From: an uncultured Conexibacteraceae bacterium
GTDB lineage: Bacteria > Actinomycetota > Thermoleophilia > Solirubrobacterales > Solirubrobacteraceae
Direction of reading: 5' to 3'
Assembly (NCBI GenBank): GCA_963832195.1
Contig: CAWHTH010000006.1
Span: 331,974-395,973, forward strand
DNA: 64,000 nucleotides
Shown: positions 1-64,000 of the stretch, piece by piece
How positions within the stretch are numbered: position 1 is the first letter of the stretch
Layout of the letters: each line of letters begins with the position of its first letter
The notes under the pieces: generated by a model
What the model was told of the DNA's origin: nothing
What the model saw: the letters and a program-made list of their open reading frames with translations, nothing else
The model's database searches: none
Position numbers and translations under genes: made by a program

Positions 1-1199
1 CCCTGGACGCCGGAGTGCCCGCGGATCGGCATCAGGCCGCAGCGCTCGCGCCCGACGAAGCCGCGGGTGAGCGCGAGGTTGACGATCGCGCGCACGTTGT
101 CCTCGCCGCAGACGTGCTGCGTGGTGCCCATCGACCAGACGAAGACCGCCGTCCGCGCGTCGCCGACGAGCTCCGCGAACTCCTCCATCTCGCGCCGCGA
201 CGTTCCCGCGCCCCGCTCGAGCTCCTCCCACCCAACCGCCAGCACCGCGGCCGACACCTCCTCGAAGCCGGTCGTATGTGCATCGACGAACGCCTGGTCC
301 ACCCCGCCGCGCTCGACGAGCGCGCGCAACGCGCCGGTGAAAAAGGCCACGTCGCCGCCGGTGTCGACGGCGAAGAACCGATCCGTTATGCGCGTGCCGA
401 AGAGCGCAGACTCCGGCACGGACGGGATCCAGTAGCGCGCCATGCCCGGCTCGCGATACGGGTTGATGCAGACGACGCGCGTGCCGGCCTTCTTCGCGTA
501 GTGGAGGTACTTCATCGCCACCGGCTGGTTGTTCGCCGGGTTGGCGCCGACGAAGACGATGAGATCCGTCCCGATCCAGTCGCTGTACGAGCACGTCGAG
601 GCGCCGACGCCGAGCGCCTCGCGCAGCCCGTACGTCGACGGCGAGTGGCAGACCCGCGCGGCGTTGTCGATCGAGCCGCAGCCGATCGCGCGCATCGCCT
701 TCTGTGCGGCGTAATAGGACTCGTTCGGCATTCCGCGGCTGGTCAGGAACGCCGCGACGCGATCCGGCGTCGTCGCGCCGATGCGCGCGGCGATCAGGTC
801 CAGCGCGGCGTCCCACTCCAGCGGCTCGAAGCCGGGCTCTCCGCGGCGGCGGAGTGCCGGCCGGGGCAGGCGGCCGAGCCCGCGCAACCCGGCGGCGGTC
901 TTCGATCGCAGCGCCTCGGCGTCCGCGAGCAGGCCGGGGTCGAACGCCCGCATCGTGTTGAGCTCCAAGAGCCGCAGGCGCACGTTGCACAGATGGACCC
1001 CGTCGAGCGTCCAGTCGCGCATGCCGGTCGTGCCCAGCGCGCAGCCGTCGCAGACGCCGTGGCGCAGGATCCGCCACGCGTAGCGCGGCCGGCGGCGGCT
1101 GCGCCACGCCGCGCGCGCCACCTCCGCGTAGTTGTTGGGGCGCTGCTCGCCCAGGCCGAACGGGCGCCGGCTCGCCCACAGGGACGGGGTCCAGCCCAT
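1..1199 (-). CDS. FdhF/YdeP-family molybdopterin oxidoreductase (formate dehydrogenase-like). N-terminal ~400 aa only; the gene continues past the window start.
   Basis: Absent from the ORF track because it runs off the window. My reverse translation from the ATG at 1199 gives MGWTPSLWASRRPFGLGEQRPNNYAEV..CDGCALGTTGMRDW..SRGMPNESYYAAQKAMRAIGCGSIDNAARVCHSPS..IVFVGANPANNQPV..INPYREPG..MGTTQH..MPIRGHSGVQG. This collinear pattern matches YdeP/FdhF-type MopB enzymes. fdhD is divergent from it. Confidence 0.85.
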   Translation of the reverse strand, partial: MGWTPSLWASRRPFGLGEQRPNNYAEVARAAWRSRRRPRYAWRILRHGVCDGCALGTTGMRDWTLDGVHLCNVRLRLLELNTMRAFDPGLLADAEALRSKTAAGLRGLGRLPRPALRRRGEPGFEPLEWDAALDLIAARIGATTPDRVAAFLTSRGMPNESYYAAQKAMRAIGCGSIDNAARVCHSPSTYGLREALGVGASTCSYSDWIGTDLIVFVGANPANNQPVAMKYLHYAKKAGTRVVCINPYREPGMARYWIPSVPESALFGTRITDRFFAVDTGGDVAFFTGALRALVERGGVDQAFVDAHTTGFEEVSAAVLAVGWEELERGAGTSRREMEEFAELVGDARTAVFVWSMGTTQHVCGEDNVRAIVNLALTRGFVGRERCGLMPIRGHSGVQ

Positions 1200-1219
1200 G
1201 GGCTGACGATACTTGCGCC

Positions 1220-1969
1220 ATGCAGATGCACCGCGCTGTGTTGCGCGACGGCGGCGTGAGCGATCGCGTCGCCGTGGAGGAGCCACTCGAGATCCGGGTC
1301 TGCGGCGAGCCGGTCGCCGTAACCATGCGGACCCCCGGGCACGACGAGGAGCTCGCCTGCGGGTTCCTGCACGGCGAGGGCCTGCTGCCCCAGCCGCCGC
1401 GCGCTGTCGGCCCGACCGCGGACCTCGCGGCGAACATCGTCGAGGTCGACGCGGAGCTCCCCCGCACCGTCGCGCAGCGACGCTTCTACACCACGTCGTC
1501 GTGCGGCGTCTGCGGCAAGGGCGCGCTGGAGGAGGTCGCGGTGCACGCGCCGCCGCTGCCGCCGGGGCCGGTCGTGGCGCGCGAGCTGCTCGCATCGCTC
1601 CCCGAGCGGCTGACGCAACCCGCGTTCGCGGCCACCGGAGGGTTGCACGCGACCGGGCTGTTCGACGTGCTTGGTGAATCACTCTGCGTGCGCGAGGACG
1701 TCGGTCGCCACAACGCGCTCGACAAGGTGGTCGGCTGGGCGCTGCTCGGCGGCGCGCTGCCGCTGCACGATCGCGTGCTCTGTGTCTCGGGGCGGCTCGC
1801 GTTCGAGCTCGTGCAGAAGGCCGCCGTCGCGGGCTGCCCGATCCTGGTCGGAGTGGGCGCGCCGACATCGCTGGCGGTCGACCTGGCAGTCGACCGCGGG
1901 ATGACTTTGTGCGGCTTCGCCCGCGCCGGCTCGCTCAACGTTTACGCTGGCGCGGACCGGATCGCCTGA
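1220..1969 (+). CDS. fdhD: Formate dehydrogenase accessory sulfurtransferase FdhD
   Basis: 249 aa ORF with SSCGVCGKGALEEV, REDVGRHNALDKVVGWALL and SGRLAFELVQKAAVAGCPILVGVGAPTSLAV, the hallmark FdhD motifs. Divergent from the molybdoenzyme gene. Confidence 0.92.
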   Translation: MQMHRAVLRDGGVSDRVAVEEPLEIRVCGEPVAVTMRTPGHDEELACGFLHGEGLLPQPPRAVGPTADLAANIVEVDAELPRTVAQRRFYTTSSCGVCGKGALEEVAVHAPPLPPGPVVARELLASLPERLTQPAFAATGGLHATGLFDVLGESLCVREDVGRHNALDKVVGWALLGGALPLHDRVLCVSGRLAFELVQKAAVAGCPILVGVGAPTSLAVDLAVDRGMTLCGFARAGSLNVYAGADRIA

Positions 1970-1979
1970 GGAGGCGGAT

Positions 1980-2765
1980 GTGACGCAGATCGTCTTCGAC
2001 GAGAACATGGCCGCGGGGCTGGAGGTCATCTACAGCAAGCGCGACGTGCTGCGACGCCGCCGGCTGGTCCGCGAGGCGCTCGCCGCGCAGCCCGGCGAGC
2101 GGATCGTCGACGTCGGGTGCGGGCCGGGTTTCTACGTCGCCGAGCTCCTCGAGGAGGTGGGCCCCGACGGCGCAGTCACCGGCATCGACAGCAGCGCGCC
2201 GATGCTCACCATCGCCGCAAAGCGCACGGAGGGCGCGGCCAACGCCGCGCTGCACGAGGGCGCGGCGACGTCGCTGCCCGTGGGCGACGGCGAGTTCGAG
2301 GCGGCGTTGTCGGTGCAGGTTCTCGAGTACGTCGACGATGTGACCGCTGCGCTGAAGGAGATCCACCGCGCGCTGCGACCCGGCGGGCGCGTCGTCATCT
2401 GGGACGTCGACTGGGCGACGGTGTCCTGGCAGTCGGCGGACCAGGAGCGGATGGCAAGGGTGCTGGCGGCGTGGGACAAGCACCTCATCCATCCCTCGCT
2501 TCCCCGCACGCTTGCGGCGCGCCTGCGCAGCGCGGGGTTCGAGGACGTGCGCGCCGAAGGCCACGTGTTCGCGACGATCGAGGCGACCGACGAGTCCTAC
2601 GGCGGTGCGTTCCTGGGCATCATCGAGGGTTACGTGCGCGACCTCGGGGACCCAGAGGCGGCCGTCGTCGACGCCTGGGCGGCCGAGCAGCAAGAGCTCG
2701 CAGGGCGCAACGAGTTCTTCTTCACCGTCACGCAGTTTTGCTTCGCGGCGCGCAAGCCCGGCTAG
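1980..2765 (+). CDS. Class I SAM-dependent methyltransferase
   Basis: 261 aa ORF with SAM-binding motif I IVDVGCGPGFY and post-I/II motifs (LRPGGRVVIWDVDW). Confidence 0.8.
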   Translation: MTQIVFDENMAAGLEVIYSKRDVLRRRRLVREALAAQPGERIVDVGCGPGFYVAELLEEVGPDGAVTGIDSSAPMLTIAAKRTEGAANAALHEGAATSLPVGDGEFEAALSVQVLEYVDDVTAALKEIHRALRPGGRVVIWDVDWATVSWQSADQERMARVLAAWDKHLIHPSLPRTLAARLRSAGFEDVRAEGHVFATIEATDESYGGAFLGIIEGYVRDLGDPEAAVVDAWAAEQQELAGRNEFFFTVTQFCFAARKPG

Positions 2766-3511
2766 AGCGCGGCGACGAGCGCCTCGAGCTCGGCCACTAC
2801 GTCCCCGTCGAGCTTGACCGCGGCGTGCGAGTCCCACGGCGTCGGGCCCGCCGTCACGATCGCGACTTGGCCGCCGGCCTGGCGCGTGACGCCTGGCAGC
2901 TGCGCGATCGGGTGGACCTCGAGCGACGAGCCGACGCACAGGAGCAGGTCGGCGGCCGCCGCCAGACCGTAAGCGCGCTCGAGCGCGTCCTCGGGCAGCC
3001 ACTCGCCGAAGAGCACGACATCCGGTTTCAGCGGCTCCCCGCAGTCGCAGCCCGGCACGCTGATCTCCGACTCTGCAAAGCGCGCACGCACCTCATCGAG
3101 CGGGTATCGCGAGCCGCAGTCGAGGCACGACGACGTCTCGATCGTCCCGTGCACCTCGATCAGCTCGCGCGTGCCGGCCTTGCGGTGCAGGCGGTCGATG
3201 TTCTGCGTGATGACGGCGTCGAGTTTGCCGCGCTGCTCGAGCTCTACCAGCGCGAAGTGCGCGCCGTTGGGCTCCTTGGCCTCGAGCGACTGGAAGCGCG
3301 AGCCGTAGAAGTGCCAGAAGCGCTCGGGGTCGGCGCGCCAGGCATCGATGTGCGCGACCTCCATCGGGTCGACGTTCTCCCACAGGCCGCTCCCGGGCGA
3401 GCGGAAGTCGGGGATGCCCGACGGCACCGAGATGCCGGCGCCCGTCAGGGCGACGACCGAGTCTGCGGCGCGAACGAGGTCCGCGAGTTCCTCGACCCGC
3501 GCCGCGATCAC
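2762..3511 (-). CDS. Sir2-family NAD-dependent protein deacylase
   Basis: C-terminal 250 codons of ORF 2762..4225 read GAGISVPSGIPDFRS, QNIDRLHRKAG, HGT..SSCLDCG..CDCGEPLKPDVVLFGE (Zn ribbon). The GTG at 3511 is in frame and overlaps the upstream stop as GTGA. The N-terminal remainder of the listed ORF is Arg/Ala-rich shadow sequence. Confidence 0.88.
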   Translation of the reverse strand: MIAARVEELADLVRAADSVVALTGAGISVPSGIPDFRSPGSGLWENVDPMEVAHIDAWRADPERFWHFYGSRFQSLEAKEPNGAHFALVELEQRGKLDAVITQNIDRLHRKAGTRELIEVHGTIETSSCLDCGSRYPLDEVRARFAESEISVPGCDCGEPLKPDVVLFGEWLPEDALERAYGLAAAADLLLCVGSSLEVHPIAQLPGVTRQAGGQVAIVTAGPTPWDSHAAVKLDGDVVAELEALVAAL

Positions 3512-5508
3512 TTCCCCTTCCACTCCGGCTTGCGCTTCGCCAGGAACGCGCCGATCCCCTCGCGGCCGTCCTCGCTGAAGAACACCGTCGCGAAGCCCTG
3601 CTTCTCGGCCTCGATGCCGGCGTCGAGGTCGCCGTTGCCGCTGACCTGCTTGATCTGCTGGACGGCGAGCGGCGCCTGCTCGGCGAGCTTGCGCGCCCAC
3701 GCCAGCGCGGTGTCGAGCAGCTCGTGATCGTCGACCACAGCGTTGACGAGGCCGAACTCGTAGGCCTCCTCGGCCGCGACCGGGTCGCCGACGAGGTTCA
3801 TCTCGAGGGCCTTGTTGTGGCCGACGAGCCGCGGCAGGCGCTGCGTGCCACCGAAGCCGGGGATGATCCCCAGCTTGATCTCGGGCTGGCCGAACAGGGC
3901 CGAGCGCGCGGCGATGCGCACATCGCACGCCATCGCCAGCTCGCAGCCGCCGCCGAACGCGAGGCCGTTGACCGCCGCGATCGTCACGACGCTGCTGCCG
4001 CCGAAGTCGCGCAGGAGCGCGTGGCACTTGTCGATCAGCTCGGCGCCGCCCGCCTCGTCCATCTGGGTGAACGCCTTGATGTCGGCGCCCGCCGAGTAGA
4101 GGAACGGATTGGACGACGCGATCACGAGCGCGCGCGCGCCGTCGGCCTGCACCTTCTCCCAGACCTTGTGGAGATCCCTCACCACGTCGGGGGAGATCGC
4201 GTTCATCTGGCCATTGGCAAGCCACGCGATCGCGATGTCGCCACGGGACTCGAGCTTGATCACCTCGCCGGGCTGCTCGTCGTCGGCCTGCGGGTAGGCG
4301 TAGAAGCCCTGACCGCTCTTCTGACCGAGCCGTCCCTGGGCGACCAGGCGCTTGAGCACCGTCGGCGGCGCGAAGTGCTCGCCGTGCTTCTCATGGGCGT
4401 TCTCGAGCCGCTCGAGCACGCCGTCCAGGCCCTCGGTGTCGGCGCGCAGGAACGGCGGCAGGAGGCCGCGGCGAGGGTCGAGCCCGGCGCCGGCCATCAT
4501 CCCGAAGTCGATGTCGCGGTGGGTGGCGACGCCCTCCTCGAGCACCAGGCAGGCCTCGACGAACGTCTTGAGCATCATCATCTCGACGAGCTCGTCGATG
4601 TCCGGGTCGGCGTCGCCCTCGATGTTGGAATTCCCCTCGGGGTCGTAGAACCCGTCGCCGCCCGTCTTGGCGCCGAGCTTGCCCTCCTCGACGAGCTTCT
4701 GCATCCCCTTCGGCACGTAGAAGCGGTCGCCGTAAGCCTCCTCGAGATGCTCGGCGACGTGGAGCACCGTGTCGAGCCCGAGCAGGTTGATCAGGAAGTA
4801 CGGGCCCATCGGCAGGACGTTCTTGCCGCCGATCCCCTCGTCGATCTTCTTGATCGAGAGGCCCTTCTCTTCCTGCTCGCGCCAGATCTCGGCGCTGCCC
4901 GAGTTGAGGATCCGGTTGACGACGAACCCCGGGACCTCGGCGCACGTGATCGGCTGCTTGCGGATCGCCTGCGCGAACGTGATCGCCGCCTGCAGGGTCT
5001 CGCCCGACGTCTCGTCGCCCTCGACGATCTCGATGAGCGGCATGATCGACGCCGGATAGAAGTAGTGGAAGCCGACGACCTTGTCGGGGCGGAGCGTCGC
5101 GTCGCCGATCTCGGTGATCGACAGCGACGACGTGTTCGACGCCAGGATCGCGTGGCCGGGCGTGGCCGCGTCGAGCTCCGCGAAGACTGCCTGCTTGATC
5201 TCCATGCGCTCGGGCACGGCCTCGATCACGAAGTCGACGTCGCCGAAGCCGTCGTACGTGGTCGTGGGCTTGATGCGCCCGACGATCTCCGCGACCTCCT
5301 TCTCGCCGTCCTCCTCGGACAGCTTGCCCTTCTCGACGAGCTTGCCGACCTGGCCCTTCGTGACGTTCGTGGCCTCCTCGATGCCGGCGTCGACGAACTT
5401 CTGCTCGACGTCCTTGAGGACGACATCGAATCCAGCGGCGGCGATCGTCTGCGCGATCTGGCCGCCCATAGTTCCGGCGCCGACGACGGCGGCCTTGAAG
5501 ACGAACAT
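3508..5508 (-). CDS. Fused 3-hydroxyacyl-CoA dehydrogenase (N-terminal) / enoyl-CoA hydratase (C-terminal)
   Basis: 666 aa. Rossmann motif VVGAGTMGGQIAQ at the N-terminus. Crotonase motif AAVNGLAFGGGCELAMACDVRIAA..FGQPEIKLGIIPGFGGTQRLPRLVG in the C-terminal third. Confidence 0.93.
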   Translation of the reverse strand: MFVFKAAVVGAGTMGGQIAQTIAAAGFDVVLKDVEQKFVDAGIEEATNVTKGQVGKLVEKGKLSEEDGEKEVAEIVGRIKPTTTYDGFGDVDFVIEAVPERMEIKQAVFAELDAATPGHAILASNTSSLSITEIGDATLRPDKVVGFHYFYPASIMPLIEIVEGDETSGETLQAAITFAQAIRKQPITCAEVPGFVVNRILNSGSAEIWREQEEKGLSIKKIDEGIGGKNVLPMGPYFLINLLGLDTVLHVAEHLEEAYGDRFYVPKGMQKLVEEGKLGAKTGGDGFYDPEGNSNIEGDADPDIDELVEMMMLKTFVEACLVLEEGVATHRDIDFGMMAGAGLDPRRGLLPPFLRADTEGLDGVLERLENAHEKHGEHFAPPTVLKRLVAQGRLGQKSGQGFYAYPQADDEQPGEVIKLESRGDIAIAWLANGQMNAISPDVVRDLHKVWEKVQADGARALVIASSNPFLYSAGADIKAFTQMDEAGGAELIDKCHALLRDFGGSSVVTIAAVNGLAFGGGCELAMACDVRIAARSALFGQPEIKLGIIPGFGGTQRLPRLVGHNKALEMNLVGDPVAAEEAYEFGLVNAVVDDHELLDTALAWARKLAEQAPLAVQQIKQVSGNGDLDAGIEAEKQGFATVFFSEDGREGIGAFLAKRKPEWKGK

Positions 5509-5551
5509 GCGGCTCCTTCGTGACGGAGGGGAGGGCGCGGAACTCTAGCCG

Positions 5552-6010
5552 TCACCAGCCCTCGGCGTCCGCCTGCAGCTCGCGGCGGAAGCGCGTGAGC
5601 GTGCGCCGCAGCGAGTCGCGCATCGGGCGGCGCACGAAGAGGAAGTCGACGACGGGCTTCACGCCGCGGTCCTGCTTGATCTCGTACTCGAGCGTGAGCG
5701 TGATGCGACAGCCCTCGTCGCGCGGCTCGAATGCGACGCGCTGGGTCCCGCGCATGCGCTCATCCTCGACCGCGACCGTCTGGCCGGCGCGCGGCTCGTA
5801 GGCGAGCACCTGCTCGATCACGCGGCCGCGGCCCCCGGGCTTCGAATCCCACAGCAGCCGCGCGCCCTCTTCCTGGGGCCAGCCCTCCTCGATCTTCGAG
5901 ACGTGCGCGAGGCCGTCGACGAACGCCGGCCAGCGGCGCGTGTCATACCAGAGCGCCTCCGCCGTGCTTGCGAGCTGCGCGACCGTGACGCTGACCTGGA
6001 CCCGGCCCAT
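5552..6010 (-). CDS. SRPBCC-family (polyketide cyclase/dehydrase-like) protein
   Basis: In-frame ATG at 6010 gives MGRVQVSVTV..ALWYDTRRWPAFVDGLAHV.., typical of SRPBCC proteins. It lies 2 nt downstream of the PadR stop, a common PadR/SRPBCC pairing. Confidence 0.7.
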   Translation of the reverse strand: MGRVQVSVTVAQLASTAEALWYDTRRWPAFVDGLAHVSKIEEGWPQEEGARLLWDSKPGGRGRVIEQVLAYEPRAGQTVAVEDERMRGTQRVAFEPRDEGCRITLTLEYEIKQDRGVKPVVDFLFVRRPMRDSLRRTLTRFRRELQADAEGW

Positions 6011-6012
6011 GG

Positions 6013-6456
6013 CTAGAGCCCAAGCTCGTCGCGCACACGTTCGAGCGCCGTTGCGATCGCATCCAGGCGCGGGGCGATCTCCGCGCGCAGTCGCTCGCAT
6101 TCGCCGCGCCCGCCTGGGGTCAGCCGGTAGAAGCGCCGCGATCGCCGCTCCGGATGCTCCCACTCCCCCGCGATCAGGCCTTCGGACTCGAGGCGGCGCA
6201 GCAGCGGGTACATCGTGTTCGGGTTGACCGCGAGCTGCCCGCCGCTGATCTGGGCGACGCGCTCCATCAGCTGGTTGCCGTACGAGGGGTCCTTCGCGAG
6301 CAGGTGCAGCACGAGCAGCCGCAGCAGGCCGGCACGGCGTAGCTCGCCGATCACCGGGTCTGCGGACCCGGGACCCGGCGGCGCCCCGGCCGCTGCGCGC
6401 GCCGCATCGAGCGGCGCGGCCTCGGCGACGGCCTCCTCCGTGCGTCGGCGCTCCAC
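6013..6456 (-). CDS. PadR-family transcriptional regulator
   Basis: 147 aa with LLRLLVLHLLAKDPSYGNQLMERV..NPNTMYPLLRRLESEGLI..RRFYRLTPGG, the PadR winged-helix signature. Confidence 0.88.
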   Translation of the reverse strand: MERRRTEEAVAEAAPLDAARAAAGAPPGPGSADPVIGELRRAGLLRLLVLHLLAKDPSYGNQLMERVAQISGGQLAVNPNTMYPLLRRLESEGLIAGEWEHPERRSRRFYRLTPGGRGECERLRAEIAPRLDAIATALERVRDELGL

Positions 6457-6473
6457 CTGCCTAGTATGGCTGC

Positions 6474-6884
6474 GTGCTCAGTCGTGTCGCGCTGCTCGCC
6501 GCCGTGGTGCTCGTCGGGTGCGGCTCCGACGACGATAAGCAGACCACGCCGGCGCCGGCGCCGCGGGTCGTGTCGGGGACGCTCGACCTCGAGCGGCCGC
6601 CGCCGGGCGCGCCGGATGCGGGAACGGCCGGCGGGCACCAGGCGCCGGATGCGGTCGCGACGACCGCGCGCTCGACGTTGCGCTTCCGTGGCCGGCTGCG
6701 ACCGCCGGACGCGATCGTGTGGATGCGCCATCGCGGCGGCGGCCGGGTCGTGATGGAGGAGGACGGCCGCTTCACGGTCGAGCTGCGCGGGCTGCGGCCG
6801 GGCGCGAACCGCGTGCTGCTCGAGGGCCGCCTGCGCGGCCTGCGCCGCTGGCGCGCCGAGGTCAGCGTGACCCGGACGCGCTGA
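6474..6884 (+). CDS. Putative lipoprotein, unknown function
   Basis: 136 aa. Signal peptide with lipobox (MLSRVALLAAVVLVGC). No recognisable domain. Confidence 0.55.
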   Translation: MLSRVALLAAVVLVGCGSDDDKQTTPAPAPRVVSGTLDLERPPPGAPDAGTAGGHQAPDAVATTARSTLRFRGRLRPPDAIVWMRHRGGGRVVMEEDGRFTVELRGLRPGANRVLLEGRLRGLRRWRAEVSVTRTR

Positions 6885-7665
6885 GCTGCGCGGCCACGGC
6901 GCGCGCCTCGGCCTCGTCGAGGAACGCGCGCAGCGCGACGGCGCGATGGTCGTCGTCGAACGTCCAGACCTGGAAGACCTCGATCTCCGCGGGGACCTCG
7001 CCGCGCCGGCCCCGCCCGGCGATCCGGTAGCGGACGAACACGCCGTCGCCCGCGGGCTCGCACTCCAGCGACTCGAACTGAATGCCCTCGAAGTCGTCGA
7101 ACCAGCGCCGGACGACCTCGGATCCACGGGCCGTGCCCCGCAGCACGCCGATGTCGGGCATCACCCCGCGGTAGTCCACCTCGATGTCGGGGTCCATCAT
7201 CGCGTTCGACGCTTCGTAGTCACGGCGCTGGAACGCTCGCTGATGCGCCTCGACGAGCGCCACGTTCAGCGTCGGGTGGCCGAGGGCCTGCGCGGCCTCG
7301 TCGAGCGTCTCGTGGAACGAATAGGCGGCGATCAGACCGTCCCGAACGCGGGTGGCCTGCGCGCCACGCCACTCGACGTCGGCTCCGCTCAGCTGGCCTC
7401 GCAGTCTCAACGTCACGTCGGCGACCGCGCCCGCGTCGACCACGAACACCCGCTCCACGTCGGCGGAGAACTCGGACCACCGCTCGACCGACTCGGTCGC
7501 CCAGCGGCGAACACCCTCGTGGCCCGTATACGAATCGTTCGGATCCGCGATGCGAGAGACGATCGTGAACTCGACGTCGTCGGTGCACAAGGGAATGAAG
7601 TCCTCGGCATTGCGCGAAGCTGCAATCGCCCAGGCGCGACGGATGAGCTCCTCGGTCGGGTGCAT
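6862..7665 (-). CDS. Tandem NTF2-like (SnoaL/ketosteroid-isomerase-like) domain protein
   Basis: 267 aa. Two consecutive roughly 125-aa units, each with the pattern ..F....DDVEF.......Y.GHEGVRRW....... of SnoaL-like domains. Confidence 0.7.
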   Translation of the reverse strand: MHPTEELIRRAWAIAASRNAEDFIPLCTDDVEFTIVSRIADPNDSYTGHEGVRRWATESVERWSEFSADVERVFVVDAGAVADVTLRLRGQLSGADVEWRGAQATRVRDGLIAAYSFHETLDEAAQALGHPTLNVALVEAHQRAFQRRDYEASNAMMDPDIEVDYRGVMPDIGVLRGTARGSEVVRRWFDDFEGIQFESLECEPAGDGVFVRYRIAGRGRRGEVPAEIEVFQVWTFDDDHRAVALRAFLDEAEARAVAAQLSASGSR

Positions 7666-7667
7666 GC

Positions 7668-9002
7668 CTACAACCCCAGCGGCGCCCGTTCCGGGCGCGC
7701 CACGCCCTCGGCAACCGCGGCGTCGCGGACCGCGATCGCGACCTGCTCGTGCACGTTGCGGTCCAGGGCGTCCGGCACGAGCGTGGACTCCAATGTCAAA
7801 TTTGCGATCGCATTCGCCGCGGCGAGCTTCATCCCGGTCGTGATCTGGTCGGCGCCTGCCATCAGCGCGCCGCGGAAGATGCCGGGGTAGCCGAGCACAT
7901 TGTTGACGGATGTGCCGTCCGCCGCGAACGCCGCGCCCGCGGCGACCGCCGCGGCGGGCTCGATCTCGGGGTACGGGTTCGTCAGCGCGAGGATCACCTG
8001 GCCCGCGCGTATCTGCGCCGGCTCGATCAGCCCGGCGCGGCCGGTGGTTGCCACGAGCACGTCCGCCTGCGCGATCACGTCGTCAAGCGCGGCCACGTCG
8101 ATCCCGTGCGCGAGCGCGCGCGCGTGGCTGCGCTCGTCGGGGTCGAACGCGACGACGCGCGCGGCGCCGCCGTCGCGCATCAGCGCGGCGATGCCGAAGC
8201 CCGCCGCGCCGAGGCCGAGCTGGCCGACCGTCGCCTCACCGAACGCGCGGCCGACCTGGCGGCAGGCTGCCAGCGCCGCTGCGAGCGTGACCACCGCCGT
8301 CCCGTGGACGTCGTCGTGCATCACGGGCTGCGGAAGCGCGTCGATCAGGCGCCGCTCGATGTCGAAGCACGCCGGCGCCGATATGTCCTCGAGGTGGATG
8401 CCCGCGAACGTCGGCGCGATGCGGGTGACGGTGTCGACGAACTCGTCCGGGTCCTCGGTGTCGACGAGCAGCGGCATGGCCGAGATGCCGGCGAACTGCC
8501 GGTAGAAGACCGCCTTGCCCTCCATGACCGGCATCGAGGCGACCGCGCCGATGTTGCCGAGGCCGAGCACGCGCGTCCCGTTCGTGACGACCGCGACCGT
8601 GCGTCCGATCAGCGTGTAGCGCGAAGCGAGGTCGGGGTTCTCGGCGATCGCGGTGCAGATGCGCGCCACGCCGGGCGTGTACACGTCGCGCATCTCCTGC
8701 ACCGTCGAGACGGGACTGATCGCGTTGATGATCAGCTTGCCGCCCTCGTGGCGCATGAATGCGCGGTCGTGATGCCACAGCACCTTCACGCCTTCTAGCT
8801 CGTTCAGGTCGCTCGCGATGTCCCAGGCCTGCGAGAGGTCCACGACCTCGACGGTGATCTCGCGCAGCGATGCGTCGGGCCCGAGGCTGACCGTGGTGAT
8901 GTCGCCGATCAGCCCCTGGTGCTCCGCGATCGCACCCGCGACGCGGGCCAGCTGCCCGGGCCGGTGCGGGATCTGAACGCGGTACGTGACATCGAGCGGC
9001 AT
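7668..9002 (-). CDS. NAD(P)-dependent malic enzyme with N-terminal ACT domain
   Basis: 444 aa. ACT-like N-terminus (VQIPHRPGQLARVAGAIAEH), then malic enzyme motifs VVTNGTRVLGLGNIG, PVMEGKAVFY, HDDVHGTAVV, GLGAAGFG. Confidence 0.9.
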   Translation of the reverse strand: MPLDVTYRVQIPHRPGQLARVAGAIAEHQGLIGDITTVSLGPDASLREITVEVVDLSQAWDIASDLNELEGVKVLWHHDRAFMRHEGGKLIINAISPVSTVQEMRDVYTPGVARICTAIAENPDLASRYTLIGRTVAVVTNGTRVLGLGNIGAVASMPVMEGKAVFYRQFAGISAMPLLVDTEDPDEFVDTVTRIAPTFAGIHLEDISAPACFDIERRLIDALPQPVMHDDVHGTAVVTLAAALAACRQVGRAFGEATVGQLGLGAAGFGIAALMRDGGAARVVAFDPDERSHARALAHGIDVAALDDVIAQADVLVATTGRAGLIEPAQIRAGQVILALTNPYPEIEPAAAVAAGAAFAADGTSVNNVLGYPGIFRGALMAGADQITTGMKLAAANAIANLTLESTLVPDALDRNVHEQVAIAVRDAAVAEGVARPERAPLGL

Positions 9003-9029
9003 GCCGTGGCGAGCCTATCCGGGGAGCGC

Positions 9030-9728
9030 CTAGCCGATCACGAGATGCGCGGCGATCGCGAGCACGGCGATGCGGCCGCCGATCGCCAGGCCGCGCTGCA
9101 CGCGCGGCGTGATCCAGCGCCCGGCCTGGCCGGCGGCGAGTGTGAGAACCGCGTGCCAGCCCGCCGACGCGATGCCTACGCCGGCCGCGAACGCGACCGC
9201 GGCGCCGGCACCGTCGAGCGACAGTCCGGCCGCCACCGCCGCGAACGACACGATCGTCAGCGGGTTCACGGCGGTAATCGCGAGAAAGCGGGCGTACAGC
9301 ACCCGCACGTGCCCACCCCCAGGGGTGTCACCCCCAGGGGTGTCACCCCCAGGGGTGTCAGTCGCCGTGCGAGCACCCCTCGGGGTGTCACCCCCAGGGG
9401 TGACAGTCGCCGTGCGGGCCGCGTTCGAGCGCGCGGCGTGGATCAGGCCGTGGACGGCGATGGCCGCGAGGACAGCCGCCGCAACCGCCTTGATCGCGCC
9501 CTCGTGTGCCGCGAGCGCCGCGCCGACCGCTCCGCCCGCCGCCGCGGCCACGGCCGCGAAGACGAGGTCGACGGTCGCCACACCCATGCCCGCGGCGACC
9601 CCGGCCCGTGGCCCGACGGTCATCGACGTCTCGACCAGCAGCAGGCTGACGGCGCCGAACTGCATCGCGATCGCGAGCCCGGCGATGAGGCCCGCGAGAG
9701 CTGCAGCGGTCGGGTCCATTCGCGGCAT
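9030..9728 (-). CDS. LysE/RhtB-family amino-acid exporter with a repeat-encoded central loop
   Basis: 232 aa, multi-TM Ala/Gly/Val-rich protein with LysE-type topology. The central loop contains TPGGDTPRGARTATDTPGGDTPGGDTPGG. Divergent Lrp/AsnC regulator next door. Confidence 0.75.
   Translation of the reverse strand: MPRMDPTAAALAGLIAGLAIAMQFGAVSLLLVETSMTVGPRAGVAAGMGVATVDLVFAAVAAAAGGAVGAALAAHEGAIKAVAAAVLAAIAVHGLIHAARSNAARTATVTPGGDTPRGARTATDTPGGDTPGGDTPGGGHVRVLYARFLAITAVNPLTIVSFAAVAAGLSLDGAGAAVAFAAGVGIASAGWHAVLTLAAGQAGRWITPRVQRGLAIGGRIAVLAIAAHLVIG
9316..9420. repeat. 15-nt tandem repeat array (7 units: CCCCCAGGGGTGTCA x3, variants, and GTCGCCGTGCGRGC units) inside the LysE gene
   Basis: Read directly: units start at 9316, 9331, 9346, 9361, 9376, 9391 and 9406. 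The array is in frame and encodes TPGGD-type pentapeptides on the minus strand. Each unit contains a GGGG-N5-CCCC mini-palindrome. Confidence 0.9.
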
Positions 9729-9827
9729 GGTTCCGCGGAACCGCGTAAACGCAACCGATTGCGGATGTAGACTGCGCTAATCGCAGTTTTAGACGATCTT
9801 AACCGAGAAATCCTCAGGCTACTCCGC

Positions 9828-10226
9828 GTGGACGGGCGCGTCAGCTGGCGCGACCTCGGCGCGTCGCTCGGCCTCAGCGCCAATGCCGCGGCCGACCGCG
9901 TCCGCCGCCTTCAGCGGGCCGGGGTCATCACCGGGTTCACGGCGACGATCGACCCCGCGGCAGGCGGCACCCGCCTCGAGGCACTCGTCGGCGTCACCCT
10001 CGCACCGGGCACCGACTCCGACGACTTCGCGACCGCGGCGGCGCAGCTACCGCAGGTCACCGAGGTCCTCCACCTCACCGGCGCGCCCGACTACCAGCTG
10101 CGCATCGGCTGCCGCGACACCGCGGAGCTCGACGCGCTGCTGCGGGCGCTGCGTCTGCGCCTCGGGGCCGCGGACACCGAGACGACGATCGTCCTGCGCT
10201 CCGGTCCGCCGGTGGCGCCCGCCTGA
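9828..10226 (+). CDS. Lrp/AsnC-family transcriptional regulator (listed GTG start; homology extends upstream to about 9789)
   Basis: 132 aa with DGRVSWRDLGASLGLSANAAADRVRRLQRAGVITGF (HTH) and a RAM/ACT-like C-terminus. The in-frame upstream codons read LDDLNREILRLLRV, the canonical Lrp N-terminus, but have no ATG/GTG/TTG before them. Confidence 0.85.
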   Translation: MDGRVSWRDLGASLGLSANAAADRVRRLQRAGVITGFTATIDPAAGGTRLEALVGVTLAPGTDSDDFATAAAQLPQVTEVLHLTGAPDYQLRIGCRDTAELDALLRALRLRLGAADTETTIVLRSGPPVAPA

Positions 10227-10247
10227 CGGCTAGGCGATACTCGCCGC

Positions 10248-11138
10248 ATGGTGTCGGCGCATCCGTCGGCGGCTCACCGCGAAGCGGTCGACTCGTGGTT
10301 CGAGGACTTCAATGAAGTGGTCCGCACCGAAGGCGACGTGCTGACCTGGGTGCACAGGCACTTCGACCCGCACGCCGAGTATCGCCCGATCGAGGACGAC
10401 GACTGGTTTCGGGATCCCGAGGCGATCGCGCGCTCACTAGAGCGCTGGATCGAGGTCTGGGGCGTCGGCCAGTTCCGTGTCACCGTCGAAGCGCTCGACG
10501 AGGTCGGCGACGATGTCCTGCTGATCACGGCCCGCAACCGCGGCGTCGGACGTGTCAGCGGCGTGCCGATTGAGGCCACGACGTACTTCGCGCAGGTCCG
10601 GCGCGGCCGCAAGATCCAGTGGTCCGACGAGTACCTGGACCGCGAAGCCGCGCTCGCGGCGGCACGTGCGAAGGCGGCGCCCGCGGAACGGACTGAGCCG
10701 GACGTTGCGGCCACGCGTGTGGCGCGGCTGATGAACCTCGGCCAGGCCGCGTTTGGCGCGTTCGTACGACGGCGCAGCGACCGCCAGCTCGAGCGCCTGT
10801 TCGGCTCCGCCCCTGCGCTGCGAGCGCTAATGAAGGCCCTGGAGCTGCGCTTCCAACCGGCGAAAGCTGCCGGCTTCACGGGCGAGGTCCAGATCGAGCT
10901 CGTCGGCCCGGATGACACGAAGCGGTGGGTGGTGCAAATCGATCGCGATCGGGCGACCGCTCGGCCCGGAATCGCGCGCGACCCTGCGACGACTCTCACC
11001 GCGCCGATCGCGCCCTTCATCCGGGTCGCCGCGGGCCAGGTGCACCCTGTTGCGGCCTACCGGGAGGGCCTGCTCGACGTCAGTGGCGACTTCCAGCTCG
11101 GGGCCAGCTTCGGCGTGATGTTCGGACTGACGCAGTAA
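10248..11138 (+). CDS. NTF2-like domain fused to an SCP2 sterol-carrier-like domain
   Basis: 296 aa. N-terminal SnoaL-like unit. The C-terminal region (FTGEVQIELVG..WVVQIDRDRATARPG....LTAPIAPFIRVAAGQVHPVAAYREGLLDVSGDFQL) follows the SCP2/alkyl-sulfatase C-terminal pattern. Confidence 0.65.
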   Translation: MVSAHPSAAHREAVDSWFEDFNEVVRTEGDVLTWVHRHFDPHAEYRPIEDDDWFRDPEAIARSLERWIEVWGVGQFRVTVEALDEVGDDVLLITARNRGVGRVSGVPIEATTYFAQVRRGRKIQWSDEYLDREAALAAARAKAAPAERTEPDVAATRVARLMNLGQAAFGAFVRRRSDRQLERLFGSAPALRALMKALELRFQPAKAAGFTGEVQIELVGPDDTKRWVVQIDRDRATARPGIARDPATTLTAPIAPFIRVAAGQVHPVAAYREGLLDVSGDFQLGASFGVMFGLTQ

Positions 11139-11142
11139 GCGG

Positions 11143-11550
11143 ATGTCGCAAGAGAACGTCGACTTCGTGCGCGGGGGGTATGAGGCGCTGAAGGCCGGGG
11201 ACCTTGAGCGGGCACTTTCGGGCTTCCATCCCGACGCGTAGATCCGGCCGGGCGAGGACGTTCAAGACATGGACATGCGCGACGTGTACCGGGGACCCGA
11301 GGGTGTGCTGCAGTTCTTCGGCGTCATGTCCGAGGCGTTCGCGGAGTTCCGATGGGAGCCCGAGGACTACATCGACGCCGGCGATGATGTGGTCGTGCTC
11401 ATCCAGATGACCGCAGTCGGGCGGGGCAGCGGCGCAACGGTCGAGCAACCTATCGCGCATGTCTGCACCGTCGAGGAGGGGCAGGTTGGTCGGCTGGTCG
11501 CGTACTTGGATCGCCAGAGCGCGCTCGACTCGGTCGGCCGAGCTGATTAG
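11143..11550 (+). pseudogene. NTF2-like (SnoaL-like) gene interrupted by an in-frame TAG
   Basis: The ATG at 11143 gives MSQENVDFVRGGYEALKAGDLERALSGFHPDA. A TAG follows at 11239-11241. The same frame then continues IRPGEDVQDMDMRDVYRGPEGVLQFF.. into ORF 11269..11550. The stop sits where paralogs have Glu (..PD.E..). Confidence 0.7.
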
Positions 11551-11609
11551 GGAACGCGAACGGGCCGCCCGAAGGCGGCCCGTTCGAACGACTGCGCGGA
11601 AGAGCGCGC

Positions 11610-12782
<1,173 letters not shown>

Positions 12783-12801
12783 TGGTCTGGTTTCTCCTTA
12801 G

Positions 12802-12819
12802 ATTGACTGGTCAGTCAAT
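12802..12819. promoter_or_regulatory. Candidate operator: inverted repeat ATTGACTG-GT-CAGTCAAT just upstream of the acyl-CoA dehydrogenase RBS
   Basis: Perfect 8+8 nt palindrome read directly, 20 nt upstream of the GTG start at 12782. Its size and position fit a TetR/FadR-type fatty-acid regulator site. No such regulator gene is adjacent. Confidence 0.45.
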
Positions 12820-12869
12820 GACCGTGGACAGAGTACCCCACTCCCTGGCGCAGGCAACACGGTTACCGG

Positions 12870-13004
12870 TCAGAAGACAACGCGAGCAGCCATGTAGATC
12901 CCGCCCGCCACGGCCGCGAGCGTGACGAGCACGAGCCCCCACTGCTCGGGGAACACGGCCGGGCGGCGGGGAGCGAAGGTCTTACGGCGTACGCGTCGCC
13001 ACAT
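12870..13004 (-). CDS. Possible 44-aa single-TM small protein (below the ORF-track cutoff)
   Basis: My translation: MWRRVRRKTFAPRRPAVFPEQWGLVLVTLAAVAGGIYMAARVVF. Basic N-terminus plus one hydrophobic helix. No RBS checked and no homology claim. Confidence 0.25.
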   Translation of the reverse strand: MWRRVRRKTFAPRRPAVFPEQWGLVLVTLAAVAGGIYMAARVVF

Positions 13005-13028
13005 GCCCACGAGCGTACGCTGTGGACC

Positions 13029-13442
13029 GTGGAAGACGCCTTCGGTCCCGTGCTGTTCGGCGTGGTGGCCGTCGGGGTGGTCTGCGCCTTCATCGCGATC
13101 CTCGGCGTCGGGAAGGCCTACAAGCAGATCGGGCGCGGCGGCCTCTCGCTCAACGAGGACCTCCCGCCGCGGGCGCCGACCGGCGCGGCCGCCCTGCGCG
13201 AGCGCGACGAGGAGATCCGCCAGATGCTCGACGCGCGCAACGCCCGCCGCCGCGCCCGTGGCGAGCCGGAGGTCGACGTCGAGGCCGAGCTCGCCGCATT
13301 GGTCAAACCCGCAGTCGACCCGGAGCTGGCGCTGGAGATCCGGCAGCTCGTCGAGGCCCGCAACGAGCGGCGCATGCGCCAGGGCAAGGAGCCGCTCGAC
13401 GTCGAGGCGGAAATCGCGCGCCAGCTACGCGAGCTGACCTGA
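13029..13442 (+). CDS. Membrane-anchored hypothetical protein with an internal duplicated motif
   Basis: 137 aa. N-terminal TM helix (VLFGVVAVGVVCAFIAILGV). Two copies of EIRQ[ML][LV][DE]ARN[AE]RR..[RQ]G[EK].[EP].DVEAE[LI]. Confidence 0.5.
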   Translation: MEDAFGPVLFGVVAVGVVCAFIAILGVGKAYKQIGRGGLSLNEDLPPRAPTGAAALRERDEEIRQMLDARNARRRARGEPEVDVEAELAALVKPAVDPELALEIRQLVEARNERRMRQGKEPLDVEAEIARQLRELT

Positions 13443-13454
13443 TACAAACGCCAC

Positions 13455-13778
13455 ATGGCGATCCGCCGCTTCGAGATCGACGACATCCTCAACCGCCCGG
13501 GCACCTACTTCAACCCGCAGCTCGAGGTGCTCATGGTCATCGACGACTCGCCCGAGCTCGACGGCGAGATCTTCAACATGGAGGAGTTCGAGGGCGCGGA
13601 CTGGGTGCTGATCTCGGAGGACTCGCCGATCGAGGAGCACGTCCGCGACGAGCTGCTGGAGCGCTTCCAGTCGCGCCACGGCCCCGTCGCGTCGGGTGCG
13701 ATCCCGGCCAACGAGGACGACGAGGACGAGATCGACGAGATCGAGCCCGACGAGGACGACGAGGTCGAGGAGCTCTAG
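13455..13778 (+). CDS. Acidic hypothetical protein
   Basis: 107 aa, coding-like composition with a poly-acidic tail (NEDDEDEIDEIEPDEDDEVEEL). Starts 12 nt after the preceding gene. Confidence 0.5.
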   Translation: MAIRRFEIDDILNRPGTYFNPQLEVLMVIDDSPELDGEIFNMEEFEGADWVLISEDSPIEEHVRDELLERFQSRHGPVASGAIPANEDDEDEIDEIEPDEDDEVEEL

Positions 13779-13784
13779 CCGGCG

Positions 13785-14897
13785 CTAGCCGGCGAAGAAG
13801 AACGCGATCCCGAGGACGAGGTAGACGGCCAGCAGCTGCACGCCCTCGTACCAGGTGGACTCGCCCTCCTGTGTGACCTGCATGGCGATCAGCGCGGCCA
13901 GGAACACGGCCCCGAGCTCGAAGCCGTTGAGGACGAGCGGCATCGGGTGCGGCCCCAGGAAGAACGAGGCCAGCACGAGGATCGGCGTCGCGAAGATCGC
14001 AATCTGCGCGGCCGACCCGATCGCGATGTTCACCGCGAGGTCCATCTTGTTCTTGAACGCCACCAGCACGGCGACCCAATGCTCGGCGGCGTTGCCGACG
14101 ATGGCCACCACGATCACGCCGATGAAGAACTCGCTCAGCCCGACCGTCTCCGCTGCTTCGGAGATCGAGCCCACAAGGATCTCGGACATGATGCCGACCG
14201 CGACGCCCGCCAGCGCGAGCATCGCGACCGAGCGTCGCACGGACCAGGGCTCGTGGCCCTCCTCGTGCTCCTGCTCGGGGTTGAACAGGTCGCGATGGGT
14301 GCGCAGCGAGAAGACCAGTCCCAGCACGTAGGACACGATCAGGATGATCGCCACGAACAGCGAGAGCTGTTCGACATCGCTGCCGAAGTTCTGGCGCTCG
14401 ATCTCGGGTGACGGCAGGGAGCCGGCGTCGACGAGCTGGAAGATCGCCGGCATCGCCATCGCGGCGACCGCCAGCAGCAACATCGACGCCTGCGCCGATG
14501 CAGCGGTGTGGTTGAACACCTGCTTGTCGCGGCCGAGGCCGCCGACGAGCATCGCGGCGCCGAGCACGAGCAGCACGTTGCCGAGGATCGACCCGATGAG
14601 CGAGGCCTTGACCACCTCGTGGAGCCCCTCGTGCAGTGCAAACAGGGCGATGATGATCTCGGGCGCGTTGCCGAACGTGACGTTCAGCAGGCCGCCGATG
14701 CCGGGGCCTGACCGGGCCGCCAGCTCCTCCGTCGCGCGGCCCATCAGCGCCGCGGTCGGGATCACGCCGAGCGCGGACGCGAAGAAGATGACCGCGGCAT
14801 CGGCATGCCCGATCTCGAGCGCGACCGCGCCCGGGATGAACGGGACGAGTAGGTACGGCCAGCCCTGCGGGCTAAAGAGGAAGCGGCTCAGCGCCAA
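13785..14897 (-). CDS. Ca2+/H+ antiporter (CaCA/CAX family)
   Basis: 370 aa, about 11 TM segments. Both alpha-repeat signatures are present: GNAPEIIIA and GNAAEHWVAV. Confidence 0.9.
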   Translation of the reverse strand: MALSRFLFSPQGWPYLLVPFIPGAVALEIGHADAAVIFFASALGVIPTAALMGRATEELAARSGPGIGGLLNVTFGNAPEIIIALFALHEGLHEVVKASLIGSILGNVLLVLGAAMLVGGLGRDKQVFNHTAASAQASMLLLAVAAMAMPAIFQLVDAGSLPSPEIERQNFGSDVEQLSLFVAIILIVSYVLGLVFSLRTHRDLFNPEQEHEEGHEPWSVRRSVAMLALAGVAVGIMSEILVGSISEAAETVGLSEFFIGVIVVAIVGNAAEHWVAVLVAFKNKMDLAVNIAIGSAAQIAIFATPILVLASFFLGPHPMPLVLNGFELGAVFLAALIAMQVTQEGESTWYEGVQLLAVYLVLGIAFFFAG

Positions 14898-14924
14898 GGG
14901 CGGCGGACGATACCCAGCGCGCGC

Positions 14925-16019
14925 TCAGCTCAGCAGCGCCGCGCACTTCTGGATCTCAGCGATCTCCGCGCCGGCACGCTCGAGGCAGTCGAGGTACTCG
15001 CGCGGGGCGTTGGGCGCAACCGGCTGCTGCGGCGTCGTCTGCGTGCCGCCGCCGGACTGCGAGCCGCCGCCGGCAGCGCCGGTGATGTCGCCGAAGCCGA
15101 GCGCCTGCAGCGCTTGGGCCAGCTCGGTGAACGGGCGCGCGCCCTTCGGCGCTGCGATGCCTTGGCCCTTGTTGAGGTCAGCGAACGTCATGTCGAATCT
15201 GATGCGGCCGCCCTGCAGCCCACCGACGTCGCGGCGCGCGTCCTGCGGCACGTCGAGCACGATGTCGAGCGCGAGCCGGCGCATCGTCGTATCGCTCTTC
15301 CCGGTCCAGACATCGATCTTGGCCGTCCGCACCGAGCGCTCTATCTGGCCGCGCTGCTTCGCGGTCAGCTGTGCGACCTCGGCGCGGCCGGGCAGGTTCA
15401 GGCGCCGCGCGCGGTCGAGCAGGCGGCTGACGTCGGTCAGGAAGCGCGGCACGTCGACGCCCGCGGTCAAGTGGACCGTGTCCGCCCCGCCGACCTGCTC
15501 CTCGCCGCTGCGGCGCGCGCCCTTGAGCCAGCCGACCGGCTTGATGCCGAGGGTCGAGAGCGTGTCGTCGTCCTTGTCCTGCTTCTCGGACTCCTTCTGC
15601 GCCTGCTCGTAGCTCGAGCGGAATTGCTCGTAGATCGCCTTCCCGAGCTCGTACGTGCGGCCCTGGAGCTTCACGAAGCCGTTCTCGCCGGTGGACACGG
15701 CGCCGGCGCTGAAGCCCTCGCCGCCGGCGTCGAGGTTCAGCGTGAAGTCGAAGTGCGGAAGCTTCTTGACGTCCTCGGTCTCGAACGGGCCGCGGATGCG
15801 CACGGCGACCGGTCCCTCGAGGCTGCGCAGGCCGCGCAGGTCCAGGCGCAGGTTCAAGTCCAGCTTGCCCGACTTGAGCGACTTGCGGCCGCCGAACGTC
15901 TCCGACAGCAGCTCGCTCGCACTGCGATCCGAGTTGTCGTCGTCGCCGCATGCGATCAGCCCCGCGGACGGCAGGAGCAGGGAAAAAGCGAGCAGGGCGG
16001 GAACGAGGCGGCGGGGCAC
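14925..16019 (-). CDS. Lipoprotein, unknown function
   Basis: 364 aa. Signal peptide with lipobox LIAC (MPRRLVPALLAFSLLLPSAGLIACG). Gly/Gln-rich linker near the C-terminus. Confidence 0.65.
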   Translation of the reverse strand: MPRRLVPALLAFSLLLPSAGLIACGDDDNSDRSASELLSETFGGRKSLKSGKLDLNLRLDLRGLRSLEGPVAVRIRGPFETEDVKKLPHFDFTLNLDAGGEGFSAGAVSTGENGFVKLQGRTYELGKAIYEQFRSSYEQAQKESEKQDKDDDTLSTLGIKPVGWLKGARRSGEEQVGGADTVHLTAGVDVPRFLTDVSRLLDRARRLNLPGRAEVAQLTAKQRGQIERSVRTAKIDVWTGKSDTTMRRLALDIVLDVPQDARRDVGGLQGGRIRFDMTFADLNKGQGIAAPKGARPFTELAQALQALGFGDITGAAGGGSQSGGGTQTTPQQPVAPNAPREYLDCLERAGAEIAEIQKCAALLS

Positions 16020-16046
16020 GCGGTCGGCGAGGGTACCATCGGCTGG

Positions 16047-17504
16047 GTGCGCCGCACGCCGGTCGCCCTGCTCCTAATCACTCTTGCCGCCCCCGCTCAG
16101 GCGTCCGCCGAGACGGTCCTGAAGATGGACCATCGGGGGCACGTCAGCGCGCGCGAAGACCGCTTTCTGGGAGCGCCCGATCCGCTGCCGCGGCGCGCGG
16201 CGCCGCGCGCGTCGGCGGCCCAGGAGCAGCCGCGTAGAACAGTGGTCTCGGAGCTGCGGGCGTTGCTCGACGCCGGCCTGATCGACCAGGCGACGCACGA
16301 TCGCCATCTCGACACCTACGACCGCGCCCGCGACACGCTGCGCAAGCTCAAAGGCACCCGCTTCACGCTGCTCAAGGCGGTGATCAAGAACGTAGAGGGC
16401 ATCGCCGGCAACGGCCAGCTCTCGCCGACGCGCCTGTCGGGTCTGTTCCTGACGATCGAGCGCAACCGCGCCTGGTGGGCGGGCGGCCCGCTCCTCGCCG
16501 GCGGGCGCCGCGTGACGTTCGCGGGCAGCAGGCTCGTGTGGCAGTTCTATCCGGGCGAGGGGCTGCATGTGCAGTGGCTGGGGACGTTCGGCAAAGCCAA
16601 CGGCTTCTTCCTCTCTGGCGAGCACGACGTCGAGCTGCGGGAGCTGCTGGACGAGGCCATCGGCCTGGCCGCCGAGCGCGCGGGCGGGATCGCGTGGGAG
16701 TACATGTTCACGTTCAACGGCGGGCGCCCACCGTGGGCGAGCGGGCTGGCGCAGGGGACCGCGATCCAGGCGTTGTCGCGCGCCGCGGCGCGGCTGGCCG
16801 AGCCGCGCTACTTCGAGGTCGCGCGCGCCGCGCTGGGCGTCTTCCGCACGGAGCCGCCCGCGGGCGTTCGGGTCGCAACGCCGCTCGGGGCCCACTACCT
16901 GATCTACTCGTTCGCGCCCGGCCTGCACGTTCTCAACGGCTTCGTGCAGGCGCTCAACGGCCTGTACGACTTCGCCAAGTTCGCCAACGACGAGGAGGGG
17001 CGGGTGCTGTTCGCTGCCGGCGAGGCGCAGCTGCGCGACGAGCTGCCGCGCTTCGACACCGGCGCGTGGTCGATGTACTCGCAGCGCCGCGAGTCGGACC
17101 TCGGCTACCACAAGCTCGTGCGCGACTTCCTGCGCAACTTGTGCAACCGGCTGCTCGAGGCGCCCGCGCAGGACCCCACGCCGTATTGCGACGCGGCGGA
17201 GCGGTTCACGGGCTACCTTCACGAGCCGCCGCGCCTCGAGCTGCGCTCGACGACGGCGCGCGCCGGGTCGCGCGGCCCGCTGCGGTTCAGGGTGTCGAAG
17301 ATCTCGACCGTGACGGTGAGCGTGCTGCGGCGCGGCCGGATCGTGTTCACGCGGACCGCGCGCTTCGGTGGCGGCCGGCATGTGCTCGCGTTCAAGCCCG
17401 CGACCGGCGGGCCTCACACCGTGCGGCTGTTCGCCGTTGACCTGGCCGGGAACCGCGGCAGCGGCGCCGGCACGCTGCGCGTGCGGCCCGCGCGCCGCAA
17501 ATAG
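16047..17504 (+). CDS. Secreted D-glucuronyl C5-epimerase-like protein with a C-terminal Ig-like domain
   Basis: In-frame GTG at 16047 gives the signal peptide VRRTPVALLLITLAAPAQASAE. The core contains GGRPPWASGLAQGTAIQALSRAA and HVLNGFVQALNGLYDF, the pattern of the C5-epimerase C-terminal domain family. The upstream part of listed ORF 15114..17504 is shadow sequence. Confidence 0.7.
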   Translation: MRRTPVALLLITLAAPAQASAETVLKMDHRGHVSAREDRFLGAPDPLPRRAAPRASAAQEQPRRTVVSELRALLDAGLIDQATHDRHLDTYDRARDTLRKLKGTRFTLLKAVIKNVEGIAGNGQLSPTRLSGLFLTIERNRAWWAGGPLLAGGRRVTFAGSRLVWQFYPGEGLHVQWLGTFGKANGFFLSGEHDVELRELLDEAIGLAAERAGGIAWEYMFTFNGGRPPWASGLAQGTAIQALSRAAARLAEPRYFEVARAALGVFRTEPPAGVRVATPLGAHYLIYSFAPGLHVLNGFVQALNGLYDFAKFANDEEGRVLFAAGEAQLRDELPRFDTGAWSMYSQRRESDLGYHKLVRDFLRNLCNRLLEAPAQDPTPYCDAAERFTGYLHEPPRLELRSTTARAGSRGPLRFRVSKISTVTVSVLRRGRIVFTRTARFGGGRHVLAFKPATGGPHTVRLFAVDLAGNRGSGAGTLRVRPARRK

Positions 17505-17514
17505 GCTTGTCGCA

Positions 17515-18705
17515 GTGGTTCCGCGGACGATCCTGTACACGGGCAAGGGCGGCGTCGGCAAGACGTCGGTCGCCGCGGCGACCGCGCGCCGCTGCGCCGC
17601 CGCCGGCCTGCGCACGATCGTGCTGAGCACGGACCCGGCGCACAGCCTCGCCGACGCGCTCGAGACACCGGTCGGATCGCAGCCGGCCCCGGCCGGCGAC
17701 GGGCTGTGGGCGCAGCAGGTCTCCGCGCAGGAGGAGATGGAGCACAACTGGTCCGCGGTGCAGGACTGGCTCGGGCAGATGCTCGTCGAGCGCGGGGTCG
17801 ACCTGATCAGCGCCGAGGAGCTCACGGTGCCGCCGGGACTGGACGAGCTGTTCAGCCTGCTGCAGCTCAAGCGCCACCACGACGAGGAGCAGTTCGAGGT
17901 CATCGTGGTCGACTGCGCCCCGACCGGCGAGACGCTGCGCCTGTTGTCGTTCCCCGACGTCGCGCGCTGGTGGCTCGAGAAGGTTTTCCCGCAGCAGGGC
18001 CGGATCATGGACGCGGCGCGCCCGCTGGCGCGCATGATGCTCGACGTCGCGCTCCCCGGCGAGGACGTCCTCGATGACGTCAACCGCCTCGTCCGCAACC
18101 TGATCGCGATGAACGAGATCCTGCGCGACAACGAGCGCGCATCGGTGCGGCTCGTGATGACGCCGGACCGCATGGTGATCGACGAGGCGCGGCGCACGTT
18201 CACGTACCTGAACCTCTACGGGTACCTGACCGACGCGGTCGTGGTGAACCGGGTCTTCCCGGCGGAGGTGGGCGCGTACTTCGCGGGCTGGCGCGAGCGC
18301 CAGCAGGAGCATCTGCTCGCGGTCGACGAGGCGTTCGGGCCGGTTCCGGTCCTGCGCGCGGCGTACTTCGAGGAGGAGGTCGTCGGGCCGGCGATGCTGG
18401 ATCGCCTGGGCGACGACCTGTTCGGCGAGACCGACGCCGCGGCGGTGCTGCACCAGTCGGTTTCGCAGCGGCTCGTGATGGGGCGTGACGAAGCGACGCT
18501 CCACCTCGACCTGCCGCTCGCCGACAAGGGCGACATCTCGCTGAAGAAGCTCGGCCTCGAGCTGATCGTGCGCGTCGACGGCTACAAGCGCACGCTCGTG
18601 CTGCCGGCGGCGCTCGGCGACTATCGTCCGACGGGCGCCACGTTCGCGGACGGCGCCCTCACCGTGAGCTTCGATCGCCCCGTGCCCGCCGATGCCCGCT
18701 CCTGA
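17515..18705 (+). CDS. ArsA/Get3-family ATPase with a C-terminal HSP20-like domain
   Basis: In-frame GTG at 17515. P-loop YTGKGGVGKTSVAAA, LSTDPAHSL, VVDCAPTGETLRLLSFP. The C-terminal beta-sandwich-like tail reads LHLDLPLADKGDISLKKLGLELIVRVDGYKRTLVLP. Confidence 0.88.
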   Translation: MVPRTILYTGKGGVGKTSVAAATARRCAAAGLRTIVLSTDPAHSLADALETPVGSQPAPAGDGLWAQQVSAQEEMEHNWSAVQDWLGQMLVERGVDLISAEELTVPPGLDELFSLLQLKRHHDEEQFEVIVVDCAPTGETLRLLSFPDVARWWLEKVFPQQGRIMDAARPLARMMLDVALPGEDVLDDVNRLVRNLIAMNEILRDNERASVRLVMTPDRMVIDEARRTFTYLNLYGYLTDAVVVNRVFPAEVGAYFAGWRERQQEHLLAVDEAFGPVPVLRAAYFEEEVVGPAMLDRLGDDLFGETDAAAVLHQSVSQRLVMGRDEATLHLDLPLADKGDISLKKLGLELIVRVDGYKRTLVLPAALGDYRPTGATFADGALTVSFDRPVPADARS

Positions 18706-19024
18706 CCCCCTCGACGAGCTCCGCGCCCGCGTACGCGCCACGCAGGAGGCCGCCGAGCGGCTGGCCGGCGAGTGGCACCCGCCGGGCAAGGGCTGGAGCT
18801 CGCACGAGCGCGACGACACGGTGCGCGAGATCCAGGCGCTCGCCGGGCTCGTCACGGCGCTGCGCGACCTCGTCCCGCCCGAGCTCTTCGACCAGCTCAA
18901 GGAGATCGTCCGTCAGCTGCTGCTGCTTGTGCGCGCGATCATCGACTGGTGGGTGGAGCGGATCGAGGCCGCGCCGGCACGCGGCTCGCGGCCACCGGAC
19001 GTGCAGGACATCCCGATCGCATGA
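18692..19024 (+). CDS. Hypothetical protein (110 aa), coupled to the ArsA-like gene
   Basis: Overlaps the ArsA-like stop by 14 nt and the next start by ATGA. Helical, non-shadow composition. No recognisable domain. Confidence 0.5.
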   Translation: MPAPDPLDELRARVRATQEAAERLAGEWHPPGKGWSSHERDDTVREIQALAGLVTALRDLVPPELFDQLKEIVRQLLLLVRAIIDWWVERIEAAPARGSRPPDVQDIPIA

Positions 19025-19626
19025 TCGGGCGCCTGCGCGCCGCGTTCAACGCCCTGCGCGCCGAGCAGCGGCAGGCGGCGGCAGCAGCGGTTGCGCTGTT
19101 CCTCTCGATGCTGCTGCCCTGGTACACGCGCGACAGCACCTACGTCGTGAAGGAGCGCCTCGTCACGACGGACACCGGGCTGAACGCGTTCGAGTCCTTC
19201 TCGTTCGTCGAGCTCGCGATCCTGCTCGTGGGGATCGGCGTGCTGGTCCTGCTCTTCTTCCGCGCCGATGGGCGGGCCTTTCATCTGCCGGGCGGCGACG
19301 GCACCGTGATCGGATGGGCCGGCATCTGGGCGTGCGTGCTGGTCTTCTACCGCTTCGTCGACAACAAGGACGGCCAAGAGGACCCCGCGCGCACCGTCGA
19401 CTACGGCGTCACGTGGGGGATCTTCGTGACGTTCCTCGTCGCCGCGTTCCTGGCGTACTCCGGCTGGCGCATCCGGGCAGCGCACATGGCTGAGCCGCCG
19501 CTGCCGGGCGACCCGCGGCCGCACGAGCATGAGCCGCCGCCGACGGTGCGCGCGCAGGCGGCCACCCGCCCGCGCCGGCCGCGGATCGATGGCGGCGAGC
19601 AGCTGACGTTCGACGAGCAGGAGTAG
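19021..19626 (+). CDS. Integral membrane protein (about 4 TM), unknown function
   Basis: In-frame ATG at 19021 (ATGA overlap). MIGRLRAAFNALRAEQRQAAAAAVALFLSMLLPWY.. with several hydrophobic segments and a Pro-rich tail. Confidence 0.6.
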   Translation: MIGRLRAAFNALRAEQRQAAAAAVALFLSMLLPWYTRDSTYVVKERLVTTDTGLNAFESFSFVELAILLVGIGVLVLLFFRADGRAFHLPGGDGTVIGWAGIWACVLVFYRFVDNKDGQEDPARTVDYGVTWGIFVTFLVAAFLAYSGWRIRAAHMAEPPLPGDPRPHEHEPPPTVRAQAATRPRRPRIDGGEQLTFDEQE

Positions 19627-19630
19627 CGCG

Positions 19631-20902
19631 GTGCACGCGCGCGTCGCAGGGTTCCTCGAGCAGGCGCGCACGCTGACGGCGGCGCGCCGCTTCGCCGAGG
19701 CGGAGGGCTTCGAGCGTCAAGCCCGATCCGTCGCCGAGGAGCTGCCGCAGCCGGCTGTCGACATGGCCGAGATCCTCGAGCAGACCGCCGAGCGCCTGAC
19801 CCGGCAGGGCGATGCGGATGGTGCCGATGCCGCGCTCAGCCAGGCGATCGAGGTCCACGAACGGCTCGGCACGACGACCCGCGAGGTCTACGAGCTGCAC
19901 TACATGCGCGCGCTGCTCTCGTTCGTTGCGGAGCGTCGCGACCGTGCCCTGAGCCAGGTCGACGCCGCGATCGCATTCGCCGAGCTCCACCTCGGCCAGT
20001 CATTCCAGCCGCTCGCGCGCGCCCACGAGCTGCGCGAGCGCTGTGTCACTGAGGGGACAGTCCCCTCAGTGACAACGCCGGCGTTCGAGGACGTGCTTGC
20101 CGAGCTCGACGAGCTGATCGGCCTCGCCGCGGTCAAGGAGCAGGTGCGCGCGTACGCGAGCTTCGTGCGGATCCAGAAGCTCCGCGCAGCCGCCGGCCAC
20201 CGGACGCCGGAGCTGACCTTTCATCTTTCTTTCGAGGGCCCGCCGGGCACCGGCAAGACGACCGTCGCCCGCCTGTTCGGGAAGCTGCTGCACTCGCTCG
20301 GCGCGCTCGAGCGCGGCCATCTCGTGGAGACGTCGCGCTCCGGGCTGGTCGCTGGCTACGTCGGCCAGACCGCGCCGCTGGTCGACAAGGTCGCGGACTC
20401 CGCGCTGGACGGCGTGCTGTTCATCGACGAGGCCTATGCCCTCGCTCCCGCGGGCAGCGCCGAGGACTTCGGCGACGAGGCGGTCAGCCAGCTGCTCGTG
20501 CGGATGGAGAACGACCGCGAGCGCCTGGCGGTCGTGCTCGCCGGCTATCCGGAGCCGATGGAGCAGCTGCTGTCCTCGAACCCCGGCCTCGAGAGCCGGA
20601 TCGCGGAGCGCATCCCGTTCCCGCACTACGAGCCGGCCGAGCTGGCGGCGATCTTCCGCCACTTCGTCGAGGAGTCCGATTACGACTTGTCCGAGGCGGC
20701 GTCACGGCGCGTCGACGAGATCGCGGCGCAGCTGCACGCGAACCGCGACGAGCGCTTCGGCAACGCCCGCGCGATGCGCAACCTGTTCGACGACGCGGTC
20801 GCCGCCCACGCATCGCGGCTCGTCGCCGCCGGCGTCGAGTCGGGCCCGGCGCTCAATCTGCTCGAGCCGGCCGACCTCGATGCGGCAGCATCCGAGCAGT
20901 GA
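19631..20902 (+). CDS. TPR-like N-domain plus single CbbX/SpoVK/EccA-type AAA+ ATPase
   Basis: 423 aa. Walker A GPPGTGKTTVARLFG, Walker B VLFIDEAYAL, LAGYPEPM, and the SpoVK/CbbX-type spacing. The 31-nt palindrome is embedded in the interdomain linker. Confidence 0.88.
   Translation: MHARVAGFLEQARTLTAARRFAEAEGFERQARSVAEELPQPAVDMAEILEQTAERLTRQGDADGADAALSQAIEVHERLGTTTREVYELHYMRALLSFVAERRDRALSQVDAAIAFAELHLGQSFQPLARAHELRERCVTEGTVPSVTTPAFEDVLAELDELIGLAAVKEQVRAYASFVRIQKLRAAAGHRTPELTFHLSFEGPPGTGKTTVARLFGKLLHSLGALERGHLVETSRSGLVAGYVGQTAPLVDKVADSALDGVLFIDEAYALAPAGSAEDFGDEAVSQLLVRMENDRERLAVVLAGYPEPMEQLLSSNPGLESRIAERIPFPHYEPAELAAIFRHFVEESDYDLSEAASRRVDEIAAQLHANRDERFGNARAMRNLFDDAVAAHASRLVAAGVESGPALNLLEPADLDAAASEQ
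20044..20074. repeat. 31-nt perfect palindrome TGTCACTGAGGGGACAGTCCCCTCAGTGACA (element copy a), in frame within the AAA+ gene
   Basis: Read directly. Encodes VTEGTVPSVT. Related copies at 24992-25022 (26/31 identical) and 37237-37267 (27/31 identical). Confidence 0.9.
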
Positions 20903-21309
20903 GCGACGCAGACCTCGAGGTCGTGAACCGGGTGTGGGAGGTGTACGAGCGCCTCGGCACCCTCGGAATGGTCGACTTGATCGCCCCAGACGCCGTCTTC
21001 GAGGAATACGGCGGCGGTCCGGAGGCCGCGACCTACGCCGGTCCCGACGGCTTTTTGCAGATGGCCGCCAAATGGGAGACCGACTTCGTCGGCTTGCGCT
21101 TCGTGCGGGTAGGCGACCACGTTGCCCTCGGCAGCGGATTCGTCGCGACGCCCGTGCGGATGGTGGGCAGCGGTCGCGCCAGCGGAGCCGTGGTCGAATG
21201 GGAATTGGTCCAGGGCAACCGCGTGCAGGATGGGCTGCTCACGAACCAGTTCTACGGCGACGACCTCGACGCGATCCGCGCGCGGATGGCCGAGCTACTC
21301 GCCGGCTAG
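20899..21309 (+). CDS. NTF2-like (SnoaL-like) protein
   Basis: 136 aa. GTGA overlap with the AAA+ stop. Pattern VVNRVWEVYE....MVDLIAPDAVFEE... Confidence 0.65.
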   Translation: MSDADLEVVNRVWEVYERLGTLGMVDLIAPDAVFEEYGGGPEAATYAGPDGFLQMAAKWETDFVGLRFVRVGDHVALGSGFVATPVRMVGSGRASGAVVEWELVQGNRVQDGLLTNQFYGDDLDAIRARMAELLAG

Positions 21310-22083
21310 GCGCGCGGCGCCGTCGTGAGGCCGCCGTCGGCGATGAGGCACTGGCCGGTCACATACGACGCTTCCGCCGACAGGAGAAACAGCGCCGCGC
21401 TGGCGACCTCCCATGCGGTGCCCTGGCGTCCGAGCGGGATCTTCACCTGCTCGCGCCGGGCACTTAATCGAGAGGCGGCACGGCCGAGGGGCGTGTCGAT
21501 CAGGCCGGGGTGCAGGACGTTCACGCGGACGCCCGGTGCACCCTCGGCGGCCGCCTGGCGACAGAGCGACTCCAGCGCGGCCTTCGACGCGCCGTATGCG
21601 GGCCAGGGCATCACCTCCCGCGCCGCGACCGAGCCGATCAGGACGATCGCGCCGCCCTCGGCCATCGCCACAAGGCCGTGCTTGCAGCCGGGGAAATGCG
21701 ACCTCAGGTTGACGGCCAACACGCGGTCCCAGTCCTCCACGCTGGTGCCCCGCAGCGCGAAGCCCGCCCCGACGCCGACGTTGAGCACGACGCCGTCGAT
21801 TCCGCCGAGCGCCTCCTGCGCGCCCGCGAACATCGCCTCCGAGGCGGCCGCGTCGGGCGGCGTCGGCGACGAGCACGACAGCTCGTCCGCCTTCCTCCTC
21901 GACGAGGTCCGCCGTGGCCCGCGCGCTCGCCTCGTCGATGTCCGCGACCGCCACCCCGGCGCCCTCGCGCGCGAACAGGACGCACATCGCCCGGCCGTTG
22001 CCGATCGGCGGGTCGTCGAGCCCGTAGTCCTGCTGGCCACCTCCGACGACGAGGATGCACCGCCCCTCGAGACGTCCCGGCAT
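21306..22083 (-). pseudogene. Short-chain dehydrogenase/reductase with an apparent +1 frameshift (or sequencing indel)
   Basis: N-terminal 75 aa are in the frame of ORF 21295..22083 (ILVVGGGQ..GNGRAMCVLFAREGAGVAVADID..AVVLVADAA). The rest is in the frame of ORF 21306..22040 (DAAASEAMFAGAQEALGGIDGVVLNVGVG..YGASKAALESL..). Removing one G from the GGG at 21855-21857 joins them. Confidence 0.8.
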
Positions 22084-23822
22084 CAGTCCTCGAACAGCGC
22101 GTAGCCGTAGGCGCCGCGCTTGTACGCCAGGCGCGCGATCGAGTGCTGGCGGTCGTCGTCGTTGTCCGACAGACGGCGCAGCTCCGACCGCACGCGCCCC
22201 GCCGCGCGTGTGCAGAACGTGTCCGCGATGTAGCGCTCCTGGCCGCTGGCCTCGACGCCCTGGTCCTCGAAGATCGCCGTGACGCGCGAGAGGACGGCGA
22301 TCTGGGCCAGGATGTCGCTCAGCGCGCTCGAGTAGCGCTTGTGCGACAGGCCCTGGTTGATGACGTCCTTGCCGTGCCTGCGCAGCAGCGCCTCGCCGCA
22401 GTCGCGCAGCTGCTTGACCTGGTCGCCGACGGCGTCGGCCAGCTTGTCTACCTCAGGGTGCGCCTTGCTGATGCGATCCGGCCGCACCTCGCGCTTGACG
22501 CGCCCGAACGCGTACTCGGCGATCGTCCCGAGCGCCCCGATCGGGTTCGTCAAGTCCAGATCGCCGAGCTCCTTGAGCTCCTCCCCCAGCGGCTTGAGCG
22601 CGGTCAGCGCGATGTACGAGCGCATCACGTCGTTGGCGCCCTCGAAGATCGGGAAGATGCGGATGTCGCGGACGATCTGCTCGTACGGCTCGTCGCGCAT
22701 GTAGCCCTTGCCGCCCGCGAGCTGGAGCGCACGATTCGCCGCGTACCAGACGAACTCGGTGCCGGTGACCTTGCAGATCGCCGACTCGATCGCGTAGTCC
22801 TCGATGCCGGCGTCGACCATGCCGGTCGTCATGTAGGCCATCGACTCGAGGCCGAACAGGTAGCTCACCATCCAGGCGATCTTGTCCTCGACCATGTCGA
22901 AGTCCGCGAGCGGCTTGCCGAACTGGCGCCGCGTCGTGACGTGGTCGATCGTGAGGTCGATCAGCCGCTTGGCGAGGCCGACCGAGCCCGTCCCGAGGCC
23001 GATGCGCCCGTTGTTGAGGACATGCATCGCGATCTTGAAGCCATCGCCGGGCTCGCCGAGGACGTTCTCGGGCGGCACGCGCACGTCGTTGAAGCGCACC
23101 GGGCAGAGGTGGTTGCCGCGCAGCCCCATCGTGTCGTAGCGCGGGCCGGATTGGTCGAGGCCGTCCATCCCCTTCTCGAGGATCAGCGCGATGTGGCTGT
23201 CCTTGCCGTCGATCTCGCAGCGCGCGAACGTGCACAGCACGTGGCCGCGGCAGCCGTTGCCGATCCACCGCTTCTCGCCGTTGAGGACCCAGGACCCGTC
23301 CGGCTGCTTCACCGCGCGGCTTTGGATGTTGTAGGCGTCCGACCCCGCCTCGGGCTCGGTCAGCGCGAAGGCCGCCAGCTTGCGGCCGCTCACGAGGTCC
23401 GGCAGGAACCGCTCCTTCTGCTCGTCCGTGCCATACAGCGAGATGCCCTTGAGGCCGATCGACTGGTGCACCCCCAGCGCGATCGTCAGCGAGCCGTCGA
23501 CCTGGCCGATCGCCTCGAAAACGCGCGCGTAGCCGGTCTGGCTGAGGCCCTGGCCCCCGTACTGCTCGTCGACGTACAGGCCCATCACGCCGATCTCGCC
23601 GAGGTCGCGGAAGACCTTGTCGTCGATCTTTCCTGTCTCGTCGATCTCGCGGGAGTTGATGTTCGCGGCCGCGTACGCGCGGAAGTCCTTGATCAGGCGC
23701 CGGACCTTCTCGGCCTCCTCGCCGCGCGGGATCGGATAGGGGAAGACGATGTCCTCGTGGATCTCGCCGAGCGCGAGAGCCTTGGAGAAACTCGAGACAG
23801 CGGTGGGGGCATCGACGCTCAT
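22083..23822 (-). CDS. Long (VLCAD/ACAD9-like) acyl-CoA dehydrogenase
   Basis: 579 aa with ALTEPEAGSDA, EKRWIGNG, IFPIFEGANDV and an extra C-terminal helical domain. The stop overlaps the SDR start by 1 nt. Confidence 0.92.
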   Translation of the reverse strand: MSVDAPTAVSSFSKALALGEIHEDIVFPYPIPRGEEAEKVRRLIKDFRAYAAANINSREIDETGKIDDKVFRDLGEIGVMGLYVDEQYGGQGLSQTGYARVFEAIGQVDGSLTIALGVHQSIGLKGISLYGTDEQKERFLPDLVSGRKLAAFALTEPEAGSDAYNIQSRAVKQPDGSWVLNGEKRWIGNGCRGHVLCTFARCEIDGKDSHIALILEKGMDGLDQSGPRYDTMGLRGNHLCPVRFNDVRVPPENVLGEPGDGFKIAMHVLNNGRIGLGTGSVGLAKRLIDLTIDHVTTRRQFGKPLADFDMVEDKIAWMVSYLFGLESMAYMTTGMVDAGIEDYAIESAICKVTGTEFVWYAANRALQLAGGKGYMRDEPYEQIVRDIRIFPIFEGANDVMRSYIALTALKPLGEELKELGDLDLTNPIGALGTIAEYAFGRVKREVRPDRISKAHPEVDKLADAVGDQVKQLRDCGEALLRRHGKDVINQGLSHKRYSSALSDILAQIAVLSRVTAIFEDQGVEASGQERYIADTFCTRAAGRVRSELRRLSDNDDDRQHSIARLAYKRGAYGYALFED

Positions 23823-23837
23823 ACGCCGACCCTACCC

Positions 23838-24086
23838 CTAGAACGGCGTGTCGAAGTCCTCCTTCGGGCGCGGGTCCGTCTCGTCGCCCTGGAACGCCGC
23901 GAGGCCGCCGAGGATCATCAGCAGCGTGGCCAGAAAAAGGATCGCGATCCCGGTCGCGACCACGCGCGGGCTGCGGGCGATGTGGCCCATGATCGCGACG
24001 ACGACGCCCATCGCCATCAGGCCGAGCACGGGCGCGGCGGGCACGTCCCCGGAGGCGGCGATCACGAGCGCCGCATCGATGACCAT
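23838..24086 (-). CDS. Small two-TM membrane protein
   Basis: 82 aa with two clear hydrophobic helices. 15 nt upstream of the acyl-CoA dehydrogenase start. Confidence 0.45.
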   Translation of the reverse strand: MVIDAALVIAASGDVPAAPVLGLMAMGVVVAIMGHIARSPRVVATGIAILFLATLLMILGGLAAFQGDETDPRPKEDFDTPF

Positions 24087-24112
24087 CGCGGCATCCTAGA
24101 ATTCCGCGCCCG

Positions 24113-24994
24113 ATGCCCGTCGAGCCCGCATCCGTCGAGGAAGTCGCCGCAGGCCTGCGCGCCACCGGCTACCTGCCTGGTGAATCGACCGCGCTCGTCA
24201 GCTTCCTGGCCGCGAAGCTCGGCAAGCCGATCCTCGTCGAGGGTCCCGCGGGCGTTGGGAAGACCGAGCTGGCCAAGGCGCTGGGCCGTTACCTGAAGCG
24301 CACCGTCATTCGCCTGCAGTGCTACGAGGGCCTCGACGAGGCGAAGGCCCTGTACGAGTGGAACTACCGCAAGCAGCTGCTGCGCATCCAGGCCGAGCGC
24401 GAGGGCACCGGCTGGGACGAGGTCCAGGACGACATCTTCGGCGAGGAGTTCCTGCTCCAGCGCCCGCTGATGACCGCGATCTCGTCCGCCGAGCCCGTCG
24501 TCCTGCTGATCGACGAGATCGACAAGACGGACCAGGAGTTCGAGGCGATGCTCCTGGAGGTCCTCAGCGACTTCCAGATCTCGATCCCGGAGCTCGGCCG
24601 GATCGAGGCGCGCACGCAGCCGGTCGTGCTGCTCACCTCGAACAACACGCGCGAGCTGACCGAGGCGCTCAAGCGCCGCTGCCTCTACCTCTGGCTCGAC
24701 TACCCCTCGCTGGAGCACGAGCTCGCGATCGTGCGGCTGCACACACCCGAGCTGCCCGACACCGTCGCGCGCAAGCTTGTCGAGGTGATCGCGATGGTGC
24801 GCGACCTCGACCTCAAGAAGCCGCCGAGCATCGCCGAGTCGATCGACTGGGCGCGCGCGCTGCTGCTCCTCGGCGCCCAGGACATCGATGCCCAGATGTT
24901 CACCGACACGATGTCGCTCATCGTCAAGCACCGAACCGACCTCGACGTCGTCGCCGAGCGGGTCGGAGTAAAGCTCGGTGCCCCCCTCGTCTGA
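24113..24994 (+). CDS. MoxR-family (CoxD-like) AAA+ ATPase
   Basis: 293 aa. Walker A LVEGPAGVGKTELAKA, Walker B VVLLIDEIDK, LTSNNTRELTEALKRRC. Confidence 0.92.
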   Translation: MPVEPASVEEVAAGLRATGYLPGESTALVSFLAAKLGKPILVEGPAGVGKTELAKALGRYLKRTVIRLQCYEGLDEAKALYEWNYRKQLLRIQAEREGTGWDEVQDDIFGEEFLLQRPLMTAISSAEPVVLLIDEIDKTDQEFEAMLLEVLSDFQISIPELGRIEARTQPVVLLTSNNTRELTEALKRRCLYLWLDYPSLEHELAIVRLHTPELPDTVARKLVEVIAMVRDLDLKKPPSIAESIDWARALLLLGAQDIDAQMFTDTMSLIVKHRTDLDVVAERVGVKLGAPLV

Positions 24995-25022
24995 CACTCA
25001 GGGGCCTGTCCCCCCAGTGACA
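24992..25022. repeat. 31-nt palindromic element copy b (TGACACTCAGGGGCCTGTCCCCCCAGTGACA)
   Basis: Begins on the MoxR TGA stop. Same length as copy a and 26/31 identical to it. In the frame of ORF 24978 it encodes DTQGPVPPVT. Confidence 0.8.
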
Positions 25023-25128
25023 CGGGGGCTGGCCGCCCGCCTGCTCGAGTTCGGCGAGGAGCTGCGCGCGCGAGGGCGTCGCGCTCGGCACCAGCGAGCT
25101 GCTCGACGCGTTCCAGGTCCTCGAGCAC

Positions 25129-26382
25129 GTGCCCTGGGCGATACCCGAGGACTTCCGCGAAGCCCTGTCGGCGACGCTCGCCAAGTCGCCCGAGGACCGG
25201 CGCGTCTTCGAGCTCGTGTTCGACCGCTTCTTCTTCCGCGCCGCCGAGCTGGCGGCCGTGCGCGAGGGTGTCCAGGAGGGCGGCGGGATATCCCCCGAGG
25301 ACGCCGGCCAGCTCAACATCGAGGAGCTCAAGCGCCAGATCGCGGCAGCGATCCGCGACGGCAACGAGGGCGCCATGCGCGACCTCGCGCGGCTGGCGAT
25401 CGCGGCGTTCGGGCGTCAGGGCGAGGGGTCGGGCGTCATCGGCGTCGACGTGCAGCGCATCCGGCGCGCACTGCAGCTGCGCGGCGACCCGCAGCCGGAC
25501 CTCTCGCCCGAGGATCCGCGCCGCGACGGACTTCCGCGCGACGAGATCCGCCGCTTCGAGGCGATGCTGCGACAGGAGCTCGAGCGCTCTCAGATCGAGC
25601 GCACCGAGACGCTTCCGCCCGCCCGCCCGCTGAACGAGCTCGACCGCGCGCTGCCCTCAGGGCCGCTGCAGGACCTGGCCGCGGTGCACCGCGTCGTGGC
25701 GCAGCTCAAGCGCAGGCTCAAGACGCAGGGCCAGGAGCAGCGCGGGCGCAAGCGCCGCGCCGCCGTCGACATGCGCAAGACGATGCGCGCGTCGCTCGAG
25801 TACGGCGGCGTCCCCGTGGTCATCAAGTCCAAGCCGATCCGCCCGCGGCGGCCGGAGATCTTCGTCCTCTGCGACGTGTCGACCTCGGTGACCAGCGCTT
25901 CGGTCTTCTTCCTGAGCGTGCTCCACGCGCTCCACGACGCGTTTCGCAAGATGCGCTCCTTCGTGTTCATCGAGCGCATCAGCGAGGTCACCGACATCTT
26001 CGAGAAGGAGCGCGACTTCAAGGCCGTCTCGGAGGCGATCGGCCGCGACGCGGGCGTCGCCGACATCAGCGGATACACCGACTACGGACGCGTCTGGAGC
26101 GAGTTCCGCGAGCAGGTGGAGGACGAACTGCACCCGCGCGCGACGGTGATCGTGCTCGGTGACGCGCGCACGAACGGCCGCGACCCGCGCGCCGACATCT
26201 TCGCCCAGGTCGCCGAGAAGGCCGGCCGCACGTTCTGGCTCAATCCCGAACCACGGCTGTACTGGAACTACGGTGACTCCGTGATCGCGGCCTACGAACA
26301 GCACTGCGAGGCCTACGAGTGCTGGACGACGAGCCACCTCGAGGAGTTCGTCAAGGCGCTCACGCGGCCGATCCACCGCTAG
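25129..26382 (+). CDS. VWA-domain (CoxE-like) partner of the MoxR ATPase. The conserved N-terminus lies upstream in another frame.
   Basis: 417 aa listed ORF. MIDAS motif FVLCDVSTSVTSAS. Upstream, the frame of ORF 24978 reads GLAARLLEFGEELRARG and this frame continues VALGTSELLDAFQVLEHV. Together they form the usual CoxE-like N-terminus (see finding). Confidence 0.85.
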   Translation: MPWAIPEDFREALSATLAKSPEDRRVFELVFDRFFFRAAELAAVREGVQEGGGISPEDAGQLNIEELKRQIAAAIRDGNEGAMRDLARLAIAAFGRQGEGSGVIGVDVQRIRRALQLRGDPQPDLSPEDPRRDGLPRDEIRRFEAMLRQELERSQIERTETLPPARPLNELDRALPSGPLQDLAAVHRVVAQLKRRLKTQGQEQRGRKRRAAVDMRKTMRASLEYGGVPVVIKSKPIRPRRPEIFVLCDVSTSVTSASVFFLSVLHALHDAFRKMRSFVFIERISEVTDIFEKERDFKAVSEAIGRDAGVADISGYTDYGRVWSEFREQVEDELHPRATVIVLGDARTNGRDPRADIFAQVAEKAGRTFWLNPEPRLYWNYGDSVIAAYEQHCEAYECWTTSHLEEFVKALTRPIHR

Positions 26383-26397
26383 GATCGCCAAAAGTCG

Positions 26398-26490
26398 AAT
26401 CAGGGGGGCTCGCGGAAGCGGGCTGAGATAGCGCCTCCGGATCCCGGCGCTGACCCTTCGAACCTGTGCGGTAATGCGCGCGGAGGGAGC
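26398..26490 (+). promoter_or_regulatory. TPP (THI-box) riboswitch
   Basis: CAGGGGGGCUCGCGGAAGCGGGCUGAGAUAGCGCC...GCGCUGACCCUUCGAACCUGUGCGGUAAUGCGCGCGGAGGGAG contains the conserved CUGAGA, ACCCUU.GAACCUG and GGUAAUGC...GGAGGGA blocks. The GGAGGGAG RBS is part of the 3' end. Downstream is a thiamine-precursor-type ABC importer. Confidence 0.85.
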
Positions 26491-26491
26491 G

Positions 26492-27193
26492 ATGACGGCA
26501 GTGCAGATGGACGGAGTGCGCCGGGCCTACGGCCCGGTCCTCGCCGTCGACGGCGTCTCGCTGCACGCTCGCGAGGGAGAAGTCGTCGCGGTCGTCGGGC
26601 CGTCCGGCTGCGGCAAGTCGACCCTGCTGGACCTCGTGTGCGGCCTCCAGCGGCCCGACGCCGGCACCGTGGAGGCGGACCGCGCCGTGCTCATGCCACA
26701 GCGGGACCTGCTGCTCCCCTGGCTGACGGCGCTCGACAACGCGGCCCTGCCGCTGCGGATCGCCGGGCTGGCCCGTGACGCGGCGCGCGAGCTCGCCCAT
26801 CCGGTGATGAGCGAGCTCGGCCTCGGCGGCTTCGAGCACGCCCGGCCGTACGAGCTGTCAGGAGGCATGCGCCAGCGCGTGGCCTTCGTCCGCACGCTCC
26901 TGGCCGGCGCGCCGGTCCTGTGCCTCGACGAGCCGTTCGGGGCGCTCGACGCGATCACGCGCGGCGAGGCGCAGAGCTGGCTCGCGGGCGCGCTCGAGCG
27001 CGAGCCGAGAACCGTGGTGTTCGTGACGCACGACGTCGAGGAGGCGGCGCTCCTCGCCGACCGCGTTCTCGTGCTCTCCGCGCGCCCAGGGCGCGTCGTC
27101 GGGAGCATCGACGTCGACCTACCCCGCCCCCGCGTCGCCACGGATGCGGACGTCGTGCAGACGCGCGCACGGGTGCTGGAGGCGATGCGCTGA
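26492..27193 (+). CDS. thiZ: ABC transporter ATP-binding protein (NitT/TauT family, ThiZ-like)
   Basis: The ATG at 26492 follows the GGAGGGAG RBS. GPSGCGKSTLL, LSGGMRQRVAF, LCLDEPFGALD. Confidence 0.85.
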   Translation: MTAVQMDGVRRAYGPVLAVDGVSLHAREGEVVAVVGPSGCGKSTLLDLVCGLQRPDAGTVEADRAVLMPQRDLLLPWLTALDNAALPLRIAGLARDAARELAHPVMSELGLGGFEHARPYELSGGMRQRVAFVRTLLAGAPVLCLDEPFGALDAITRGEAQSWLAGALEREPRTVVFVTHDVEEAALLADRVLVLSARPGRVVGSIDVDLPRPRVATDADVVQTRARVLEAMR

Positions 27194-27936
27194 TGCTCGC
27201 CGCCCTGCTGCTGCTCGCGCTGCTCGGCGCCTGGGAGGCATACGCGCAGCTCGGCGACCTCGACGACTTCATCCTTCCCGCCCCGACGGAGATCGGCGAC
27301 GCGCTCTGGCGGGACCGCGACCTGCTCTGGGACAACGCGGTCGTGACCGGCCAGGAGATCGTGCTCGGGCTCGCCCTCGCCCTGGCCGCGGGCGCGACGC
27401 TGGCGGTCGCGCTGCACTTCTCCGGGCTGCTGCGCCGCGCCTCGATGCCGCTGCTGATCTCGACCCAGGCGGTGCCGATCGCGGTCCTGGCGCCCGTCCT
27501 GGTCGCCTGGTGGGGGTTCGGGATCTTCCCCAAGCTCGTCGTGGTCGCGCTGGTCTGCTTCTTCCCGGTCGTCGTCACGACGCTCGACGGCCTGCGGGCC
27601 GTCGACCCCGACCTGCACAAGCTGCTGCGAACGCTCGGGGCTTCGCGCTGGCAGCGCTTCCGCTTCGCCGAGGCCCCAGCGGCGCTGCCGGCCGCGCTCA
27701 GCGGCGCGAAGATCGCGGTCGCGGTCGGCGGGATCGCGGCCGTGTTCGCCGAGTACACGGGCTCCAGCGAGGGGCTCGGCCACCTGCTGCTTCAGTCCGT
27801 CCCGCAACTCGAGACCGCGCGCGCCTGGGCCGCGGTCGTCGTGCTCGCGGCGATCAGCATCGCCTGCTTCTACGCCCTGGCCCTGGCCGAACGCAGCCTC
27901 GCGCCCTGGGCCCACCGACGAAAGGACCCCGCATGA
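27193..27936 (+). CDS. thiX: ABC transporter permease (ThiX-like)
   Basis: In-frame ATG at 27193 (TGATG overlap). About 6 TM segments and the EAA-like loop LLRTLGASRWQRFRFAEAPAALP. Confidence 0.85.
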   Translation: MLAALLLLALLGAWEAYAQLGDLDDFILPAPTEIGDALWRDRDLLWDNAVVTGQEIVLGLALALAAGATLAVALHFSGLLRRASMPLLISTQAVPIAVLAPVLVAWWGFGIFPKLVVVALVCFFPVVVTTLDGLRAVDPDLHKLLRTLGASRWQRFRFAEAPAALPAALSGAKIAVAVGGIAAVFAEYTGSSEGLGHLLLQSVPQLETARAWAAVVVLAAISIACFYALALAERSLAPWAHRRKDPA

Positions 27937-28931
27937 AGCGCCTGCTCGCGCTGCTCCTGCTCCCCCTCACGCTCGCGGCATGCGGCGAGAAGGAAGAGCC
28001 CACGAACGCGCGGCCGCCGGTGCAGCGGCTGACGCTGATGCTCGACTACTTCCCGAACGCCGATCACGCCGGTATCTACGCGGCCGAGGCGACGGGCGCG
28101 TTCCGCCAGGCCGGGCTCGACGTCGACATCAAGGCCCCGTCGGATCCCGCACAGCCGCTCAAGCTGGTCGCGGCCGGCAGGGCGGACCTCGCGATCTCCT
28201 ACGAGCCCGAGGTTCTGCTCGCGCGCGACAAGGGCCTGCGGGTCGCGTCGGTTGCCGCGCTCGTGCAGAAGCCGCTGACGTCGATCATGGCACTCGGCAG
28301 CGCGAAGGTGCGCACCGTCGCGGACCTCGAGGGCAAGACGGTCGGCACCGCGGGGATCCCGTATCAGTCGGCCTACCTCAAGACGATCCTGACGCAGGCC
28401 GGCGTCGATCCCGAACGCGTCAAGGAGGTCAACGTCGGCTTCAACCTCGTCCCCGCGATGCTGACCAAGAAGGTCGACGCCACGCTGGGGTCGTTCTGGA
28501 ACTACGAGGGCGTCGAGCTGCGCCTCAAGCGCAAGCGCCCCGTCGTGATCCGGATGGAGCGCGTCGGCCTCCCGGTCTACAACGAGCTCGTCGTCGTCGC
28601 GCGGGAGGAGGACCTGCGGCGGCGCGGGGCGATCGTGCGCCGCTTCCTGCTGGCGCTCGCGCGCGGGCACGAGGCCCTGCGCCGCGACCCCGAGACCGGC
28701 ATCGCGCCGCTCCTGGCCGCCAACCGCGACCTCGACCGCAAGCTGCAGGAGACCAGCGTGCGCGAGACGCTTCCGGTCTTCTTCCCCGAGGCGAAGGACC
28801 TCCCCTGGGGGTGGCAGGAGCCGCGCGAGTGGGAGGCCTACGGACGCTGGATGGTCGAGAACGACGTGCTCTCAAAGCCCCCGGCGCCGACATCGCTCAC
28901 GAACGAGTTCCTGCCCGGCCAGGGCGTCTGA
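27933..28931 (+). CDS. thiY: NMT1/THI5-like substrate-binding lipoprotein (ThiY-like)
   Basis: In-frame ATG at 27933 (ATGA overlap). Lipobox LTLAAC. LMLDYFPNADHAGIY, typical of NMT1/THI5-like binding proteins. Confidence 0.85.
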   Translation: MKRLLALLLLPLTLAACGEKEEPTNARPPVQRLTLMLDYFPNADHAGIYAAEATGAFRQAGLDVDIKAPSDPAQPLKLVAAGRADLAISYEPEVLLARDKGLRVASVAALVQKPLTSIMALGSAKVRTVADLEGKTVGTAGIPYQSAYLKTILTQAGVDPERVKEVNVGFNLVPAMLTKKVDATLGSFWNYEGVELRLKRKRPVVIRMERVGLPVYNELVVVAREEDLRRRGAIVRRFLLALARGHEALRRDPETGIAPLLAANRDLDRKLQETSVRETLPVFFPEAKDLPWGWQEPREWEAYGRWMVENDVLSKPPAPTSLTNEFLPGQGV

Positions 28932-29819
28932 CTAGGCCGCAGCTGCGAAGCGGGTCGCCGTGCCGGCCGTGCCGATCGCATGGCAGCCGGCAAGGCCCTG
29001 CCACTCGCCGTAGGGCGCGAACAGGGCCCGCACCTCGTCCTCGTCGGCGCGTGCGTGCGGGCTGCCTGTCTGCATCCGGCCGACGAGCTTGAGGTAGCCG
29101 AGGTCGCCCGCCGGGATCTGGTCGTAGCGGCCCTGGCCGTGGAGCGCGAGGACATCGAGCGTCCAGCGGCCGATCCCGGGAATCGTCTCGAGGCGGCGCC
29201 AGGCACGCTCGTGGTCGGGGGCGTGGAGGTCCGCGCGGCCGCTGGCGACCTCGCGCGACGCCCTGACCAGAGCGAGGGCGCGACCGGCACTGAGGTCGAA
29301 GGACTCCAGCCGCGCCGGCGCCTGGGCAGCGAGCGTGGCGGCGTCGGGCAGGTCGCGCAGGCCCGTGTCCGCGCAGCGGCGTCCGAGCCGGACCACTATT
29401 CGCCGCTCGATCTCGAGCGCGCGGCCGTACTCGATCAGCTGCTCGCAGATCGCCCACACCAGCACCTCGAACGGCTCCGGCCGCCGCAGTGCGCGCAGCC
29501 ACGGCTTGGCGCGGACCGAGGCGCCGATCAGCGGGTCGTCGCGGAAGCGCTCGTAGAACGGCCGCAGGTCGTCGTCGACGCCGAGCGCGAAGCGCATGCG
29601 CGCGATCGCTTCCTCGGCGACGTCGCTGCGCTGGGCCCAGGCGCCGAACACCACGCGCTGCGGCGCGGGCTGGGCGACGCGGACGATCGCCGCGGCGCCC
29701 TCGACGTGCAGCAGCCGCTCGAGCACGCCGCCGCGCCGTCTCAGCACCCAGTCGCCGCCACCGCCCCGCGGCAGCCTGAACGCCCACTTCGGCTCCACCT
29801 CGCGGCGCACTTCGACCAT
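28932..29819 (-). CDS. alkA: DNA-3-methyladenine glycosylase II (AlkA-like, HhH-GPD)
   Basis: 295 aa. HhH-GPD region LETIPGIGRWTLDVLALHGQGRYDQIPAGDLGYLK with the catalytic Asp context. Confidence 0.82.
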   Translation of the reverse strand: MVEVRREVEPKWAFRLPRGGGGDWVLRRRGGVLERLLHVEGAAAIVRVAQPAPQRVVFGAWAQRSDVAEEAIARMRFALGVDDDLRPFYERFRDDPLIGASVRAKPWLRALRRPEPFEVLVWAICEQLIEYGRALEIERRIVVRLGRRCADTGLRDLPDAATLAAQAPARLESFDLSAGRALALVRASREVASGRADLHAPDHERAWRRLETIPGIGRWTLDVLALHGQGRYDQIPAGDLGYLKLVGRMQTGSPHARADEDEVRALFAPYGEWQGLAGCHAIGTAGTATRFAAAA

Positions 29820-29836
29820 CGAGTATCCCGCAGCCG

Positions 29837-30154
29837 CTAGTCGCGCCCGCCGAGCAGGTGCACGTCGACGAGGAACGAGCGGCTCGCGACGACGGTGCCC
29901 AGCGCACTGCGCGCCCGGCTGCTGCGCTTCAGCGCCTTCTTGGCGCGGTGCCGGCGTACGACGGCGACCGTCACGGCGCCCGCGGCAAAGCCGCTCGCGG
30001 CCAGGACGGCCGCCTGCGCAGTGAACGGGACGAGCGGCGGCGGCTCGTAGACCGCCTCGGGCGCGGGGGCGCCCGCGGGAACAAGCAGGGCGTCGACGAT
30101 CTCGACGTCGTCGTCGCTCGTCGCAGCCGGGTCGTCAGCGTGCAGTTCGGTCAC
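29837..30154 (-). CDS. Hypothetical single-TM protein
   Basis: 105 aa. Acidic N-terminus, one TM (AAVLAASGFAAGAVTVAVV), basic tail. Confidence 0.4.
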   Translation of the reverse strand: MTELHADDPAATSDDDVEIVDALLVPAGAPAPEAVYEPPPLVPFTAQAAVLAASGFAAGAVTVAVVRRHRAKKALKRSSRARSALGTVVASRSFLVDVHLLGGRD

Positions 30155-30166
30155 CGAAGCCGGATG

Positions 30167-30793
30167 CTACCCGGCTCCTCCGGCGCCACGACGCCGCGGG
30201 GCTGTCCGGAAGACGTGGTCCCAGTACGGCGCGCTGACGCCGAAGCCGCGCTCGTCGTCCTGGAAGTGGTGGCGCATGTGCAGCTCGCGCAGCGCCCTGC
30301 CCATGGGCGTGCGCGGCGTGTGGTGATGCAAGTGGTAATGCAGCATGTCGTAGGCCAGGTACCCGACCAGGAACCCGCCGCCGAACGCCACGGCGGCGTC
30401 GTAGCCGAGCACCGCCCAGAACAGGCCCAGGAACGCCAGCGCCAGTGGGATCGACGCCGACGGCGGCATGACGAGCCTCAGCGGGTCGTTCGGGTGGTCA
30501 TGGTGGACGCCGTGGATCATCCAGTGCATCCGCGCGCCGACGCCGTCGTCGGGCTCGAAGTGGAAGACGACCCGGTGCAGCCAGTACTCGGTCAGGGTCC
30601 AGAAGACGTAGCCCGCGAGAGCGACGGCGATGCCCACCTGCGTGCCGAGGCGCTCCATGCCGGTGACCAGCAGGACTGCGATCGCCGGGCTGAAAAGGAC
30701 CAGCGGGACGGCTGGATGCACACGCGTGAAACGGTCAAGGACGACCGAGTCGAACATGGGCGGCGAAGCCCGCAGTTGCTCCGAGCGACGCAT
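30167..30793 (-). CDS. Fatty acid hydroxylase superfamily protein (FA2H/Scs7-like)
   Basis: 208 aa with the four His boxes in FA2H arrangement: HRVVFH, HGVHHDHPNDPLRLVMPP, YDMLHYHLHHH, HMRHHFQDDERGFGVSAPYWDHVF. Confidence 0.85.
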   Translation of the reverse strand: MRRSEQLRASPPMFDSVVLDRFTRVHPAVPLVLFSPAIAVLLVTGMERLGTQVGIAVALAGYVFWTLTEYWLHRVVFHFEPDDGVGARMHWMIHGVHHDHPNDPLRLVMPPSASIPLALAFLGLFWAVLGYDAAVAFGGGFLVGYLAYDMLHYHLHHHTPRTPMGRALRELHMRHHFQDDERGFGVSAPYWDHVFRTAPRRRGAGGAG

Positions 30794-30840
30794 CGTTGCC
30801 CAACTCTACCGCCCCTGCGGACAGTCCTGTTAGGGCTGCC

Positions 30841-31962
30841 TTAGAGCCCGCGTTCGTACATCCGGTAGCGCTTGACGATGCGGCCGTTCATCGCCTCCAT
30901 GCCCCGGTTCATCGCCTCGTTGGTCTCCAGGATCCAGCCCATCTCGCCGCCCTTTATGCGGGCATGGCGAGCGGCCGTGTCGAAGTGCTCGGCGTACAGG
31001 AGCGCCGCGACGCCGGTGTGCTGGTGCTCGGGCTTGACGCCGAGGAAGCCGACCCGCACGCGGTCGATGATCTTCGCCCTGCGCAGGAAGTGCCACCAGC
31101 CGAACGGGAGCAGCCGCCCCCGCATCCGCTCGAGCACCTGGTTTATGTCCGGCACGGTGATCGCGATCCCCACGGGCTCGCCATCGCTCTCGGCGACCAT
31201 GAACCAGTTGCGGTCGAAGACGAGCTGCAGCTCCTGGGCGTACGCGTCGAGGTCCTCCTTCGAATACGGCACGAAGCCCCAGTTCCGGCGCCAGGCGCGG
31301 TTGTAGATCTCGCCGAACAGGTCGAGGTCGCGGCGCAGGCGCCGGCGCGACATCCGCCGCAGCGTGACGCCGTGCTGCGACTGGGCCTGCTCGGCCAGCT
31401 CGAAGAGAATCGGTAGCGCCTGCTCGCGGTCAGCGACCTCCAGGTTCCACATGTACAGGTCCACCACCTTTTCGAGGCCCGCCTCCTCGCAGCGGCGCTG
31501 GTAATAGGGCGGATGCCAGGGCTGGCGCACCATCGGCCGCAGGTCGTGGCCGTCGATCACGATGCCGCTCTCGTCGTTCATCGCGAAGTCCGCCGGGCCG
31601 ACCATCCGCTGCATCCCACGCTCGCGCAGCCAGGCCTCGGCGGCGGCCAGGAGCGGCTCCAGCACGTCGGACTCGTCCTCGAGCTCCAGGAACCCGAACC
31701 AGCCCCAGCGCTCGCCGTGGTGCTCGTTGTAGGCGTGGTCGACGTGCGCGCTGATGCGCCCGACGACGCGCCCGGCGCGACGCGCCAGGAACAGCTGCGC
31801 CTCGCCGTGCTTGAAGAACGGCCCGAGCCGTCGGCTCAAAAAGATCCGGCGCTCGAGCCGCAGCGGCGGCACCCACGGCGTGCCCTCGTGGAGGCGGAAC
31901 GGCAGGTCGATGAACGCCCGGCGATCGCGGCCGCTCGCGACCGGAGTGACCTCGATGGGCAT
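30841..31962 (-). CDS. Large (373 aa) GNAT-family N-acyltransferase
   Basis: N-terminal FIDLPFRLHEGTPWVPPL..FFKHGEAQLFLARR.GRVVGRISAHVD. C-terminal GNAT motif A region GFLGVKPEHQHTGVAALLY. Confidence 0.75.
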   Translation of the reverse strand: MPIEVTPVASGRDRRAFIDLPFRLHEGTPWVPPLRLERRIFLSRRLGPFFKHGEAQLFLARRAGRVVGRISAHVDHAYNEHHGERWGWFGFLELEDESDVLEPLLAAAEAWLRERGMQRMVGPADFAMNDESGIVIDGHDLRPMVRQPWHPPYYQRRCEEAGLEKVVDLYMWNLEVADREQALPILFELAEQAQSQHGVTLRRMSRRRLRRDLDLFGEIYNRAWRRNWGFVPYSKEDLDAYAQELQLVFDRNWFMVAESDGEPVGIAITVPDINQVLERMRGRLLPFGWWHFLRRAKIIDRVRVGFLGVKPEHQHTGVAALLYAEHFDTAARHARIKGGEMGWILETNEAMNRGMEAMNGRIVKRYRMYERGL

Positions 31963-31989
31963 GGGCGGGGCACCCTATAGGGTGTCCAC

Positions 31990-33264
31990 GTGGCCCAGCG
32001 TGCCGCCGTCGATGTCTTCGAGAAGGCCCGCACGCACGAGCGCGCCGAGATCCTGCGCGCCGCCCGCGAGGCCGACGTGGTGCCCTATTTCCGCCTCCTC
32101 GAAGGTCCCGCGCGGCCGGTCGTAGAGATGGAGGGAGCCCAGCGGATCATGCTCGGCTCCAACAACTACCTCGGGCTCACGGCCGACGAGCGCGTCATCA
32201 ACGGCGCCCGCGAGGCGCTCGAGCGCTACGGCACCGGCCTGACCGGCTCGCGGCTCCTGAACGGCACGATCCCGCTGCACCTCGAGCTCGAGGCCGAGAT
32301 CGCGGACTGGATGGGCACCGAGGACGCGATCGTGTTCACGACGGGCCACCAGGCCAACATCGGGACGCTCGGCACGATCCTGCAGCCGGGCGACACCGTC
32401 GTGGCGGACTCCGGCGACCACGCCTCGATCCTCGATGGCTGCCTGCTGTCGCGCGCAAAGCTGCGGCCGTTCCGCCACAACCGGCTCGACAAGCTCGAGC
32501 GGGCGCTGGAGCGCGCTGCGGACGACGGCGGCGGCGTCCTCGTCGTCGTCGACGGCGTCTTCTCGATGGAGGGGGACATCGCCCCGCTGCGCGAGATCGC
32601 CGATCTGGCTCAGGCCCACGGCGCGCGGCTGATGGTCGACGAGGCTCACGGCGCCGGGGTCCTCGGCGCGCGCGGGGCCGGGACCGCCGAGCTGCTCCGG
32701 GTCGAGGACCGCGTCGACCTGCGGATGGGGACGTTCTCGAAGTCCCTGGCCTCGTGTGGAGGCTTCATCGCCGGCAGCGCCGAGGTGGTCGAGTTCCTAC
32801 GGATCCAGTCGCGCGCGTTCCTATTCACCGCCGCGGCCGTGCCGGCCGCCGTCGGCGCAGCGCTGGCGGCGCTGCGCGTAGTCCGCAGCGACGACGGCCG
32901 CGAGCTGATGGCGCGCGTGCTCGACAACGCGCGCTACCTGCGCGATGGCCTCGAGGAGCGTGGCTTCGCGGTGGTGGCACCGCAGCCGATCGGCGACGGC
33001 GGCGACATCGTCACGCCGATCGTGCCCGCGCTCGTCGGCGACGACTGGAAGGCCGCCCTGCTCTGGAAGGCGCTCTACGACGAGGGCGTCTTCGTCAACA
33101 CCGCGCTGCACCCCGCGGTGCCGCCCGGCGGGGCGCTTCTCCGCACCAGCGTCATGGCGACCCACGACCGCGCAACGCTCGAGGAGGCGCTCGATCGCTT
33201 CGCGTCGGTGAAGGCCCGCTTCGAGTCGGAGCACGGACCGTTGCCGGCTCCCGGTGCACACTGA
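31990..33264 (+). CDS. Alpha-oxoamine synthase, serine-palmitoyltransferase-like (PLP-dependent)
   Basis: 424 aa. YFRLLEG, MLGSNNYLGLT, YGTGLTGSRLLNGT, DSGDHASILDG, VVVDGVFSMEGDIAPL, MVDEAHGAGVLG, GTFSKSLASCGGF (PLP Lys). The GTFSKS and YF..E features fit SPT/ALAS-type enzymes better than BioF/KBL. Confidence 0.85.
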   Translation: MAQRAAVDVFEKARTHERAEILRAAREADVVPYFRLLEGPARPVVEMEGAQRIMLGSNNYLGLTADERVINGAREALERYGTGLTGSRLLNGTIPLHLELEAEIADWMGTEDAIVFTTGHQANIGTLGTILQPGDTVVADSGDHASILDGCLLSRAKLRPFRHNRLDKLERALERAADDGGGVLVVVDGVFSMEGDIAPLREIADLAQAHGARLMVDEAHGAGVLGARGAGTAELLRVEDRVDLRMGTFSKSLASCGGFIAGSAEVVEFLRIQSRAFLFTAAAVPAAVGAALAALRVVRSDDGRELMARVLDNARYLRDGLEERGFAVVAPQPIGDGGDIVTPIVPALVGDDWKAALLWKALYDEGVFVNTALHPAVPPGGALLRTSVMATHDRATLEEALDRFASVKARFESEHGPLPAPGAH

Positions 33265-33352
33265 TCGCCGACGTTGTTGCGCACTATCTGAGCTCTCGCG
33301 CGGCCGCCTCAAAAAAAGGGCGCTCTGAGCGAATCTTGCACTCGTTTACCAG

Positions 33353-33382
33353 TTGACCACAACTAGCCGCCTCGCGTAGCTT
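33353..33382 (+). promoter_or_regulatory. Candidate housekeeping-sigma promoter (TTGACC-N18-TAGCTT)
   Basis: Read directly in the lower-GC part of the 300-nt intergenic region. It would give a roughly 180-nt leader for the gene at 33565. Confidence 0.3.
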
Positions 33383-33564
33383 GCGCACCGCGTCGCAGGC
33401 ACTGCCGGGGAATGCAATCCGGCCCAGAGGGAGCGGGAGAAGTGGGAGGTCGCTCCAGGGTCGAATTGGCTTGTCGGGGATCCACCGGTCACGCGTCTGC
33501 GTCCGCATGCACGCACTAATCGAGAGGGAGCTGCTCGCCGTCCGGCGGGCGGTCAGGAGGACAG

Positions 33565-33951
33565 ATGACTGCAGTCGCGACGATTGCCCCCGGCCCGCAG
33601 TACATGCGGGCGCTTGCACGCGCCAACGAGGTTCGCCTCGCCCGCGCCGAGCTCAAGCGCCGAGTGGCCGACGGGGAGATCACCGCCGCGAGCGTAGTCC
33701 TGGAGTGCCCGTGGGAGGCGGAGTCGATGACCGTCGCCGACCTGCTCACGAGCCAGCGCCGCTGGGGCACGACCAGGTGCCGGAAGTTCCTCCAGTGCAT
33801 TCCCATGTCCGAGAACAAGACGATCGGCTCGATGACCGAGCGCCAGCGGCTGGCCATGTCCCAGCTGCTGGCGACCGTCTCGAGCGGTGCGCCGGCACGG
33901 GCCGACGTGCAGCCGGCGTTCGGGGTTTCGTTCGCGGGGATGCCTGCTTAG
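33565..33951 (+). CDS. Actinobacterial IHF-like (mIHF/sIHF-type) DNA-binding protein
   Basis: 128 aa. GGAGGA RBS. ARANEVRLARAELKRRVADGEI....MTVADLL.S....G....RKFL...MSENKTIGSMTERQR is collinear with mIHF. Family call is from memory of the motif pattern. Confidence 0.5.
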   Translation: MTAVATIAPGPQYMRALARANEVRLARAELKRRVADGEITAASVVLECPWEAESMTVADLLTSQRRWGTTRCRKFLQCIPMSENKTIGSMTERQRLAMSQLLATVSSGAPARADVQPAFGVSFAGMPA

Positions 33952-33994
33952 AGGGAGCGTCCGCGCGCTGGGGCCGGCATTTCGATGGCCGGCC

Positions 33995-34390
33995 TCAGCG
34001 CGTCGCGATCTCCAGCAGGTGTCCGTCGGGATCCCGGAAGTAGATCGAGCGGAAGCGCCCGCGCTCGAAGACCTCTGAGCAGGGCACGCTGCGCGAGTTG
34101 AGGTAGTCGCGCCAGGCCGCCTGCTCTGCCGCCGAGTCCACGGCGAACGCGAAGTGGTGGGTCGCGCCGCGCCCCTGGCGGCCCTCCTCCATCTGCGGGT
34201 ACTCCATGAACGACACGAGCGTCCCCGCCGCGCCCTGGGCGTCGCCGAACCAGAAGTGGCGCGCGCCGGGGTCGTCGTCGTTGGCGCCCTCCTGCACGAG
34301 CGCCAGCCCCAGGATGTCGCGGTAGAACGCGGTCGTGCGCTCGAGGTCGGCGACGATCGCCGTCACGTGATGCAGGCCGGAGAGCCGCAT
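33995..34390 (-). CDS. VOC-family (glyoxalase/bleomycin-resistance/dioxygenase) protein
   Basis: In-frame ATG at 34390 gives MRLSGLHHVTAIVADLERTTAFYRDILGL...HHFAFAV...IYFRDPDGHLLEIAT. The rest of listed ORF 33995..35053 is shadow sequence. Confidence 0.85.
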   Translation of the reverse strand: MRLSGLHHVTAIVADLERTTAFYRDILGLALVQEGANDDDPGARHFWFGDAQGAAGTLVSFMEYPQMEEGRQGRGATHHFAFAVDSAAEQAAWRDYLNSRSVPCSEVFERGRFRSIYFRDPDGHLLEIATR

Positions 34391-34446
34391 GCGGGGCGGG
34401 TCCGGGTTCTCGGGCGACGCCGGCGGGGGCGGCGTTGGCAGCTGGC

Positions 34447-34932
34447 TCACGCGCGAAAGCCTAGACCGCCGCTGCGGCGCATGAACGCCCTGCGCAAGAG
34501 CGTGAACGCGCCCGCGAACACCGCGACCGCCCACGCGAGGATCACGGCCTGAGGCAGCGACGTCAGGTAGAACAGGGGCAACGCGGCGACGATCGCACAG
34601 ATGCCCGCGAGCAGGCCCGAGTGGGAGCGAAAGCCGGCGAAGTGCTCGCGGACGGCCAGCTCGCCGGCGGAGAGGGAGATGAGCGTGATGCCGCAGGCGA
34701 TCAGGACGCCGCGCCGGTCCCCCGTCACAAGGAAGCCCCAGACCAGCAGCACGAGCGCGATCAGGATGCACAGCTCGTTGAGCGGGAACGGCGACCAGGG
34801 CGCCTGCGGCGCCTCCTCCATCCGCGCTCGGCGGTCCGGGACGCGCGGCGGCGCGGGGCGTGCCGCGGGCGCGGCAGCGGGGTCGCGCGTCGGCGCGGCG
34901 GTGGTCGCGCGCTTGCGCGAGCGTCGGCCCAT
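34447..34932 (-). CDS. Integral membrane protein (4 TM), unknown function
   Basis: 161 aa. Basic/Pro-rich N-terminus followed by four hydrophobic helices. Confidence 0.55.
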   Translation of the reverse strand: MGRRSRKRATTAAPTRDPAAAPAARPAPPRVPDRRARMEEAPQAPWSPFPLNELCILIALVLLVWGFLVTGDRRGVLIACGITLISLSAGELAVREHFAGFRSHSGLLAGICAIVAALPLFYLTSLPQAVILAWAVAVFAGAFTLLRRAFMRRSGGLGFRA

Positions 34933-34943
34933 GGGCGCGGATG

Positions 34944-35351
34944 CTACGAGGTGGCCGCGGCGGCGAGGGCCGCTTCGCGGCTACGGAACCAGACCACGCG
35001 TGTGACCTTGCCGTCTCGCACCGTCCAGAGGCCCCACTGCGGCTCTTCCACATCGGCCCCGCTGGCGCGTCCGCGACCGCGCATCGTCACGACGGAGATC
35101 ACCTGCGGCCCGGCCGCGAAGACCTCCTCGAGGTCATAGCGAACCCCCGCGAACACCTCGTAGATCTCCTGGAAGAAGCGCCGCAGGTCATCGTGTCCGC
35201 GCATCACCCTGCCGCCGGTCACCTGGCCCACCGGCGTGCCGGCCGTGTGCCATTCGATGTCCGGGTCGTAGAGGTCCAAGACGGTCGCCCTGTCCCCGCG
35301 CGCGAGCGCCTCGTACACCCTGCGCACGACGTCGACGGGCTGCCCGGCCAT
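34944..35351 (-). CDS. NTF2-like (SnoaL-like) protein
   Basis: In-frame ATG at 35351: MAGQPVDVVRRVYEALARGDRATVLDLYDPDIEWH..GHDDLRRFF.. This is the canonical SnoaL-like N-terminus. Confidence 0.75.
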   Translation of the reverse strand: MAGQPVDVVRRVYEALARGDRATVLDLYDPDIEWHTAGTPVGQVTGGRVMRGHDDLRRFFQEIYEVFAGVRYDLEEVFAAGPQVISVVTMRGRGRASGADVEEPQWGLWTVRDGKVTRVVWFRSREAALAAAATS

Positions 35352-35371
35352 GCCGAGAAGGCTACGAGGTG

Positions 35372-35848
35372 TCAGGTGGCTAACGGGCAGCCCGACGAGA
35401 GCTTCACGTGCCACCACCCGGCGAGCATCCCGATGATGCCGAGGCGGGGCTTGACCTGCCAGACGCCGCAGCCGCCCTCGCCGAGGGCGGAGTTCGGGAG
35501 ACGCTGGAACTTGAAGCGGTGCGGCTCCGCGAGCATCCGCTCGAGCAGCACGCGGTTGTGCTCCCGGGCCTCGCCGCGCTCGTCGAGAACGCGGCGCGCG
35601 TCGGCGACGCGCTCCGACAGCGAGTCGCGCAGCGTCTCGAGCTCGCCGAGCGACAGCAGGCGCGGCCCCCCGGGCCCGGCGACACCGAACTCCAGCGGCG
35701 TGAACGGGAACGCGGAGACGACGCAGTCGGCCAGCTGACGCTCCAGGCGCGCGATCTGGTCGCGCAGCGAGCGGCGCGCCGCACGCAGATCCTCGGTCCC
35801 GACGGGGCCGAGAGAGAGGCCGCCAGCGCGTTCGTGGATCACGACCAT
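35372..35848 (-). CDS. Conserved hypothetical protein with a Cys-containing C-terminal motif
   Basis: 158 aa. Coiled-coil centre. C-terminus GCGVWQVKPRLGIIGMLAGWWHVKLSSGCP. No family assignment. Confidence 0.55.
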   Translation of the reverse strand: MVVIHERAGGLSLGPVGTEDLRAARRSLRDQIARLERQLADCVVSAFPFTPLEFGVAGPGGPRLLSLGELETLRDSLSERVADARRVLDERGEAREHNRVLLERMLAEPHRFKFQRLPNSALGEGGCGVWQVKPRLGIIGMLAGWWHVKLSSGCPLAT

Positions 35849-35872
35849 CTACTACCCGGAGTGTACGCCTGC

Positions 35873-36523
35873 CTAGACGCTGGTCAACGCCTCGGCGGCC
35901 ATCCAGAGCGCCTCCTGCACGTGCACCTCGGGGACACCGGCGACCTGGATGCTCCACAGCTGCATCCGGCGCGTCTGGCCCCCGGGATCGTGAAAGCTCG
36001 ACATCCGCCCGAACAGCTCCGCGACCGGCCCGGCGGCGTCCGCGACCACGAGCCGCCCCACCGGGAGGTCATGGGCGTACTCGTCGGCTCCCAGCCGCTC
36101 CCCCGCGGCCGCCGGCCGGATCCCCAGCGGCCCGTCGAGCCGCTCGCCGTCGACCGCCCAGACGGGGACGCCGGTCTCCGCCACGGCCAGCAGCAGCGAG
36201 TCCGAGAGCCGGTCGCGCGAGCGGAACCCGCCCTGCTTCAGGCGGTTCATCGCGGCCTCCTCGACCGGCGTGCGCGTCGCGTCCGGGTCGAGGCCGACCT
36301 CGCGGTAGAAGATCCGGTAGGCCTGCGGGACGGGCCGCTGGCGCAGCAGGATCGCGTCGGCGCCGCGGAAGCGCGTCGACAGGTAGCCGAGCCGCTCCTT
36401 GAGCGCCTTCGAGCTGCGCCCCGTCCCGGCCTCGATCGGGGCGCCGAGCAGCCGCAGCTCCGGGAACTCCTCGTGGACCCGGTGGTCGACCCAGCCCTCC
36501 TCGAACTCGAGCTCGCCGATCAT
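35873..36523 (-). CDS. Solo B3/B4 (PheRS-beta-like tRNA-binding) domain protein
   Basis: In-frame ATG at 36523 (ATGA overlap with the upstream stop). AYRIFYREVGLDPDATRTPVEEAAMNRL..SLLLAVAETGVPVWAVD matches the B3/4-domain pattern. Confidence 0.65.
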   Translation of the reverse strand: MIGELEFEEGWVDHRVHEEFPELRLLGAPIEAGTGRSSKALKERLGYLSTRFRGADAILLRQRPVPQAYRIFYREVGLDPDATRTPVEEAAMNRLKQGGFRSRDRLSDSLLLAVAETGVPVWAVDGERLDGPLGIRPAAAGERLGADEYAHDLPVGRLVVADAAGPVAELFGRMSSFHDPGGQTRRMQLWSIQVAGVPEVHVQEALWMAAEALTSV

Positions 36524-37308
36524 CGCTCCAGCCGTTTCATCGCTGCCTCGAGCTCCGGCTCGCTCAGCTCGCCGAACGTCGTGTCGACGATACGCCCGCC
36601 CCGCCGCGCGAACGTGATCTGCGGGCAGACCGAGACGCCGTAGACGTTCGACACGCCGCCATCGCGGTCCCAGCCCACGGGGAAACTCCAGCGATGCTCG
36701 CGGATCAGGCCGCGCAGCTTGTCGCGGTCCCCGCGGATCGCCACCGCCGCGGCCTGGACCCGCGGATGGCGGCGCTGGACGCGCTCGAGCACGTCGAGCT
36801 GGCGGACGCACTGCGACCCGCGGTCCGCGAAGAACACGAGCACGACCGGGCCGCGCTCTCTGAGCTCGCACGAGTTCAGGATGTCCGCGCCCCGGACGTC
36901 GCAGGCCGGGCGGCGCCCGACCTCCTTGCTCTCCCCCTCGCGGCCCGTGGCCAGGTTGGCGTCGCCCTCGAGCGACGACAGCACGAGCGGCGCGGCGAAC
37001 GGCGCCAGGTCACCCCCGCTCGTCGGCGCCCGCACGCCGCCATTGGAGATCGCGTTGACCATCGCGACGATGATGACCAGCAGGAACACCACGCCGACGA
37101 ACCACACGTAGCGCGACGAGCCCGGCGGGCGCGGCACCGGTACGGGATCGCCCGGCTTCCGCCCTGGCGTTGGCTCGAAGTCGGGATCGCGGCGGTGCGC
37201 CCAGCGCCGGCGCTGCTCGGCGGCGTCGTCCTCGCGTGTCACTGAGGGGTCTGTCCCCTCGGTGTCATCGGGCTCGAAGTCGAGTGGCCCGCGCGGGTCG
37301 TCGCTCAT
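36520..37308 (-). CDS. Membrane-anchored TlpA/redoxin-like protein with a degenerate active site
   Basis: In-frame ATG at 37308 (ATGA overlap with the MMPL stop). TM helix YVWFVGVVFLLVIIVAMV. Thioredoxin-fold region VVLVFFADRGSQCVRQLD has a single Cys where CxxC is expected. The N-terminal tail contains element copy c. Confidence 0.7.
   Translation of the reverse strand: MSDDPRGPLDFEPDDTEGTDPSVTREDDAAEQRRRWAHRRDPDFEPTPGRKPGDPVPVPRPPGSSRYVWFVGVVFLLVIIVAMVNAISNGGVRAPTSGGDLAPFAAPLVLSSLEGDANLATGREGESKEVGRRPACDVRGADILNSCELRERGPVVLVFFADRGSQCVRQLDVLERVQRRHPRVQAAAVAIRGDRDKLRGLIREHRWSFPVGWDRDGGVSNVYGVSVCPQITFARRGGRIVDTTFGELSEPELEAAMKRLER
37237..37267. repeat. 31-nt palindromic element copy c (TGTCACTGAGGGGTCTGTCCCCTCGGTGTCA), in frame in the redoxin-like gene
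   Basis: 27/31 identical to copy a. On the coding (minus) strand it encodes TEGTDPSVT. Confidence 0.85.
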
Positions 37309-39928
37309 GCGGCCGGGGCGCGCGCGGGCGCGCCGGGGCGGCGCGGCAGCCTGACGCGCAGGAGGTGGCCGCGCTCGGCGAGCACGAGCACGGAGGGCAG
37401 CACGACCAGCACGCCGATCAGGGAGACGGTGAGGTCGACGACGGTGACCGCGCCGAAGTCGCGCAGCATGCGGATGTCGCTCAGGACGAGCACAGCGAAG
37501 CCGGCGATCGCGGTCGCGCCCGAAGCCAGCACTGCCGCCCCGGTCGAGCGATAGGTGCGCTCCAGCGCCTCCTGCGGCTCGTGGCCGGCCGCGCGCTCGC
37601 GCCGGTAGCGCTCGGCCAGCAGGACGGAGAACTCGGTCGAGATCGCGATCACGAGCGCGCCCAGGGTGACCGACATCGGGTTCAGCGGGATCTGGAGGCA
37701 GAAGAGCACGAGCGCCGACCAGCCGGTGGCCAGCGCGATCGGGATCAGCGGGACCACGGCGCGCTGCCACGAGCGCAGCGCTGCCAGCAGCACCAGCCCG
37801 ACCACCGCGAGGCCGGCGAGCAACAGCACCATCCGCCGCCACGTGGACGCGACGCGGTCGTTGGCTTCGGCCGCCAGCACCGGCAGCCCCGCGAGCTCGG
37901 CGCGCACGCCCGCCGGCGGCCGCAGCCGGGCGCGCATCGCCTCGATCACCTCCTGCTGGCGGTCGAGCGGCATCAGGCGGATGCCGAACGCGAGCGTCGC
38001 GGTCTTGCGGTCCGGCGTGATCACGCCCTGCGAGAAGTAGGCGGGTACGGCGTCGAGCAGGTCGTCGATCTGGTCCTTCGTGCGCGTCGACTGCTCGGAG
38101 CGGAACAGGTCCGGCAGCGAGAACGCCGGGCAGAGCTCGGCCTTCCCGCACCCGCGGGTGGAGCTGTAGCCGAAGCGCTTGAGGAGATCCCCCTGGTAGC
38201 GCGTCATCCAGCGCACGACCGCCGGCTCGGTCAGCCGGTCCGACGTCACGGTCACGTCGATCTGCCCGCCGACGCCGGTCGACTCCTGCAGCGCCTCGAG
38301 GTCGCGCAGCGCGCTCAGGTCCTGCGGCACGAGCTTCTGGATGTCGGACTCGACCTCGGTCTGGGTGTCGAGCGCCAAGGCCGATGACCGCCAGCGCCGC
38401 GCCGATCGCGAGCACCCGGGTAGGCCGGACCTGCGCGGCGCGCAGCGCACCGCCGCGCACGCGGGCGCCCACGGCGCCGAGCCGCCGCGCGACCGGGTTG
38501 TTGCGCAGCAGCTCCTCCGCGCCGCGCCCCGCGGGGGCGAACCGCTCAAGCGGGTTGCGCAGCCGGCCCGCAGCCGCTGAGCGCGGCGACGCCCAGCGTG
38601 AGCGCGCACAGCAGCGCCAGCGCGATGCCGCCGACGAGCAGGAACCCGAACGCCCGCACCATCGGCACCGGCGACAGCGCCAGCACCAGGAAGCCCGCCG
38701 CGGTCGCCGCGGCCGCGATCGCCACCGTCGGCGCCCCGTCGGCGGCCACCCCGTCGACCGCCGCGGCGAATGTCGGCGCCCGCCGCTCCTGTATTCGCGC
38801 CTGGAGCTGGATCGCGTAGTCGACCGCGAGGCCGATCAGCACCGGCAGCACGCCGATCGAGGCCATCGTCAGCTCTGCGCCGAGCAGCGACAGCACCCCG
38901 AACGTGAGGCCGGCCGCGGCCACGGCCACGCCCAGCGGCAACAGCCGCGCGGGCGCCCTGAACACCACCGCGAGCGTCAGCGCCATCACGATCAGCGCCG
39001 CGACCAGCAGCAGGAGGATCGACGAGCTGATCGAGTCCGTGAGGTCGGCGACCACCACGGGCGCGCCGGTCACCACGTACGTGCCGCCGTTGCGCAGCCG
39101 CCAGTCGGACATCGCGACCGCGCCGCGCACTAGCTCGATCGCCTCGCGGCGCCGGCTCTCGCTCAGGCCCGGCTTGAGCCGCACCTGCACGAGCGCGCTG
39201 TTGCGGTTCGGGAACAGGTAGGCGAAGCGCGCCTTCGGCGTCCCCGCCCGCTTCGTGTTGTCGAAGACGAGCTGCGCCACGAAGTCCGGGTCGTTGAGCT
39301 TCGGGATCGAGCGGATCCCGTAGCGCAGCGCGAGCTGCAGCGAGTCGCGCAGGAACTCGTTGTAGACCAGCTGCTCGGCCTGCTTGCCGAACTGGCGCGA
39401 GCGCTGCTTCGAGTAGCCGCGCCCGCGCGCGAGCTTGTACGCGGCGTCGGAGGCGCGCTTGGCCTGCTCGGCCTTCGCGCGCGTGCGCGCGCCGAACTGG
39501 TCGGAGATCTGGCGTACGGACTCGTTGATGAACGTCCCGGGCCCGAACACGACCTTGACCGGCTTCTCGCGCGCGAGGCGGCCGCACGGGCCGTTCGCCC
39601 CGCCCCGGATCTTGGCGCCCTTCGGCGCGTTGCCCGAGATGCAGCCCTCGAGCCCCAGTAGGCGCTCGATGTCCGAGGTCAGCACCAGCTTCGACAAGTC
39701 GCCGCGCACGAGCACGATGACAGCGTCCTCACCGAAGCGCTGGTGGTAGCGGTCGGTGGCCTTGAAGCTGTCGGTCCCGCGGCCCACGAGCGTGTCCGTC
39801 GCCGCGCTCGGCTCCAGGCGCAGCGCGAGCCCGCCGCCGACTGCCGCCAGCAGCCCGACGGCCAGCCCGACGGCCAGCGGCCGGCGCGCGGCGCTGCCCA
39901 TCAGCGCCTTCAGGACGGAGACCAGCAT
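37305..39928 (-). pseudogene. MMPL/RND-family transporter split over three frames (two +1 shifts, or sequencing indels)
   Basis: N-terminal half = ORF 38546..39928 (TM bundle ..VDYAIQLQARI..). The linker GRLRNPLERFAPAGRGAEELLRNNPVARRLGAVGARVRGGALRAAQVRPTRVLAIGAALAVIGL is in the frame of ORF 36520..38472. The C-terminal half, from LDTQTEVESDIQKLVPQD.., is in the frame of ORF 37305..39587. Confidence 0.8.
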
Positions 39929-39950
39929 GGGCGTGCTGGTCCGCCTGGCC

Positions 39951-41033
39951 CTACTCCATGCCGAGCGGGCCCTGGGACTCGCCGGAGAGGAACTGCCGCA
40001 CGAACGCGTTGTCCGAGTTGAACAGTTCCTCGGCGGGGCCTGACTCGACGATGCGGCCCTTCCACAGCACCGAGATGTGCTCGGCGACGCGGCGGGCGCT
40101 CATGATGTCGTGTGTGATGACCACGTAGGCGCCGCCGTTCTCCTCGTGGATCTCCTGGATGAGCTCGCACAGGAGGGCGGTGCGGACGGGGTCGAGCCCG
40201 GAGTCGGGCTCGTCGAAAAGGACGATGTCGGGGTCGAGCACGAGCGCGCGCGCGAACCCGGCGCGCTTGCGCATGCCGCCCGACAGCTCGTTGGGCATCT
40301 TGTCGCCGGAGTCCGCCAAGCCGACCTCGCGCAGGCGGCCGTTGCAGATCTCGGCGATCTCGTCCTCGCCCTTGTCGGTGTGCTGGCGCAGCGGGAAGGC
40401 GACGTTGTCGTACAGGTTCATCGAGCCGAACAGCGCGCCGTCCTGGAACAGCACGCCGAACTTCTTGCGCATCTCGAACAGCTCGTCGTCCTGCATGTTC
40501 GGGACGGACTCGCCGTGCACGAGCACGTCGCCCTCGTCGGGGTACAGCAGGCCGACCATGTGCTTGATGCAGACGCACTTCCCGGTGCCCGAGGGGCCAA
40601 GGATCATCGAGATCTTGCCCTCGGGGATGCCCATGTTCAGGCCGCGCAGGATCTTGTTGCGCCCGAACGCCTTGTGGACGTCGACGAACTCGACCGCATC
40701 CGGCACGCCCGTCGGGCGGTTCAGGCCGGTGTGCCACTTGTACTCGTCGTCGGCGTCCGGCGCGGCCTCCTGGACGACGCTGACGCGCCCTCTCTCCTGC
40801 TCTTCCTTCGCGGCCGATGGCTCCTCCGCTGAGGCCTCGGCGGCCGCGTCCTGCTCCTGAGCCCGGACCTCCTCGGGCTGGTCCTCCACATCTTCACGCG
40901 TCGGCTGGTCCTCGAACGGCGCCGGCTCGTCGGACGGCAGCCACTCCGAGGACTTGCCCTCGTCCTTCTTCTTGGCCGCGGGCTTCTTGGCCTTGTCCTT
41001 GTCGTCCTTCGGCTCACGCGGGATCCGCGGCAT
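39951..41033 (-). CDS. MlaF/Mkl-type ABC ATPase with a 110-aa charged N-terminal extension
   Basis: In-frame ATG at 41033. GPSGTGKCVCIKHM, LSGGMRKRAGFARAL, VLFDEPDSGLDP. The N-terminus is MPRIPREPKDDKDKAKKPAAKKKDEGK.. followed by an acidic stretch. Confidence 0.88.
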   Translation of the reverse strand: MPRIPREPKDDKDKAKKPAAKKKDEGKSSEWLPSDEPAPFEDQPTREDVEDQPEEVRAQEQDAAAEASAEEPSAAKEEQERGRVSVVQEAAPDADDEYKWHTGLNRPTGVPDAVEFVDVHKAFGRNKILRGLNMGIPEGKISMILGPSGTGKCVCIKHMVGLLYPDEGDVLVHGESVPNMQDDELFEMRKKFGVLFQDGALFGSMNLYDNVAFPLRQHTDKGEDEIAEICNGRLREVGLADSGDKMPNELSGGMRKRAGFARALVLDPDIVLFDEPDSGLDPVRTALLCELIQEIHEENGGAYVVITHDIMSARRVAEHISVLWKGRIVESGPAEELFNSDNAFVRQFLSGESQGPLGME

Positions 41034-41035
41034 GC

Positions 41036-41833
41036 TCAACCTCCGATCGGGGCGCGCGGGTTCGCGCCCCAGAACAGCTGGGTCCCGAGCATCCCGATGA
41101 GATGCACGAGGACGATGTTCAAGACCATTGACTTGGCGGTCGCGGTACCCACCCCGACGGGACCACCGCCCGCGTTGTAGCCGTAGTAACAGCCCACTAG
41201 GACGATGGCGGTCGCCATCGCCATGCCCTTGATGACGCTGTACAACAGGTCGGGCGGGTTCTGGAACATCCAGAAGATCAGGAAGAACCCGCCGGACGAG
41301 ACCTCGCCTATCTGTTCGACCACCGCCAGGTAGCTGGCGAAGAACCCGGCGCCGACGGCGGCGAGGTACATGAACGGCAGCACGAGCCACGCGGCCAGCA
41401 GGCGGGTGGCGCACAGGAACGTGATCGAGTTGATGCCCATGACCTCGAGGGCGTCGATCTCGTCCGAGATGCGCATCGAGCCGAGCTCGGCGACGATGCC
41501 GGTGCCGACCTTCGCGGACATCATGTAGCCGAAGGCGTAGGGCACCAGCTCGCGCAGGTCGCACCAGGCCGCGAACACGCCCGCGTACGCGGGAGCGCCG
41601 ACCGCGCGGTTGAAGTACGCGCCCTCGATGCCGCACTGGAGGCCGATGATGAACACCAGGCCCCAGATCACGATCGTCGAGGAGAGGATCAGGATGCCCG
41701 ACTGGCGCAGCGCCTCGCCGAAGAAGCGGAAGACGCGCAGCCCGTAGACGTGCCCGAGCACGCGCCCGCAGAACTTCGCGATCTCGCCGGCCGAGGCGAT
41801 CCAGTCGCGCGGGACTGCGAACCAGCCGCCCAT
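41036..41833 (-). CDS. MlaE/YrbE-family ABC permease (second copy)
   Basis: 265 aa. MRISDEIDALEVMGINS and the GG.GVG.A...S motifs of MlaE/YrbE permeases. Confidence 0.88.
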   Translation of the reverse strand: MGGWFAVPRDWIASAGEIAKFCGRVLGHVYGLRVFRFFGEALRQSGILILSSTIVIWGLVFIIGLQCGIEGAYFNRAVGAPAYAGVFAAWCDLRELVPYAFGYMMSAKVGTGIVAELGSMRISDEIDALEVMGINSITFLCATRLLAAWLVLPFMYLAAVGAGFFASYLAVVEQIGEVSSGGFFLIFWMFQNPPDLLYSVIKGMAMATAIVLVGCYYGYNAGGGPVGVGTATAKSMVLNIVLVHLIGMLGTQLFWGANPRAPIGG

Positions 41834-42639
41834 CAGCGGATCACCTGGATCTCGGGATGGGTGGCAAGCAGCGTCTGGGTGAACACGTAGTTGAACGCGA
41901 ACACGCCGAGGAAGGCGATCACCACCGCCTGGTTGACGGCTCTACCCACCCCCTCCGCGCCACCGGAGGCGGTCATGCCCTTGTAACAGCAGACGATCGC
42001 GATGATCGCGCCGAACAAGGTGCATTTGAGGACCGACCCCCAGAGGTCCGTAGTAGAGGCGTTCGTGAAGAAGGTGGCCCAGAACGGGCCCAGCGGGGCG
42101 CCGTTCACAAGGGTTGCGATGACGCCGCCGAAGATGCCGAACAGCAGCGCGTAGACGTCGAACAGGCCGGTGACGAGCATCAGCGCCAGGAAGCGCGGCA
42201 CGACGAGGTTCTTGACAGGGTCGACGCCGAGGACCTGCAGGGCGTCGAGCTCCTCGCGGATCTTGCGGGCGCCGAGGTCCGCGGTGATGGCGGTGCCGGC
42301 GACGCCGGCGAGCACGATCGCGTCGACGAACGGCGCGAACTCTCTAATAGACGCGAGCACGAAGAAGCCGCCGAGCCGGTCCAGCGCGCCGAACAGGACG
42401 AGGAAGTTGGCGGCCTGCAGCCCGGGCGCGCCGTAGCCGAACGCCACGGTCGAGACCAGCAGCGGGAACCAGCACAGGCGCAGCGCGAACAGGAACTGCG
42501 ACACGAACTCGCCGCCGTACGGGTACGGCGGGCGAAGCGCAGAGACAATCGTCTTGCCGGTCAGGATCATCATGTCCCCGACCTCTTCGAGGACGCCCTT
42601 CGTCGGCAGGAAGACTCGATCAGCGGCGCTGCGGACCAC
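41833..42639 (-). CDS. MlaE/YrbE-family ABC permease (first copy)
   Basis: 268 aa. KIREELDALQVLGVDP, SGGAEGVGRAVNQAVV. Its stop overlaps the next start by 1 nt. Confidence 0.88.
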   Translation of the reverse strand: MVRSAADRVFLPTKGVLEEVGDMMILTGKTIVSALRPPYPYGGEFVSQFLFALRLCWFPLLVSTVAFGYGAPGLQAANFLVLFGALDRLGGFFVLASIREFAPFVDAIVLAGVAGTAITADLGARKIREELDALQVLGVDPVKNLVVPRFLALMLVTGLFDVYALLFGIFGGVIATLVNGAPLGPFWATFFTNASTTDLWGSVLKCTLFGAIIAIVCCYKGMTASGGAEGVGRAVNQAVVIAFLGVFAFNYVFTQTLLATHPEIQVIR

Positions 42640-42807
42640 GGTGTTGGGGTGCCTCTCCTCTGGCTGTGGGGACCGCCGCGAACGACGGCCGACTCCCTCG
42701 AGGCTGAGTCTATGCGAGCGTTATCGCGGCTGCCAAGCGGCAACCGTCGGCCCAACATGGCCTTCATTTGCGGGCGGAACCTCCCCTTCGCCGCGTGGCC
42801 CTTGTAT

Positions 42808-43416
42808 ATGCTCGCGCGCGTGAAGCTGACCGGGAGGAGCACGGCCTTTGCGCTCGTCGCCGTCCTCGGTTCGACGACGCTCGTCGCGGGCTGCGGCGGC
42901 GGCGATCGGCAGGACAAGGACGAGAAGGCCGGCAGCTACGAGGTCGAGGTCGTCGACGCGAAGTTCCCGGCCAAGCAGACGCTCGCCAAACAGGTCGAGT
43001 TCTCGGTCCAGGTCAAGAACACCGGCCGCGAGGACGTCCCGAACATCGCCGTCACGCTCGACTCGTTCGCGGCCCGCTCCGAGCAGCCCGGCCTCGCCGA
43101 CCCGGAGCGCCCGGTCTGGATCATCGACTCGGGCCCGCGCGGCGGCACGACCGCTTACACGAACACATGGGCACTCGGCGCCCTGCGCCCGGGCGAGATG
43201 CAGACGTTCACCTGGCGCGTGACCGCGGTCCGTCCCGGCACGCACAAGGTCAACTGGCAGGTCGCAGCCGGCCTCGACGGCAAGGCCAAGGCCGTTCCAG
43301 CCTCGGGCAGCGAGCTCGAAGGCTCTTTCACGGTCGACATCGCGCGCGAGCCGGCGCAATCGCGCGTCGATCCGGACACGGGCGACGTCATCCGCGAGGG
43401 CGACGAGTCCTCGTAG
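42808..43416 (+). CDS. Lipoprotein with an Ig-like/CARDB-like beta domain
   Basis: In-frame ATG at 42808. Lipobox LVAGC. FSVQVKNTGREDVPNIAVTL is reminiscent of CARDB-type domains. Confidence 0.6.
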   Translation: MLARVKLTGRSTAFALVAVLGSTTLVAGCGGGDRQDKDEKAGSYEVEVVDAKFPAKQTLAKQVEFSVQVKNTGREDVPNIAVTLDSFAARSEQPGLADPERPVWIIDSGPRGGTTAYTNTWALGALRPGEMQTFTWRVTAVRPGTHKVNWQVAAGLDGKAKAVPASGSELEGSFTVDIAREPAQSRVDPDTGDVIREGDESS

Positions 43417-43431
43417 CCCTCGGGCCGCCGG

Positions 43432-43734
43432 TCAGGCCGTAGCGGCGCCGGGATCGATGTGGTCGATCCGGTCGATGAGGCGCATGATCGCGTCGATCAC
43501 CGCCCGGCGCTCCTCACGCTCTTCGATCATCTCGACGCGGCGCTCGGCGCGCCACTGCCGCATCTCGGCGTGGTCCTCGTCGATGCGTGCGAGCGCCTTC
43601 TCGATGACCGCGTCGTTTCGCGCGAACGCGCGCTCCATCCGGTCGATCACACGGCTGTTCTCGCGGATGATCCGATCGCTGCGCGCGGCGAATGCCTGAA
43701 TGAAGGCGCGGAGATCGTCTTCGCGATCGGCCAT
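43432..43734 (-). CDS. Hypothetical coiled-coil protein (100 aa)
   Basis: In-frame ATG at 43734: MADREDDLRAFIQAFAARSDRIIRENSRVIDRMERAF.. Helical, charged, non-shadow composition. Confidence 0.4.
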   Translation of the reverse strand: MADREDDLRAFIQAFAARSDRIIRENSRVIDRMERAFARNDAVIEKALARIDEDHAEMRQWRAERRVEMIEEREERRAVIDAIMRLIDRIDHIDPGAATA

Positions 43735-43822
43735 TACCGCCGATTTTCGCAGGCGGACTGCGACGGAACCACCCCAACTCGCGCGTAGACTCGCGCCGAG
43801 GAAATGCGCATCAGGCTGCTGG

Positions 43823-44101
43823 GAGGGCAGCTGCGCGGCCCACTGCGTCGAGTCGATCGCCGCCGTGAGCTGCACCGGCGACGCGGCGCCCGCAGCTGCC
43901 GAGCTGCTCTCCGCCGCGGAGCGCATCCGCGAGGACCTCGGCTTCGACTCGACGGTGCCGCCCGAGCGCATCGTCAAGGACCGAGCTCACGCCGCTGCGG
44001 CGGCCGCGCTCGACGAGAACGAGCTGGCGGCCGCGCTGGAGCGCGGCCGCCAGTTGACCTTCGATCAGGCCGTCGCCCGTGCGCTGGAGGCGACGGCCTG
44101 A
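43823..44101 (+). pseudogene. C-terminal remnant of a STAND/TPR regulator paralogous to 44862..47480
   Basis: EGSCAAHCVESIAAVSCTGDAAPAAAELLSAAERIREDLG...ERGRQLTFDQAVARALE aligns by eye with the last ~85 aa of the 890-aa protein (NRNCGAHCLETTAGLVARMGEAEAGSELLGTAERLREVLG...ERGRSLAFEAAMARALE). No upstream ATPase part is present. Confidence 0.5.
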
Positions 44102-44132
44102 CCTGCTGGGCCGACGGCGCGTCACGAAGGCC

Positions 44133-44783
44133 TCAGGCCGCTGTGACCGCCCAGTCGCCGAGCACCTGCCAGATACCCGCGACGGACGAGTGGGTCACGA
44201 CATTGAAGCCGTGCCGGGTGGTGCTCACCACGTTCGGGGCCCCTTCGGAGCCTCCCGTCCCGCTGTGTGTAACGCACAGGTGCCCGGGCGACGGCGTGAG
44301 CAAGCCTGCCGTAGTCTGGCAGTCGGGATGGGTTTCGCCGATCCGCACGACGTGAGCCTGGGGCACCGTCGCAAGAGTGAAGACAAACGAAACCATGTCC
44401 AGGTCGAAGTCGTTCCCGGCGCCCACGTTGGCCCACCGCCCGCGCAGCGTCTTCCCGCTTGGCAGCACGTCGGGGAACTCCCCTGCCGGGCCCGGTGCCC
44501 CAGTGTCGCCCGTCGGTCCCCGGGGACCAGTCGGCCCAGTAGGTCCGGGGCGGCCTCGCTGGTCCCAGTTCAGCGCCGTCTCGTTCGAGCTGCACTTGCG
44601 CACCGCATCGTCGATCACGCGCAGCGTGCCGCCCGACTTGGTGTAACACGCGTGAATCACGCCGTCTGAACCCGGGATCGCGGCGACCGCGAGCCCGGCG
44701 GCGGCAACAGCGGCCGCCACCGACGCGGCGATCACCGGCGACGACAGCCGACGGCCGGAACGGATGATGCGGGTAAAGAACAT
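44133..44783 (-). CDS. Secreted protein with a conserved N-module and collagen-like G-X-Y repeats
   Basis: 216 aa. Signal/anchor, IPGSDGVIHACYTKSGGTLRVIDDAVRKCSSNETALNWDQRG, then GRPGPTGPTGPRGPTGDTGAPGPAG. Paralog of 52156..52647. Confidence 0.75.
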   Translation of the reverse strand: MFFTRIIRSGRRLSSPVIAASVAAAVAAAGLAVAAIPGSDGVIHACYTKSGGTLRVIDDAVRKCSSNETALNWDQRGRPGPTGPTGPRGPTGDTGAPGPAGEFPDVLPSGKTLRGRWANVGAGNDFDLDMVSFVFTLATVPQAHVVRIGETHPDCQTTAGLLTPSPGHLCVTHSGTGGSEGAPNVVSTTRHGFNVVTHSSVAGIWQVLGDWAVTAA

Positions 44784-44829
44784 TTCGGTCCTCCCTCGAG
44801 GTGAAGTAGTGGCACCTGCTTCACCCGAA

Positions 44830-44856
44830 GACGCGCGCCCGCGGCGGTTTTCTCCC
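44830..44856 (-). promoter_or_regulatory. ECF-type promoter motif copy P3: GGGAGAAA-N15-CGTC
   Basis: Minus strand reads GGGAGAAA ACCGCCGCGGGCGCG CGTC. It lies 46 nt upstream of the ATG at 44783. Confidence 0.6.
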
Positions 44857-44861
44857 GCAGA

Positions 44862-47480
44862 TCAGGAGATGTGCTCGAGCGCTCGCGCCATCGCCGCTTC
44901 GAACGCGAGCGACCGCCCGCGCTCACGCGCGGCTTCGCGGGTGTCGTCGTCGAGGCTCGCGCCAACCATGGCCTCGCTTCGCGCACGAACGAACGCCTCG
45001 TAAGCCGGCGCCGCGCCGCCGAGAACCTCGCGCAGGCGCTCGGCGGTGCCGAGGAGCTCTGAGCCCGCTTCGGCTTCGCCCATTCGGGCGACCAGGCCGG
45101 CCGTGGTCTCCAGGCAATGCGCACCGCAGTTGCGGTTGTCCATCTGGTGGTAGAGAGGAAGCGCCTTGGCGAGGCATTCGCGGGCCACGTGGAGATCGCC
45201 GCGGGCCTCCGCGCCGATGGCGCGGAACTCCCAGATGTGGGCCTGCCAGTTCGGCGCGGGGATCTGATCGATCAGCACGGCCGCTTCCTCCAACATGGCC
45301 CATGCGCGGTCGACGTCGCGGTCGACCCACCACAGCGCGCACAGCGCCACCGTGAGGCCGACCATCAGAGGATCCTCGGATCGCCGAGCCACCTCGATCC
45401 CGTCCTCGATCAGGCCGCTGAGCTCAGCCTCCGTGATTCCCCCGCCGACGTGAACGCCCCAGGCATTGATCACCAACCAGAGATATGCAGCGGCCTGCGC
45501 GACGGTGTCGCCGGTCGCGCGCGCGATCTCGAGGCTCGCCGTGCAAAGCCGGGTGCCCTCCTCCCATACTCCGCTCTGGAAGCACAACCGCCCCGCCGCG
45601 AGCAGCCCCGCGGCGCGAACCGCATCTGAAACGTCGCCGGGGGCGGCGAGCAACCGCTCCATCATCGGCTGTGCTTCGCGCATGTGCCCGCGCCAGAGCC
45701 AGAACCCGGCGACGCTGATTGATGCGATCTTCAGGCCGGCCTCGGGATTGCCGGAGGCCAGCGACCACTCGAGCGCCGCGCGGGTGTTGTCGAGCTCGGT
45801 CTCGAGCAGGTCGAGGCAGCGCGCCTGCGCCAGACCGCTGAGTCCCGGCTCGACCTGTTGCGCGAAGGCGACCATCCAGTCCAAATGCGCGTCGCGGACC
45901 TCCTTCGCGCGCCCCGTTTCTTGGAGGCGATCGCGGCCGTACTGGCGCAGCGTTTCGAGCAACCGGTAGCGGACTACACCGTCGCGCGCCTCGTCGCGAA
46001 CCACGAGCGACTTGTCCACGAGCGTGCCGAGCCCCGCGAGGACCTCCCGCCGCTCCATCCCGCACGAAGCGCAGACGTCGGCCGCCGCATCCACCGTCCA
46101 GCCGCCGACGAAGACGGAGAGGCTGTCGAACAGGGTGCGGTGTCGGTCGTCGAGCAGGTCATAGCTCCACGCGACGGTGGCCTCGAGCGTGCGCTGGCGC
46201 GGCAGCGCCGTGCGTGCGCCGCCAGTCAGCAGCGTGAAGCGATCGTCGAGGTGAGCCGCCAGGTCGGCGAGCGAGAAGGAAGCTGTACGCGCGGCGGCGA
46301 GCTCGATCGCCAGCGGCAGGCCGTCGAGCCGCCGACACAGTTGCGTCACGAGCGGTTCCGACTCGCCCTCGAAATCGACACCTGGCTGCGCGTCGCGCGC
46401 ACGGTCGGTGAATAGCGCGACGGCGTCCGGGTCGGGGAGCGATGCGGTGCGGAACACGACCTCCCCGGGAATTCCGAGCGGCTCCCTGCTCGTGGCGAGG
46501 ACACGCAGGTTCGCCGCCTCCTGGAGCAGATCCTGCGCCACCCGTGCGGACTCGTCCACGAGGTGCTCGCAGTTGTCGACGACCAGGAGGAGCATCTCCG
46601 CGTCGCGCACGCGCGCGAGCACGTCGTCGCGCAGCGGGGTGTCCGGACGCTCGCGGACCCCGAGCGCCTGTGCGAAGGCCTTGATCACCAGGCCCGGATC
46701 GGCGACCGGGGCAAGGTCGACCAGCCAGGCGCCGCCTGACAGGTCCTCTGCACGGCGAGCCGCAAGCTCGAGCGCGAGGCGCGTCTTCCCCGTGCCACCG
46801 GCGCCGGTGAGAGTGACGAGACGCGCGTCGGTGAGGAGCGCGCCGATCTCCTCGAGCTCATGCTCGCGGCCTACGAACGTCGTCAGCTGGAGCGGCAGGT
46901 TGGTGCTCGGCGCGTCCGCCCTGCGCCCGGGGGTCGTGGGAGGTCCGGCGAGCAACGGGAAGGGGTTCTCGGGCTCCGGGGAATAGGTGCAGAACGCGCC
47001 TGTCTTCACAGCGCGCTCGAGATGGACACCGAGCTGCGGCAGCTCGTCCGCGATGTGGCGGACCGCCTTGCGGATCGCGCGGCCGACGCTCTGCCGCGCG
47101 CGCTCGGCCTGAGAGGCGGCCGGCCGGTCACGACCACCGAGTCCCACGGCCTGCGCCAGCTCGCGGCCGATGAAGTCGAGCTCCTCTTGGGCGCGCGCGG
47201 CACGCTCGTCGTCGTTCCAGGTCCGCGCCTCCTCCAGCTCTTCGCGCAGCCCCTGTACACGTGCGCGGTACTCGGACTTGGCCTGCTCGTCCAGCACCGG
47301 CGCCGCGCTCTCGGCCACCGTCGCCTCGGGAGCCGCGAGCTCGAGCACGTGCAGCTCCGCGCCGGGGTGCGCCAGCAGCGTCGCCAGATATTCGAGTCCC
47401 TTCGACGACTTCAGGCGCACCTCGGCCCCGCCGTGGCACACAGCCCAGTAGTCGCCCTCCCGCCACAGCCCTTGGTCCAT
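44862..47480 (-). CDS. STAND (NB-ARC-like) NTPase with a C-terminal TPR array and an N-terminal domain of unknown function
   Basis: P-loop LTGAGGTGKTRLALE, LLVVDNCEHL, GLPLAIELAA, then a TPR-like region. N-terminus has GDYWAVCHGGAEVRLKSSKGLEYLATLLAHPG. The ATG at 47480 has a GGGAGG RBS. The listed alternative start is 47534. Confidence 0.85.
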   Translation of the reverse strand: MDQGLWREGDYWAVCHGGAEVRLKSSKGLEYLATLLAHPGAELHVLELAAPEATVAESAAPVLDEQAKSEYRARVQGLREELEEARTWNDDERAARAQEELDFIGRELAQAVGLGGRDRPAASQAERARQSVGRAIRKAVRHIADELPQLGVHLERAVKTGAFCTYSPEPENPFPLLAGPPTTPGRRADAPSTNLPLQLTTFVGREHELEEIGALLTDARLVTLTGAGGTGKTRLALELAARRAEDLSGGAWLVDLAPVADPGLVIKAFAQALGVRERPDTPLRDDVLARVRDAEMLLLVVDNCEHLVDESARVAQDLLQEAANLRVLATSREPLGIPGEVVFRTASLPDPDAVALFTDRARDAQPGVDFEGESEPLVTQLCRRLDGLPLAIELAAARTASFSLADLAAHLDDRFTLLTGGARTALPRQRTLEATVAWSYDLLDDRHRTLFDSLSVFVGGWTVDAAADVCASCGMERREVLAGLGTLVDKSLVVRDEARDGVVRYRLLETLRQYGRDRLQETGRAKEVRDAHLDWMVAFAQQVEPGLSGLAQARCLDLLETELDNTRAALEWSLASGNPEAGLKIASISVAGFWLWRGHMREAQPMMERLLAAPGDVSDAVRAAGLLAAGRLCFQSGVWEEGTRLCTASLEIARATGDTVAQAAAYLWLVINAWGVHVGGGITEAELSGLIEDGIEVARRSEDPLMVGLTVALCALWWVDRDVDRAWAMLEEAAVLIDQIPAPNWQAHIWEFRAIGAEARGDLHVARECLAKALPLYHQMDNRNCGAHCLETTAGLVARMGEAEAGSELLGTAERLREVLGGAAPAYEAFVRARSEAMVGASLDDDTREAARERGRSLAFEAAMARALEHIS

Positions 47481-47565
47481 CGGTCCTCCCTCGCGGCCAA
47501 GTCTATGTCTGCAAGTCGTGAATTCCGCGTGCACATCGTGACGGCCGAATTCGCGCCTTCAGGGC

Positions 47566-48384
47566 ATGACGACGACAACCACAAACGACATCTACGCGAC
47601 GATCACCACCACCCCGCCCGAGGTCCAGGAGCTGATCGCGGGAGTGATGGAGCTACGCGCGGCACAGCCGGCCCAGCGAGAGATGCTCGAGTCCTACTTG
47701 GCCGAGCTTCCCCTGCCGGACGGCGCCCGCGTGCTGGAAGTGGGCTGCGGTACGGGCGCGGTCGCGCGCGTCATTGCCGCGGACCCGCGCGTCGGCGAGG
47801 TTGTCGGCGTCGATCCCTGCGCGCGGTTCGTCGAGCTTGCCCGCGAGCGCGTGAACGGCGGCGCGCCACAGTCGTTCCTCGTGGCAGACGGGCGTGTGCT
47901 CCCCGATCCCGACGAGACGTACGACGCCGTGGTCCTCCACACGGTTCTCTGCCACACGCCGCAGCCCGAGGAGCTCCTAGCCGAAGCGCACCGCGTCCTG
48001 CGCCCGGGCGGCTCGCTCGCCGTCTTCGACAACGACCCGGTCACCGCCACCGTCGCCAACGGGCCGCACGACCCGCTCCAGGTCTGCATCGACGCCGCCC
48101 TGGACGCGCTCGTGCACGACCCGTACCTCGCGCGCAAGCTGACGGGCCTAGTCCGCGCGGCTGGATTCGAGCCGGCGCAACAGCGCAGCCACGGCTACGC
48201 CGAGAGCGGCGAGTCGGCCTACCTGCTGTCCGTCTTGGACCGCGGGGCGGACGCGCTCGCCGCCACGGGCCGCATCGGGCCTGGTCTCGCCGAGGCACTC
48301 AAGGCCGAAGCGCGCGAGCGCATCGAGCAGGGGACGTTCGCCGCGCAGGCGGCCTACGCGAGCGTCATCGGCCGCAAGCGCTGA
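47566..48384 (+). CDS. Class I SAM-dependent methyltransferase
   Basis: 272 aa. Motif I VLEVGCGTGAVARV, LRPGGSLAVFD. Confidence 0.8.
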   Translation: MTTTTTNDIYATITTTPPEVQELIAGVMELRAAQPAQREMLESYLAELPLPDGARVLEVGCGTGAVARVIAADPRVGEVVGVDPCARFVELARERVNGGAPQSFLVADGRVLPDPDETYDAVVLHTVLCHTPQPEELLAEAHRVLRPGGSLAVFDNDPVTATVANGPHDPLQVCIDAALDALVHDPYLARKLTGLVRAAGFEPAQQRSHGYAESGESAYLLSVLDRGADALAATGRIGPGLAEALKAEARERIEQGTFAAQAAYASVIGRKR

Positions 48385-48486
48385 GCGCGGCGACAACCGG
48401 TTTCACGCATGGCTCGCGCTCGCCTCGCGGTGGCTTAGCGGTCGCCGCAGAGGCTGCGGAGCAGTCGATCTGGGAGGAGGCAGGAC

Positions 48487-49020
48487 ATGAGCACAGTTGC
48501 GATCCGCGTCCCGCTGCGAACGGCGCCGGGACGACGGCTACGGCTCGACGAGGAGGTCGTCGGGACCCACTTCGGGAGGCTCTTTCGGGCAGCGCTCGCG
48601 CTCACCGGCTCGCGGCCGGACGCCGAGGACCTCGTGCAGGACACGTTCGCACGGGTGCTGGCACGGCCGCGCTTTGTGCGCGGCGAGTCCGACCTGGGCT
48701 ATCTGCTTCAGGTGCTGCGCAACACATGCGTGTCGCGCCACCGCGCGGCATTGTGCCGCCCGCAGACAACCTGCTGGCCCGACGACGGCGAATACGCCGC
48801 AACCGACCGCTGCTACGACCCGCAGCTCGCGGCCGAGCGCCTCGACATCGCCGCCGCGCTGGCCAAGCTGCCGGCACCGATGCGTGACGCGGTCGTCGCG
48901 GTCGACGTGATGGACCTCGACTACCGCAGCGCCGCAAAGGCACTCAACGTCAGCGAAGGCACGATCCGCAGCCGCGTCTGGCGCGGCCGCGAACGGCTTG
49001 CGGGGCTGATCGAGCGTTGA
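48487..49020 (+). CDS. ECF-family RNA polymerase sigma factor
   Basis: 177 aa. Region 2 (AEDLVQDTFARVL..YLLQVLRN) and region 4 HTH (PMRDAVVAVDVMDLDYRSAAKALNVSEGTIRSRVWRGRERL). Confidence 0.88.
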   Translation: MSTVAIRVPLRTAPGRRLRLDEEVVGTHFGRLFRAALALTGSRPDAEDLVQDTFARVLARPRFVRGESDLGYLLQVLRNTCVSRHRAALCRPQTTCWPDDGEYAATDRCYDPQLAAERLDIAAALAKLPAPMRDAVVAVDVMDLDYRSAAKALNVSEGTIRSRVWRGRERLAGLIER

Positions 49021-49023
49021 AGG

Positions 49024-49050
49024 CGGAGAAAAACATGCGCGCTGCGCGTC
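49024..49050 (+). promoter_or_regulatory. ECF-type promoter motif copy P4: CGGAGAAA-N15-CGTC
   Basis: CGGAGAAA AACATGCGCGCTGCG CGTC starts 4 nt after the sigma-factor stop codon. Confidence 0.5.
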
Positions 49051-49141
49051 GTCAGACACAAGACCCAAGCCTGGCCGCGAGCGGCGCGGCGGGCCGCAAG
49101 GCCCGCGGTCGGTCCTCCCAGACACTCGCGGCCTGATCAAC

Positions 49142-49179
49142 GGCCGGGCGCGGGCACAGCGACCCGCCCGCGCCCGGCC
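49142..49179 (+). terminator. Strong GC hairpin (13-bp stem GGCCGGGCGCGGG/CCCGCGCCCGGCC, 12-nt loop) without a U-tract
   Basis: Read directly. Flanked by TGATCA/GATCA. Lies between promoter motif P4 and the 49297 ORF. It could be an I-shaped terminator, an attenuator or a protein site. Confidence 0.3.
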
Positions 49180-49296
49180 TCGATCAGCGCGCGTCTGCGC
49201 CGGTTCCAGCAGCTCATGAGTTCACGCCGGTGTCGCGGAGCTTTCACGGATGCGGGCGAGCCTCTCCCCACCCGACAACCACTCGACGGAGGGGAC

Positions 49297-49743
49297 ATGA
49301 ACACCATCCACACAGGGCGTAAGCGGTCATCTTGCGTCGCCGCAACCGCTGCGCTCGCGGCGTGCTTGTCGCTCACCACCGCCGGGACCGGTGTGCGGCA
49401 GCGCTACGAGCGGTATGCGTCGACGCTGGCGGATCGTCGTGCGAACCCCGTCGCGGCCGCGGCTGCGGCAGCGCACGAGGTGCCCAGCTGCCTGTTCCCC
49501 GACAACCAGGAGGCATTCGACGCCGCGCTCGCCGAGTCGCTCGCCGCGGTGCCGGACGGTCGGGCGGAGGTCGCCGGCGTGGCGCTCGGGCGGGCCGTCC
49601 TCTTCCGCCGTGGCGCGAGTGTGAATCGGACGCGAAACCCACCTCGCCGCGCGCGGGCTCAGCGCGCACGGACCGTCCGGGTCGTCGCGCGCACGCGGCG
49701 CCCGGCGGCGTCGGTGACCGAGCCGGAGATGCGGACCCGGTAG
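49297..49743 (+). pseudogene. Truncated N-terminal fragment of a PAP2/vanadium-haloperoxidase-like secreted protein
   Basis: GGAGGGG RBS and the ATG at 49297. Signal peptide. Then AAAAAAHEVPSCLFPDNQEAFDAALAESLAAVPDGRAEVAGVALGRAV, which resembles the N-terminal helices of that family. The reading frame degenerates where it overlaps the convergent 49659..52055 gene. Confidence 0.35.
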
Positions 49744-52055
49744 CGCTGGCCGCGGCGGATGCGCGGGCTTCGCATCGTGACGACGCGGCCGGTGAAATGC
49801 CGGGTCACGCGGGCGTCGATCGCGCTGCCGCGACCATCGCCGACGGTCACGGAACGAGGCCCGACCCCCGTCACGAACTTAGAGAAACGAATCTCGACAC
49901 GGCCGCTACGCGCACGGATGCTGCGGACGCGGGGAGCGCCCCGGCCGGCGGGGCCGGGGCGGACGACGATGAGCACCTGTGCAGTGCTCGACGCACCGGA
50001 CGCGTCGCGCGCCGTCAGCGTCACGGTGTGCGTGCCGACCGACGCCGTAGCCCACTGGATCCCTCCGCCCGAGGCGATGACACCGTCCCGGCTCGAGGTC
50101 CACGTCAGATTGTCGCCAGCACTGGAGCCGTCTTCGGAGTCGAACGCGGCGCCCTGGAGGTTGATGGGATTGCCGGCAGTCGCGACCAGTGCCGTTCGCC
50201 CGGGGGCGGGTGCAACGGGCACCTCGATCGCAACATGCGGGGCCTTGTTCGGCACGGGGAAGACCCGGTCGGATTCATCGACCGCCGTATGGAACCCGTC
50301 GCTCGCCAATACCCGGAACCGCCCCTTGTCCGTGCCTTCGAGATTCGCCATGTCGAGTGGATACGCGAGGTCGGGAATGTCCGAATCGATCGTCCGCCAC
50401 GTCGTTCCGCCGTCCTGGCTGTACTGGAGCACGTAGGTGAGCGTGTCGTTGTCACCGTCGACGGCGGTCCAGCTCACGTTGCGGGTGCCGGCCGTTTCGA
50501 GCGGCCTAGGCTCGGGCGGATCGGTCCAGTGCACTGTGGGGGCGTTCGCGGAGGCCGAGCGCGACGCCAGCACTGTGTCGCCGCGTCGCAGCTCGATACG
50601 AACGGCCCCTTCGACGATCGGGAGAATGACCCTGAAGTGATCTGTCCCGTCCGAATGGGCGATCTGGGGCGAGAACTCGCGCGTCACGAGGGCATTCCCG
50701 GAGCCGTCGAGCACGACGATCGAGTAAGGACCCGTCGTCGGTAGCGAGTCGCGCCCCTTCGCAACGGACTGATAGACCGTGGTCAGCTCTCCTCCCGTCG
50801 AGCTCACCACACCGGCGACCAGCAGACGCGGGCCGGGCGGGGGCTCAGGATCCGGGCTTGCCTGTGATGCCGATGCCAGGCCGTTAGCGGGACGGTGCTC
50901 CGCGTGCGTGCGCAGATAGTCGAGAATTTCCACGTAGCGCGCGCGCGAAATCCAATGGTCACCGTTCACCGTGTTCATGAAGATCGTCGCGCGATCGGGG
51001 ATCGCCCGGACGGCGTATGTGTCGAATCCCTTGATTCCGTCCTCCATCAGGCCGTCGTCGTGGCCGCCCAGGATCCCGACCATGCCGATGTTGTGTCCCA
51101 GCTCATGCGCGGGGGCGACCCCATCGCGTATTGCCACGAAGTCCTCGCCACGAATCTCCCCCCGGCCACCGATGGTCTCGCCGCCGTTGTTCACCCACGA
51201 CACAGTCGACGGTAAAACCCCCACGAACGACGTCTGGCCGGTGTATTCGACGACCGGGATGCCGGCGAGCGAGCTATTGGCATCCAGCGCCGCGAGGATC
51301 GACTGCGCATTGTTGGTGTTGCTGCGCAGCGTGCCCCAGAAGTCGCTCATGAGCAGCCGCTCGTCGGCCACCGGCCACAGCGACTTGATCGACGGCAGGA
51401 TCCGCGTCGGGTCGCTGACCGTCACCCCGGTCGGGTTATAGACCACGCGCCAGGGGAGCAGTGTGACTCCGCCGGAGCGCTGGAAGACCACGCGGACGTT
51501 CGCGGTATTCGCGTAGTCGTCGCAGCCCGGGCATTCCGGTAGCCGGAACGTCGCTCCCGACACATTGATCTGTACCTCGAACTGGACGTCGCCACGCTCC
51601 CAGTCGTCCGGGAGGATGAAATTCCACGTCAGGTGTGCGCCGTCGCGGGCGCGCTCACGTAACTGGTCGGTCGTGCCGACGCGCGTCGTCTCGACGTTGA
51701 GTCCTCCGCTGGTCCTTCTGCCCAGGAAGACACCGCTGCGACGCGCCGCCATGGAGGCGTACACCGGACCGACCGTGTTCGTCGTCGCGCCTTCGGCGGC
51801 AGCGGAGATCCGCACAGCCGTCTGCTTGCCCTCGATGAGAGGGACGGCCGTGGAGCCCGTCCCGGGGTAGTCGATGACCGAGCGTACGGTGCTCCGGCGC
51901 GTGTCGTTGTAGATGGCGCGCGGGCCCTGGATGGCCTGAGTGACCTCCACGCTTGTCACGTACAGGTTGAGGCTCTGCGCCGAGCCGACGCTGGGCACGG
52001 CCAGGCCGGCGAGCAGAGCGATGAGAACCGGGATGCGGAGAGCTGAGGGCTTCAT
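49659..52055 (-). CDS. Large secreted HEXXH zinc-metalloprotease-like protein with several Ig-like/PKD-like domains
   Basis: In-frame ATG at 52055 gives the signal peptide MKPSALRIPVLIALLAGLAVPSVGSAQS. HELGHNIG near the middle. C-terminal beta-rich repeats (e.g. VSWTAVDGDNDTLTYVLQYSQDGG, GTHTVTLTARDASG). The upstream part of the listed ORF is shadow sequence. Confidence 0.8.
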   Translation of the reverse strand: MKPSALRIPVLIALLAGLAVPSVGSAQSLNLYVTSVEVTQAIQGPRAIYNDTRRSTVRSVIDYPGTGSTAVPLIEGKQTAVRISAAAEGATTNTVGPVYASMAARRSGVFLGRRTSGGLNVETTRVGTTDQLRERARDGAHLTWNFILPDDWERGDVQFEVQINVSGATFRLPECPGCDDYANTANVRVVFQRSGGVTLLPWRVVYNPTGVTVSDPTRILPSIKSLWPVADERLLMSDFWGTLRSNTNNAQSILAALDANSSLAGIPVVEYTGQTSFVGVLPSTVSWVNNGGETIGGRGEIRGEDFVAIRDGVAPAHELGHNIGMVGILGGHDDGLMEDGIKGFDTYAVRAIPDRATIFMNTVNGDHWISRARYVEILDYLRTHAEHRPANGLASASQASPDPEPPPGPRLLVAGVVSSTGGELTTVYQSVAKGRDSLPTTGPYSIVVLDGSGNALVTREFSPQIAHSDGTDHFRVILPIVEGAVRIELRRGDTVLASRSASANAPTVHWTDPPEPRPLETAGTRNVSWTAVDGDNDTLTYVLQYSQDGGTTWRTIDSDIPDLAYPLDMANLEGTDKGRFRVLASDGFHTAVDESDRVFPVPNKAPHVAIEVPVAPAPGRTALVATAGNPINLQGAAFDSEDGSSAGDNLTWTSSRDGVIASGGGIQWATASVGTHTVTLTARDASGASSTAQVLIVVRPGPAGRGAPRVRSIRARSGRVEIRFSKFVTGVGPRSVTVGDGRGSAIDARVTRHFTGRVVTMRSPRIRRGQRYRVRISGSVTDAAGRRVRATTRTVRAR

Positions 52056-52064
52056 GCCCCCAAT

Positions 52065-52091
52065 GACGCCGCGCGCTTCCGTTTTTCTCCC
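52065..52091 (-). promoter_or_regulatory. ECF-type promoter motif copy P2: GGGAGAAA-N15-CGTC
   Basis: Minus strand reads GGGAGAAA AACGGAAGCGCGCGG CGTC. The CGTC ends 9 nt before the ATG at 52055, implying a leaderless or near-leaderless mRNA. Confidence 0.6.
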
Positions 52092-52118
52092 GGGAGAAAT
52101 CCTCCCGCGCGCGGCGTC
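52092..52118 (+). promoter_or_regulatory. ECF-type promoter motif copy P1: GGGAGAAA-N15-CGTC
   Basis: GGGAGAAA TCCTCCCGCGCGCGG CGTC, 37 nt upstream of the ATG at 52156 (GGGAGG RBS at 52143-52148). Confidence 0.6.
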
Positions 52119-52155
52119 GTCAAGAGCAACCAAGCAACCACTGGGAGGCTCTCTC

Positions 52156-52647
52156 ATGAAGGTCACGACCAGGATCAGTCGCTTCCGGCCCAGCCGCACG
52201 ACGGCAGTCGCCGTCGCGGCACTCGTCGTCGCCACGGGCGGCATCGCGTTCGCGACGATCCCCGCGTCCGACGGCGTCATCCATGCCTGCTTCTTGAAGT
52301 CGGGCGGCACGCTGCGCGTCATCGACAGCGCGACCGGCAAGTGCAAGTCGACCGAGCAGTCGCTCAGCTGGAACCAGCGGGGCATTCCCGGAGCGCCGGG
52401 CGGCCTGTCGGGCTATCAGCGCGTGTCCGAACGCTTCGCCAACACGCAGCGAGGCGTCGCCCGCTGCCCCGAGGGCAAGATGGCGGTGGGCGGTGGGTAC
52501 AGCGTCACCCTTCCCACCTCGACGCCAGGGCTCCGTAAGAGCCTGTCAGGGCAGGACGGGAACGGCATCCAGCTCTGGCTCGTGGAGTTCGACGAGCCCG
52601 TCGAAGATTTTGCCGTCGAGGTGATCTGCGCGAACGGGAGCGAGTAG
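52156..52647 (+). CDS. Secreted protein sharing the N-module of 44133..44783
   Basis: In-frame ATG at 52156. MKVTTRISRF..VVATGGIAFATIPASDGVIHACFLKSGGTLRVIDSATGKCKSTEQSLSWNQRGIPGAPG, then an unrelated Cys-containing C-domain. Confidence 0.75.
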   Translation: MKVTTRISRFRPSRTTAVAVAALVVATGGIAFATIPASDGVIHACFLKSGGTLRVIDSATGKCKSTEQSLSWNQRGIPGAPGGLSGYQRVSERFANTQRGVARCPEGKMAVGGGYSVTLPTSTPGLRKSLSGQDGNGIQLWLVEFDEPVEDFAVEVICANGSE

Positions 52648-52684
52648 CAACTCGAGGAGAGCGCCTTCGGGCGCTCTCCCCGCA

Positions 52685-53794
52685 TCACCGCGGCAGGCGC
52701 GGCGCGATGATCCGGTACGCCTTGAGCCCGAGCCCGAGCCGCTCGCGGTCCTCGGACAGCATCGGGTCCAGGCCGCTGAGCTCCTTCACCCGCTCGAGCC
52801 GGTAGGCGACCGTGTGGCGGTGGGCGTAGATCGCCGCCGCCGTCGCGTTCATGTTGCAGTCGTTCTCCAGGTACGAGGAGAGCGTGTCCACCAAAGACGT
52901 CCGGTACTGGTCGTCGTAGCGGACGATCGCCGCAACGGTGTCCTCGAAGAACGAGCGGATCTCCTCGGGGTGCGACGCCAGCACGCGGAACAGGAGCCGA
53001 TAGGTCCCGGTCCCGATGTCCTGCGCGGAGATCGGCGCACCCGACACGGTGAGCACGTCCAAAACGAGCTCGGCCTCCTGCACCGCCCGCCCGAAGCCCG
53101 CCGGGTCGGCGTGGAACGTCGACAGCCCGACCGTCCCGTGACGCTGCAGCCGTGCGGCCAGCTGCCCCGCCCGCTGCAGCGTCTTCTCGGGCGCATCGTC
53201 ACCACCGGTCGCCGGCAGCAGCGCGTACACGCGCCCGTCGAGGTCCTGCGCCAGCGCGCCCGTCCATTCGCCGGCGATCGTCGCCACCACGTGGCGCGGG
53301 CGGTCGGTGGTCAGCGCCGCGCACATCACGACCGCGCCCCGCGACAAGTCACAGCCCAGCCGCGCCGCGCGGCGCATGAGCTCGCGCGGGTCGATGTCGG
53401 TCTTGGCCCGCAGCTCCTCGAGCAGCGAGCCGCGGAGGTTCTGCTCGACCTCCTCCTTGGCCTCCGTGATCGCCAACTCGGTCAGCGAGGCGACCGCCGC
53501 GAGGTGCAACACCTCCAGCGCGTCGGGCCCGCCCTTGCCGAGCAGGACGACCTCGCCGACCTCGTCGTCGCCGGAGAGGATCGGCTCGCGCGCGACCGCG
53601 CCGTCGGTGTCGGGCTCGAGCCCGAGCCGCGGCACGGAGATCGCGACGGGTGCGCCAGCCACCTCAGCTGCCAGCTCTGCGACCCGGCCCAGCCCGTCCC
53701 CGCCCAGCACGGCGTCCACCATTCGCATGTGGACGTCGCGCAGGCGGGCGACGAGCGGGGCGGCGTCGTCGCTGCGGTTCGCCGCCCCGCCCAT
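52685..53794 (-). CDS. PucR/CdaR-family transcriptional regulator
   Basis: 369 aa. C-terminal PucR HTH LSSYLENDCNMNATAAAIYAHRHTVAYRLERVKELSGLDP. Starts 9 nt after the glnK stop. Confidence 0.85.
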   Translation of the reverse strand: MGGAANRSDDAAPLVARLRDVHMRMVDAVLGGDGLGRVAELAAEVAGAPVAISVPRLGLEPDTDGAVAREPILSGDDEVGEVVLLGKGGPDALEVLHLAAVASLTELAITEAKEEVEQNLRGSLLEELRAKTDIDPRELMRRAARLGCDLSRGAVVMCAALTTDRPRHVVATIAGEWTGALAQDLDGRVYALLPATGGDDAPEKTLQRAGQLAARLQRHGTVGLSTFHADPAGFGRAVQEAELVLDVLTVSGAPISAQDIGTGTYRLLFRVLASHPEEIRSFFEDTVAAIVRYDDQYRTSLVDTLSSYLENDCNMNATAAAIYAHRHTVAYRLERVKELSGLDPMLSEDRERLGLGLKAYRIIAPRLPR

Positions 53795-53803
53795 TGCCAG
53801 TAG

Positions 53804-54178
53804 CTAGGACGTGGCCGCCGCCGCGGCGTCAGGGTGGGCTTGGAGGATCTCCTCCCCCGCCTCACCCGTTCGCACCCGGTAGGCCGCCTCGACCGGCAGC
53901 ACGAACACCTTGCCGTCGCCGACGGCTCCCGTGCGGGCGTGCTTGAGCACCGTGTCCACGATCGTCTGCACGTCCTCGCTGGCGACGACGCACTCGATCT
54001 TGACCTTGGGGCGAAGGTAGTTGGTCACCTCCGCCCCGCGGTAGCGCTCGGTGATGCCCTTCTGCCGGCCCGAGCCCTTCACCTCGCTGATCGACAGCGA
54101 GGGAAAGCCCAGGTCGAGCAGGTCGGTCCGGATCGGCTCGAACGACTCGTGCCGGATATAGGCCACGACCATCTTCAT
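53804..54178 (-). CDS. glnK: P-II nitrogen regulatory protein (amt-linked, GlnK type)
   Basis: 124 aa. MKMVVAYIR, T-loop GRQKGITERYRGAE, DGKVFVLPVE. ATGA overlap with the amt stop. Confidence 0.92.
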   Translation of the reverse strand: MKMVVAYIRHESFEPIRTDLLDLGFPSLSISEVKGSGRQKGITERYRGAEVTNYLRPKVKIECVVASEDVQTIVDTVLKHARTGAVGDGKVFVLPVEAAYRVRTGEAGEEILQAHPDAAAAATS

Positions 54179-55719
54179 GTTGCGGGCACCTCCGTGCTGG
54201 TCGGGATGGGCTGCGCCGCCGATGCCCTGACCGGGGCGGAGGCGGGAGTCGCACCGTAGCCCACCAGCTCGGGCGCCGGGATGAACTGCTCCGGATAGCC
54301 GTACATGCCGTGCTCGGAGATGTCGAGACCGGCGTCCTCTTCGTCCTCGCTCACGCGGAGGCCGTACGTCTTCTTGATCGCCCAGAACGTGCCATAGGAC
54401 ATCGCGAACACGAACGCGAACGCGATCGAGAAGCCGACGATCTGCGCAGCCAGCTGCTTGAAGTCAGCCAGGTCCACGCCGTTACCGAGCTTGTACACGA
54501 GCCCACCCTCGGGATCACCGAAGGCGTTATACGTGGCCAGTCGCGGCGACGTGAAGATGCCGCATGCGACCGTTCCCCAGATGCCCGCGATGCCGTGTGC
54601 GCTCAGCGCGCCGACGGGGTCGTCGAGGTACTTGTCGATCGCGATGATCGACAGCACCACGATCACGCCGGCGATGAAGCCGATGATCGGCGCCGTCCAC
54701 AGCTCCACGTACCCGGAGGGAGCGGTGATCGCGACCAGCGCGGCGATCGCGCCGTTGCCGGTCATGCCGATGTCGAACGCCTTCTGGCGCACCTTGCTGG
54801 TGAGCGCCGCGCCCAGGACGCCGGCGGCCGCAGCCAGCTGCGTGACTATCAGGACCTCGGCGAAGCGACCGTCACCGGTGCCCAGCGCGGAGCCGGGGTT
54901 GAACCCGAACCAGCCGAGCCACAGGATCAGGACGCCCAGGCCGAACAGCGGCATGCTGTGGCCGGGGATGGCCCGCGGCTTGCCATCCCTGTCGTACTTG
55001 CCCTTGCGGGCACCGAGCAGGAGCAGCGCCGCGAAGGCACCGGTCGCGCCGATCAGGTGGACCGCCGTCGAGCCGGCGAAGTCCTGCATGCCCCACGACG
55101 GATCGCCGAACAGCTCGCCCATCTGGAGGAACCCGCCGCCGAACACCCAGTGCGAGGCGATCGGGTAGATGATCGTCGAGAAGACGATCGCGTAGATGAT
55201 GTAGACGCCGAACTTGATGCGCTCGAGCGTCGTGCCCCACACGATCGCCAGCGAGACGGCGCAGAAGACGAACTGGAAGAACCACTTCGACTCGATCGTG
55301 GCGTTGGACAGCCCCATCACGGGGAAGTTGGCCGCCGAGTCGCCGATGCCGTTCAGGAAGAACCCCTTGGTTCCCCAGAGGTTGAGGCCGGCGACCTCGT
55401 TGCCGAGGCCGAACGCCAGACCGAAGCCCACGGCCCAATAGCCGAGCGCCGCGATCGAGAAGTTCGTGAGGATTTTCGCCACCACGGTGCCGGCGTTCTT
55501 CGCGCGCGAGAAGCCAATTTCCAGGAAGGCGAAGCCGGCCTGCATGAACATGACCAGGCAGCCCGCTATGACCAGCCACAGCGTGTTCAGCTGAGCGGAC
55601 TGCGGGAACGGGGAGGCCGAGCCGTCGGGGTTGATGAGGTCCGCGGACGCGAGGCCGGGCACGGCCAGGCTGACCAGGACCGCCACCACGAAGGCACGGC
55701 GGAGCAGGGTTCGTGTCAT
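54175..55719 (-). CDS. amt: Ammonium transporter (Amt family)
   Basis: 514 aa. FMQAGFAFLEIGF, AGSTAVHLIGA, WFGFNPGSAL, AHGIAGIWG. Signal peptide and a C-terminal extension. Confidence 0.93.
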   Translation of the reverse strand: MTRTLLRRAFVVAVLVSLAVPGLASADLINPDGSASPFPQSAQLNTLWLVIAGCLVMFMQAGFAFLEIGFSRAKNAGTVVAKILTNFSIAALGYWAVGFGLAFGLGNEVAGLNLWGTKGFFLNGIGDSAANFPVMGLSNATIESKWFFQFVFCAVSLAIVWGTTLERIKFGVYIIYAIVFSTIIYPIASHWVFGGGFLQMGELFGDPSWGMQDFAGSTAVHLIGATGAFAALLLLGARKGKYDRDGKPRAIPGHSMPLFGLGVLILWLGWFGFNPGSALGTGDGRFAEVLIVTQLAAAAGVLGAALTSKVRQKAFDIGMTGNGAIAALVAITAPSGYVELWTAPIIGFIAGVIVVLSIIAIDKYLDDPVGALSAHGIAGIWGTVACGIFTSPRLATYNAFGDPEGGLVYKLGNGVDLADFKQLAAQIVGFSIAFAFVFAMSYGTFWAIKKTYGLRVSEDEEDAGLDISEHGMYGYPEQFIPAPELVGYGATPASAPVRASAAQPIPTSTEVPAT

Positions 55720-55947
55720 GCGCGGAAGCTTGGAGACGGCCAGTTACGACCGGCATTCGACCGCTGTCGAAAGATCCGGGCCCGCGTTTAGCCATCCGGT
55801 CGGGTGCCCTGACATCAGGGAGCAACGAGGGCGTCCTGGCTTTGGACATCGGGATAAAGTGAGCGTGCCGCCCGCGTCCTACTCTGGGACGCGCCCGCTT
55901 CCGCAGCGGGTTCTCTCGCTTTGTTCACAGGAGGACACAGCCCGCAA

Positions 55948-58107
55948 ATGGCTCGTACCCGTCAGCACAATGTCTCGGCCACCCAGTGGTCGGTGAACGG
56001 AGGCGCCATCGGCGCCATCGACCTCACCGAGCCCGGCGCCAACGTCTTCGGCTCCAACGTCTTCACGCTCGAAGAACAGCGTCAGCGGCTCCCCAAGCAC
56101 GTCTTCAAGCAGCTCCAGTCGACGCTCGAGGCGGGTGCGCTGCTCGAGGCCAGCCTCGCCGACGCCGTCGCCCAGGCGATGAAGGAGTGGGCGCTCGAGC
56201 GCGGAGCCACGCACTACACACACTGGTTCCAGCCGCTCACCGGCCTGACCGCCGAGAAGCACGACTCGTTCTACGCGCCCGCGGGCGACGGCAAGGCGAT
56301 CGCCGACTTCTCCGGCAAGGAGCTGATCCAGGGCGAGCCCGACGCGTCCTCGTTCCCGACCGGCGGCGTGCGCGCGACGTTCGAGGCACGCGGCTATACG
56401 GCCTGGGACCCGACCTCGCCGGCGTTCATCTGGGAGAACCCCAACGGCGCCGTCCTGACCATCCCGACCGCCTTCGTGTCGTGGACCGGGGAGGCACTCG
56501 ATGCCAAGGTCCCGCTACTGCGCTCGATGGACGCGCTGAGCCAGTCGGCGATCCGCGCGCTGCGGCTGTTCGGCGACGACGAGGCGCGCCGCGTCTTCAC
56601 CACGGTCGGCCCCGAGCAGGAGTACTTCCTGATCGACGAGCAGTACTACTTCGAGCGCCCCGACCTCTACACGACCGGGCGCACGCTGTTCGGCGCCAAG
56701 CCGCCGAAGGGTCACGAGCTCGACGACCACTACTTCGGGTCGATCCCCGAGCGGATCCTCGCCTGCATGCTCGAGACCGAGCGCGAGCTGCAGAAGCTCG
56801 GCGTGCCGGTCAAGACGCGCCACAACGAGGTCGCACCGAACCAGTACGAGATCGCCCCGATCTTCGAGAACTCGAACGTCGGGACCGATCACCAGCAGCT
56901 GACGATGCAGATGATGCAGAACGTCGCCCGCCGTTACGGGCTCGTCTGCCTGCTGCACGAGAAGCCCTACGCGGGCGTCAACGGCTCCGGCAAGCACAAC
57001 AACTGGTCGATGGGGACCGACTCCGGCTCCAACCTGCTCGAGCCCGGTGACACGCCGGCCGACAACGCGCAGTTCCTGTTCTTCTGCGCGGCCGTCATCC
57101 AGGCCGTCAACAAGCACCAGGCGCTGCTGCGCGCCTCAGTGGCCAACGCCGGCCAGGACCACCGCCTCGGCGCGAACGAGGCCCCGCCGGCGATCATCTC
57201 TATCTTCCTCGGCGCGGAGCTCAATGCCGCGTTCGAGAAGACCGCGACCGGCAAGGGCGGCACGAAGAAGGCCGGGACGATGAACCTGGGGACGCCGGTG
57301 CTGCCGCAGCTGCCGATGCACGGAGGCGACCGCAACCGCACCTCGCCGTTCGCGTTCACCGGCAACAAGTTCGAGTTCCGCACGCTGGGCTCCAGCGGGT
57401 CGCTGTCGCTGCCCAACACGGTGCTGAACACGATCGTGGCGGAGTCGATCGACGAGCTCGCCGGCGAGCTCGAGAAGAAGCTCAAGACGGCGCGCGGCGA
57501 CCTCAACAAGGCAGTCGCTGCCGTGGTCAAGCAGGTCTGGACCCAGAACAAGAAGATCGTCTTCGACGGCGACAACTACGACGAGGCGTGGCACGCCGAG
57601 GCGGAGAAGCGCGGCCTGGCGAACCTGAGCACGACCGTGGACGCGCTGCCGTGGCTGACGAACAAGCAGACGGTCGCGACGTTCAAGAAGTACGGGGTCC
57701 TCTCCAAGCGCGAGCTCGAGTCACGGCTCGAGGTGATGACGGAGCAGTACTCGACCAAGATCAACATCGAGGCCGAGACCGCCGCGTCGATCGCCCGCAC
57801 CATGATCCTGCCCGCCGCCCTGCGCCAGCGCGAGCTGATCGATGACGCCGGCGAGAGCGCCGGAGTCGGGCAGCTCGCCGAGGAGCTGGATGGCCTGCTC
57901 GACGAGCTGGTCGAGCGGATCTTCGCGCTCGAGAAGGCGAACGCCGACCACCCCGACGTCGAGGGCATCAAGCACGCGACCTACACGCGCGACAAGGTGA
58001 TCCCGGCGATGGAGGCGGTGCGCGAGACGGCCGACCGGCTGGAGCGCATCGTGGCCGACGACCTGTGGCCGCTGCCCAAGTACTCGGAGATGCTGTTCAT
58101 CAAGTAG
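55948..58107 (+). CDS. glnN: Type III glutamine synthetase
   Basis: About 720 aa. [87 protein letters not shown]. The ATG at 55948 follows AGGAGGA. The listed alternative start is 55921. Confidence 0.92.
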
Positions 58108-58135
58108 CACCTCCCGACGCCCGTGCCGGGGCGGA

Positions 58136-58942
58136 TCAGGCCTTTCGCGCAGCGAGCCAGTTGTGCATGCTCGGGCCCATCCCGACCATGCCGCCCGCGT
58201 ACCTGCCGAGCTGCCAGAGAAGGCTCGCGGGGCGTGCGGCGGCGGGAGAGACCGGCTGGACGAAGCGTTTGGCGTCCTTGAACCCGGCGCGCGCGAGGTC
58301 GCGCCGCAGAGCACGGATGCCGATGCCCCGCTCGACCCACCCCAGCTCCCGCGTGACCTTGCGCGCACCGGGGCTGATCACGTGCAGCAGCCCGGGTTCG
58401 CCCAGCACGAGCCAGCCTCCCGGCCGGACGTGCCTGGCGATGCCGTCGAGTACGTCCCGCTGCCGCAGCGAGTGGTGGAGCGCGTCGACGACCAACGCGT
58501 GGTCGAATAGGCGGTCCAGCGCGAGGTCGTCCATGTCGGCAAGCGCGAATTCGGCTTTGTTGCCCCACCGCGCCGCGCGTTTCGAGGACAGCTCGATGTT
58601 CGCGGGCACGATGTCCACGCCGAGGACCTCGTAGCCCGATTCGGCGAGCAGCAGGCTGGTCCACCCGGGCCCGACGCCGACGTCGAGGACGCTCGTCCCC
58701 GGGCGCACTCCGAGCGAGGCGAAGATGCTCGCGACGGTCGCCCACGCGAGCCATGGCTCGGCTCCGCTGTAGAAGGGCTTCCCCGCGTCGAGGCGGATGA
58801 ACTCGGGCGTCCTGCTATCGATCTCCGCCTGCTTGTTGGCTTCGAGCACGAGGCGGGAGGTTATCCGCGACCGGGGTGCGACCGTCACCTTTGCCGCGAT
58901 GGACTCGGGCGGCAAGACGGCGAGCCGGAGCCGGTCGCTCAC
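58136..58942 (-). CDS. Class I SAM-dependent methyltransferase
   Basis: VLDVGVGPGWTSLLLAESGYEVLGVD, VRPGGWLVLGEP. The GTG at 58942 overlaps the upstream stop (GTGA), which I prefer over the listed start at 59008. Confidence 0.75.
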   Translation of the reverse strand: MSDRLRLAVLPPESIAAKVTVAPRSRITSRLVLEANKQAEIDSRTPEFIRLDAGKPFYSGAEPWLAWATVASIFASLGVRPGTSVLDVGVGPGWTSLLLAESGYEVLGVDIVPANIELSSKRAARWGNKAEFALADMDDLALDRLFDHALVVDALHHSLRQRDVLDGIARHVRPGGWLVLGEPGLLHVISPGARKVTRELGWVERGIGIRALRRDLARAGFKDAKRFVQPVSPAAARPASLLWQLGRYAGGMVGMGPSMHNWLAARKA

Positions 58943-59542
58943 GCTCCGGAGATAGCGAGGCGCTCCGCGAGCCAGCCGTCGATCTGGTCCGGCGACGCGC
59001 TCGACCACTGCCGCACGACCACGCCGTCCTGGAACTCGTACAGGTTCACGTTTTCAGCCCCCGCCTGGGCCCCTGTCGACGGACTCTTCATGGTCATCGA
59101 AACACGGGCCGCGCAGAACGGGCCACCCAGGTCGATGAGCTCGTGCGGGACGTAGTGCGAGATCATGAACTCGAAGACGTCCCCAAGTTCTGCGCGCACA
59201 TGCGGCCAACCCTCGATGACGGCGGAAACGTCGAGGGGGATGCCCTCTCCGAACATCAGGACGATGTCAGCGGCCGTAGACGCGCTCGAGGTAGTCCCAG
59301 TCACGCTTGTCGAGGGCGGCAAAGCCGGCGGCCAGGGCGCGGCTGATCAGCCAGCGCCGGCGCGGCGAGCCGGCGGGCTCCGCCATCAGGCGGTTCGACA
59401 GCCGCTGGAAGAGCGCCGGGATGCGCGCGACGAACCGGTCGCTCATCCGCAGCCGCAGGCCCTCGCCATCGATCGGATAGACGACACCGTCGGCCAGAGA
59501 CGCCGCAACCCCCCGTGTCTCGACGCTCATGGCGGCAAGCAT
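58939..59542 (-). pseudogene. NTF2-like protein split by an apparent +1 frameshift (or sequencing indel)
   Basis: ORF 59267..59542 ends ..AAGFAALDKRDWDYLERVYGR*. ORF 58939..59322 continues in the next frame with ..AADIVLMFGEGIPLDVSAVIEGWPHVRAEL.. Together they form one SnoaL-like domain. Dropping one base at 59273-59275 joins them. Confidence 0.7.
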
Positions 59543-59631
59543 ATGAGTGAGCGACTGCAGAGCGAAGGCCCCGCGGCGCGGGGCCTTCGCGTGTTTTCCA
59601 GGGCGCGAACGCGCCCTGCCGATCGTGCGGC

Positions 59632-59994
59632 TTAGCGCCGCTTACGGTTTATGCGAGCCCGGCGCGACGCTCGCAGCGCGTGGCCGTTGCGCAGTGCCGC
59701 GCCGCCCGGCCGAACTGCGGCCACCCCGCCGACTGTCAGGTGCGCGACGTCCACGCACGTCCCGAGGCGAAGGCGCAGGATGTTCAGGATGTTGATTGTG
59801 TTCGTCGTCTGGCAGCCGCTCGGGACCGCCGCCAGGCAGTAGTTGACGTCCACAGCACCCAGGGCGATCGTGCCCGACCCGAGAATCGAGTGGCATGTCG
59901 CGCCGACGTCGATTGCCTGCGCGCTGCTGGTCGCCGGCGCGGCCATCAAGGCTGCCGTGACCGCCACTGCGGCGACCATCACCTTGAGTCTCAT
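59632..59994 (-). CDS. Small secreted Cys-containing protein (distantly chaplin-like?) with a basic tail
   Basis: 120 aa. Signal peptide MRLKVMVAAVAVTAALMAAPATSSAQA. Mature part contains AVDVNYC....GCQTTNTINILNILRLRLGTC. Locally lower GC. Confidence 0.55.
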   Translation of the reverse strand: MRLKVMVAAVAVTAALMAAPATSSAQAIDVGATCHSILGSGTIALGAVDVNYCLAAVPSGCQTTNTINILNILRLRLGTCVDVAHLTVGGVAAVRPGGAALRNGHALRASRRARINRKRR

Positions 59995-60080
59995 CCGTTC
60001 CCCCTTTTGCCTGCGTGAAGCACCCTCCGAGTGCTCCCTTCCCTGTCAGGCAGAGACGGTACGCCGCCGCGCCTCCGTCG

Positions 60081-61733
60081 TCAACGGCGCGGGCTGTTTC
60101 CGCGGCGCGCGCCGTAGCGCGCGGCGACCGCGCAGGCGAAGTCCAACAGCTGCGCGCCGGCATGCTCGAAGCGGCCGGAGGCAACCGCCGCGGCCGGGTC
60201 GAGCAGGCGCCGCGGGCCGACGCCGAGCCACCCGTGCTCGACTTCCGGATGCCGCTCGCTGAGCCATGGCGTGCCGCCGCCGTAGCGCGCGTATTGCCTC
60301 ATCAACGCGCGCAGCGACGCGCGGTGCTCGTGGACGACGGCCGCGCGCGGGCGGTGCTCGAGCGTCCAGCCGGCCTCCTGCAGCCGCCAGCAGAGGTCGG
60401 CGTCGCCGCCCGACCGGATGCCCTCCGCGAACCCGCCCGCCTGCTCGAGCGCCTCGCGGCGTACGAGCAGGTTCGCGGTCACACCGAACGGCATGTACGG
60501 GTGCTCGAGCAGGCGTGACTGGCTCATGATCGACACCGCCTCGGAGTAGCGGCCGACGCGGTTCGTGGCGTCGAGCGGGTCGAGCAGGTCGCCGACGACG
60601 ACACCGCAGCGCGCGTCCGGCGGCGGGGCGAAGTAGGCATCGAGGATCCACGGCGCCGGGATGCAGTCGGCGTCGGTGAAGAGGATCCAGGGCGCCGTCG
60701 TGGCCGCGACGCCGCGGTTGCGCGCGTAGTACGACGACGACTGCTCGGCGGCACGGACAACGGTGATCCCCGAGCGCTCGGGTACGACGGCCGCGCGGCT
60801 GTTGTCCACGACCACGAGCTCGTCGCCCGAGCCGCGCTCCACGCGATCGAGCACGTCCAGTAGTCCCTCCGCCCCGTGCGGTGAGCCGGCGAACGGGACG
60901 ACGACGGCGACCGCGGGGCGCTGCTCCGCGCGCGGCGGCCGTGGCCCCGGACCTCCGCGCCCGGATGGGCCTGTCAGCAGCGGCGGCCGCCCGCGGCCGC
61001 GCGCGAATGCCGCACGCACCCGCGCGCGCTCGCCGCGGAGAAGCGGCGCGGCCCAGCGCGAGCCGCTGCCGGAGACGCGCTCCTCACCAGCAAGTGCGGT
61101 GAGTGCCTGCGCCGCGCGACCGGCGTCGCGCGCCTTGCGCCGCGGATCCTCGCCCGCCCAACCTTCGGCGACGATGTCGGGGCGCGGGACGACGGCGGGT
61201 TCGAGCCGCGCCAGGAGGTCGATCACCGCGACGTCGAGGTCGCGCAGGCGCTCGTCGAGACCACCGGCCACGAGCAACTGCTCGCGGCTCACGGCCGCGA
61301 ACCGTCCACCCTCGAGCGCCGCGCCGGCGGGCCGTGACCCGACCCACGCGTCGGAGACGGCGTCCACGTGCCCCGGCCGCCGCAACCGTCCGCTAGCCGC
61401 CGTCCCCGCGCTCGCCACCCGCGCGAGCTCCGCGACGGCGCCGGCCCCAGGGATGTCGCCGGCGCCCAGCAGTACGACGACGTCCGCCTCGACCAGCCCG
61501 AGTGCCGCGTTCGCCGCAGCCGCGCCACAGTTGGTCGCGACGTCGAGCGTGGAGGCCCGGCCGGCAACGGGCGTGTCCGGTGCAACGGCCGGCCAGCACC
61601 GGGAGACGATGACTTCCGAGGCCTCATCGCCGGCTGCGGCGACGGTCGCGGCGGCATCCTGGGCGGGGTCGTCCTGGACGACTACCAGCGCGATGGCCAC
61701 CGCCGCGTAGCCTAGCCAGGCGCCAACCCTCAA
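60081..61733 (-). CDS. Membrane-anchored double glycosyltransferase-family-2-like protein
   Basis: 550 aa, TTG start. The C-terminal GT2 domain has VAVVVPFAGS, ARNRG, FTDADCIP, GGFAEGIRSGGDADLCWR. The N-terminal half looks like a degenerate GT-A fold. Confidence 0.75.
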   Translation of the reverse strand: MRVGAWLGYAAVAIALVVVQDDPAQDAAATVAAAGDEASEVIVSRCWPAVAPDTPVAGRASTLDVATNCGAAAANAALGLVEADVVVLLGAGDIPGAGAVAELARVASAGTAASGRLRRPGHVDAVSDAWVGSRPAGAALEGGRFAAVSREQLLVAGGLDERLRDLDVAVIDLLARLEPAVVPRPDIVAEGWAGEDPRRKARDAGRAAQALTALAGEERVSGSGSRWAAPLLRGERARVRAAFARGRGRPPLLTGPSGRGGPGPRPPRAEQRPAVAVVVPFAGSPHGAEGLLDVLDRVERGSGDELVVVDNSRAAVVPERSGITVVRAAEQSSSYYARNRGVAATTAPWILFTDADCIPAPWILDAYFAPPPDARCGVVVGDLLDPLDATNRVGRYSEAVSIMSQSRLLEHPYMPFGVTANLLVRREALEQAGGFAEGIRSGGDADLCWRLQEAGWTLEHRPRAAVVHEHRASLRALMRQYARYGGGTPWLSERHPEVEHGWLGVGPRRLLDPAAAVASGRFEHAGAQLLDFACAVAARYGARRGNSPRR

Positions 61734-61764
61734 CCACCCTCAAGGGGTCTGACCCTCGGGACAT

Positions 61765-61795
61765 TGACAAGGTTGTGTCAAGGTTGCGATAGGCT
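61765..61795 (+). promoter_or_regulatory. Candidate promoter TTGACA-N19-TAGGCT with a 10-nt-phased direct repeat CAAGGTTG x2
   Basis: TTGACA at 61765-61770. CAAGGTTG at 61769-61776 and 61779-61786. TAGGCT at 61790-61795, 6 nt before the metH ATG, suggesting a leaderless or very short leader. Confidence 0.3.
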
Positions 61796-61801
61796 TACCC
61801 C

Positions 61802-64000
61802 ATGCGCGACTTCCTGGCCGCCACGCGTGAGCGTGTCGTCGTCTTCGACGGCGGCATGGGCGCCACGCTCGAGCAGTTCGACTTGACGCAGGCCGACTAC
61901 GGCGGGCTCGAGGGCAAGTGCCACGAGGCACTCATCCTGCAACCGCCCCGACGTCATCCAGGGCGTGCACGAGTCGATGGTCGAGGCCGGCGCCGAGGTC
62001 GTTGAGACCGACACGTTCCAGGCCAGCCGCCTCAAGCTCGAGGAGTGGGGTCTCGGCGAGCACACGCTCGAGATCAACCGAAGGCAGCAGAAATTGCGCG
62101 CAAGGCCGTCGGCGAGGACCGCTTCGTCGCGGGCTCGATCGGCCCGACGGGCCACCTCCCCGCCTCCGACGACCCGACACTCGGCAGGATCACGTTCGCC
62201 GAGCTCGTCGAGGTCTTCACGCAGCAGTCCCAGGGCCTGCTCGAGGGCGGCGCCGACCTGCTGATCATCGAGACCGCGCAGGACATCCTCGAGGTCAAGG
62301 CTGCGGTGTTCGGCGCGCGCGAGGCGTTCAGGATCACCGGCCGCAGCGTGCCGATCCAGACCTCGGTGTCGCTGCTGCCCAACGGCGGCAAGATGCTGCT
62401 CGGCACCGACATCAGCGCGGTGCTGGCGACGCTCGAGGCGCTGAACGTCGACGTCATCGGCCTCAACTGCTCGACGGGCCCCGAGGACATGCGCGATGCG
62501 ATCCGGTTCCTCGGGGAGTTCTCTCCCCTTGCCGGTCCACTGCATCCCGAACGCCGGCCTGCCGCTGCAGGGACCGCGCGGCGAGACGATCTTCCCCGAA
62601 GAGCCGGAGCCGCTGGCCGCGACGCTCGGCGAATTCGTCGAGCGCTACGGCGTCTCGATCGTCGGCGGCTGCTGCGGCACTACGCCCGACCACATCCGCG
62701 CGATCGCCGAGCGCTGCCGCGGCGCGCGCGACGACTTCACCCGTCCCGCCCGGCGCGAGCCGTTCGTCTCCTCGATGATCGCCGCGACGCCGCTCGTGCA
62801 GGAGCCACGGCCGACGCTCGTCGGCGAGCGCGTCAACTCGCAGGGCTCGCGCAAGGCGAAGGAGCTGCTGCTCGCCGACGACTACGACGGCCTCCAGCAG
62901 ATCGCCGAGGATCAGGTCGAGGGCGGCGCGCACGTGCTCGACGTCTGCGTCGCGCTGACCGAGCGCGTCGACGAGGACGAGCAGATGCGCCAGGTCGTCA
63001 AGCGGGTCTCGCTGTCGCAGCCGGCCCCGATTCAAGTCGACTCCACCGAGCCCGACGTGATCAAGATGGCACTCGAGCAGATCCCCGGGCGCGCGATCGT
63101 CAACTCGATCAACCTCGAGGCCGGCACCGGCAAGCTCGACGTCGTCGTGCCGCTCGCCGTGGAGCACGGCGCGTTCGTGATCGCGCTGACGATCGACGAG
63201 GTCGGGATGGCGAAGACCGCCGACCGCAAGGTCGAGATCGCCCGCCGCATCACCGAGCTCTGCGAGGACCATGGGCTCGAGCGCGAGTCGCTGATCTTCG
63301 ACGTCCTGACGTTCACGCTCACCACGGGCGACGACGAGTGGAAGCCGAGCGCTGTCGAGACGATCGCGGGCATCCGCCAGGTCAAAGAGGCGCTGCCCGG
63401 CGTGAAGACGTCGCTGGGCGTCTCGAACGTGAGCTTCGGCGTGTCGCCGCCGGCGCGCGCGGTCCTGAACTCGGTCTTCCTGCACCACTGCGTCGAGGCC
63501 GGGCTGGACCTCGCGATGGTCAACCCGAACCACATCACGCCCTACTCGGAGATCTCTGACGAGGAGCGCGAGCTGGCGGACGACCTCGTCTTCAACCGCC
63601 GCGAGGACGCGCTCGAGCGCTTCATCGCGCACTTCGAGTCGCGGGGCGAGGAGGCCCAGGAAGAGCAGGGCGACCCGACCGAGGGCATGGAGCCGGAGGA
63701 GGCCCTGCACTGGCACATCCTGCGCCGCAAGAAGGACGGCGTCGAGGCGCAGATCGACGCGTCGGTCGAGAAAATCGGCGCGGTCCCCACCCTCAACGAC
63801 GTGCTGCTGCCGGCGATGAAGGAGGTCGGCGACAAGTTCGGCGCCGGCGAGCTCATCCTGCCGTTCGTCCTGCAGTCGGCCGAGGTCATGAAGCGCGCCG
63901 TCGCGCAGCTCGAGAACTACCTCGACCGCATCGAGGGCTACACGAAGGGCACGGTCGTGATCGCGACCGTGTTCGGCGACGTACACGACATCGGCAAGTC
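61802..64000 (+). pseudogene. metH: Cobalamin-dependent methionine synthase MetH. N-terminal region carries three single-base indels. Runs past the window end.
   Basis: Hcy domain VVVFDGGMGATLEQ..KCHEALILQPP | DVIQGVHESMVEAGAEVVETDTF..EIN | KAAEIARKAVGEDRFVAGSIGPTG..LNCSTGPEDM..FLGEFSP | LPVHCIPNAGLP..VGGCCGTTPDHIRA. Then an uninterrupted pterin-binding domain (VGERVNSQGSRK, SINLE, GVSNVSFG) and the B12 domain (DVHDIGK at the window end). Confidence 0.85.

Follow-up and report, generated by a model that had tools for sequence, protein, structure and literature searches.

A previously undescribed palindrome family in soil Solirubrobacterales, with copies at gene ends and inside genes

Three palindromes among the genes of the window

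The window analyzed here, a 64,000-nt stretch of DNA with a GC content of 70.6%, contains three 31-nt palindromes (copies a, b, and c) located in or between genes encoding an AAA+ ATPase, MoxR and VWA proteins, and a TlpA-like protein (Table 1). Their positions and sequences are exactly as quoted in a first-pass annotation made from the sequence alone: copy a is a perfect 15+1+15 palindrome, and copies b and c match it at 26 and 27 of 31 positions (five and four differences, respectively). No other position in the window lies within 10 mismatches of the 31-mer, and 100 dinucleotide-preserving shuffles gave an expectation of 0.00 matches with three or fewer mismatches. A covariance model of the family described below recovered only these three copies from the window, at 49-51 bits, with the next match at 17 bits.

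Table 1. Palindrome copies and associated genes, with positions in the window.
Feature	Coordinates	Strand	Description
AAA+ ATPase (SpoVK/CbxX-like), host of copy a	19631..20902	+	N-terminal helical region, linker, AAA, AAA_lid_6
Copy a, TGTCACTGAGGGGACAGTCCCCTCAGTGACA	20044..20074	.	Perfect 31-nt palindrome; VTEGTVPSVT is residues 139-148 of the AAA+ protein
MoxR-type AAA ATPase gene	24113..24994	+	From translation; Pfam AAA and AAA_5; stop codon provided by copy b
VWA (CoxE-type) gene	24978..26382	+	Conserved N-terminus in GTG 24978 frame, through copy b; remainder in frame opening at 25021
Copy b, MoxR/VWA gene junction	24992..25022	+	Degenerate; arms 11/15 complementary; possible GTG start 25017 in right arm
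TlpA/AhpC-TSA-like thiol-disulfide oxidoreductase, membrane-anchored, host of copy c	36520..37308	-	
Copy c	37237..37267	+	Element orientation +, loop TCTGT; read on minus strand as DTEGTDPSVT, codons 15-24 of TlpA-like gene
MMPL-type transporter gene, upstream of TlpA-like gene	37305..39587	-	From frame plot and ORF list; context only, outside element

The peptides that the annotation assigned to the three copies can all be read as it described. Copy a encodes its peptide within the AAA+ open reading frame (GC3 = 0.91), upstream of the Pfam-identified AAA domain (residues 201-331) and AAA_lid_6 domain (residues 356-416). It scores ~50 bits on both strands alike and forms a stable RNA hairpin (-27.4 kcal/mol, z = -6.3). 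Copy c encodes (D)TEGTDPSVT in the TlpA/redoxin-like protein, in a variable acidic spacer of the N-terminal tail bounded by PLDF on one side and RWAHRRDP on the other, and scores 49.4 bits on the plus strand and 30.9 bits on the minus strand. The Pfam AhpC-TSA assignment of its host is weak (23.4 bits versus a curated cut-off of 26). The start codon of this gene overlaps the stop codon of the MMPL-type gene (ATGA), whose ortholog in the related locus L044 is annotated with MMPL.

The first three bases of copy b form the TGA stop codon of the MoxR gene, and the frame opening at GTG 24978 carries both DTQGPVPPVT and the conserved VWA N-terminus, LAARLLEFGEELR. Translation of copy b is nonetheless uncertain, since an alternative GTG start lies in its right arm and the VWA gene is frameshifted as assembled, with one extra base near position 25066 compared to its orthologs. 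The database gene model for the VWA gene (P0241) does not start until 25129. Copy b scores 50.6 bits on the plus strand and 29.3 bits on the minus strand, and its hairpin is weak (-11.9 kcal/mol, z = +0.5).

The annotation also pointed out that all three copies share one element-relative frame. This holds as a reading of the sequence, but does not indicate that one frame is preferred: copies of the TGTCAC/TGACAC subtype have TGA in frames 0 and 2 whichever strand is read, leaving frame 1 as the only one free of stops. The shared frame is therefore imposed by TGA in the other two frames, not by the way in which copies insert. GCCAC-type members of the family that lie within open reading frames use a different frame, encoding PLGGQTPEWR.

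Filled and empty sites in relatives

Alignment of orthologs, which the annotation had proposed as a check, revealed insertion polymorphism. Precisely the ten codons of copy c are missing from close relatives: in L044 and L045 (~91% nucleotide identity over 8 kb) the site is empty and exactly 30 nt shorter, and the TlpA-like proteins (P0363 and P0362) have exactly 10 residues fewer than the window protein. Relatives also lack copies a and b, with unrelated sequence at both sites. At the site of copy a, an AAA+ ortholog with ~91% amino-acid identity (L037/P0002) has an unrelated 66-nt linker compared to 36 nt in the window. At the MoxR/VWA junction, three orthologous loci (L039, L040, and L041) have 55-80 nt of unrelated sequence encoding an N-terminal extension ('..SRRAALYG..PPG'), and the MoxR orthologs end a few codons further on, at a TAG. 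We found no copy of the element in ~60 kb of relatives' DNA that is largely syntenic with the window.

We detected no target-site duplication at the filled and empty sites compared, and in no pair of alleles is the difference a clean insertion of 31 nt. Copy c adds 30 nt as three small separate gaps, with GAGGGG already present in the empty allele; copy a accompanies the change from 66 to 36 nt; and in a LeuB homolog containing another family member, 10 residues replace 8. Judged from these alignments, the allele differences resemble replacement, or patching guided by microhomology, more than cut-and-paste.

Such differences also bear on a model of in-place sequence drive, in which biased gene conversion or an uptake-sequence-like bias overwrites similar DNA with no discrete insertion. 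The shorter filled allele at copy a and the split gaps at copy c fit this model, as does the empty copy c allele, which already holds CGAGGAGGGG opposite the element's CACCGAGGGG. Similarly, the LeuB decapeptide overlies AKEYPDVE with P and V retained, and in locus L003 an element-like 25-mer with the rare codons TGT, TGT, and AGT encodes HCGDCPLSA, a MutY-like Fe-S motif. The L003 match is, however, within the one or two chance matches expected in GC-rich DNA (~1.1e-11 per position, calculated at 70% GC), and the microhomology may be coincidence, as acidic or proline-rich linkers often contain GAG, GGG, and CCC codons. Length does change at copy c, by exactly 30 nt, and substitution alone hardly generates tandem pairs or intergenic copies. 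Uptake sequences (DUS in Neisseria, USS in Haemophilus) have 9-12 nt cores, occur in more than 1,000 copies per genome, and cause no change in length. Like the element, they are short motifs, often form hairpins as inverted pairs after genes, accumulate in coding regions where frame and position are acceptable to the protein, and take the place of existing sequence instead of adding to it; the Solirubrobacterales element differs as a 31-nt unit with length polymorphism. To our knowledge, competence is not known in these bacteria. Overall, we consider sequence drive very unlikely.

A wider family with a covarying stem

The element family posited by the annotation is real and extends beyond the window. 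A single pattern scan with 20 fixed bases identified 33 loci in soil metagenomes (70-76% GC), as well as seven copies in one Coriobacteriales metagenome-assembled genome (MAG). Among 185,579 species-representative genomes, the motif was found in one genome only, plus one match that is probably due to chance. Identical 31-mers recur at loci that are not orthologous to each other (for example L016, L019, and L029). Rfam contains no family matching the element; this palindrome family of soil Solirubrobacterales is previously undescribed, with a sister subtype in the Coriobacteriales MAG. The family is not confined to the three window sites, orthologs do not all encode the same residues without the palindrome, and the sampled copies do show a positional preference.

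In all, 47 distinct copies share a conserved core with a fixed orientation, CACTSAGGGG-NCNGT-CCCCYCAGTG. At the apex of each unit, a GGGG/CCCC stem carries a 5-nt loop; below it come two conserved internal mismatches (column pairs 13-29 and 14-28), a CACT/AGTG stem that is likewise conserved, and 3-6 bp of outer stem. This last part varies in sequence by subfamily (CGC..GCG, TGT..ACA, or TGA..TCA) with complementarity always kept. For example, CG occurs at column pair 6-36 in 22 copies, compared to UA in 18; pair 8-34 has CG in 22, UA in 11, GC in 7, and AU in 4; and pair 5-37 has GC in 12 and AU in 11. The stem covariation score is 0.244, compared to 0.111 in shuffles (0 of 500 reach the observed value) and 0.05-0.12 with slid partners. 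The hairpin is thus maintained by covariation across the family, and the RNA hairpins of its members are stable (-16 to -27 kcal/mol).

These data effectively refute the idea that the palindromes arose by chance from codon usage or are artefacts of assembly or adapters, for which only the general GC richness of the window speaks. Shuffles predict zero matches, host reading frames are preserved, and the element is found in dozens of assemblies made independently in separate projects, with sequence variation and covarying stems. A second possibility is that a dimeric DNA-binding protein recognizes the palindrome as duplex DNA, whether as an operator or as a nucleoid-associated or partition-type site, and that this site is tolerated in coding DNA. 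The symmetric 25-nt core is invariant in two actinomycete classes, and the window has three copies within 17 kb, both as expected of such a site. The placement of copies is not promoter-like, however: unrelated genes in many different contexts carry them internally or at their 3' ends, sometimes as tandem copies. An outer stem free to vary as long as it stays complementary better fits a folded single strand or arm-to-arm copying, and the conserved asymmetric mismatches and loop make the element directional, which a site for a symmetric dimer need not be. We therefore view a protein-binding site as very unlikely.

Placement of copies and comparison with known repeats

At six loci (L004, L008, L016, L025, L027, and L032) and at copy b, a stop codon lies within the element or no more than ~4 nt from it, and the genes ending at such copies are convergent or co-directional. 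Approximately 20-30% of sampled copies lie inside open reading frames, and the in-frame coding copies in linkers and tails that the annotation described recur in further family members, where they also occupy loops. Pfam identified intragenic hosts as a 2-oxoacid dehydrogenase, a molybdopterin oxidoreductase, a GT1 glycosyltransferase, and an NAD-dependent epimerase, and alignment to solved structures identified two more as MurF and LeuB. The 2-oxoacid dehydrogenase resembles KGD and carries its copy between two lipoyl domains, and the GT1 glycosyltransferase gene contains a tandem pair.

The many copies directly following stop codons, between convergent or co-directional genes, raise the possibility that an RNA hairpin is the selected function, acting as a 3'-end mRNA stabilizer or as an attenuator or terminator, with coding copies as by-products; this model is compatible with a mobile origin. 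The stable hairpins and covarying stem are in line with it, and such action has been proposed for REPs in other systems (PMC3733652). Yet no T/U run follows any of the three window copies, and mycobacterial RNA polymerase requires a U-tract at intrinsic terminators (PMC3993855). Termination is not a possible role for mid-gene copies such as those in MurF, LeuB, and the 2-oxoacid dehydrogenase; most of the pairing in copy b has been lost, and Rfam has no matching family. A selected RNA role appears unlikely on balance.

The annotation had tentatively called the element an RPE-like coding insertion, after the Rickettsia palindromic elements (summarized in PMC10969869). Intragenic, in-frame copies bear out part of this description, but many members lie on or at stop codons and are not coding insertions. 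Like the element, RPEs are palindromic repeats found in-frame in unrelated housekeeping genes at positions compatible with folding, where they add a conserved peptide, and they also have intergenic copies. They share no sequence relationship with the 31-nt element, whose single usable frame is set by TGA codons; classic RPEs measure about 100-150 bp and add 30-50 residues rather than ~10, and their hosts are AT-rich obligate intracellular alphaproteobacteria. We therefore rejected identity with RPEs on grounds of size and unrelated hosts. "REP-like with intragenic members" is a better name, because stop-codon placement is the pattern described for REP elements (PMC3733652). RPE-4 and RPE-6 have been equated with the CGTC-4 and CGTC-1 REPs, respectively (PMC3733652).

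REP elements and REPINs, comprising GTAG- and CGTC-tagged superfamilies (Di Nocera et al, 2013, PMC3733652; Bertels and Rainey, 2011, PMC3116915), are palindromes of 20-40 bp found mainly beside ORF 3' ends, where they may provide the stop codon, and in some cases entirely within genes (PMC3733652). The Solirubrobacterales family likewise consists of imperfect palindromes in this size range at many loci, with stems that vary by subfamily, mismatches that make the unit directional, and copies arranged singly, in tandem, or as inverted pairs. Most copies adjoin the 3' ends of convergent or co-directional ORFs, sometimes donating the stop, and a minority lie wholly within ORFs and are translated. 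The family differs in lacking the unpaired GTAG or CGTC tag that marks most catalogued REPs (PMC3733652), its termini instead being base-paired and covarying; in its longer stem (~13-16 bp with an internal loop); and in a sampled intragenic fraction that appears high. Its host phylum, Actinomycetota (Solirubrobacterales and Coriobacteriales), is not among the eight phyla covered in PMC3733652. No RAYT or other transposase gene was seen near any copy examined, an absence that is weak evidence because the contigs are short. Bacterial MITEs (for example Correia elements, Nezha, and ERIC; PMC10969869) are also small, non-autonomous, and symmetric as inverted repeats, and they too can give rise to in-frame fusions. 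They span ~50-500 bp, with terminal inverted repeats flanking an internal region and target-site duplications, whereas the 31-nt unit is one whole hairpin and its filled and empty sites show no duplication.

We conclude that the three palindromes are probably copies of a REP-like repeat family, mobile or formerly mobile, with in-frame copies representing tolerated insertions and their shared frame imposed by TGA codons. New copies would form as DNA, through templated insertion or a process resembling transposition, and would be kept only where harmless: either on or just past stop codons between genes, or within a gene where the stop-free frame coincides with the host frame and about ten residues are added in a linker, surface loop, or tail. 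The window lineage would have gained three copies absent from its closest sampled relatives: copy a in the linker preceding the AAA module, copy b at the MoxR/VWA junction, where it provides the MoxR stop and would replace most of the VWA N-terminal extension, and copy c in the acidic N-terminal tail of the TlpA-like protein. The intragenic behavior is not new, because earlier work found short REPs inside genes in several phyla (PMC3733652). What is new is the actinomycete family itself, which places a known repeat behavior in a new bacterial group.

The window copies and their host genes

We confirmed by direct reading the coordinates and sequences of the three 31-nt elements (copies a, b and c) described in the first-pass annotation: copy a is a perfect 15+1+15 palindrome, and copy b departs from it at 5 positions and copy c at 4, as the identities quoted there imply. 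In the window, which has a GC content of 70.6%, dinucleotide-preserving shuffles gave 0.00 expected chance matches at ≤3 mismatches, and no further copy within 10 mismatches lies elsewhere. A covariance model of the whole family scored copies a-c at 49-51 bits (E about 1e-10), with the next match at 17 bits, and an Rfam scan of the whole window found no matching family.

Genes were called from GC3 periodicity, true frames having GC3 ≥ 0.9. As first proposed, copy a is read within the AAA+ gene as VTEGTVPSVT, spanning residues 139-148, N-terminal to the AAA domain. Copy c is read on the minus strand in the N-terminal tail of a TlpA/AhpC-TSA-like protein, as DTEGTDPSVT (codons 15-24). The stop of an MMPL-type gene overlaps the start of this TlpA-like gene (ATGA), which suggests that the two may be translationally coupled; the downstream partner carries copy c just 40-70 nt from its start.

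Copy b begins on the MoxR stop and would encode DTQGPVPPVT in a frame that opens at GTG 24978 and runs past the copy into LAARLLEFGEELR, the conserved N-terminus of a VWA/CoxE-type protein. Relative to three orthologous loci (L039, L040 and L041), the VWA gene contains one extra base near 25066 (about 25060-25070; CTGCGCG[C]GCGAGGGC), which separates the conserved N-terminus from the remaining protein by a change of frame; the database gene model begins only at 25129. The gene may be a true pseudogene, or the extra base an assembly indel.

Locations of element copies, host genes and associated features (window coordinates unless another locus is named)
Feature	Location	Strand	Description
Copy a	20044-20074		31-nt palindrome
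Copy b	24992-25022		31-nt palindrome
Copy c	37237-37267		31-nt palindrome
AAA+ gene	19631-20902	+	Host of copy a; GC3 frame; AAA domain at residues 201-331
MoxR gene	24113-24994	+	TGA stop (24992-24994) is the first bases of copy b
TlpA/AhpC-TSA-like gene	36520-37308	-	Host of copy c; GC3 frame
MMPL-type stop/TlpA-like start overlap	37305-37308		ATGA
Second palindrome family	9314-9416		15-nt period
ORF containing second family	9030-9776	-	LysE-type translocator
Coriobacteriales copies, L001	4819-4888, 7317-7460		
Coriobacteriales copies, L002	2740-2791, 5274-5304		
L003 (CAWJMO010000012.1)	1947-1977		Match in MutY/EndoIII-like gene
L008	309-339		Copy between convergent genes
L006	1535-2363		829-bp extra segment relative to L018
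L007	Linker separating two lipoyl domains		2-oxoacid dehydrogenase
L021	Within Molydop_binding domain		Molybdopterin oxidoreductase
L029	N-terminal domain		MurF; +7 residues versus solved structures
L017	Domain boundary		GT1 glycosyltransferase; tandem pair
L005 / L010	Within Epimerase domain		NAD-dependent epimerase; orthologs, both filled
L031	Decapeptide overlies AKEYPDVE		LeuB; net +2 residues
L015	C-terminal tail		DUF480 protein; two copies

A polarized hairpin family in two actinomycete classes

We searched public collections with the pattern CACTNAGGGGNCNGTCCCCNCNGTG, which has 20 fixed bases and fits copies a-c. Among 185,579 species-representative genomes, it matched three stretches: two in a Coriobacteriales MAG, as intergenic 31-nt palindromes of the form TTGCACTSAGGGGACWGTCCCCCCAGTGCAR, and one in a Solirubrobacteraceae MAG, in the Fe-S cluster motif of a MutY-like gene (L003). 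With looser matching, seven copies came up in 16 kb of the Coriobacteriales MAG; the 64-kb window has three. Metagenomes yielded 33 loci of 69-76% GC, from several sequencing projects judging by their record names, and several of these carry an adjacent second copy. The family is thus not confined to the three window sites: in all we collected 47 distinct copies of 31-35 nt from the window, the 33 metagenome loci and one MAG. The 0.00 matches expected from shuffles and the 33 metagenome loci rule out chance or artefact. No match occurred in viral contigs, phage records or plasmid records. Homolog names assign the window to Solirubrobacterales, near Baekduia, Conexibacter and Solirubrobacteraceae; the 25-nt core is identical in Coriobacteriales and Solirubrobacterales, and so is common to two actinomycete classes. 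The Coriobacteriales copies (JAUMWN01; genome 60-64% GC) all have TTGCAC/ATGTAC ends and are apparently all intergenic; they include one pair 8 nt apart and one inverted pair 82 nt apart with a masked N run between.

When the 47 copies were oriented and stacked, the apex GGGG-NCNGT-CCCC was invariant and the CACT and AGTG segments nearly so. Two positions, where S-A faces Y-C, are mostly non-complementary (unpaired in 30/47 and 24/47 copies), and together with the asymmetric conserved loop these mismatches give the unit a polarity. The outer stem differs in sequence between subfamilies while keeping complementarity, with column pair 6-36 as CG in 22 and UA in 18 copies, pair 8-34 as CG in 22, UA in 11, GC in 7 and AU in 4, and pair 5-37 as GC in 12 and AU in 11. 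The covariation score was 0.244, against a shuffle mean of 0.111 (reached in 0/500 shuffles) and 0.05-0.12 for slid partners. Folding of copies a and c and of the consensus predicted the RNA hairpin raised in the first-pass annotation, at -16 to -27 kcal/mol (z -4 to -6); the copy b hairpin is decayed (z = +0.5).

In a palindrome, covariation does not tell an RNA hairpin apart from one of single-stranded DNA or from arm-to-arm copying. It does argue against a fixed duplex operator, since an operator has fixed half-sites and here the outer half-site bases vary with complementarity kept. The positions of the copies also make an operator unlikely: transcription factors bind promoter or 5' sites of a coherent gene set, whereas the copies are intragenic or at the 3' ends of unrelated genes. 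The element may resemble the DosR half-sites GGGAC/GTCCC (with a 3-nt difference in spacing), CsoR-type operators made of runs of C and G, the PafBC promoter motif TGTCAGTG and the 38-bp inverted repeats of the Tn3 family (GGGGTCTGACGCTCAGTG), but these possible likenesses carry no weight here.

The 17-bit match, the best outside the family, belongs to a second small palindrome family in the window. Its unit, GGGGTGTCACCCCCA (or TGACACCCCTGGGGG on the coding strand), occurs about six times in two blocks and is translated in-frame as ..TPGGDTPRGARTATDTPGGDTPGGDTPGG.. / (DTPGG)n in the central loop of a LysE-type translocator. It has a GGGG-N5-CCCC mini-hairpin and TGTCAC/GTGACA ends in common with the 31-nt element. 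In L047, a relative with 93% identity, the unit is missing from the 70 nt preceding the common part, which differ in sequence, and the contig ends there.

Gene ends, open frames and close relatives

We classified 41 copies by position, calling flanking coding frames from GC3/GC2 periodicity, so that gene calls are approximate. Many copies overlap a stop codon or lie within ~4 nt of one. At five loci (L004, L008, L016, L025 and L032) the copy sits between convergent genes whose stops are at most ~4 nt away or inside it, and at L008 both genes terminate on the element's terminal TGA/TCA. Copy b and the copies at L027, L019 and L018 directly follow a co-directional gene. At L018 this is a RHH/PIN toxin-antitoxin pair. 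L006, 97% identical to L018, carries an extra 829-bp segment whose insertion point is precisely the element's outer edge (L018 460/461); the segment is a gene for a 230-aa protein that has a hydrophobic stretch at its N-terminus.

The intergenic copies may plausibly serve mainly as RNA 3'-end hairpins, a role that would be compatible with a REP-like repeat family. This role leaves the mid-gene copies unexplained, and the U-tract that follows the GC-rich hairpin of an intrinsic terminator is absent after the window copies, which are followed by ACGCCGG, CGGGGGC and TCGGGCT (cf. PMC3993855).

Between 8 and 13 copies (20-30%) lie inside ORFs, with a one-frame coding signal on both sides. Copies a and c and those at seven independent metagenome loci reside in-frame in unrelated genes and add a conserved peptide, and the placement in linkers, loops or tails noted for the window recurs in several of the metagenome hosts. 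Identical 31-mers are found at non-orthologous loci. In-gene copies are oriented in reverse to the host gene in seven cases and forward in two, which is not significant.

All three window copies use the same element-relative frame, as had been observed, but this cannot be taken as a frame preference, because TGA closes the other frames. For the TGTCAC/TGACAC subtype, a stop occurs in frame 0, as TGT-CAC-TGA or an initial TGA, and in frame 2, which closes with ..CAG-TGA; because the unit is palindromic, both strands are blocked likewise, and direct reading leaves frame 1 as the sole stop-free frame. A copy of this subtype inside an intact ORF can therefore only use frame 1, and the shared frame, being forced by stops, is uninformative on how copies insert. 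Members with GCCAC ends and CACTGG or CACTGT variants have frame 2 open, and it is in this frame that they are read inside genes, as PLGGQTPEWR and similar peptides.

Ortholog comparison bore out the suspected insertion polymorphism at copy c, where filled and empty alleles of close relatives differ by 10 codons. Two members of the 90%-identity cluster of the TlpA-like protein, P0362 and P0363 (94-95% identical), lack exactly the ten residues TEGTDPSVTR. Their contigs, L044 and L045, have ~91% DNA identity to the window over 8 kb and are syntenic with it (mce genes, MMPL, TlpA-like, B3_4 and so on). The element-bearing allele exceeds theirs by 30 nt, a difference best aligned as three gaps (3, 6 and 21 nt); where the element has CACCGAGGGG, their empty allele already has CGAGGAGGGG, and this alignment contains no flanking (target-site) duplication. 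A third allele, L046, holds another insert of similar length, and across 18 homologs the PLDF-RWAHRRDP spacer is variable in length, with the element falling within the alignment gap. L038, a more distant relative, loses its homology to the window ~20 nt away from copy c (window 37215-37310), and the N-terminal 25 codons and upstream gene differ; its protein P0123 is 84% identical to the TlpA-like protein over the C-terminal 62%. A putative synteny or rearrangement boundary coincides with the neighbourhood of copy c.

The only close ortholog of the copy a host (P0002 on L037; 91% protein identity) derives from the farmland sample that also gave L044; its linker, 66 nt long and unrelated (GGAAASPAKVDESAPRDDPEPV), occupies the place of the element plus 5 nt in the window. 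At the MoxR/VWA junction, L039, L040 and L041 contain 55-80 nt that encode a conserved N-terminal extension, ..SRRAALYG..PPG, and their MoxR genes end a few codons later than in the window, on TAG; in the window, copy b takes the place of this extension. The ~60 kb of DNA searched from relatives, most of it syntenic with the window, contained no element copy, and we therefore consider the three window copies specific to this lineage. A candidate at the L040 MoxR/VWA junction, where P0306 begins 'VPSVT', was dropped: GGCCGAGGGTGCCCTCGGTGACG is weakly alike and went unscored by the covariance model.

Relation to known repeats and mode of spread

Like REP and REPIN sequences, the element is a short (20-40 bp) imperfect palindrome present at many unrelated loci, mostly extragenic and near the 3' ends of convergent or co-directional ORFs, a distribution described for REPs that includes stop-codon donation (PMC3733652). 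It lacks the unpaired GTAG or CGTC tetranucleotide found at one end of REPs (PMC3733652); its termini (CGC..GCG, TGT..ACA, TGA..TCA or TTG..CAA) are paired and covarying. We found no transposase domain in the scanned host or neighbouring proteins within a few kb around the copies, and no transposase or HUH nuclease domain in ORFs beside the seven Coriobacteriales copies or beside the in-gene hosts. Such a gap would not be peculiar to the family: CGTC-type REPs have no associated transposase, and how they move is described as an open question (PMC3733652).

The first-pass annotation had likened the copies to RPEs. In-frame insertion into unrelated genes that adds a conserved peptide is indeed common to both, and for classic RPEs of 100-150 bp (PMC10969869) the likeness ends there: the element is 31-35 nt rather than ~100-150 bp, has no Rickettsia family consensus and is hosted by Solirubrobacterales. 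In behaviour it is nearer to REPs with intragenic members and to short elements of the RPE-4/RPE-6 type (PMC3733652). It also differs from MITEs, which are larger, have terminal inverted repeats around an internal region and duplicate their target; here a single hairpin is the whole unit, and the filled/empty comparison at copy c reveals no duplication. Because it has neither a GTAG/CGTC tag nor RPE or MITE size, we file the element as a new untagged REP-like family, outside every named family.

The simplest account is a REP-like repeat family that multiplies as DNA, its copies persisting only where they do no harm. The surviving copies lie beside stop codons or, in the one open frame, within protein linkers, loops and tails. 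The mode of spread is what we infer here, and the family is a poor fit to the textbook REP or MITE: it has no unpaired tag and no target-site duplication, and no RAYT or transposase was seen in the small amount of flanking DNA covered. The junctions at copies a and c and at LeuB look like replacement rather than clean insertion.

In L003, the Fe-S ligand motif RHCGDCPLSA (HCGDCPLSA core) is encoded by an element-like 25-mer, extended by a GG..CC pairing, using TGT, TGT and AGT, codons rare there; three of the four TGT codons of the locus fall in this motif. By our own estimate, about 1-2 chance matches to the scan pattern are expected in GC-rich genomes, and the match may be a coincidence or could be a synonymous overwrite by the repeat. 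Microhomology and this match suggest that sequence drive might produce the element in place, an explanation contradicted by the length change and the tandem copies.

We consider it improbable that the element is a self-propagating hairpin of a new kind, spreading across Actinomycetota without a classical transposase by microhomology-guided templated patching and writing a cassette of about ten residues into proteins that include essential enzymes. Replication template switching, or break repair copying another unit, would then overwrite short loop-coding stretches. If this were true, patching would have left several signatures: missing GTAG/CGTC tags and target duplications, replacement junctions at copy a and in LeuB, microhomology (GAGGGG) at copy c and synonymous recoding of the Fe-S motif in MutY.

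The occurrence of REPs in genes is itself already known, with intragenic members on record for Opitutus, Rickettsia, Thauera, Xanthomonas and others; the REP phyla in that account do not include Actinobacteria (PMC3733652). A full-text literature search with four variants of the core sequence returned only an unrelated human antisense-oligonucleotide paper, and one for published palindromic repeats in Solirubrobacter returned only papers mentioning CRISPR, in keeping with the initial impression that no such element was described for a GC-rich, Actinomycetota-like genome. The family found here in actinomycetes thus appears undescribed, as do its sequence and the rather high share of intragenic copies.

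The catalogue of REP-like repeats gains an actinomycete family. In GC-rich soil bacteria, hairpin repeats in genes such as those for MurF, LeuB and 2-oxoacid dehydrogenase lead to small loop indel polymorphisms between close relatives. The repeats are natural markers for strain typing. Donated stop and possibly start codons can mislead gene callers, and the element may mark assembly break points as well as synteny changes between close relatives, which fall near it at two loci. Should the replacement-type junctions hold across the genome, this family would be well suited to learning how REPs with no tag and no known transposase move.

Follow-up and report, generated by a model that had tools for sequence, protein, structure and literature searches.

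Three adjoining genes at positions 30167-33264 of the window (the entire 64-kb stretch of Solirubrobacterales DNA that was analyzed) fairly likely encode the first two steps of bacterial ceramide synthesis together with a tailoring hydroxylase, in which case their product would be an N-(2-hydroxy)acyl long-chain base. Because an SPT-like synthase, a bCerS-family GNAT and an Scs7p-type hydroxylase lie next to one another here, the organism probably makes a sphingolipid-like lipid. This triad had been proposed earlier from the sequence (the original prediction); all of its ORFs are present and had been read correctly, and codon-position GC marks the three as genuine genes (GC3 0.90-0.94). The original prediction also held that sphingolipids are no established trait of this kind of GC-rich Gram-positive lineage, which needs correction: ceramide genes had been predicted for “several Gram-positive Actinobacteria” in a phylogenomic study of 2022, which PMC12134224 and PMC11087976 summarize. 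The locus thus adds a new lineage, the Solirubrobacterales, to a known pathway and is no new type of system; as both core enzymes fall in families already described, the picture of how bacteria make ceramides would be unchanged. A literature search for lipid data that connect Solirubrobacterales, Thermoleophilia or Rubrobacter with sphingolipids returned nothing relevant.

The oxoamine synthase

The synthase gene (31990..33264, plus strand, GTG start) encodes an SPT-like alpha-oxoamine synthase of 424 aa (Aminotran_1_2, PF00155, E 1.4e-59). The motifs named in the original prediction (PYFRLLE, GSNNYLGLT and GTFSKS) are found in the translation, and both GTFSKS and a second motif, GTGxTGSR, are of the SPT type. 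The catalytic set is kept, with H144, D217, H220, K251 and R385 aligning with H159, D231, H234, K265 and R390 of the Sphingomonas SPT. Against the assignment, Arg378 of the latter is replaced by Leu, although the SPTs of S. multivorum and of the E. coli B type have no Arg there either. As an SPT, the enzyme would condense a long-chain acyl thioester with an amino acid, most probably L-serine, to give 3-ketosphinganine.

The original prediction preferred an SPT-type enzyme over KBL or BioF, and our comparisons agree with it. Among NCBIfam models, the best matches are SPTs (391 and 381 bits), and the best PDB matches are the SPTs of Sphingobacterium (314 bits) and Sphingomonas (277 bits), compared with 246 bits for KBL. 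The SPT equivalog cut-offs are not reached (391 vs 640 for the CFB model, 381 vs 500 for beta and 307 vs 670 for alpha), which counts against equivalog-level identity and not against membership of the SPT clade, given that these models are lineage-specific. In a neighbor-joining tree of 21 sequences with 500 bootstraps, the synthase clustered with experimentally validated SPTs and other GNAT-adjacent synthases with moderate support (78%), while it grouped with Kbl in 0.2% and with BioF in 0% of the replicates; ALAS was likewise not its group. A housekeeping role as KBL (threonine catabolism) or BioF (biotin), with the GNAT as a coincidental neighbor, is largely refuted by this placement and can be considered extremely improbable, even though homologs are automatically annotated as 8-amino-7-oxononanoate synthase by JGI pipelines and the KBL and BioF NCBIfam models score only ~40 bits below the SPT models. 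Neighbor gene annotation bore out the earlier remark that no biotin or threonine dehydrogenase gene adjoins the synthase: tdh and bio genes are missing nearby. The existence of a synthase-GNAT fusion, and the adjacency of the two genes in at least 5 phyla (see below), further argue against a chance association.

The N-acyltransferase and its linkage to the synthase

The neighboring gene on the other strand (30841..31962, minus strand) encodes a tandem-GNAT N-acyltransferase of 373 aa, in which GNAT (PF00583, E 6.9e-07) matches residues 222-333 only. Proposed originally as the N-acylating enzyme of ceramide synthesis, it turns out to be more than a “large GNAT,” as it belongs to the YghO/CC_1154 (bCerS) family (PMC9386255, PMC11324152). 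At 99-100% coverage in tblastn, it shares 34.5% identity with E. coli YghO, 32.7% with the Sphingomonas ortholog, 36.7% with that of Streptomyces and 41.7% with that of Rubrobacter, and the alignment of 28 family members contains 18 invariant columns. Homology was computed against YghO; the orthology to CC_1154, the bacterial ceramide synthase bCerS of Caulobacter, rests on the equation of yghO (ECD_02850) with CC_1154 in PMC9386255. E. coli YghO itself adjoins an ordered operon of a fatty acyl-AMP ligase (in the AasR position), an NAD-epimerase-family reductase (in the CerR position), an ACP and Spt, as well as LptF/G paralogs, a layout that mirrors the Caulobacter cluster (PMC9386255, PMC11324152). 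The sphingolipid cluster of the B strain is missing from E. coli K-12 (PMC9386255). The AlphaFold model of the window protein (pLDDT 82.6) has a tandem-GNAT fold with an MshD-like architecture. Searched as a profile against the PDB, the family gave weak matches to the GNAT core alone and no solved structure of its own, and NCBIfam had no matching model for either the GNAT or the hydroxylase. The enzyme would presumably transfer a long-chain acyl group to the amine of 3-ketosphinganine or sphinganine. Membership of the family is no guarantee of this function, however, since members without a synthase exist in Shinella and at 15 Solirubrobacterales loci; a search of these 15 loci for a shared partner gene found none.

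The divergent synthase-GNAT pair is kept in 51 of the 70 Solirubrobacterales species loci and can therefore be called near-core in this order. The original prediction had made co-conservation of the three genes a test of its proposal: this holds for the synthase and the GNAT, and fails for the hydroxylase, which is confined to a sublineage. The genome scan used patterns derived from a 10-sequence alignment and returned 80 loci, nearly all from Solirubrobacterales, so that the evidence across phyla comes mostly from the plasmid collection. Synthase and GNAT genes are linked in Sphingomonas, Streptomyces, Rubrobacter, Roseomonas, Acidisoma, Nonomuraea and Aureispira, as well as in MAGs of Cytophagia, Planctomycetota and Caldisericaceae, and their adjacency recurs in at least 5 phyla. 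In addition, one protein of 780 aa (P0276) is a natural fusion of the two, with a synthase part 45% identical to that of the window and a GNAT of the YghO/bCerS family.

The two genes are separated by a divergent spacer of 27 bp (31963..31989, no strand), which holds a perfect 14-bp palindrome, CACCCTATAGGGTG (31971-31984). Reading the spacer directly, we found TAGGGT 6-9 nt ahead of the start codon on each strand; a TAGGGT/TAGGTT element just 5' of the GNAT start is kept in most related loci, and we infer that the TAGGGT copies may be overlapping -10 boxes of leaderless transcripts. The other neighbors are genes for a glyoxalase, an AlkA-like glycosylase and an NMT1-type ABC transporter, along with a 128-aa ORF and a small membrane ORF. 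Two conserved flanking proteins were considered as a missing pathway step and rejected: one of 292 aa, which is the AlkA-like HhH-GPD glycosylase, and one of 115/128 aa, whose 128-aa form has no Pfam match and is presumably akin to mIHF-type DNA-binding proteins. The conservation of both flanking genes reflects the general synteny of the region. It is uncertain whether a 105-aa ORF (29837..30154, minus strand) is part of the system. Located 12 bp past the hydroxylase, it has a GC3 of 0.90, one hydrophobic segment and no Pfam match, and occurs at the same position in L001, L002, L100 and L101 with weak sequence conservation.

The fatty-acyl hydroxylase

The third gene (30167..30793, minus strand) encodes an FA2H/Scs7p-type di-metal fatty-acyl 2-hydroxylase of 208 aa (FA_hydroxylase, PF04116, E 1.8e-18). 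All four His boxes that had been claimed for it are seen in the translation (HRVVFH, HGVHHDHPNDPLRLVMPP, YDMLHYHLHH and HMRHHFQDDERGFGV), and its earlier assignment to the sphingolipid fatty-acid 2-hydroxylases is upheld, as it is a clear homolog of Scs7p/FA2H. Residues 9-197 match the catalytic domain of yeast Scs7p (4zr0/4zr1) with an E value of 1.4e-29, and the HxxxxH, HxxHH, HxxxHH and HxxHH motifs align with those of Scs7p residue by residue. The alignment covers Scs7p residues 181-370 only, and the N-terminal cytochrome b5 domain is missing. Plant FA2H enzymes without this domain are known (PMC10002949), which means that it is not needed for membership of the FA2H/Scs7p family. Myxobacterial FA2H homologs are functional and tied to sphingolipid formation, as PMC10002949 states with reference to Ring 2009.

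The hydroxylase is present in just 2 of 72 GTDB loci, and its restriction to a sublineage of Solirubrobacterales leaves most relatives without it. This distribution fits a scenario in which the enzyme is unrelated to the product of the synthase and GNAT and has its place in the operon by chance, acting instead on a different lipid, be it a free fatty acid, an ornithine-type aminolipid or the acyl chain of a phospholipid. The PF04116 family does include enzymes for other substrates, and the conserved synteny of the region means that adjacency within the order alone is weak evidence. Nevertheless, we regard this scenario as very unlikely: at all 7 loci that bear the hydroxylase (the window, L001, L011, L019, L100, L101 and L102), its gene is the next one downstream of the GNAT, in the same orientation (47 bp away in the window), and the nearest relative of the enzyme with a solved structure is a ceramide hydroxylase. 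Moreover, PF04116 genes recur independently in proteobacterial ceramide clusters. In Roseomonas, such a gene lies immediately upstream of the GNAT, and in Acidisoma, where the order is GNAT, SDR, synthase, hydroxylase and glycosyltransferase, the FA2H-like gene product is 31% identical to the window hydroxylase in tblastn (37% over the local alignment). Within the order, the cultured Baekduia soli shows an identical arrangement of four genes, hydroxylase included (CP042430.1, near 4.74 Mb).

Proposed pathway and comparison with known systems

With the substrates, step order and hydroxylation position that we infer, ceramide-type synthesis would start with the PLP-dependent synthase, joining an amino acid (most probably L-serine) to a long-chain acyl thioester under release of CO2 to form a 3-keto long-chain base. 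Since the locus lacks a dedicated ACP or ligase, acyl-CoA is the probable thioester. The amine of the 3-keto base would then be N-acylated by the YghO/bCerS-type tandem GNAT, in a step that we liken to the Caulobacter route, where acylation precedes reduction. Finally, the membrane-bound Scs7p/FA2H-type di-metal hydroxylase would place a 2-hydroxyl on the amide-linked acyl chain. The end product would be a dihydroceramide only if a putative unlinked reductase reduces C3, and a 3-oxo-ceramide otherwise.

The original prediction noted the lack of a ketoreductase and an ACP in the immediate cluster, which is correct and applies to the entire 64-kb window, where tblastn searches with the AcpR, AasR and CerR-like reductase sequences of E. 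coli, Sphingomonas, Streptomyces, Rubrobacter and Roseomonas gave no match. Homologs of AcpR/AasR are likewise absent from the related loci. This poses no difficulty, as dedicated AcpR/AasR serve only alpha-, beta- and gamma-proteobacterial SPTs (PMC9386255, PMC11324152); non-proteobacterial SPTs do without them (PMC11324152), and their absence is therefore expected here. The missing CerR-type reductase, on the other hand, stands as a real gap. No such gene was found within 10 kb of the pair in ~70 relatives, or adjacent to it in 76 Solirubrobacterales loci, while it comes immediately after the GNAT in Rubrobacter, Streptomyces and Nonomuraea. An epimerase gene in L101 was rejected as CerR, since it scores 76 bits against 95-146 among the orthologs and is not conserved.

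This gap bears on whether the same chemistry could lead to another product. The synthase might accept an amino acid other than serine, such as glycine or alanine, or an acyl chain that is short or unusual. Together with the GNAT it would then form not a membrane ceramide but an N-acyl alpha-aminoketone, for instance a 3-oxo amide, a 1-deoxy-type base, or a signaling or secondary metabolite, and the absence of a reductase would be genuine. Such a product would accord with the lack of a linked CerR-type gene in any relative and with the scores of the synthase below the SPT equivalog cut-offs. The same enzymes yield 1-deoxyceramides from alanine, as stated in the supplement of PMC11334938, and a condensation-domain protein in the Streptomyces cluster suggests elaboration into a secondary metabolite. 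We nonetheless consider this alternative unlikely. The pair is near-core and sits in a conserved housekeeping neighborhood, as is typical of membrane lipids more than of specialized metabolites, and the expected targets of an Scs7p-type hydroxylase are long ceramide acyl chains (PMC10002949). Nor is CerR linked in established sphingolipid producers such as the Bacteroidota (PMC11334938).

A broader form of the ceramide reading is that ceramide-type lipids are near-universal in Solirubrobacterales with only Spt and bCerS, ending at 3-oxo-ceramide or relying on a reductase unrelated to CerR, and that one sublineage adds a eukaryote-like 2-hydroxylation. We offer this tentatively, as a rather unlikely possibility; if true, bacterial sphingolipid synthesis would have a variant that works without CerR, in a Gram-positive membrane. 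Solirubrobacterales are monoderm soil Actinomycetota, found very commonly in metagenomes of soil but poorly represented in culture. If lipidomics were to confirm the prediction, the order would have sphingolipid-type lipids as a core trait, and sphingolipids would be firmly extended into monoderm bacteria. The order would likely be an added soil source of ceramide and 2-hydroxy fatty acid biomarkers, and would provide a natural setting in which to test whether CerR can be dispensed with or replaced.

Among known systems, the window resembles the Spt-bCerS-CerR pathway of Caulobacter crescentus (CC_1162, CC_1154 and CC_1164) and its counterpart in E. coli B/BL21 (ECD_02854, yghO ECD_02850 and ECD_02852) in linking an SPT-clade synthase to a tandem GNAT of the YghO/CC_1154 family, with a presumed common logic of condensation followed by N-acylation. 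Unlike these systems, it has no CerR-type NAD-epimerase-family reductase, AcpR/AasR or LptF/G paralogs, its host is a monoderm actinobacterium, and its genes diverge from a 27-bp spacer; the acyl hydroxylase is of the FA2H type, whereas that of Caulobacter (CC_0202) is of the DesA type. Closer in taxonomy are the operons of Rubrobacter radiotolerans plasmid 1, Streptomyces sp. NBC_01001 and Nonomuraea gerenzanensis, which belong to the same phylum, share both core enzymes with the window (41-43% and 37-42% identity) and similarly lack a dedicated ACP/ligase. In these operons the slot after the GNAT is taken by a CerR-like NAD-epimerase gene, whereas in Solirubrobacterales it holds the hydroxylase or AlkA-like glycosylase gene. 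The plasmid cluster of Acidisoma sp. PAMC 29798 (GNAT, SDR, synthase, FA2H-like gene and GT1) unites the same triad and also includes a classical SDR reductase and glycosyltransferases, which imply a glycosphingolipid and are not linked in the window. Finally, while the b5-bearing FA2H/Scs7p enzymes of animals, fungi and protists differ from the window hydroxylase in their cytochrome b5 domain, it has in common with the Scs7p/FA2H group, including the b5-less myxobacterial and plant forms, the four His boxes, the same membrane-domain architecture and the linkage to ceramide genes.

Gene layout and placement of the synthase

The 3 genes, all backed by GC3-based gene calling, lie in a window of ~70% GC and encode FA_hydroxylase, GNAT, and class I/II aminotransferase Pfam domains. 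On the minus strand, the gene of the 373-aa GNAT acyltransferase (31962 to 30841) is followed after 47 bp by that of the hydroxylase (30793 to 30167), after another 12 bp by a 105-aa ORF (30154 to 29837), and after 26 bp by a 292-aa gene (29810 to 28932). The oxoamine synthase gene starts at 31990 on the plus strand, divergent from the GNAT gene, with 27 bp between the starts. All motifs quoted in the original prediction were found in the translations. Since the closest named relatives of the synthase (79–88% identity) belong to Solirubrobacterales MAGs and Baekduia soli, we consider the source a member of the Solirubrobacterales (class Thermoleophilia, Actinomycetota). The neighbors comprise an AAA/VWA pair, an NMT1-type ABC transporter, a glyoxalase, a SnoaL-like protein, a B3_4-domain protein, MMPL transporters, and an MlaE/ABC system; no tdh, bio, ACP, or reductase genes are among them, in agreement with the earlier remark that biotin and threonine dehydrogenase genes are not adjacent.

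The spacer between the divergent genes (31963-31989) contains a perfect 14-bp palindrome, CACCCTATAGGGTG, at 31971-31984, and a TAGGGT, in keeping with the TANNNT pattern of actinobacterial −10 elements, sits 6–9 nt 5′ of the start codon on both strands. TAGGGT or TAGGTT just 5′ of the GNAT start is kept in most related loci, often overlapping the synthase start codon. This sequence suggests that both transcripts are leaderless and that their −10 boxes overlap, or that the site is an operator. A small ORF (97–125 aa) always lies 3′ of the hydroxylase gene, or of the GNAT gene where the former is missing (29837-30154 (-) in the window; 7727-8062 in B. soli, L001; 6624-7001, 6660-6953, and 8483-8794 in the related loci L100, L101, and L002). 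Its window copy has one hydrophobic segment; the copies are poorly conserved in sequence and have no Pfam match.

Two serine palmitoyltransferase (SPT) models head the NCBIfam ranking of the synthase (391 and 381 bits), followed by KBL (354) and BioF (347), all scores being under the curated cut-offs. The best PDB matches are the SPTs of Sphingobacterium multivorum (314 bits) and Sphingomonas (277), followed by KBL/BioF-type enzymes (≤246). We built a neighbor-joining tree (387 columns, 500 bootstraps) with references from annotated records: E. coli BioF and Kbl, Ralstonia and Vibrio Kbl (each adjoining tdh), Haladaptatus BioF (adjoining bioD), Rhizobium HemA, and the SPTs of Sphingomonas parapaucimobilis, S. 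multivorum, and E. coli (B-type), the BL21 orthologue of the last being biochemically characterized (PMC9386255). The Solirubrobacterales synthases grouped with the validated SPTs and all GNAT-adjacent synthases in 78% of the replicates, with Kbl in 0.2%, and with BioF in 0%; the refuting outcome named in the original prediction, placement in the KBL or BioF clade, thus did not occur. The catalytic residues are conserved, and in its local motifs GTGxTGSR and GTFSKS the enzyme resembles the SPTs, not KBL (SVR and GTLGKA). Because tree, model and PDB rankings, and motifs all place the synthase with the SPTs, its original reading as SPT-type rather than BioF/KBL-type stands.

The acyltransferase family and its linkage to the synthase

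The GNAT belongs to a family of ~375-aa proteins with 7,439 representative clusters at E ≤0.001 and 1,342 at E ≤1e-30 in an exhaustive HMMER search. Full-length tblastn matches in plasmid/chromid records include E. coli YghO (34.5%) and proteins of Sphingomonas (32.7%), Streptomyces (36.7%), and Rubrobacter (41.7%). E. coli YghO adjoins, in operon order, a fatty acyl-AMP ligase, an NAD-epimerase-family protein, an ACP, and an oxoamine synthase, as well as LptF/LptG paralogues, and the Sphingomonas locus has the same gene set. The E. coli gene order is that of the Caulobacter operon aasR-cerR-acpR-spt (PMC11324152); yghO (ECD_02850) has been given as the counterpart of Caulobacter CC_1154 (PMC9386255, Fig. 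9), which was named cerS and is needed for dihydroceramide formation (PMC11324152). An AlphaFold model of the GNAT (pLDDT 82.6, pTM 0.79) has a tandem-GNAT fold, closest to a clavulanate-pathway tandem GNAT, a glucosamine N-acetyltransferase, and the mycothiol synthase MshD (TM ~0.56-0.60); a PDB profile search found no solved structure within the family itself. The predicted fold is consistent with an enzyme N-acylating an amine.

We scanned one genome per GTDB species and kept the best 80 of 596 relatives, 76 of which were Thermoleophilia. Among the 70 loci with enough upstream sequence, the synthase is divergently adjacent to the GNAT in 51, and in 3 more it is partial or at an odd distance. 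A YghO-type GNAT 47–69% identical to that of the window, with no oxoamine synthase nearby, occurs in 15 Solirubrobacterales species loci (L013, L018, L030, L035-L037, L040, L041, L043, L048, L057, L070, L074, L075, and L081), in heterogeneous contexts lacking a common partner gene; they represent copies that have moved or else paralogues that serve another function. As the flanking 292-aa gene (an AlkA-like HhH-GPD glycosylase) and a 115/128-aa gene (no Pfam match, presumably akin to small mIHF-type DNA-binding proteins) are conserved as well, synteny within the order is general and in itself weak evidence.

The argument rests instead on linkage across phyla and on a natural fusion. Synthase and GNAT genes adjoin in Cytophagia, Planctomycetota, Caldisericaceae, and an unclassified MAG. 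In Rubrobacter radiotolerans they are followed by genes for an NAD(P) oxidoreductase and an LTA-synthase-family protein, and in Streptomyces sp. NBC_01001 by those for an NAD-epimerase and a condensation-domain protein. Nonomuraea has the synthase divergent from the GNAT, then a CerR-like gene; Aureispira has a reductase divergent from the synthase, then the GNAT. Roseomonas contains the full proteobacterial cluster including adjacent synthase and GNAT, and Acidisoma the order GNAT, SDR, synthase, FA2H-like, GT1. The fusion protein P0276 (780 aa) combines an N-terminal oxoamine synthase and a C-terminal GNAT (45% and 40% identical to those of the window). Not all family members are tied to a synthase: the one from Shinella has a different context. 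LTA-synthase-family (sulfatase-like) genes lie 3′ of the Rubrobacter synthase-GNAT-reductase operon (L086, 12437-14506) and inside the Acidisoma cluster (L096, 18439-19794), where they possibly encode head-group transferases for a ceramide-type lipid.

Hydroxylase and reductase steps

The FA2H-type reading of the hydroxylase is borne out: residues 9-197 align (E 1.4e-29) with the catalytic part of yeast Scs7p, whose annotation is ceramide very-long-chain fatty acid hydroxylase. All His motifs are matched, and the protein has no cytochrome b5 domain. Homologues at 70–93% identity, labeled “dihydroceramide fatty acyl 2-hydroxylase” by JGI pipelines, are abundant in soil metagenomes. Co-conservation holds for the synthase-GNAT pair but not for the hydroxylase, which lies beside the GNAT in only 2/72 GTDB species loci. 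In B. soli and in 3/3 further long contigs found from the hydroxylase side, the hydroxylase comes next after a GNAT gene that diverges from the synthase gene. Given the low count and this constant order, the hydroxylase is an accessory gene confined to one sublineage, where its insertion site in the operon does not vary. In the hydroxylase-bearing metagenome contig L102 (3579-5976), synthase (201 + 145 aa) and GNAT (92 + 230 aa) are each called as 2 ORFs, reflecting either a decaying pair or poor assembly. Two independent proteobacterial parallels for the linkage are the FA2H-like gene in the Acidisoma cluster (31% identical by tblastn, 37% over a local alignment) and a more distant PF04116 gene immediately upstream of the Roseomonas GNAT. 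In myxobacteria, functional homologues of FA2H are known and have been linked to sphingolipid formation (PMC10002949); Caulobacter uses the DesA-type CC_0202 instead (PMC11324152).

The lack of a ketoreductase and an ACP in the cluster, already noticed in the original prediction, extends to the whole 64-kb window, where CerR-like reductases (queries from 5 lineages), AcpR, and AasR gave no tblastn match; nothing convincing was found ≤10 kb from the pair in relatives either. Absence of the dedicated ACP and ligase is expected, because only the SPTs of alpha-, beta-, and gamma-proteobacteria use them (PMC9386255, PMC11324152). The gap at the reductase step, within the window and ≤10 kb in relatives, is real. 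CerR may be unlinked, by analogy with Bacteroidota (PMC11334938); another reductase may replace it (in Acidisoma a classical SDR accompanies the genes); or it may be lacking altogether, leaving a 3-oxo product. A short-chain dehydrogenase gene at 21295-22083 (-), just downstream of an acyl-CoA dehydrogenase gene (22083-23822), is not CerR-like and lies ~9 kb from the locus. It is apparently split, its N-terminal Rossmann part and its catalytic part being in different frames, which indicates a frameshift, pseudogene, or sequencing error.

Proposed route and comparison with known pathways

The best-supported reading of these sequences is a 3-step route in which the synthase would perform an Spt-type condensation, the GNAT a bCerS-type N-acylation, and the hydroxylase an Scs7p-type 2-hydroxylation of the amide-linked chain, yielding an N-(2-hydroxy)acyl long-chain base. 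Elsewhere in the window, 27 kb from the locus, a 550-aa family-2 glycosyltransferase (60081-61733 (-)) has a weak secondary match to Glyco_transf_21, the ceramide glucosyltransferase family (E 2.1e-5). Lipid-transport genes lie 4–10 kb downstream of the synthase (37305-42639 (-); L001, 14926-21302); the window set comprises an MMPL protein apparently in 2 ORFs (414 + 460 aa), an ABC ATPase, and 2 MlaE permeases, and in B. soli MlaD/Mce genes come next. These could serve lipid export or import.

According to PMC12134224 and PMC11087976, a phylogenomic study of 2022 on Spt, bCerS, and CerR had already flagged several Gram-positive Actinobacteria as potential producers, and the locus therefore belongs to an already described kind. 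Our modest additions are the near-core status of the pair in an abundant soil order, its apparent lack of CerR there, and its coupling to a eukaryote-type hydroxylase in one sublineage. The proposed route shares its way of working and the same 2 enzyme families with the Caulobacter and E. coli B pathway, but differs from it in lacking a linked CerR, in the divergent organization of its genes, in its Gram-positive host, and in its FA2H-type tailoring enzyme.

Follow-up and report, generated by a model that had tools for sequence, protein, structure and literature searches.

Permease and ATPase genes of a Mce-type transporter directly followed by an MMPL module in a Solirubrobacterales bacterium

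In a 64-kb stretch of the genome of a Solirubrobacterales bacterium (hereafter the window), two MlaE/YrbE permease genes and an ABC ATPase gene are directly followed by the gene of an MMPL transporter. These genes probably represent the permease and ATPase core of a canonical actinobacterial Mce transporter whose six cis-encoded mce genes have been lost. When aligned with its relatives, the operon presents itself as a canonical mce operon that underwent a clean deletion, with breakpoints at the stop codon of the ATPase gene and 3 nt before the start codon of the MMPL gene. The MCE-less layout is best seen as a variant of the known Mce system, and probably not as a novel assembly with MMPL standing in for MCE.

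The permease-ATPase core and its surroundings

Codon-model gene calls and translations recovered six minus-strand genes (MlaE1, MlaE2, ABC ATPase, MMPL, redoxin-like and B3/4) in the order and with the junctions (-1, +2, +22, -4 and -4 nt) described in an earlier note on this DNA. Beyond position 35873, the same-strand cluster runs on with the genes of p158, a SnoaL-like protein, a small membrane protein and a glyoxalase. The features of the region are the following:

42808..43416, plus strand: divergent lipoprotein gene; signal peptide with LVAGC lipobox and a DUF11/CARDB-like domain (Pfam DUF11, 26.3 bits)
41833..42639, minus strand: MlaE1, YrbEA-type MlaE permease of 268 aa (PF02405, 192.6 bits)
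41036..41833, minus strand: MlaE2, YrbEB-type MlaE permease of 265 aa (PF02405, 179.9 bits), overlapping MlaE1 by 1 nt
39951..41033, minus strand: MceG/Mkl/MlaF-type ABC ATPase of 360 aa (ABC_tran, 90 bits)
39929..39950, no strand: putative deletion junction, a 22-nt spacer in place of ~9 kb with six mce genes
37305..39928, minus strand: MMPL / HAE3-type RND transporter gene (PF03176 in both halves, 91.7 + 113.9 bits)
36520..37308, minus strand: membrane-anchored thioredoxin-fold (redoxin-like) protein of 262 aa, its start overlapping the MMPL stop by 4 nt
35873..36523, minus strand: solo B3/4-domain protein of 216 aa (PF03483, 29.1 bits), with a 4-nt overlap with the redoxin-like gene
35372..35848, minus strand: p158, conserved 158-aa protein with coiled-coil N-terminus and hydrophobic C-terminus
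34944..35351, minus strand: SnoaL-like gene (Pfam)
34447..34821, minus strand: membrane protein of 124 aa (Pfam scan), part of the syntenic tail
33995..34450, minus strand: glyoxalase gene (Pfam), part of the syntenic tail
31990..33264, plus strand: alpha-oxoamine synthase of 424 aa (Aminotran_1_2, 200 bits), marking the end of the syntenic block

To our knowledge, all known MlaE/YrbE permeases work under MCE proteins that are arranged as a ring or a needle. No MCE domain was found in the window when its six reading frames were searched by tblastn with nine Solirubrobacterales Mce proteins (best E = 0.036), and Pfam scans of about half of the predicted proteins of the window returned no match to PF02470, in agreement with the earlier observation that neither the operon nor the 64-kb window holds an MCE/MlaD gene. 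Likewise, no STAS/MlaB-type gene was seen in the cluster and no STAS match was obtained among the proteins scanned.

The two tandem MlaE/YrbE genes and the Mkl/MlaF-type ATPase are shared with actinobacterial Mce transporters, and among solved structures MlaE1 is matched best by YrbE1A of M. smegmatis (8FED, E = 3e-36), against which it scores 128.7 bits compared to ~78-94 bits against MlaE. A MlaE-family permease and a MlaF-like ATPase are also common to the Gram-negative Mla system (MlaFEDB); in Mla, however, MlaE forms a homodimer and is partnered by MlaD and MlaB/STAS, whereas the window encodes two different permeases, which would yield a heterodimer, and neither partner was found among the cluster proteins scanned. 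Across the 80 species-level Solirubrobacterales loci of our comparison set, MlaE1 is 88-97% identical; the corresponding values for MlaE2 in related loci are 80-93%.

The best NCBIfam model for the ATPase is MlaF (216 bits), well above other ABC families and below the equivalog cutoff of 441. Its core begins near residue 113, behind a low-complexity stretch of ~112 aa. A Lys/Asp/Glu-rich N-terminal extension, given as 110 aa and called unusual in the earlier note, is thus present. Although such a variable low-complexity extension sets the window apart from described actinobacterial Mce systems, it is not special to MCE-less operons, and we rejected the idea that it marks them: its lengths, which are approximate because the start codons are our own calls, overlap between loci with mce genes (0-178 aa) and loci without (8-193 aa). 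The notion that Actinomycetota encode Mkl elsewhere overgeneralizes a trait of mycobacteria, in which the ATPase gene is unlinked; mkl is operon-linked in Streptomyces, Nocardia and others (PMC1810536). The gene order differs, being yrbEA-yrbEB-ATPase here and mkl-yrbEA-yrbEB in the 'mce6'-type operons of Streptomyces and Nocardia (PMC1810536). Downstream genes set the loci apart as well, at least by description: operons of Actinomycetales are described with Mas/Mam, and those studied here carry MMPL, the thioredoxin-fold protein, the B3/4 protein and p158.

Related loci and the putative deletion junction

In 35 of the 80 loci, a lipoprotein gene is followed by YrbEA, YrbEB, MceG and six mce genes. 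Six PF02470 genes behind the permeases, exactly the number of MlaD-domain genes expected of an actinobacterial Mce operon, characterize these loci and probably also locus L088, and are absent from the window. In about 29 of the 80 loci, MMPL takes the place of the mce genes after the ATPase. The six-gene arrangement is therefore not unique to this genome. The ATPase-to-MMPL gap in the MCE-less loci ranges from -4 to 354 nt.

The MMPL-redoxin-like-B3/4-p158 module is preceded by mce genes in four relatives, in three of them directly. The closest of these, L088, shares 90.8% nucleotide identity with the window over a region that opens 3 nt ahead of the MMPL start and includes the alpha-oxoamine synthase gene, and harbors at least five MlaD-domain genes ending 14 nt before the MMPL start; synteny suggests that YrbE and MceG genes lie in front of them. 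The layout is the same in L089 and L090, where the MMPL module also stands directly behind the mce genes, mceF and MMPL overlapping by 4 nt in L089. In the fourth relative, a single contig of which L008 and L087 are parts, the lipoprotein gene, two YrbE genes, the ATPase gene and six mce genes are followed by a 5-kb insert and then by MMPL, the redoxin-like gene and the B3/4 gene. Two loci, L017 and L026, carry unrelated genes between ATPase and MMPL, including one on the opposite strand. Together with the 5-kb insert in L087, these indicate that the two modules need not be co-transcribed. Physical linkage of YrbE/MceG genes to the MMPL-redoxin-like-B3/4 module is nevertheless found across the order. 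Furthermore, a lipoprotein homologue lies upstream of MlaE1, and p158 comes after B3/4, in mce-containing and MCE-less loci alike.

It is from the position of the MMPL module behind the mce genes in L088, L089 and L090, and from the occurrence of the lipoprotein and the ATPase extension in both operon types, that we read the window operon as a deletion derivative. The ancestral Solirubrobacterales layout would have been a lipoprotein gene, divided from yrbEA-yrbEB-mceG-mceA..F-MMPL-(thioredoxin-fold)-(B3/4)-p158, from which a clean deletion of ~9 kb probably took out the mce block alone. By placing the ATPase stop codon 22 nt from the MMPL start codon, such a deletion would have caused the two modules to be read as one operon. 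The alignments locate both ends: homology to L088 starts at 39931, 3 nt ahead of the MMPL ATG, and homology to the mce-containing loci L008 and L016 ends precisely with the stop codon of the ATPase gene, at 39951. Soil-metagenome contigs of near relatives diverge from the window at 39931 and 39950, none of them crossing the junction, and one is identical to the window over 122 nt of the 3' end of the ATPase gene.

A joining of ATPase to MMPL by the assembler, in a source genome that in fact has the six mce genes, would give the same picture, and the assembly clearly tends towards indel errors. The junction, moreover, was reproduced by no public contig or read set examined: its exact sequence had no match in JGI metagenome contigs, and no indexed run of public reads contained this genome, the best sharing 14% of the words. 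Yet no repeat exists at the two breakpoints, which are separated by a unique 21-nt filler having only chance matches, with at least three mismatches, in the deleted region of relatives. The breakpoints also fall exactly between genes, with both reading frames preserved, and about 29 other genomes, assembled by various groups with various methods, independently show the same layout. We therefore regard an assembly artefact as very improbable.

When a neighbor-joining tree was built from both permease genes, the MCE-less tips of the window, L017, L020 and L083/L085 came out dispersed within the mce-containing clade, besides which there is one large MCE-less clade of more than 20 species. The topology suggests that the mce block was lost once in this large clade and at least three further times independently. 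In the window the deletion is recent, given that the nearest relative (~91% nucleotide identity) still has mce genes. A soil Actinomycetota order would thus have repeatedly and cleanly shed the six mce genes, keeping the permeases and the ATPase almost unchanged and in every case beside an RND/MMPL lipid transporter module.

Possible roles of the MCE-less core

The YrbEAB heterodimer and the MceG dimer may still form a competent ATP-driven engine. Most likely, this core docks a Mce hexamer whose genes lie in another part of the genome. The order also has orphan YrbE pairs with no adjacent ATPase gene, and these imply that components of these systems are routinely shared in trans. If the partners are indeed encoded elsewhere, the layout amounts to ordinary operon reshuffling and illustrates how freely Mce components are shared.

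The earlier note had proposed that either MMPL or the lipoprotein encoded at 42808-43416 replaces the MCE component. This proposal is not supported, as both coexist with mce genes in relatives. A broader version, in which YrbEAB-MceG works directly with MMPL/HAE3, the thioredoxin-fold protein, p158 or the lipoprotein in an MCE-independent assembly, is in our view unlikely. The MCE-less layout did arise repeatedly, persists in a whole clade and keeps its genes tightly spaced, and in L019, L024, L036 and L064 orphan YrbE pairs show translational coupling to a p158 homologue, which hints at a tie between YrbE and part of the downstream module. The permeases, too, appear to be under very strong purifying selection in the MCE-less state: their dN/dS values are 0.047 and 0.10 across the MCE-less clade, compared to 0.087 and 0.165 where mce genes are present. 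Because codon bias and high GC content probably cause dS to be underestimated, these values are informative only as a comparison between the two groups. An earlier survey found the phylogenetic profiles of YrbE and Mce to coincide exactly (PMC1810536), which would make a truly MCE-free genome unusual. Against direct cooperation, the closest relatives have MMPL, the thioredoxin-fold protein, the B3/4 protein, p158 and the lipoprotein together with six mce genes, and none of these proteins can thus be a replacement specific to the MCE-less state; the inserts in L017, L026 and L087 separate the ATPase or mce genes from MMPL; and only three near-fixed substitutions distinguish each MCE-less permease, with no altered region. 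Relaxed or shifted constraint in the MCE-less permeases was likewise rejected, no region with relaxed conservation having been found.

It is similarly doubtful that MCE-less lineages, namely the large clade with its more than 20 species and perhaps the present genome, are devoid of any MCE protein and that YrbEAB-MceG acts MCE-independently in them. Were this so, lipid may, for example, be flipped or extracted and handed to MMPL/HAE3 and its thioredoxin-fold partner, with p158 serving as a YrbE-bound accessory. Such a YrbEAB-MceG would be the first MlaE-family ABC transporter working without an MCE tunnel, and a true absence of MCE would let the Mce/Mla field observe, in a natural experiment, how the ABC core functions on its own. 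Under the preferred reading, that of a core served by Mce proteins in trans, MMPL/HAE3 would be a separate, proton-driven RND lipid transporter, always a downstream neighbor and no substitute for the MCE tunnel.

The MMPL module and its downstream genes

Relative to the intact 873-aa orthologue of L088, the MMPL gene of the window, as assembled, has its frame broken by two insertions of 1 nt each, near 38570 and 38376 and hence within 200 nt of each other. The earlier note had considered that MMPL might be a dead gene. The interruption is there, but the orthologues in relatives are intact at 873-928 aa. Were the locus decaying, the system would be non-functional after the loss of mce, MMPL would be a genuine pseudogene, and too little time would have passed since their orphaning for the YrbE and MceG genes to show damage. 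In line with this, the deletion is recent and the two frameshifting insertions are missing from L088, the one at 38570 also being missing from a related metagenome contig, a finding that fits an assembly error and a real mutation equally. However, two further genes of the window are frameshifted, metH (region 61,780-62,530) three times or more and an SDR gene once, and their stitched pieces make up full-length Pfam domains. These frameshifts point to assembly indel errors, which the MMPL insertions probably are as well, and on finding them we downgraded MMPL as a true pseudogene. Given also that the rest of the cluster is undamaged and that every gene is intact and constrained in the other MCE-less lineages, we hold decay of the locus to be distinctly unlikely.

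MMPL/HAE3 transporters (MmpL3/4/5, HpnN) are single polypeptides of two PF03176 halves, in each of which a large extracytoplasmic domain precedes a helix bundle; both halves are present in the window, split by the two frameshifts. The best NCBIfam model is TIGR00921 HAE3, to which the L088 orthologue scores 323.7 bits, under the subfamily cutoff of 351.9, and the PDB matches (MmpL4, MmpL5, MmpL3 and HpnN) are weak, with E = 1e-13 at best. MmpL systems have an upstream MmpS; the MMPL of the window instead has a thioredoxin-fold membrane protein downstream.

This redoxin-like protein shares an N-terminal membrane anchor and a thioredoxin fold with TlpA/ResA and AhpC/TSA proteins, with weak matches to the AhpC-TSA, Redoxin and ResA models that all lie below family cutoffs (AhpC-TSA, 23.4 bits for a cutoff of 26; ResA, 29.9 bits, far below cutoff). 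The CxxC active site of TlpA/ResA is absent, GSQC occupying its place in the window. The earlier description of a CxxC reduced to a single Cys was accurate as to the single residue, but this is not decay peculiar to the present genome: 29 of 29 aligned sequences (the window and 28 orthologues) have a single Cys here within x-x-x-C, in most cases with a Ser before it. Compared to the PxxxTxxC motif of peroxiredoxins, the alignment mostly reads S-x-x-C with no conserved Pro. The lone Cys may be the counterpart of the peroxidatic Cys.

The B3/4 protein has a borderline score for PF03483 (the cutoff being 29.3), most of its close homologues having a precomputed assignment to this family, and its PDB matches are weak only (PheRS beta, E = 0.02). 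p158 had no match to any Pfam or NCBIfam family, and no SnoaL homologue was detected in related loci. The membrane protein and glyoxalase genes occur in the same order in L087-L091, and the alpha-oxoamine synthase gene is kept both in L087-L091 and in those MCE-less loci that extend that far. The best NCBIfam models for the synthase are serine palmitoyltransferases, with scores below cutoff. The conserved coupling of mce, MMPL, thioredoxin-fold, B3/4 and p158 genes beside sphingolipid-synthesis-like genes provides a lead to the lipid substrate in this poorly studied group.

The YrbE/MceG cluster and the search for MCE genes

Genes were called with a codon-usage caller trained on the window (G+C about 70%) and translated. 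The proteins match those of Solirubrobacterales (Thermoleophilia, Actinomycetota), with Paraconexibacter and Conexibacter as nearest named relatives. The six minus-strand genes described in the earlier note, with junctions of -1, +2, +22, -4 and -4 nt, were reproduced exactly, and the same-strand cluster was found to extend past 35873 with a conserved 158-aa gene (p158):

42808-43416, divergent to the MlaE1 cluster: DUF11-like lipoprotein gene
41833-42639, minus: MlaE1, YrbEA-type permease (Pfam MlaE, 192.6 bits)
41036-41833, minus: MlaE2, YrbEB-type permease (Pfam MlaE, 179.9 bits)
39951-41033, minus: MceG/Mkl/MlaF-type ABC ATPase (best model MlaF, Pfam/NCBIfam)
37305-39928, minus: MMPL, with an MMPL domain in both halves
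36520-37308, minus: thioredoxin-fold membrane protein (AhpC-TSA/ResA-like, scores under cutoffs)
35873-36523, minus: B3/4 protein (B3_4, 29.1 bits against a cutoff of 29.3)
35372-35848, minus: p158

Among solved structures, MlaE1 comes closest to YrbE1A in the M. smegmatis Mce1 complex (8FED). Downstream of p158, the same strand continues with genes for a SnoaL-like protein, a small membrane protein and a glyoxalase. Two flanking minus-strand genes, 44862-47480 for a STAND/AAA-type NTPase of ~870 aa and 49659-52385 for a ~900-aa secreted protein that weakly matches a PKD domain, have no evident link to the locus.

A six-frame search of all 64 kb with nine Solirubrobacterales Mce queries gave no match better than E = 0.036, and no PF02470 domain turned up in the half or so of the window's predicted proteins that were scanned against Pfam; the rest, judged by eye, appear to be unrelated enzymes and transporters. 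The absence of an MCE gene from operon and window was thus borne out by the six-frame searches and the partial Pfam scans.

Origin of the MCE-less layout

Related loci (n=80, one genome per species) were collected by a permease scan and annotated by tblastn with the window proteins and the Mce proteins of a related contig. In type A (35 loci), the lipoprotein gene and MlaE-MlaE-ATPase are followed by six mce genes; among them are Conexibacter arvalis, in whose locus tblastn detected no MlaE2 match, and Paraconexibacter sp. AEG42_29, represented by its complete genome. Type B (about 29 loci) starts likewise and continues, as in the window, with MMPL, the thioredoxin-fold gene, B3/4 and p158, the last two being missing from loci L083 and L085. 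MMPL is unbroken in type B (921 aa in locus L002, for example). Conservation of the arrangement beyond the window genome was therefore confirmed, the MMPL-type layout occurring in about 29 of the 80 species-level loci. L083 and L085 also carry, between MlaE2 and the ATPase gene (~11,690-12,850), an extra ~387-aa Ala-rich gene of unknown family. Type C consists of orphan MlaE pairs that lack an ATPase gene and have a p158-like gene translationally coupled behind them.

With the B3/4 gene as anchor, the genes upstream of it were then inspected in relatives. The closest of these, farmland-soil scaffold L088 (B3/4 protein 92% identical; DNA identity 90.8% at 39931-35336 and 90.6% at 34980-31559), harbors at least five MlaD-domain genes ending 14 nt ahead of an intact 873-aa MMPL (best NCBIfam family, HAE3 RND), downstream of which the gene series is the same as in the window. 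Loci L089 and L090 share this layout, mceF and MMPL overlapping by 4 nt in L089, and L087 directly continues type-A locus L008 on one 760-kb contig, where the mce genes are followed by a 5-kb insert and then MMPL, the thioredoxin-fold gene and B3/4. The presence of mce genes ahead of the MMPL module in L087-L090 indicates that the ancestral order is yrbEA-yrbEB-mceG-mceA..F-MMPL-(thioredoxin-fold gene)-B3/4-p158, of which the window lacks the mce block only. Both breakpoints are sharp: the window resembles L088 from 3 nt ahead of the MMPL ATG onward, and type-A loci L008 and L016 as far as the ATPase stop codon, with a 21-nt unique filler in between. Soil-metagenome contigs of near relatives depart from the window at 39931 and 39950, and one is identical across 122 nt of the ATPase 3' end. 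The window arrangement is real, conserved and devoid of MCE genes in cis, and is a deletion derivative.

Compared to L088, the window MMPL gene has gained a C near 38570 and a G near 38376, 1-nt insertions that shift transmembrane helix 7 and the C-terminal half into other frames; the base at 38570 is missing in one related metagenome contig. Elsewhere, the N-terminal homocysteine S-methyltransferase domain of metH (61,780-62,530, plus strand) is split into four frame segments by at least three frameshifts, and an SDR gene (21306 to about 22080, minus strand) into two by one frameshift at about 21,850. Since the stitched pieces restore full-length Pfam domains (PF02574 positions 1-282 of 283; adh_short_C2 positions 9-236 of 236), the assembly appears to carry indel errors, and the MMPL frameshifts are probably further instances.

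Repeated mce loss and constraint on the permeases

A neighbor-joining tree based on both permease genes groups more than 20 MCE-less loci in a single clade. Elsewhere in it, isolated MCE-less tips amid mce-containing relatives are formed by the window, L017, L020 and L083/L085, a distribution implying at least four or five independent mce losses. No mce remnants were found in any of them. Between the ATPase and MMPL genes, MCE-less loci have gaps of -4 to 354 nt; the exceptions are L017, with an opposite-strand LysR-type gene in between, and L026, with several unrelated genes. Judging from these and from the L087 insert, the YrbE/ATPase core, the mce block and the MMPL module can be separated.

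MlaE1 is exceptionally conserved, with 86-97% identity among the matches listed. Pairwise dN/dS was 0.047 for MlaE1 and 0.10 for MlaE2 within the MCE-less clade, and 0.087 and 0.165, respectively, among mce-containing loci; per-site entropy revealed no relaxed segment in either permease, and near-fixed differences between MCE-less and mce-containing loci number three per permease. Together, these data argue that the absence of mce genes in cis has left the constraint on the permeases undiminished. Identity of the YrbE permeases across the order (window 41036-42639 against the 80 loci) is 80-97%, unusually high for membrane permeases; in the same loci, that of the Mce, MMPL, B3/4 and thioredoxin-fold proteins is just 35-70%.

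Neighboring proteins and proposed mechanism

The earlier note had proposed that MMPL or the divergent lipoprotein replaces the MCE component. This was not borne out: MMPL, the thioredoxin-fold protein, B3/4, p158 and the lipoprotein each occur alongside six mce genes in relatives, which argues that none of them is an MCE replacement. The ATPase does have the N-terminal low-complexity extension noted earlier, yet mce-containing and MCE-less types both carry one. The CxxC motif of the thioredoxin-fold protein is indeed represented by a single Cys, but its retention in 29 of 29 aligned sequences (window plus 28 orthologues), mostly as S-x-x-C, marks a family trait rather than decay. In the same set, the gene is always translationally coupled to the MMPL end; both features suggest that the protein may be a dedicated MMPL accessory rather than a thiol-disulfide oxidoreductase. 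p158 may be a YrbE accessory, because a p158-like gene is coupled to orphan YrbE pairs. The B3/4 protein would be cytoplasmic.

In Mce/Mla systems, a YrbEAB heterodimer and an MceG dimer form an ATP-driven base beneath a lipid tunnel of six Mce proteins (8FED; PMC1810536). Separate encoding of Mkl, which had been taken as usual in Actinomycetota, holds for mycobacteria and no wider group among them (PMC1810536). The core genes of the window are undamaged and adjoin an RND-type MMPL module; by analogy, their products would form such a base, most likely serving Mce proteins encoded elsewhere in the genome. MMPL would be a separate proton-motive lipid transporter, with the coupled thioredoxin-fold partner perhaps as accessory subunit. 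One mycobacterial MceG serves several operons, and orphan YrbE pairs here lack an adjacent ATPase gene, so this order evidently shares components in trans as a rule. That the ABC core of MCE-less lineages works with no MCE protein at all seems improbable, although it would be notable if true.

Orphan YrbE pairs in L019, L024, L036 and L064 (about 10000-12100 in each) lie behind a divergent GntR-type gene and have no mce genes. In two MAGs, orphan and main pairs share 99.4% (L026/L036) and 98.4% (L062/L064) nucleotide identity, which indicates recent duplication or gene conversion; in L026/L036 the near-identity covers just the two permease genes.

A lipid-gene neighborhood (30167-33264) adjoins the MMPL module, comprising an alpha-oxoamine synthase (best NCBIfam models serine palmitoyltransferases, under cutoff), a divergent 373-aa GNAT-like gene and a fatty-acid hydroxylase. 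All three occur in L090 and a subset in L087-L089 and locus L091, L089 additionally having a neutral/alkaline ceramidase gene. These genes could represent a ceramide- or sphingolipid-like pathway and thereby a clue to the transported lipid.
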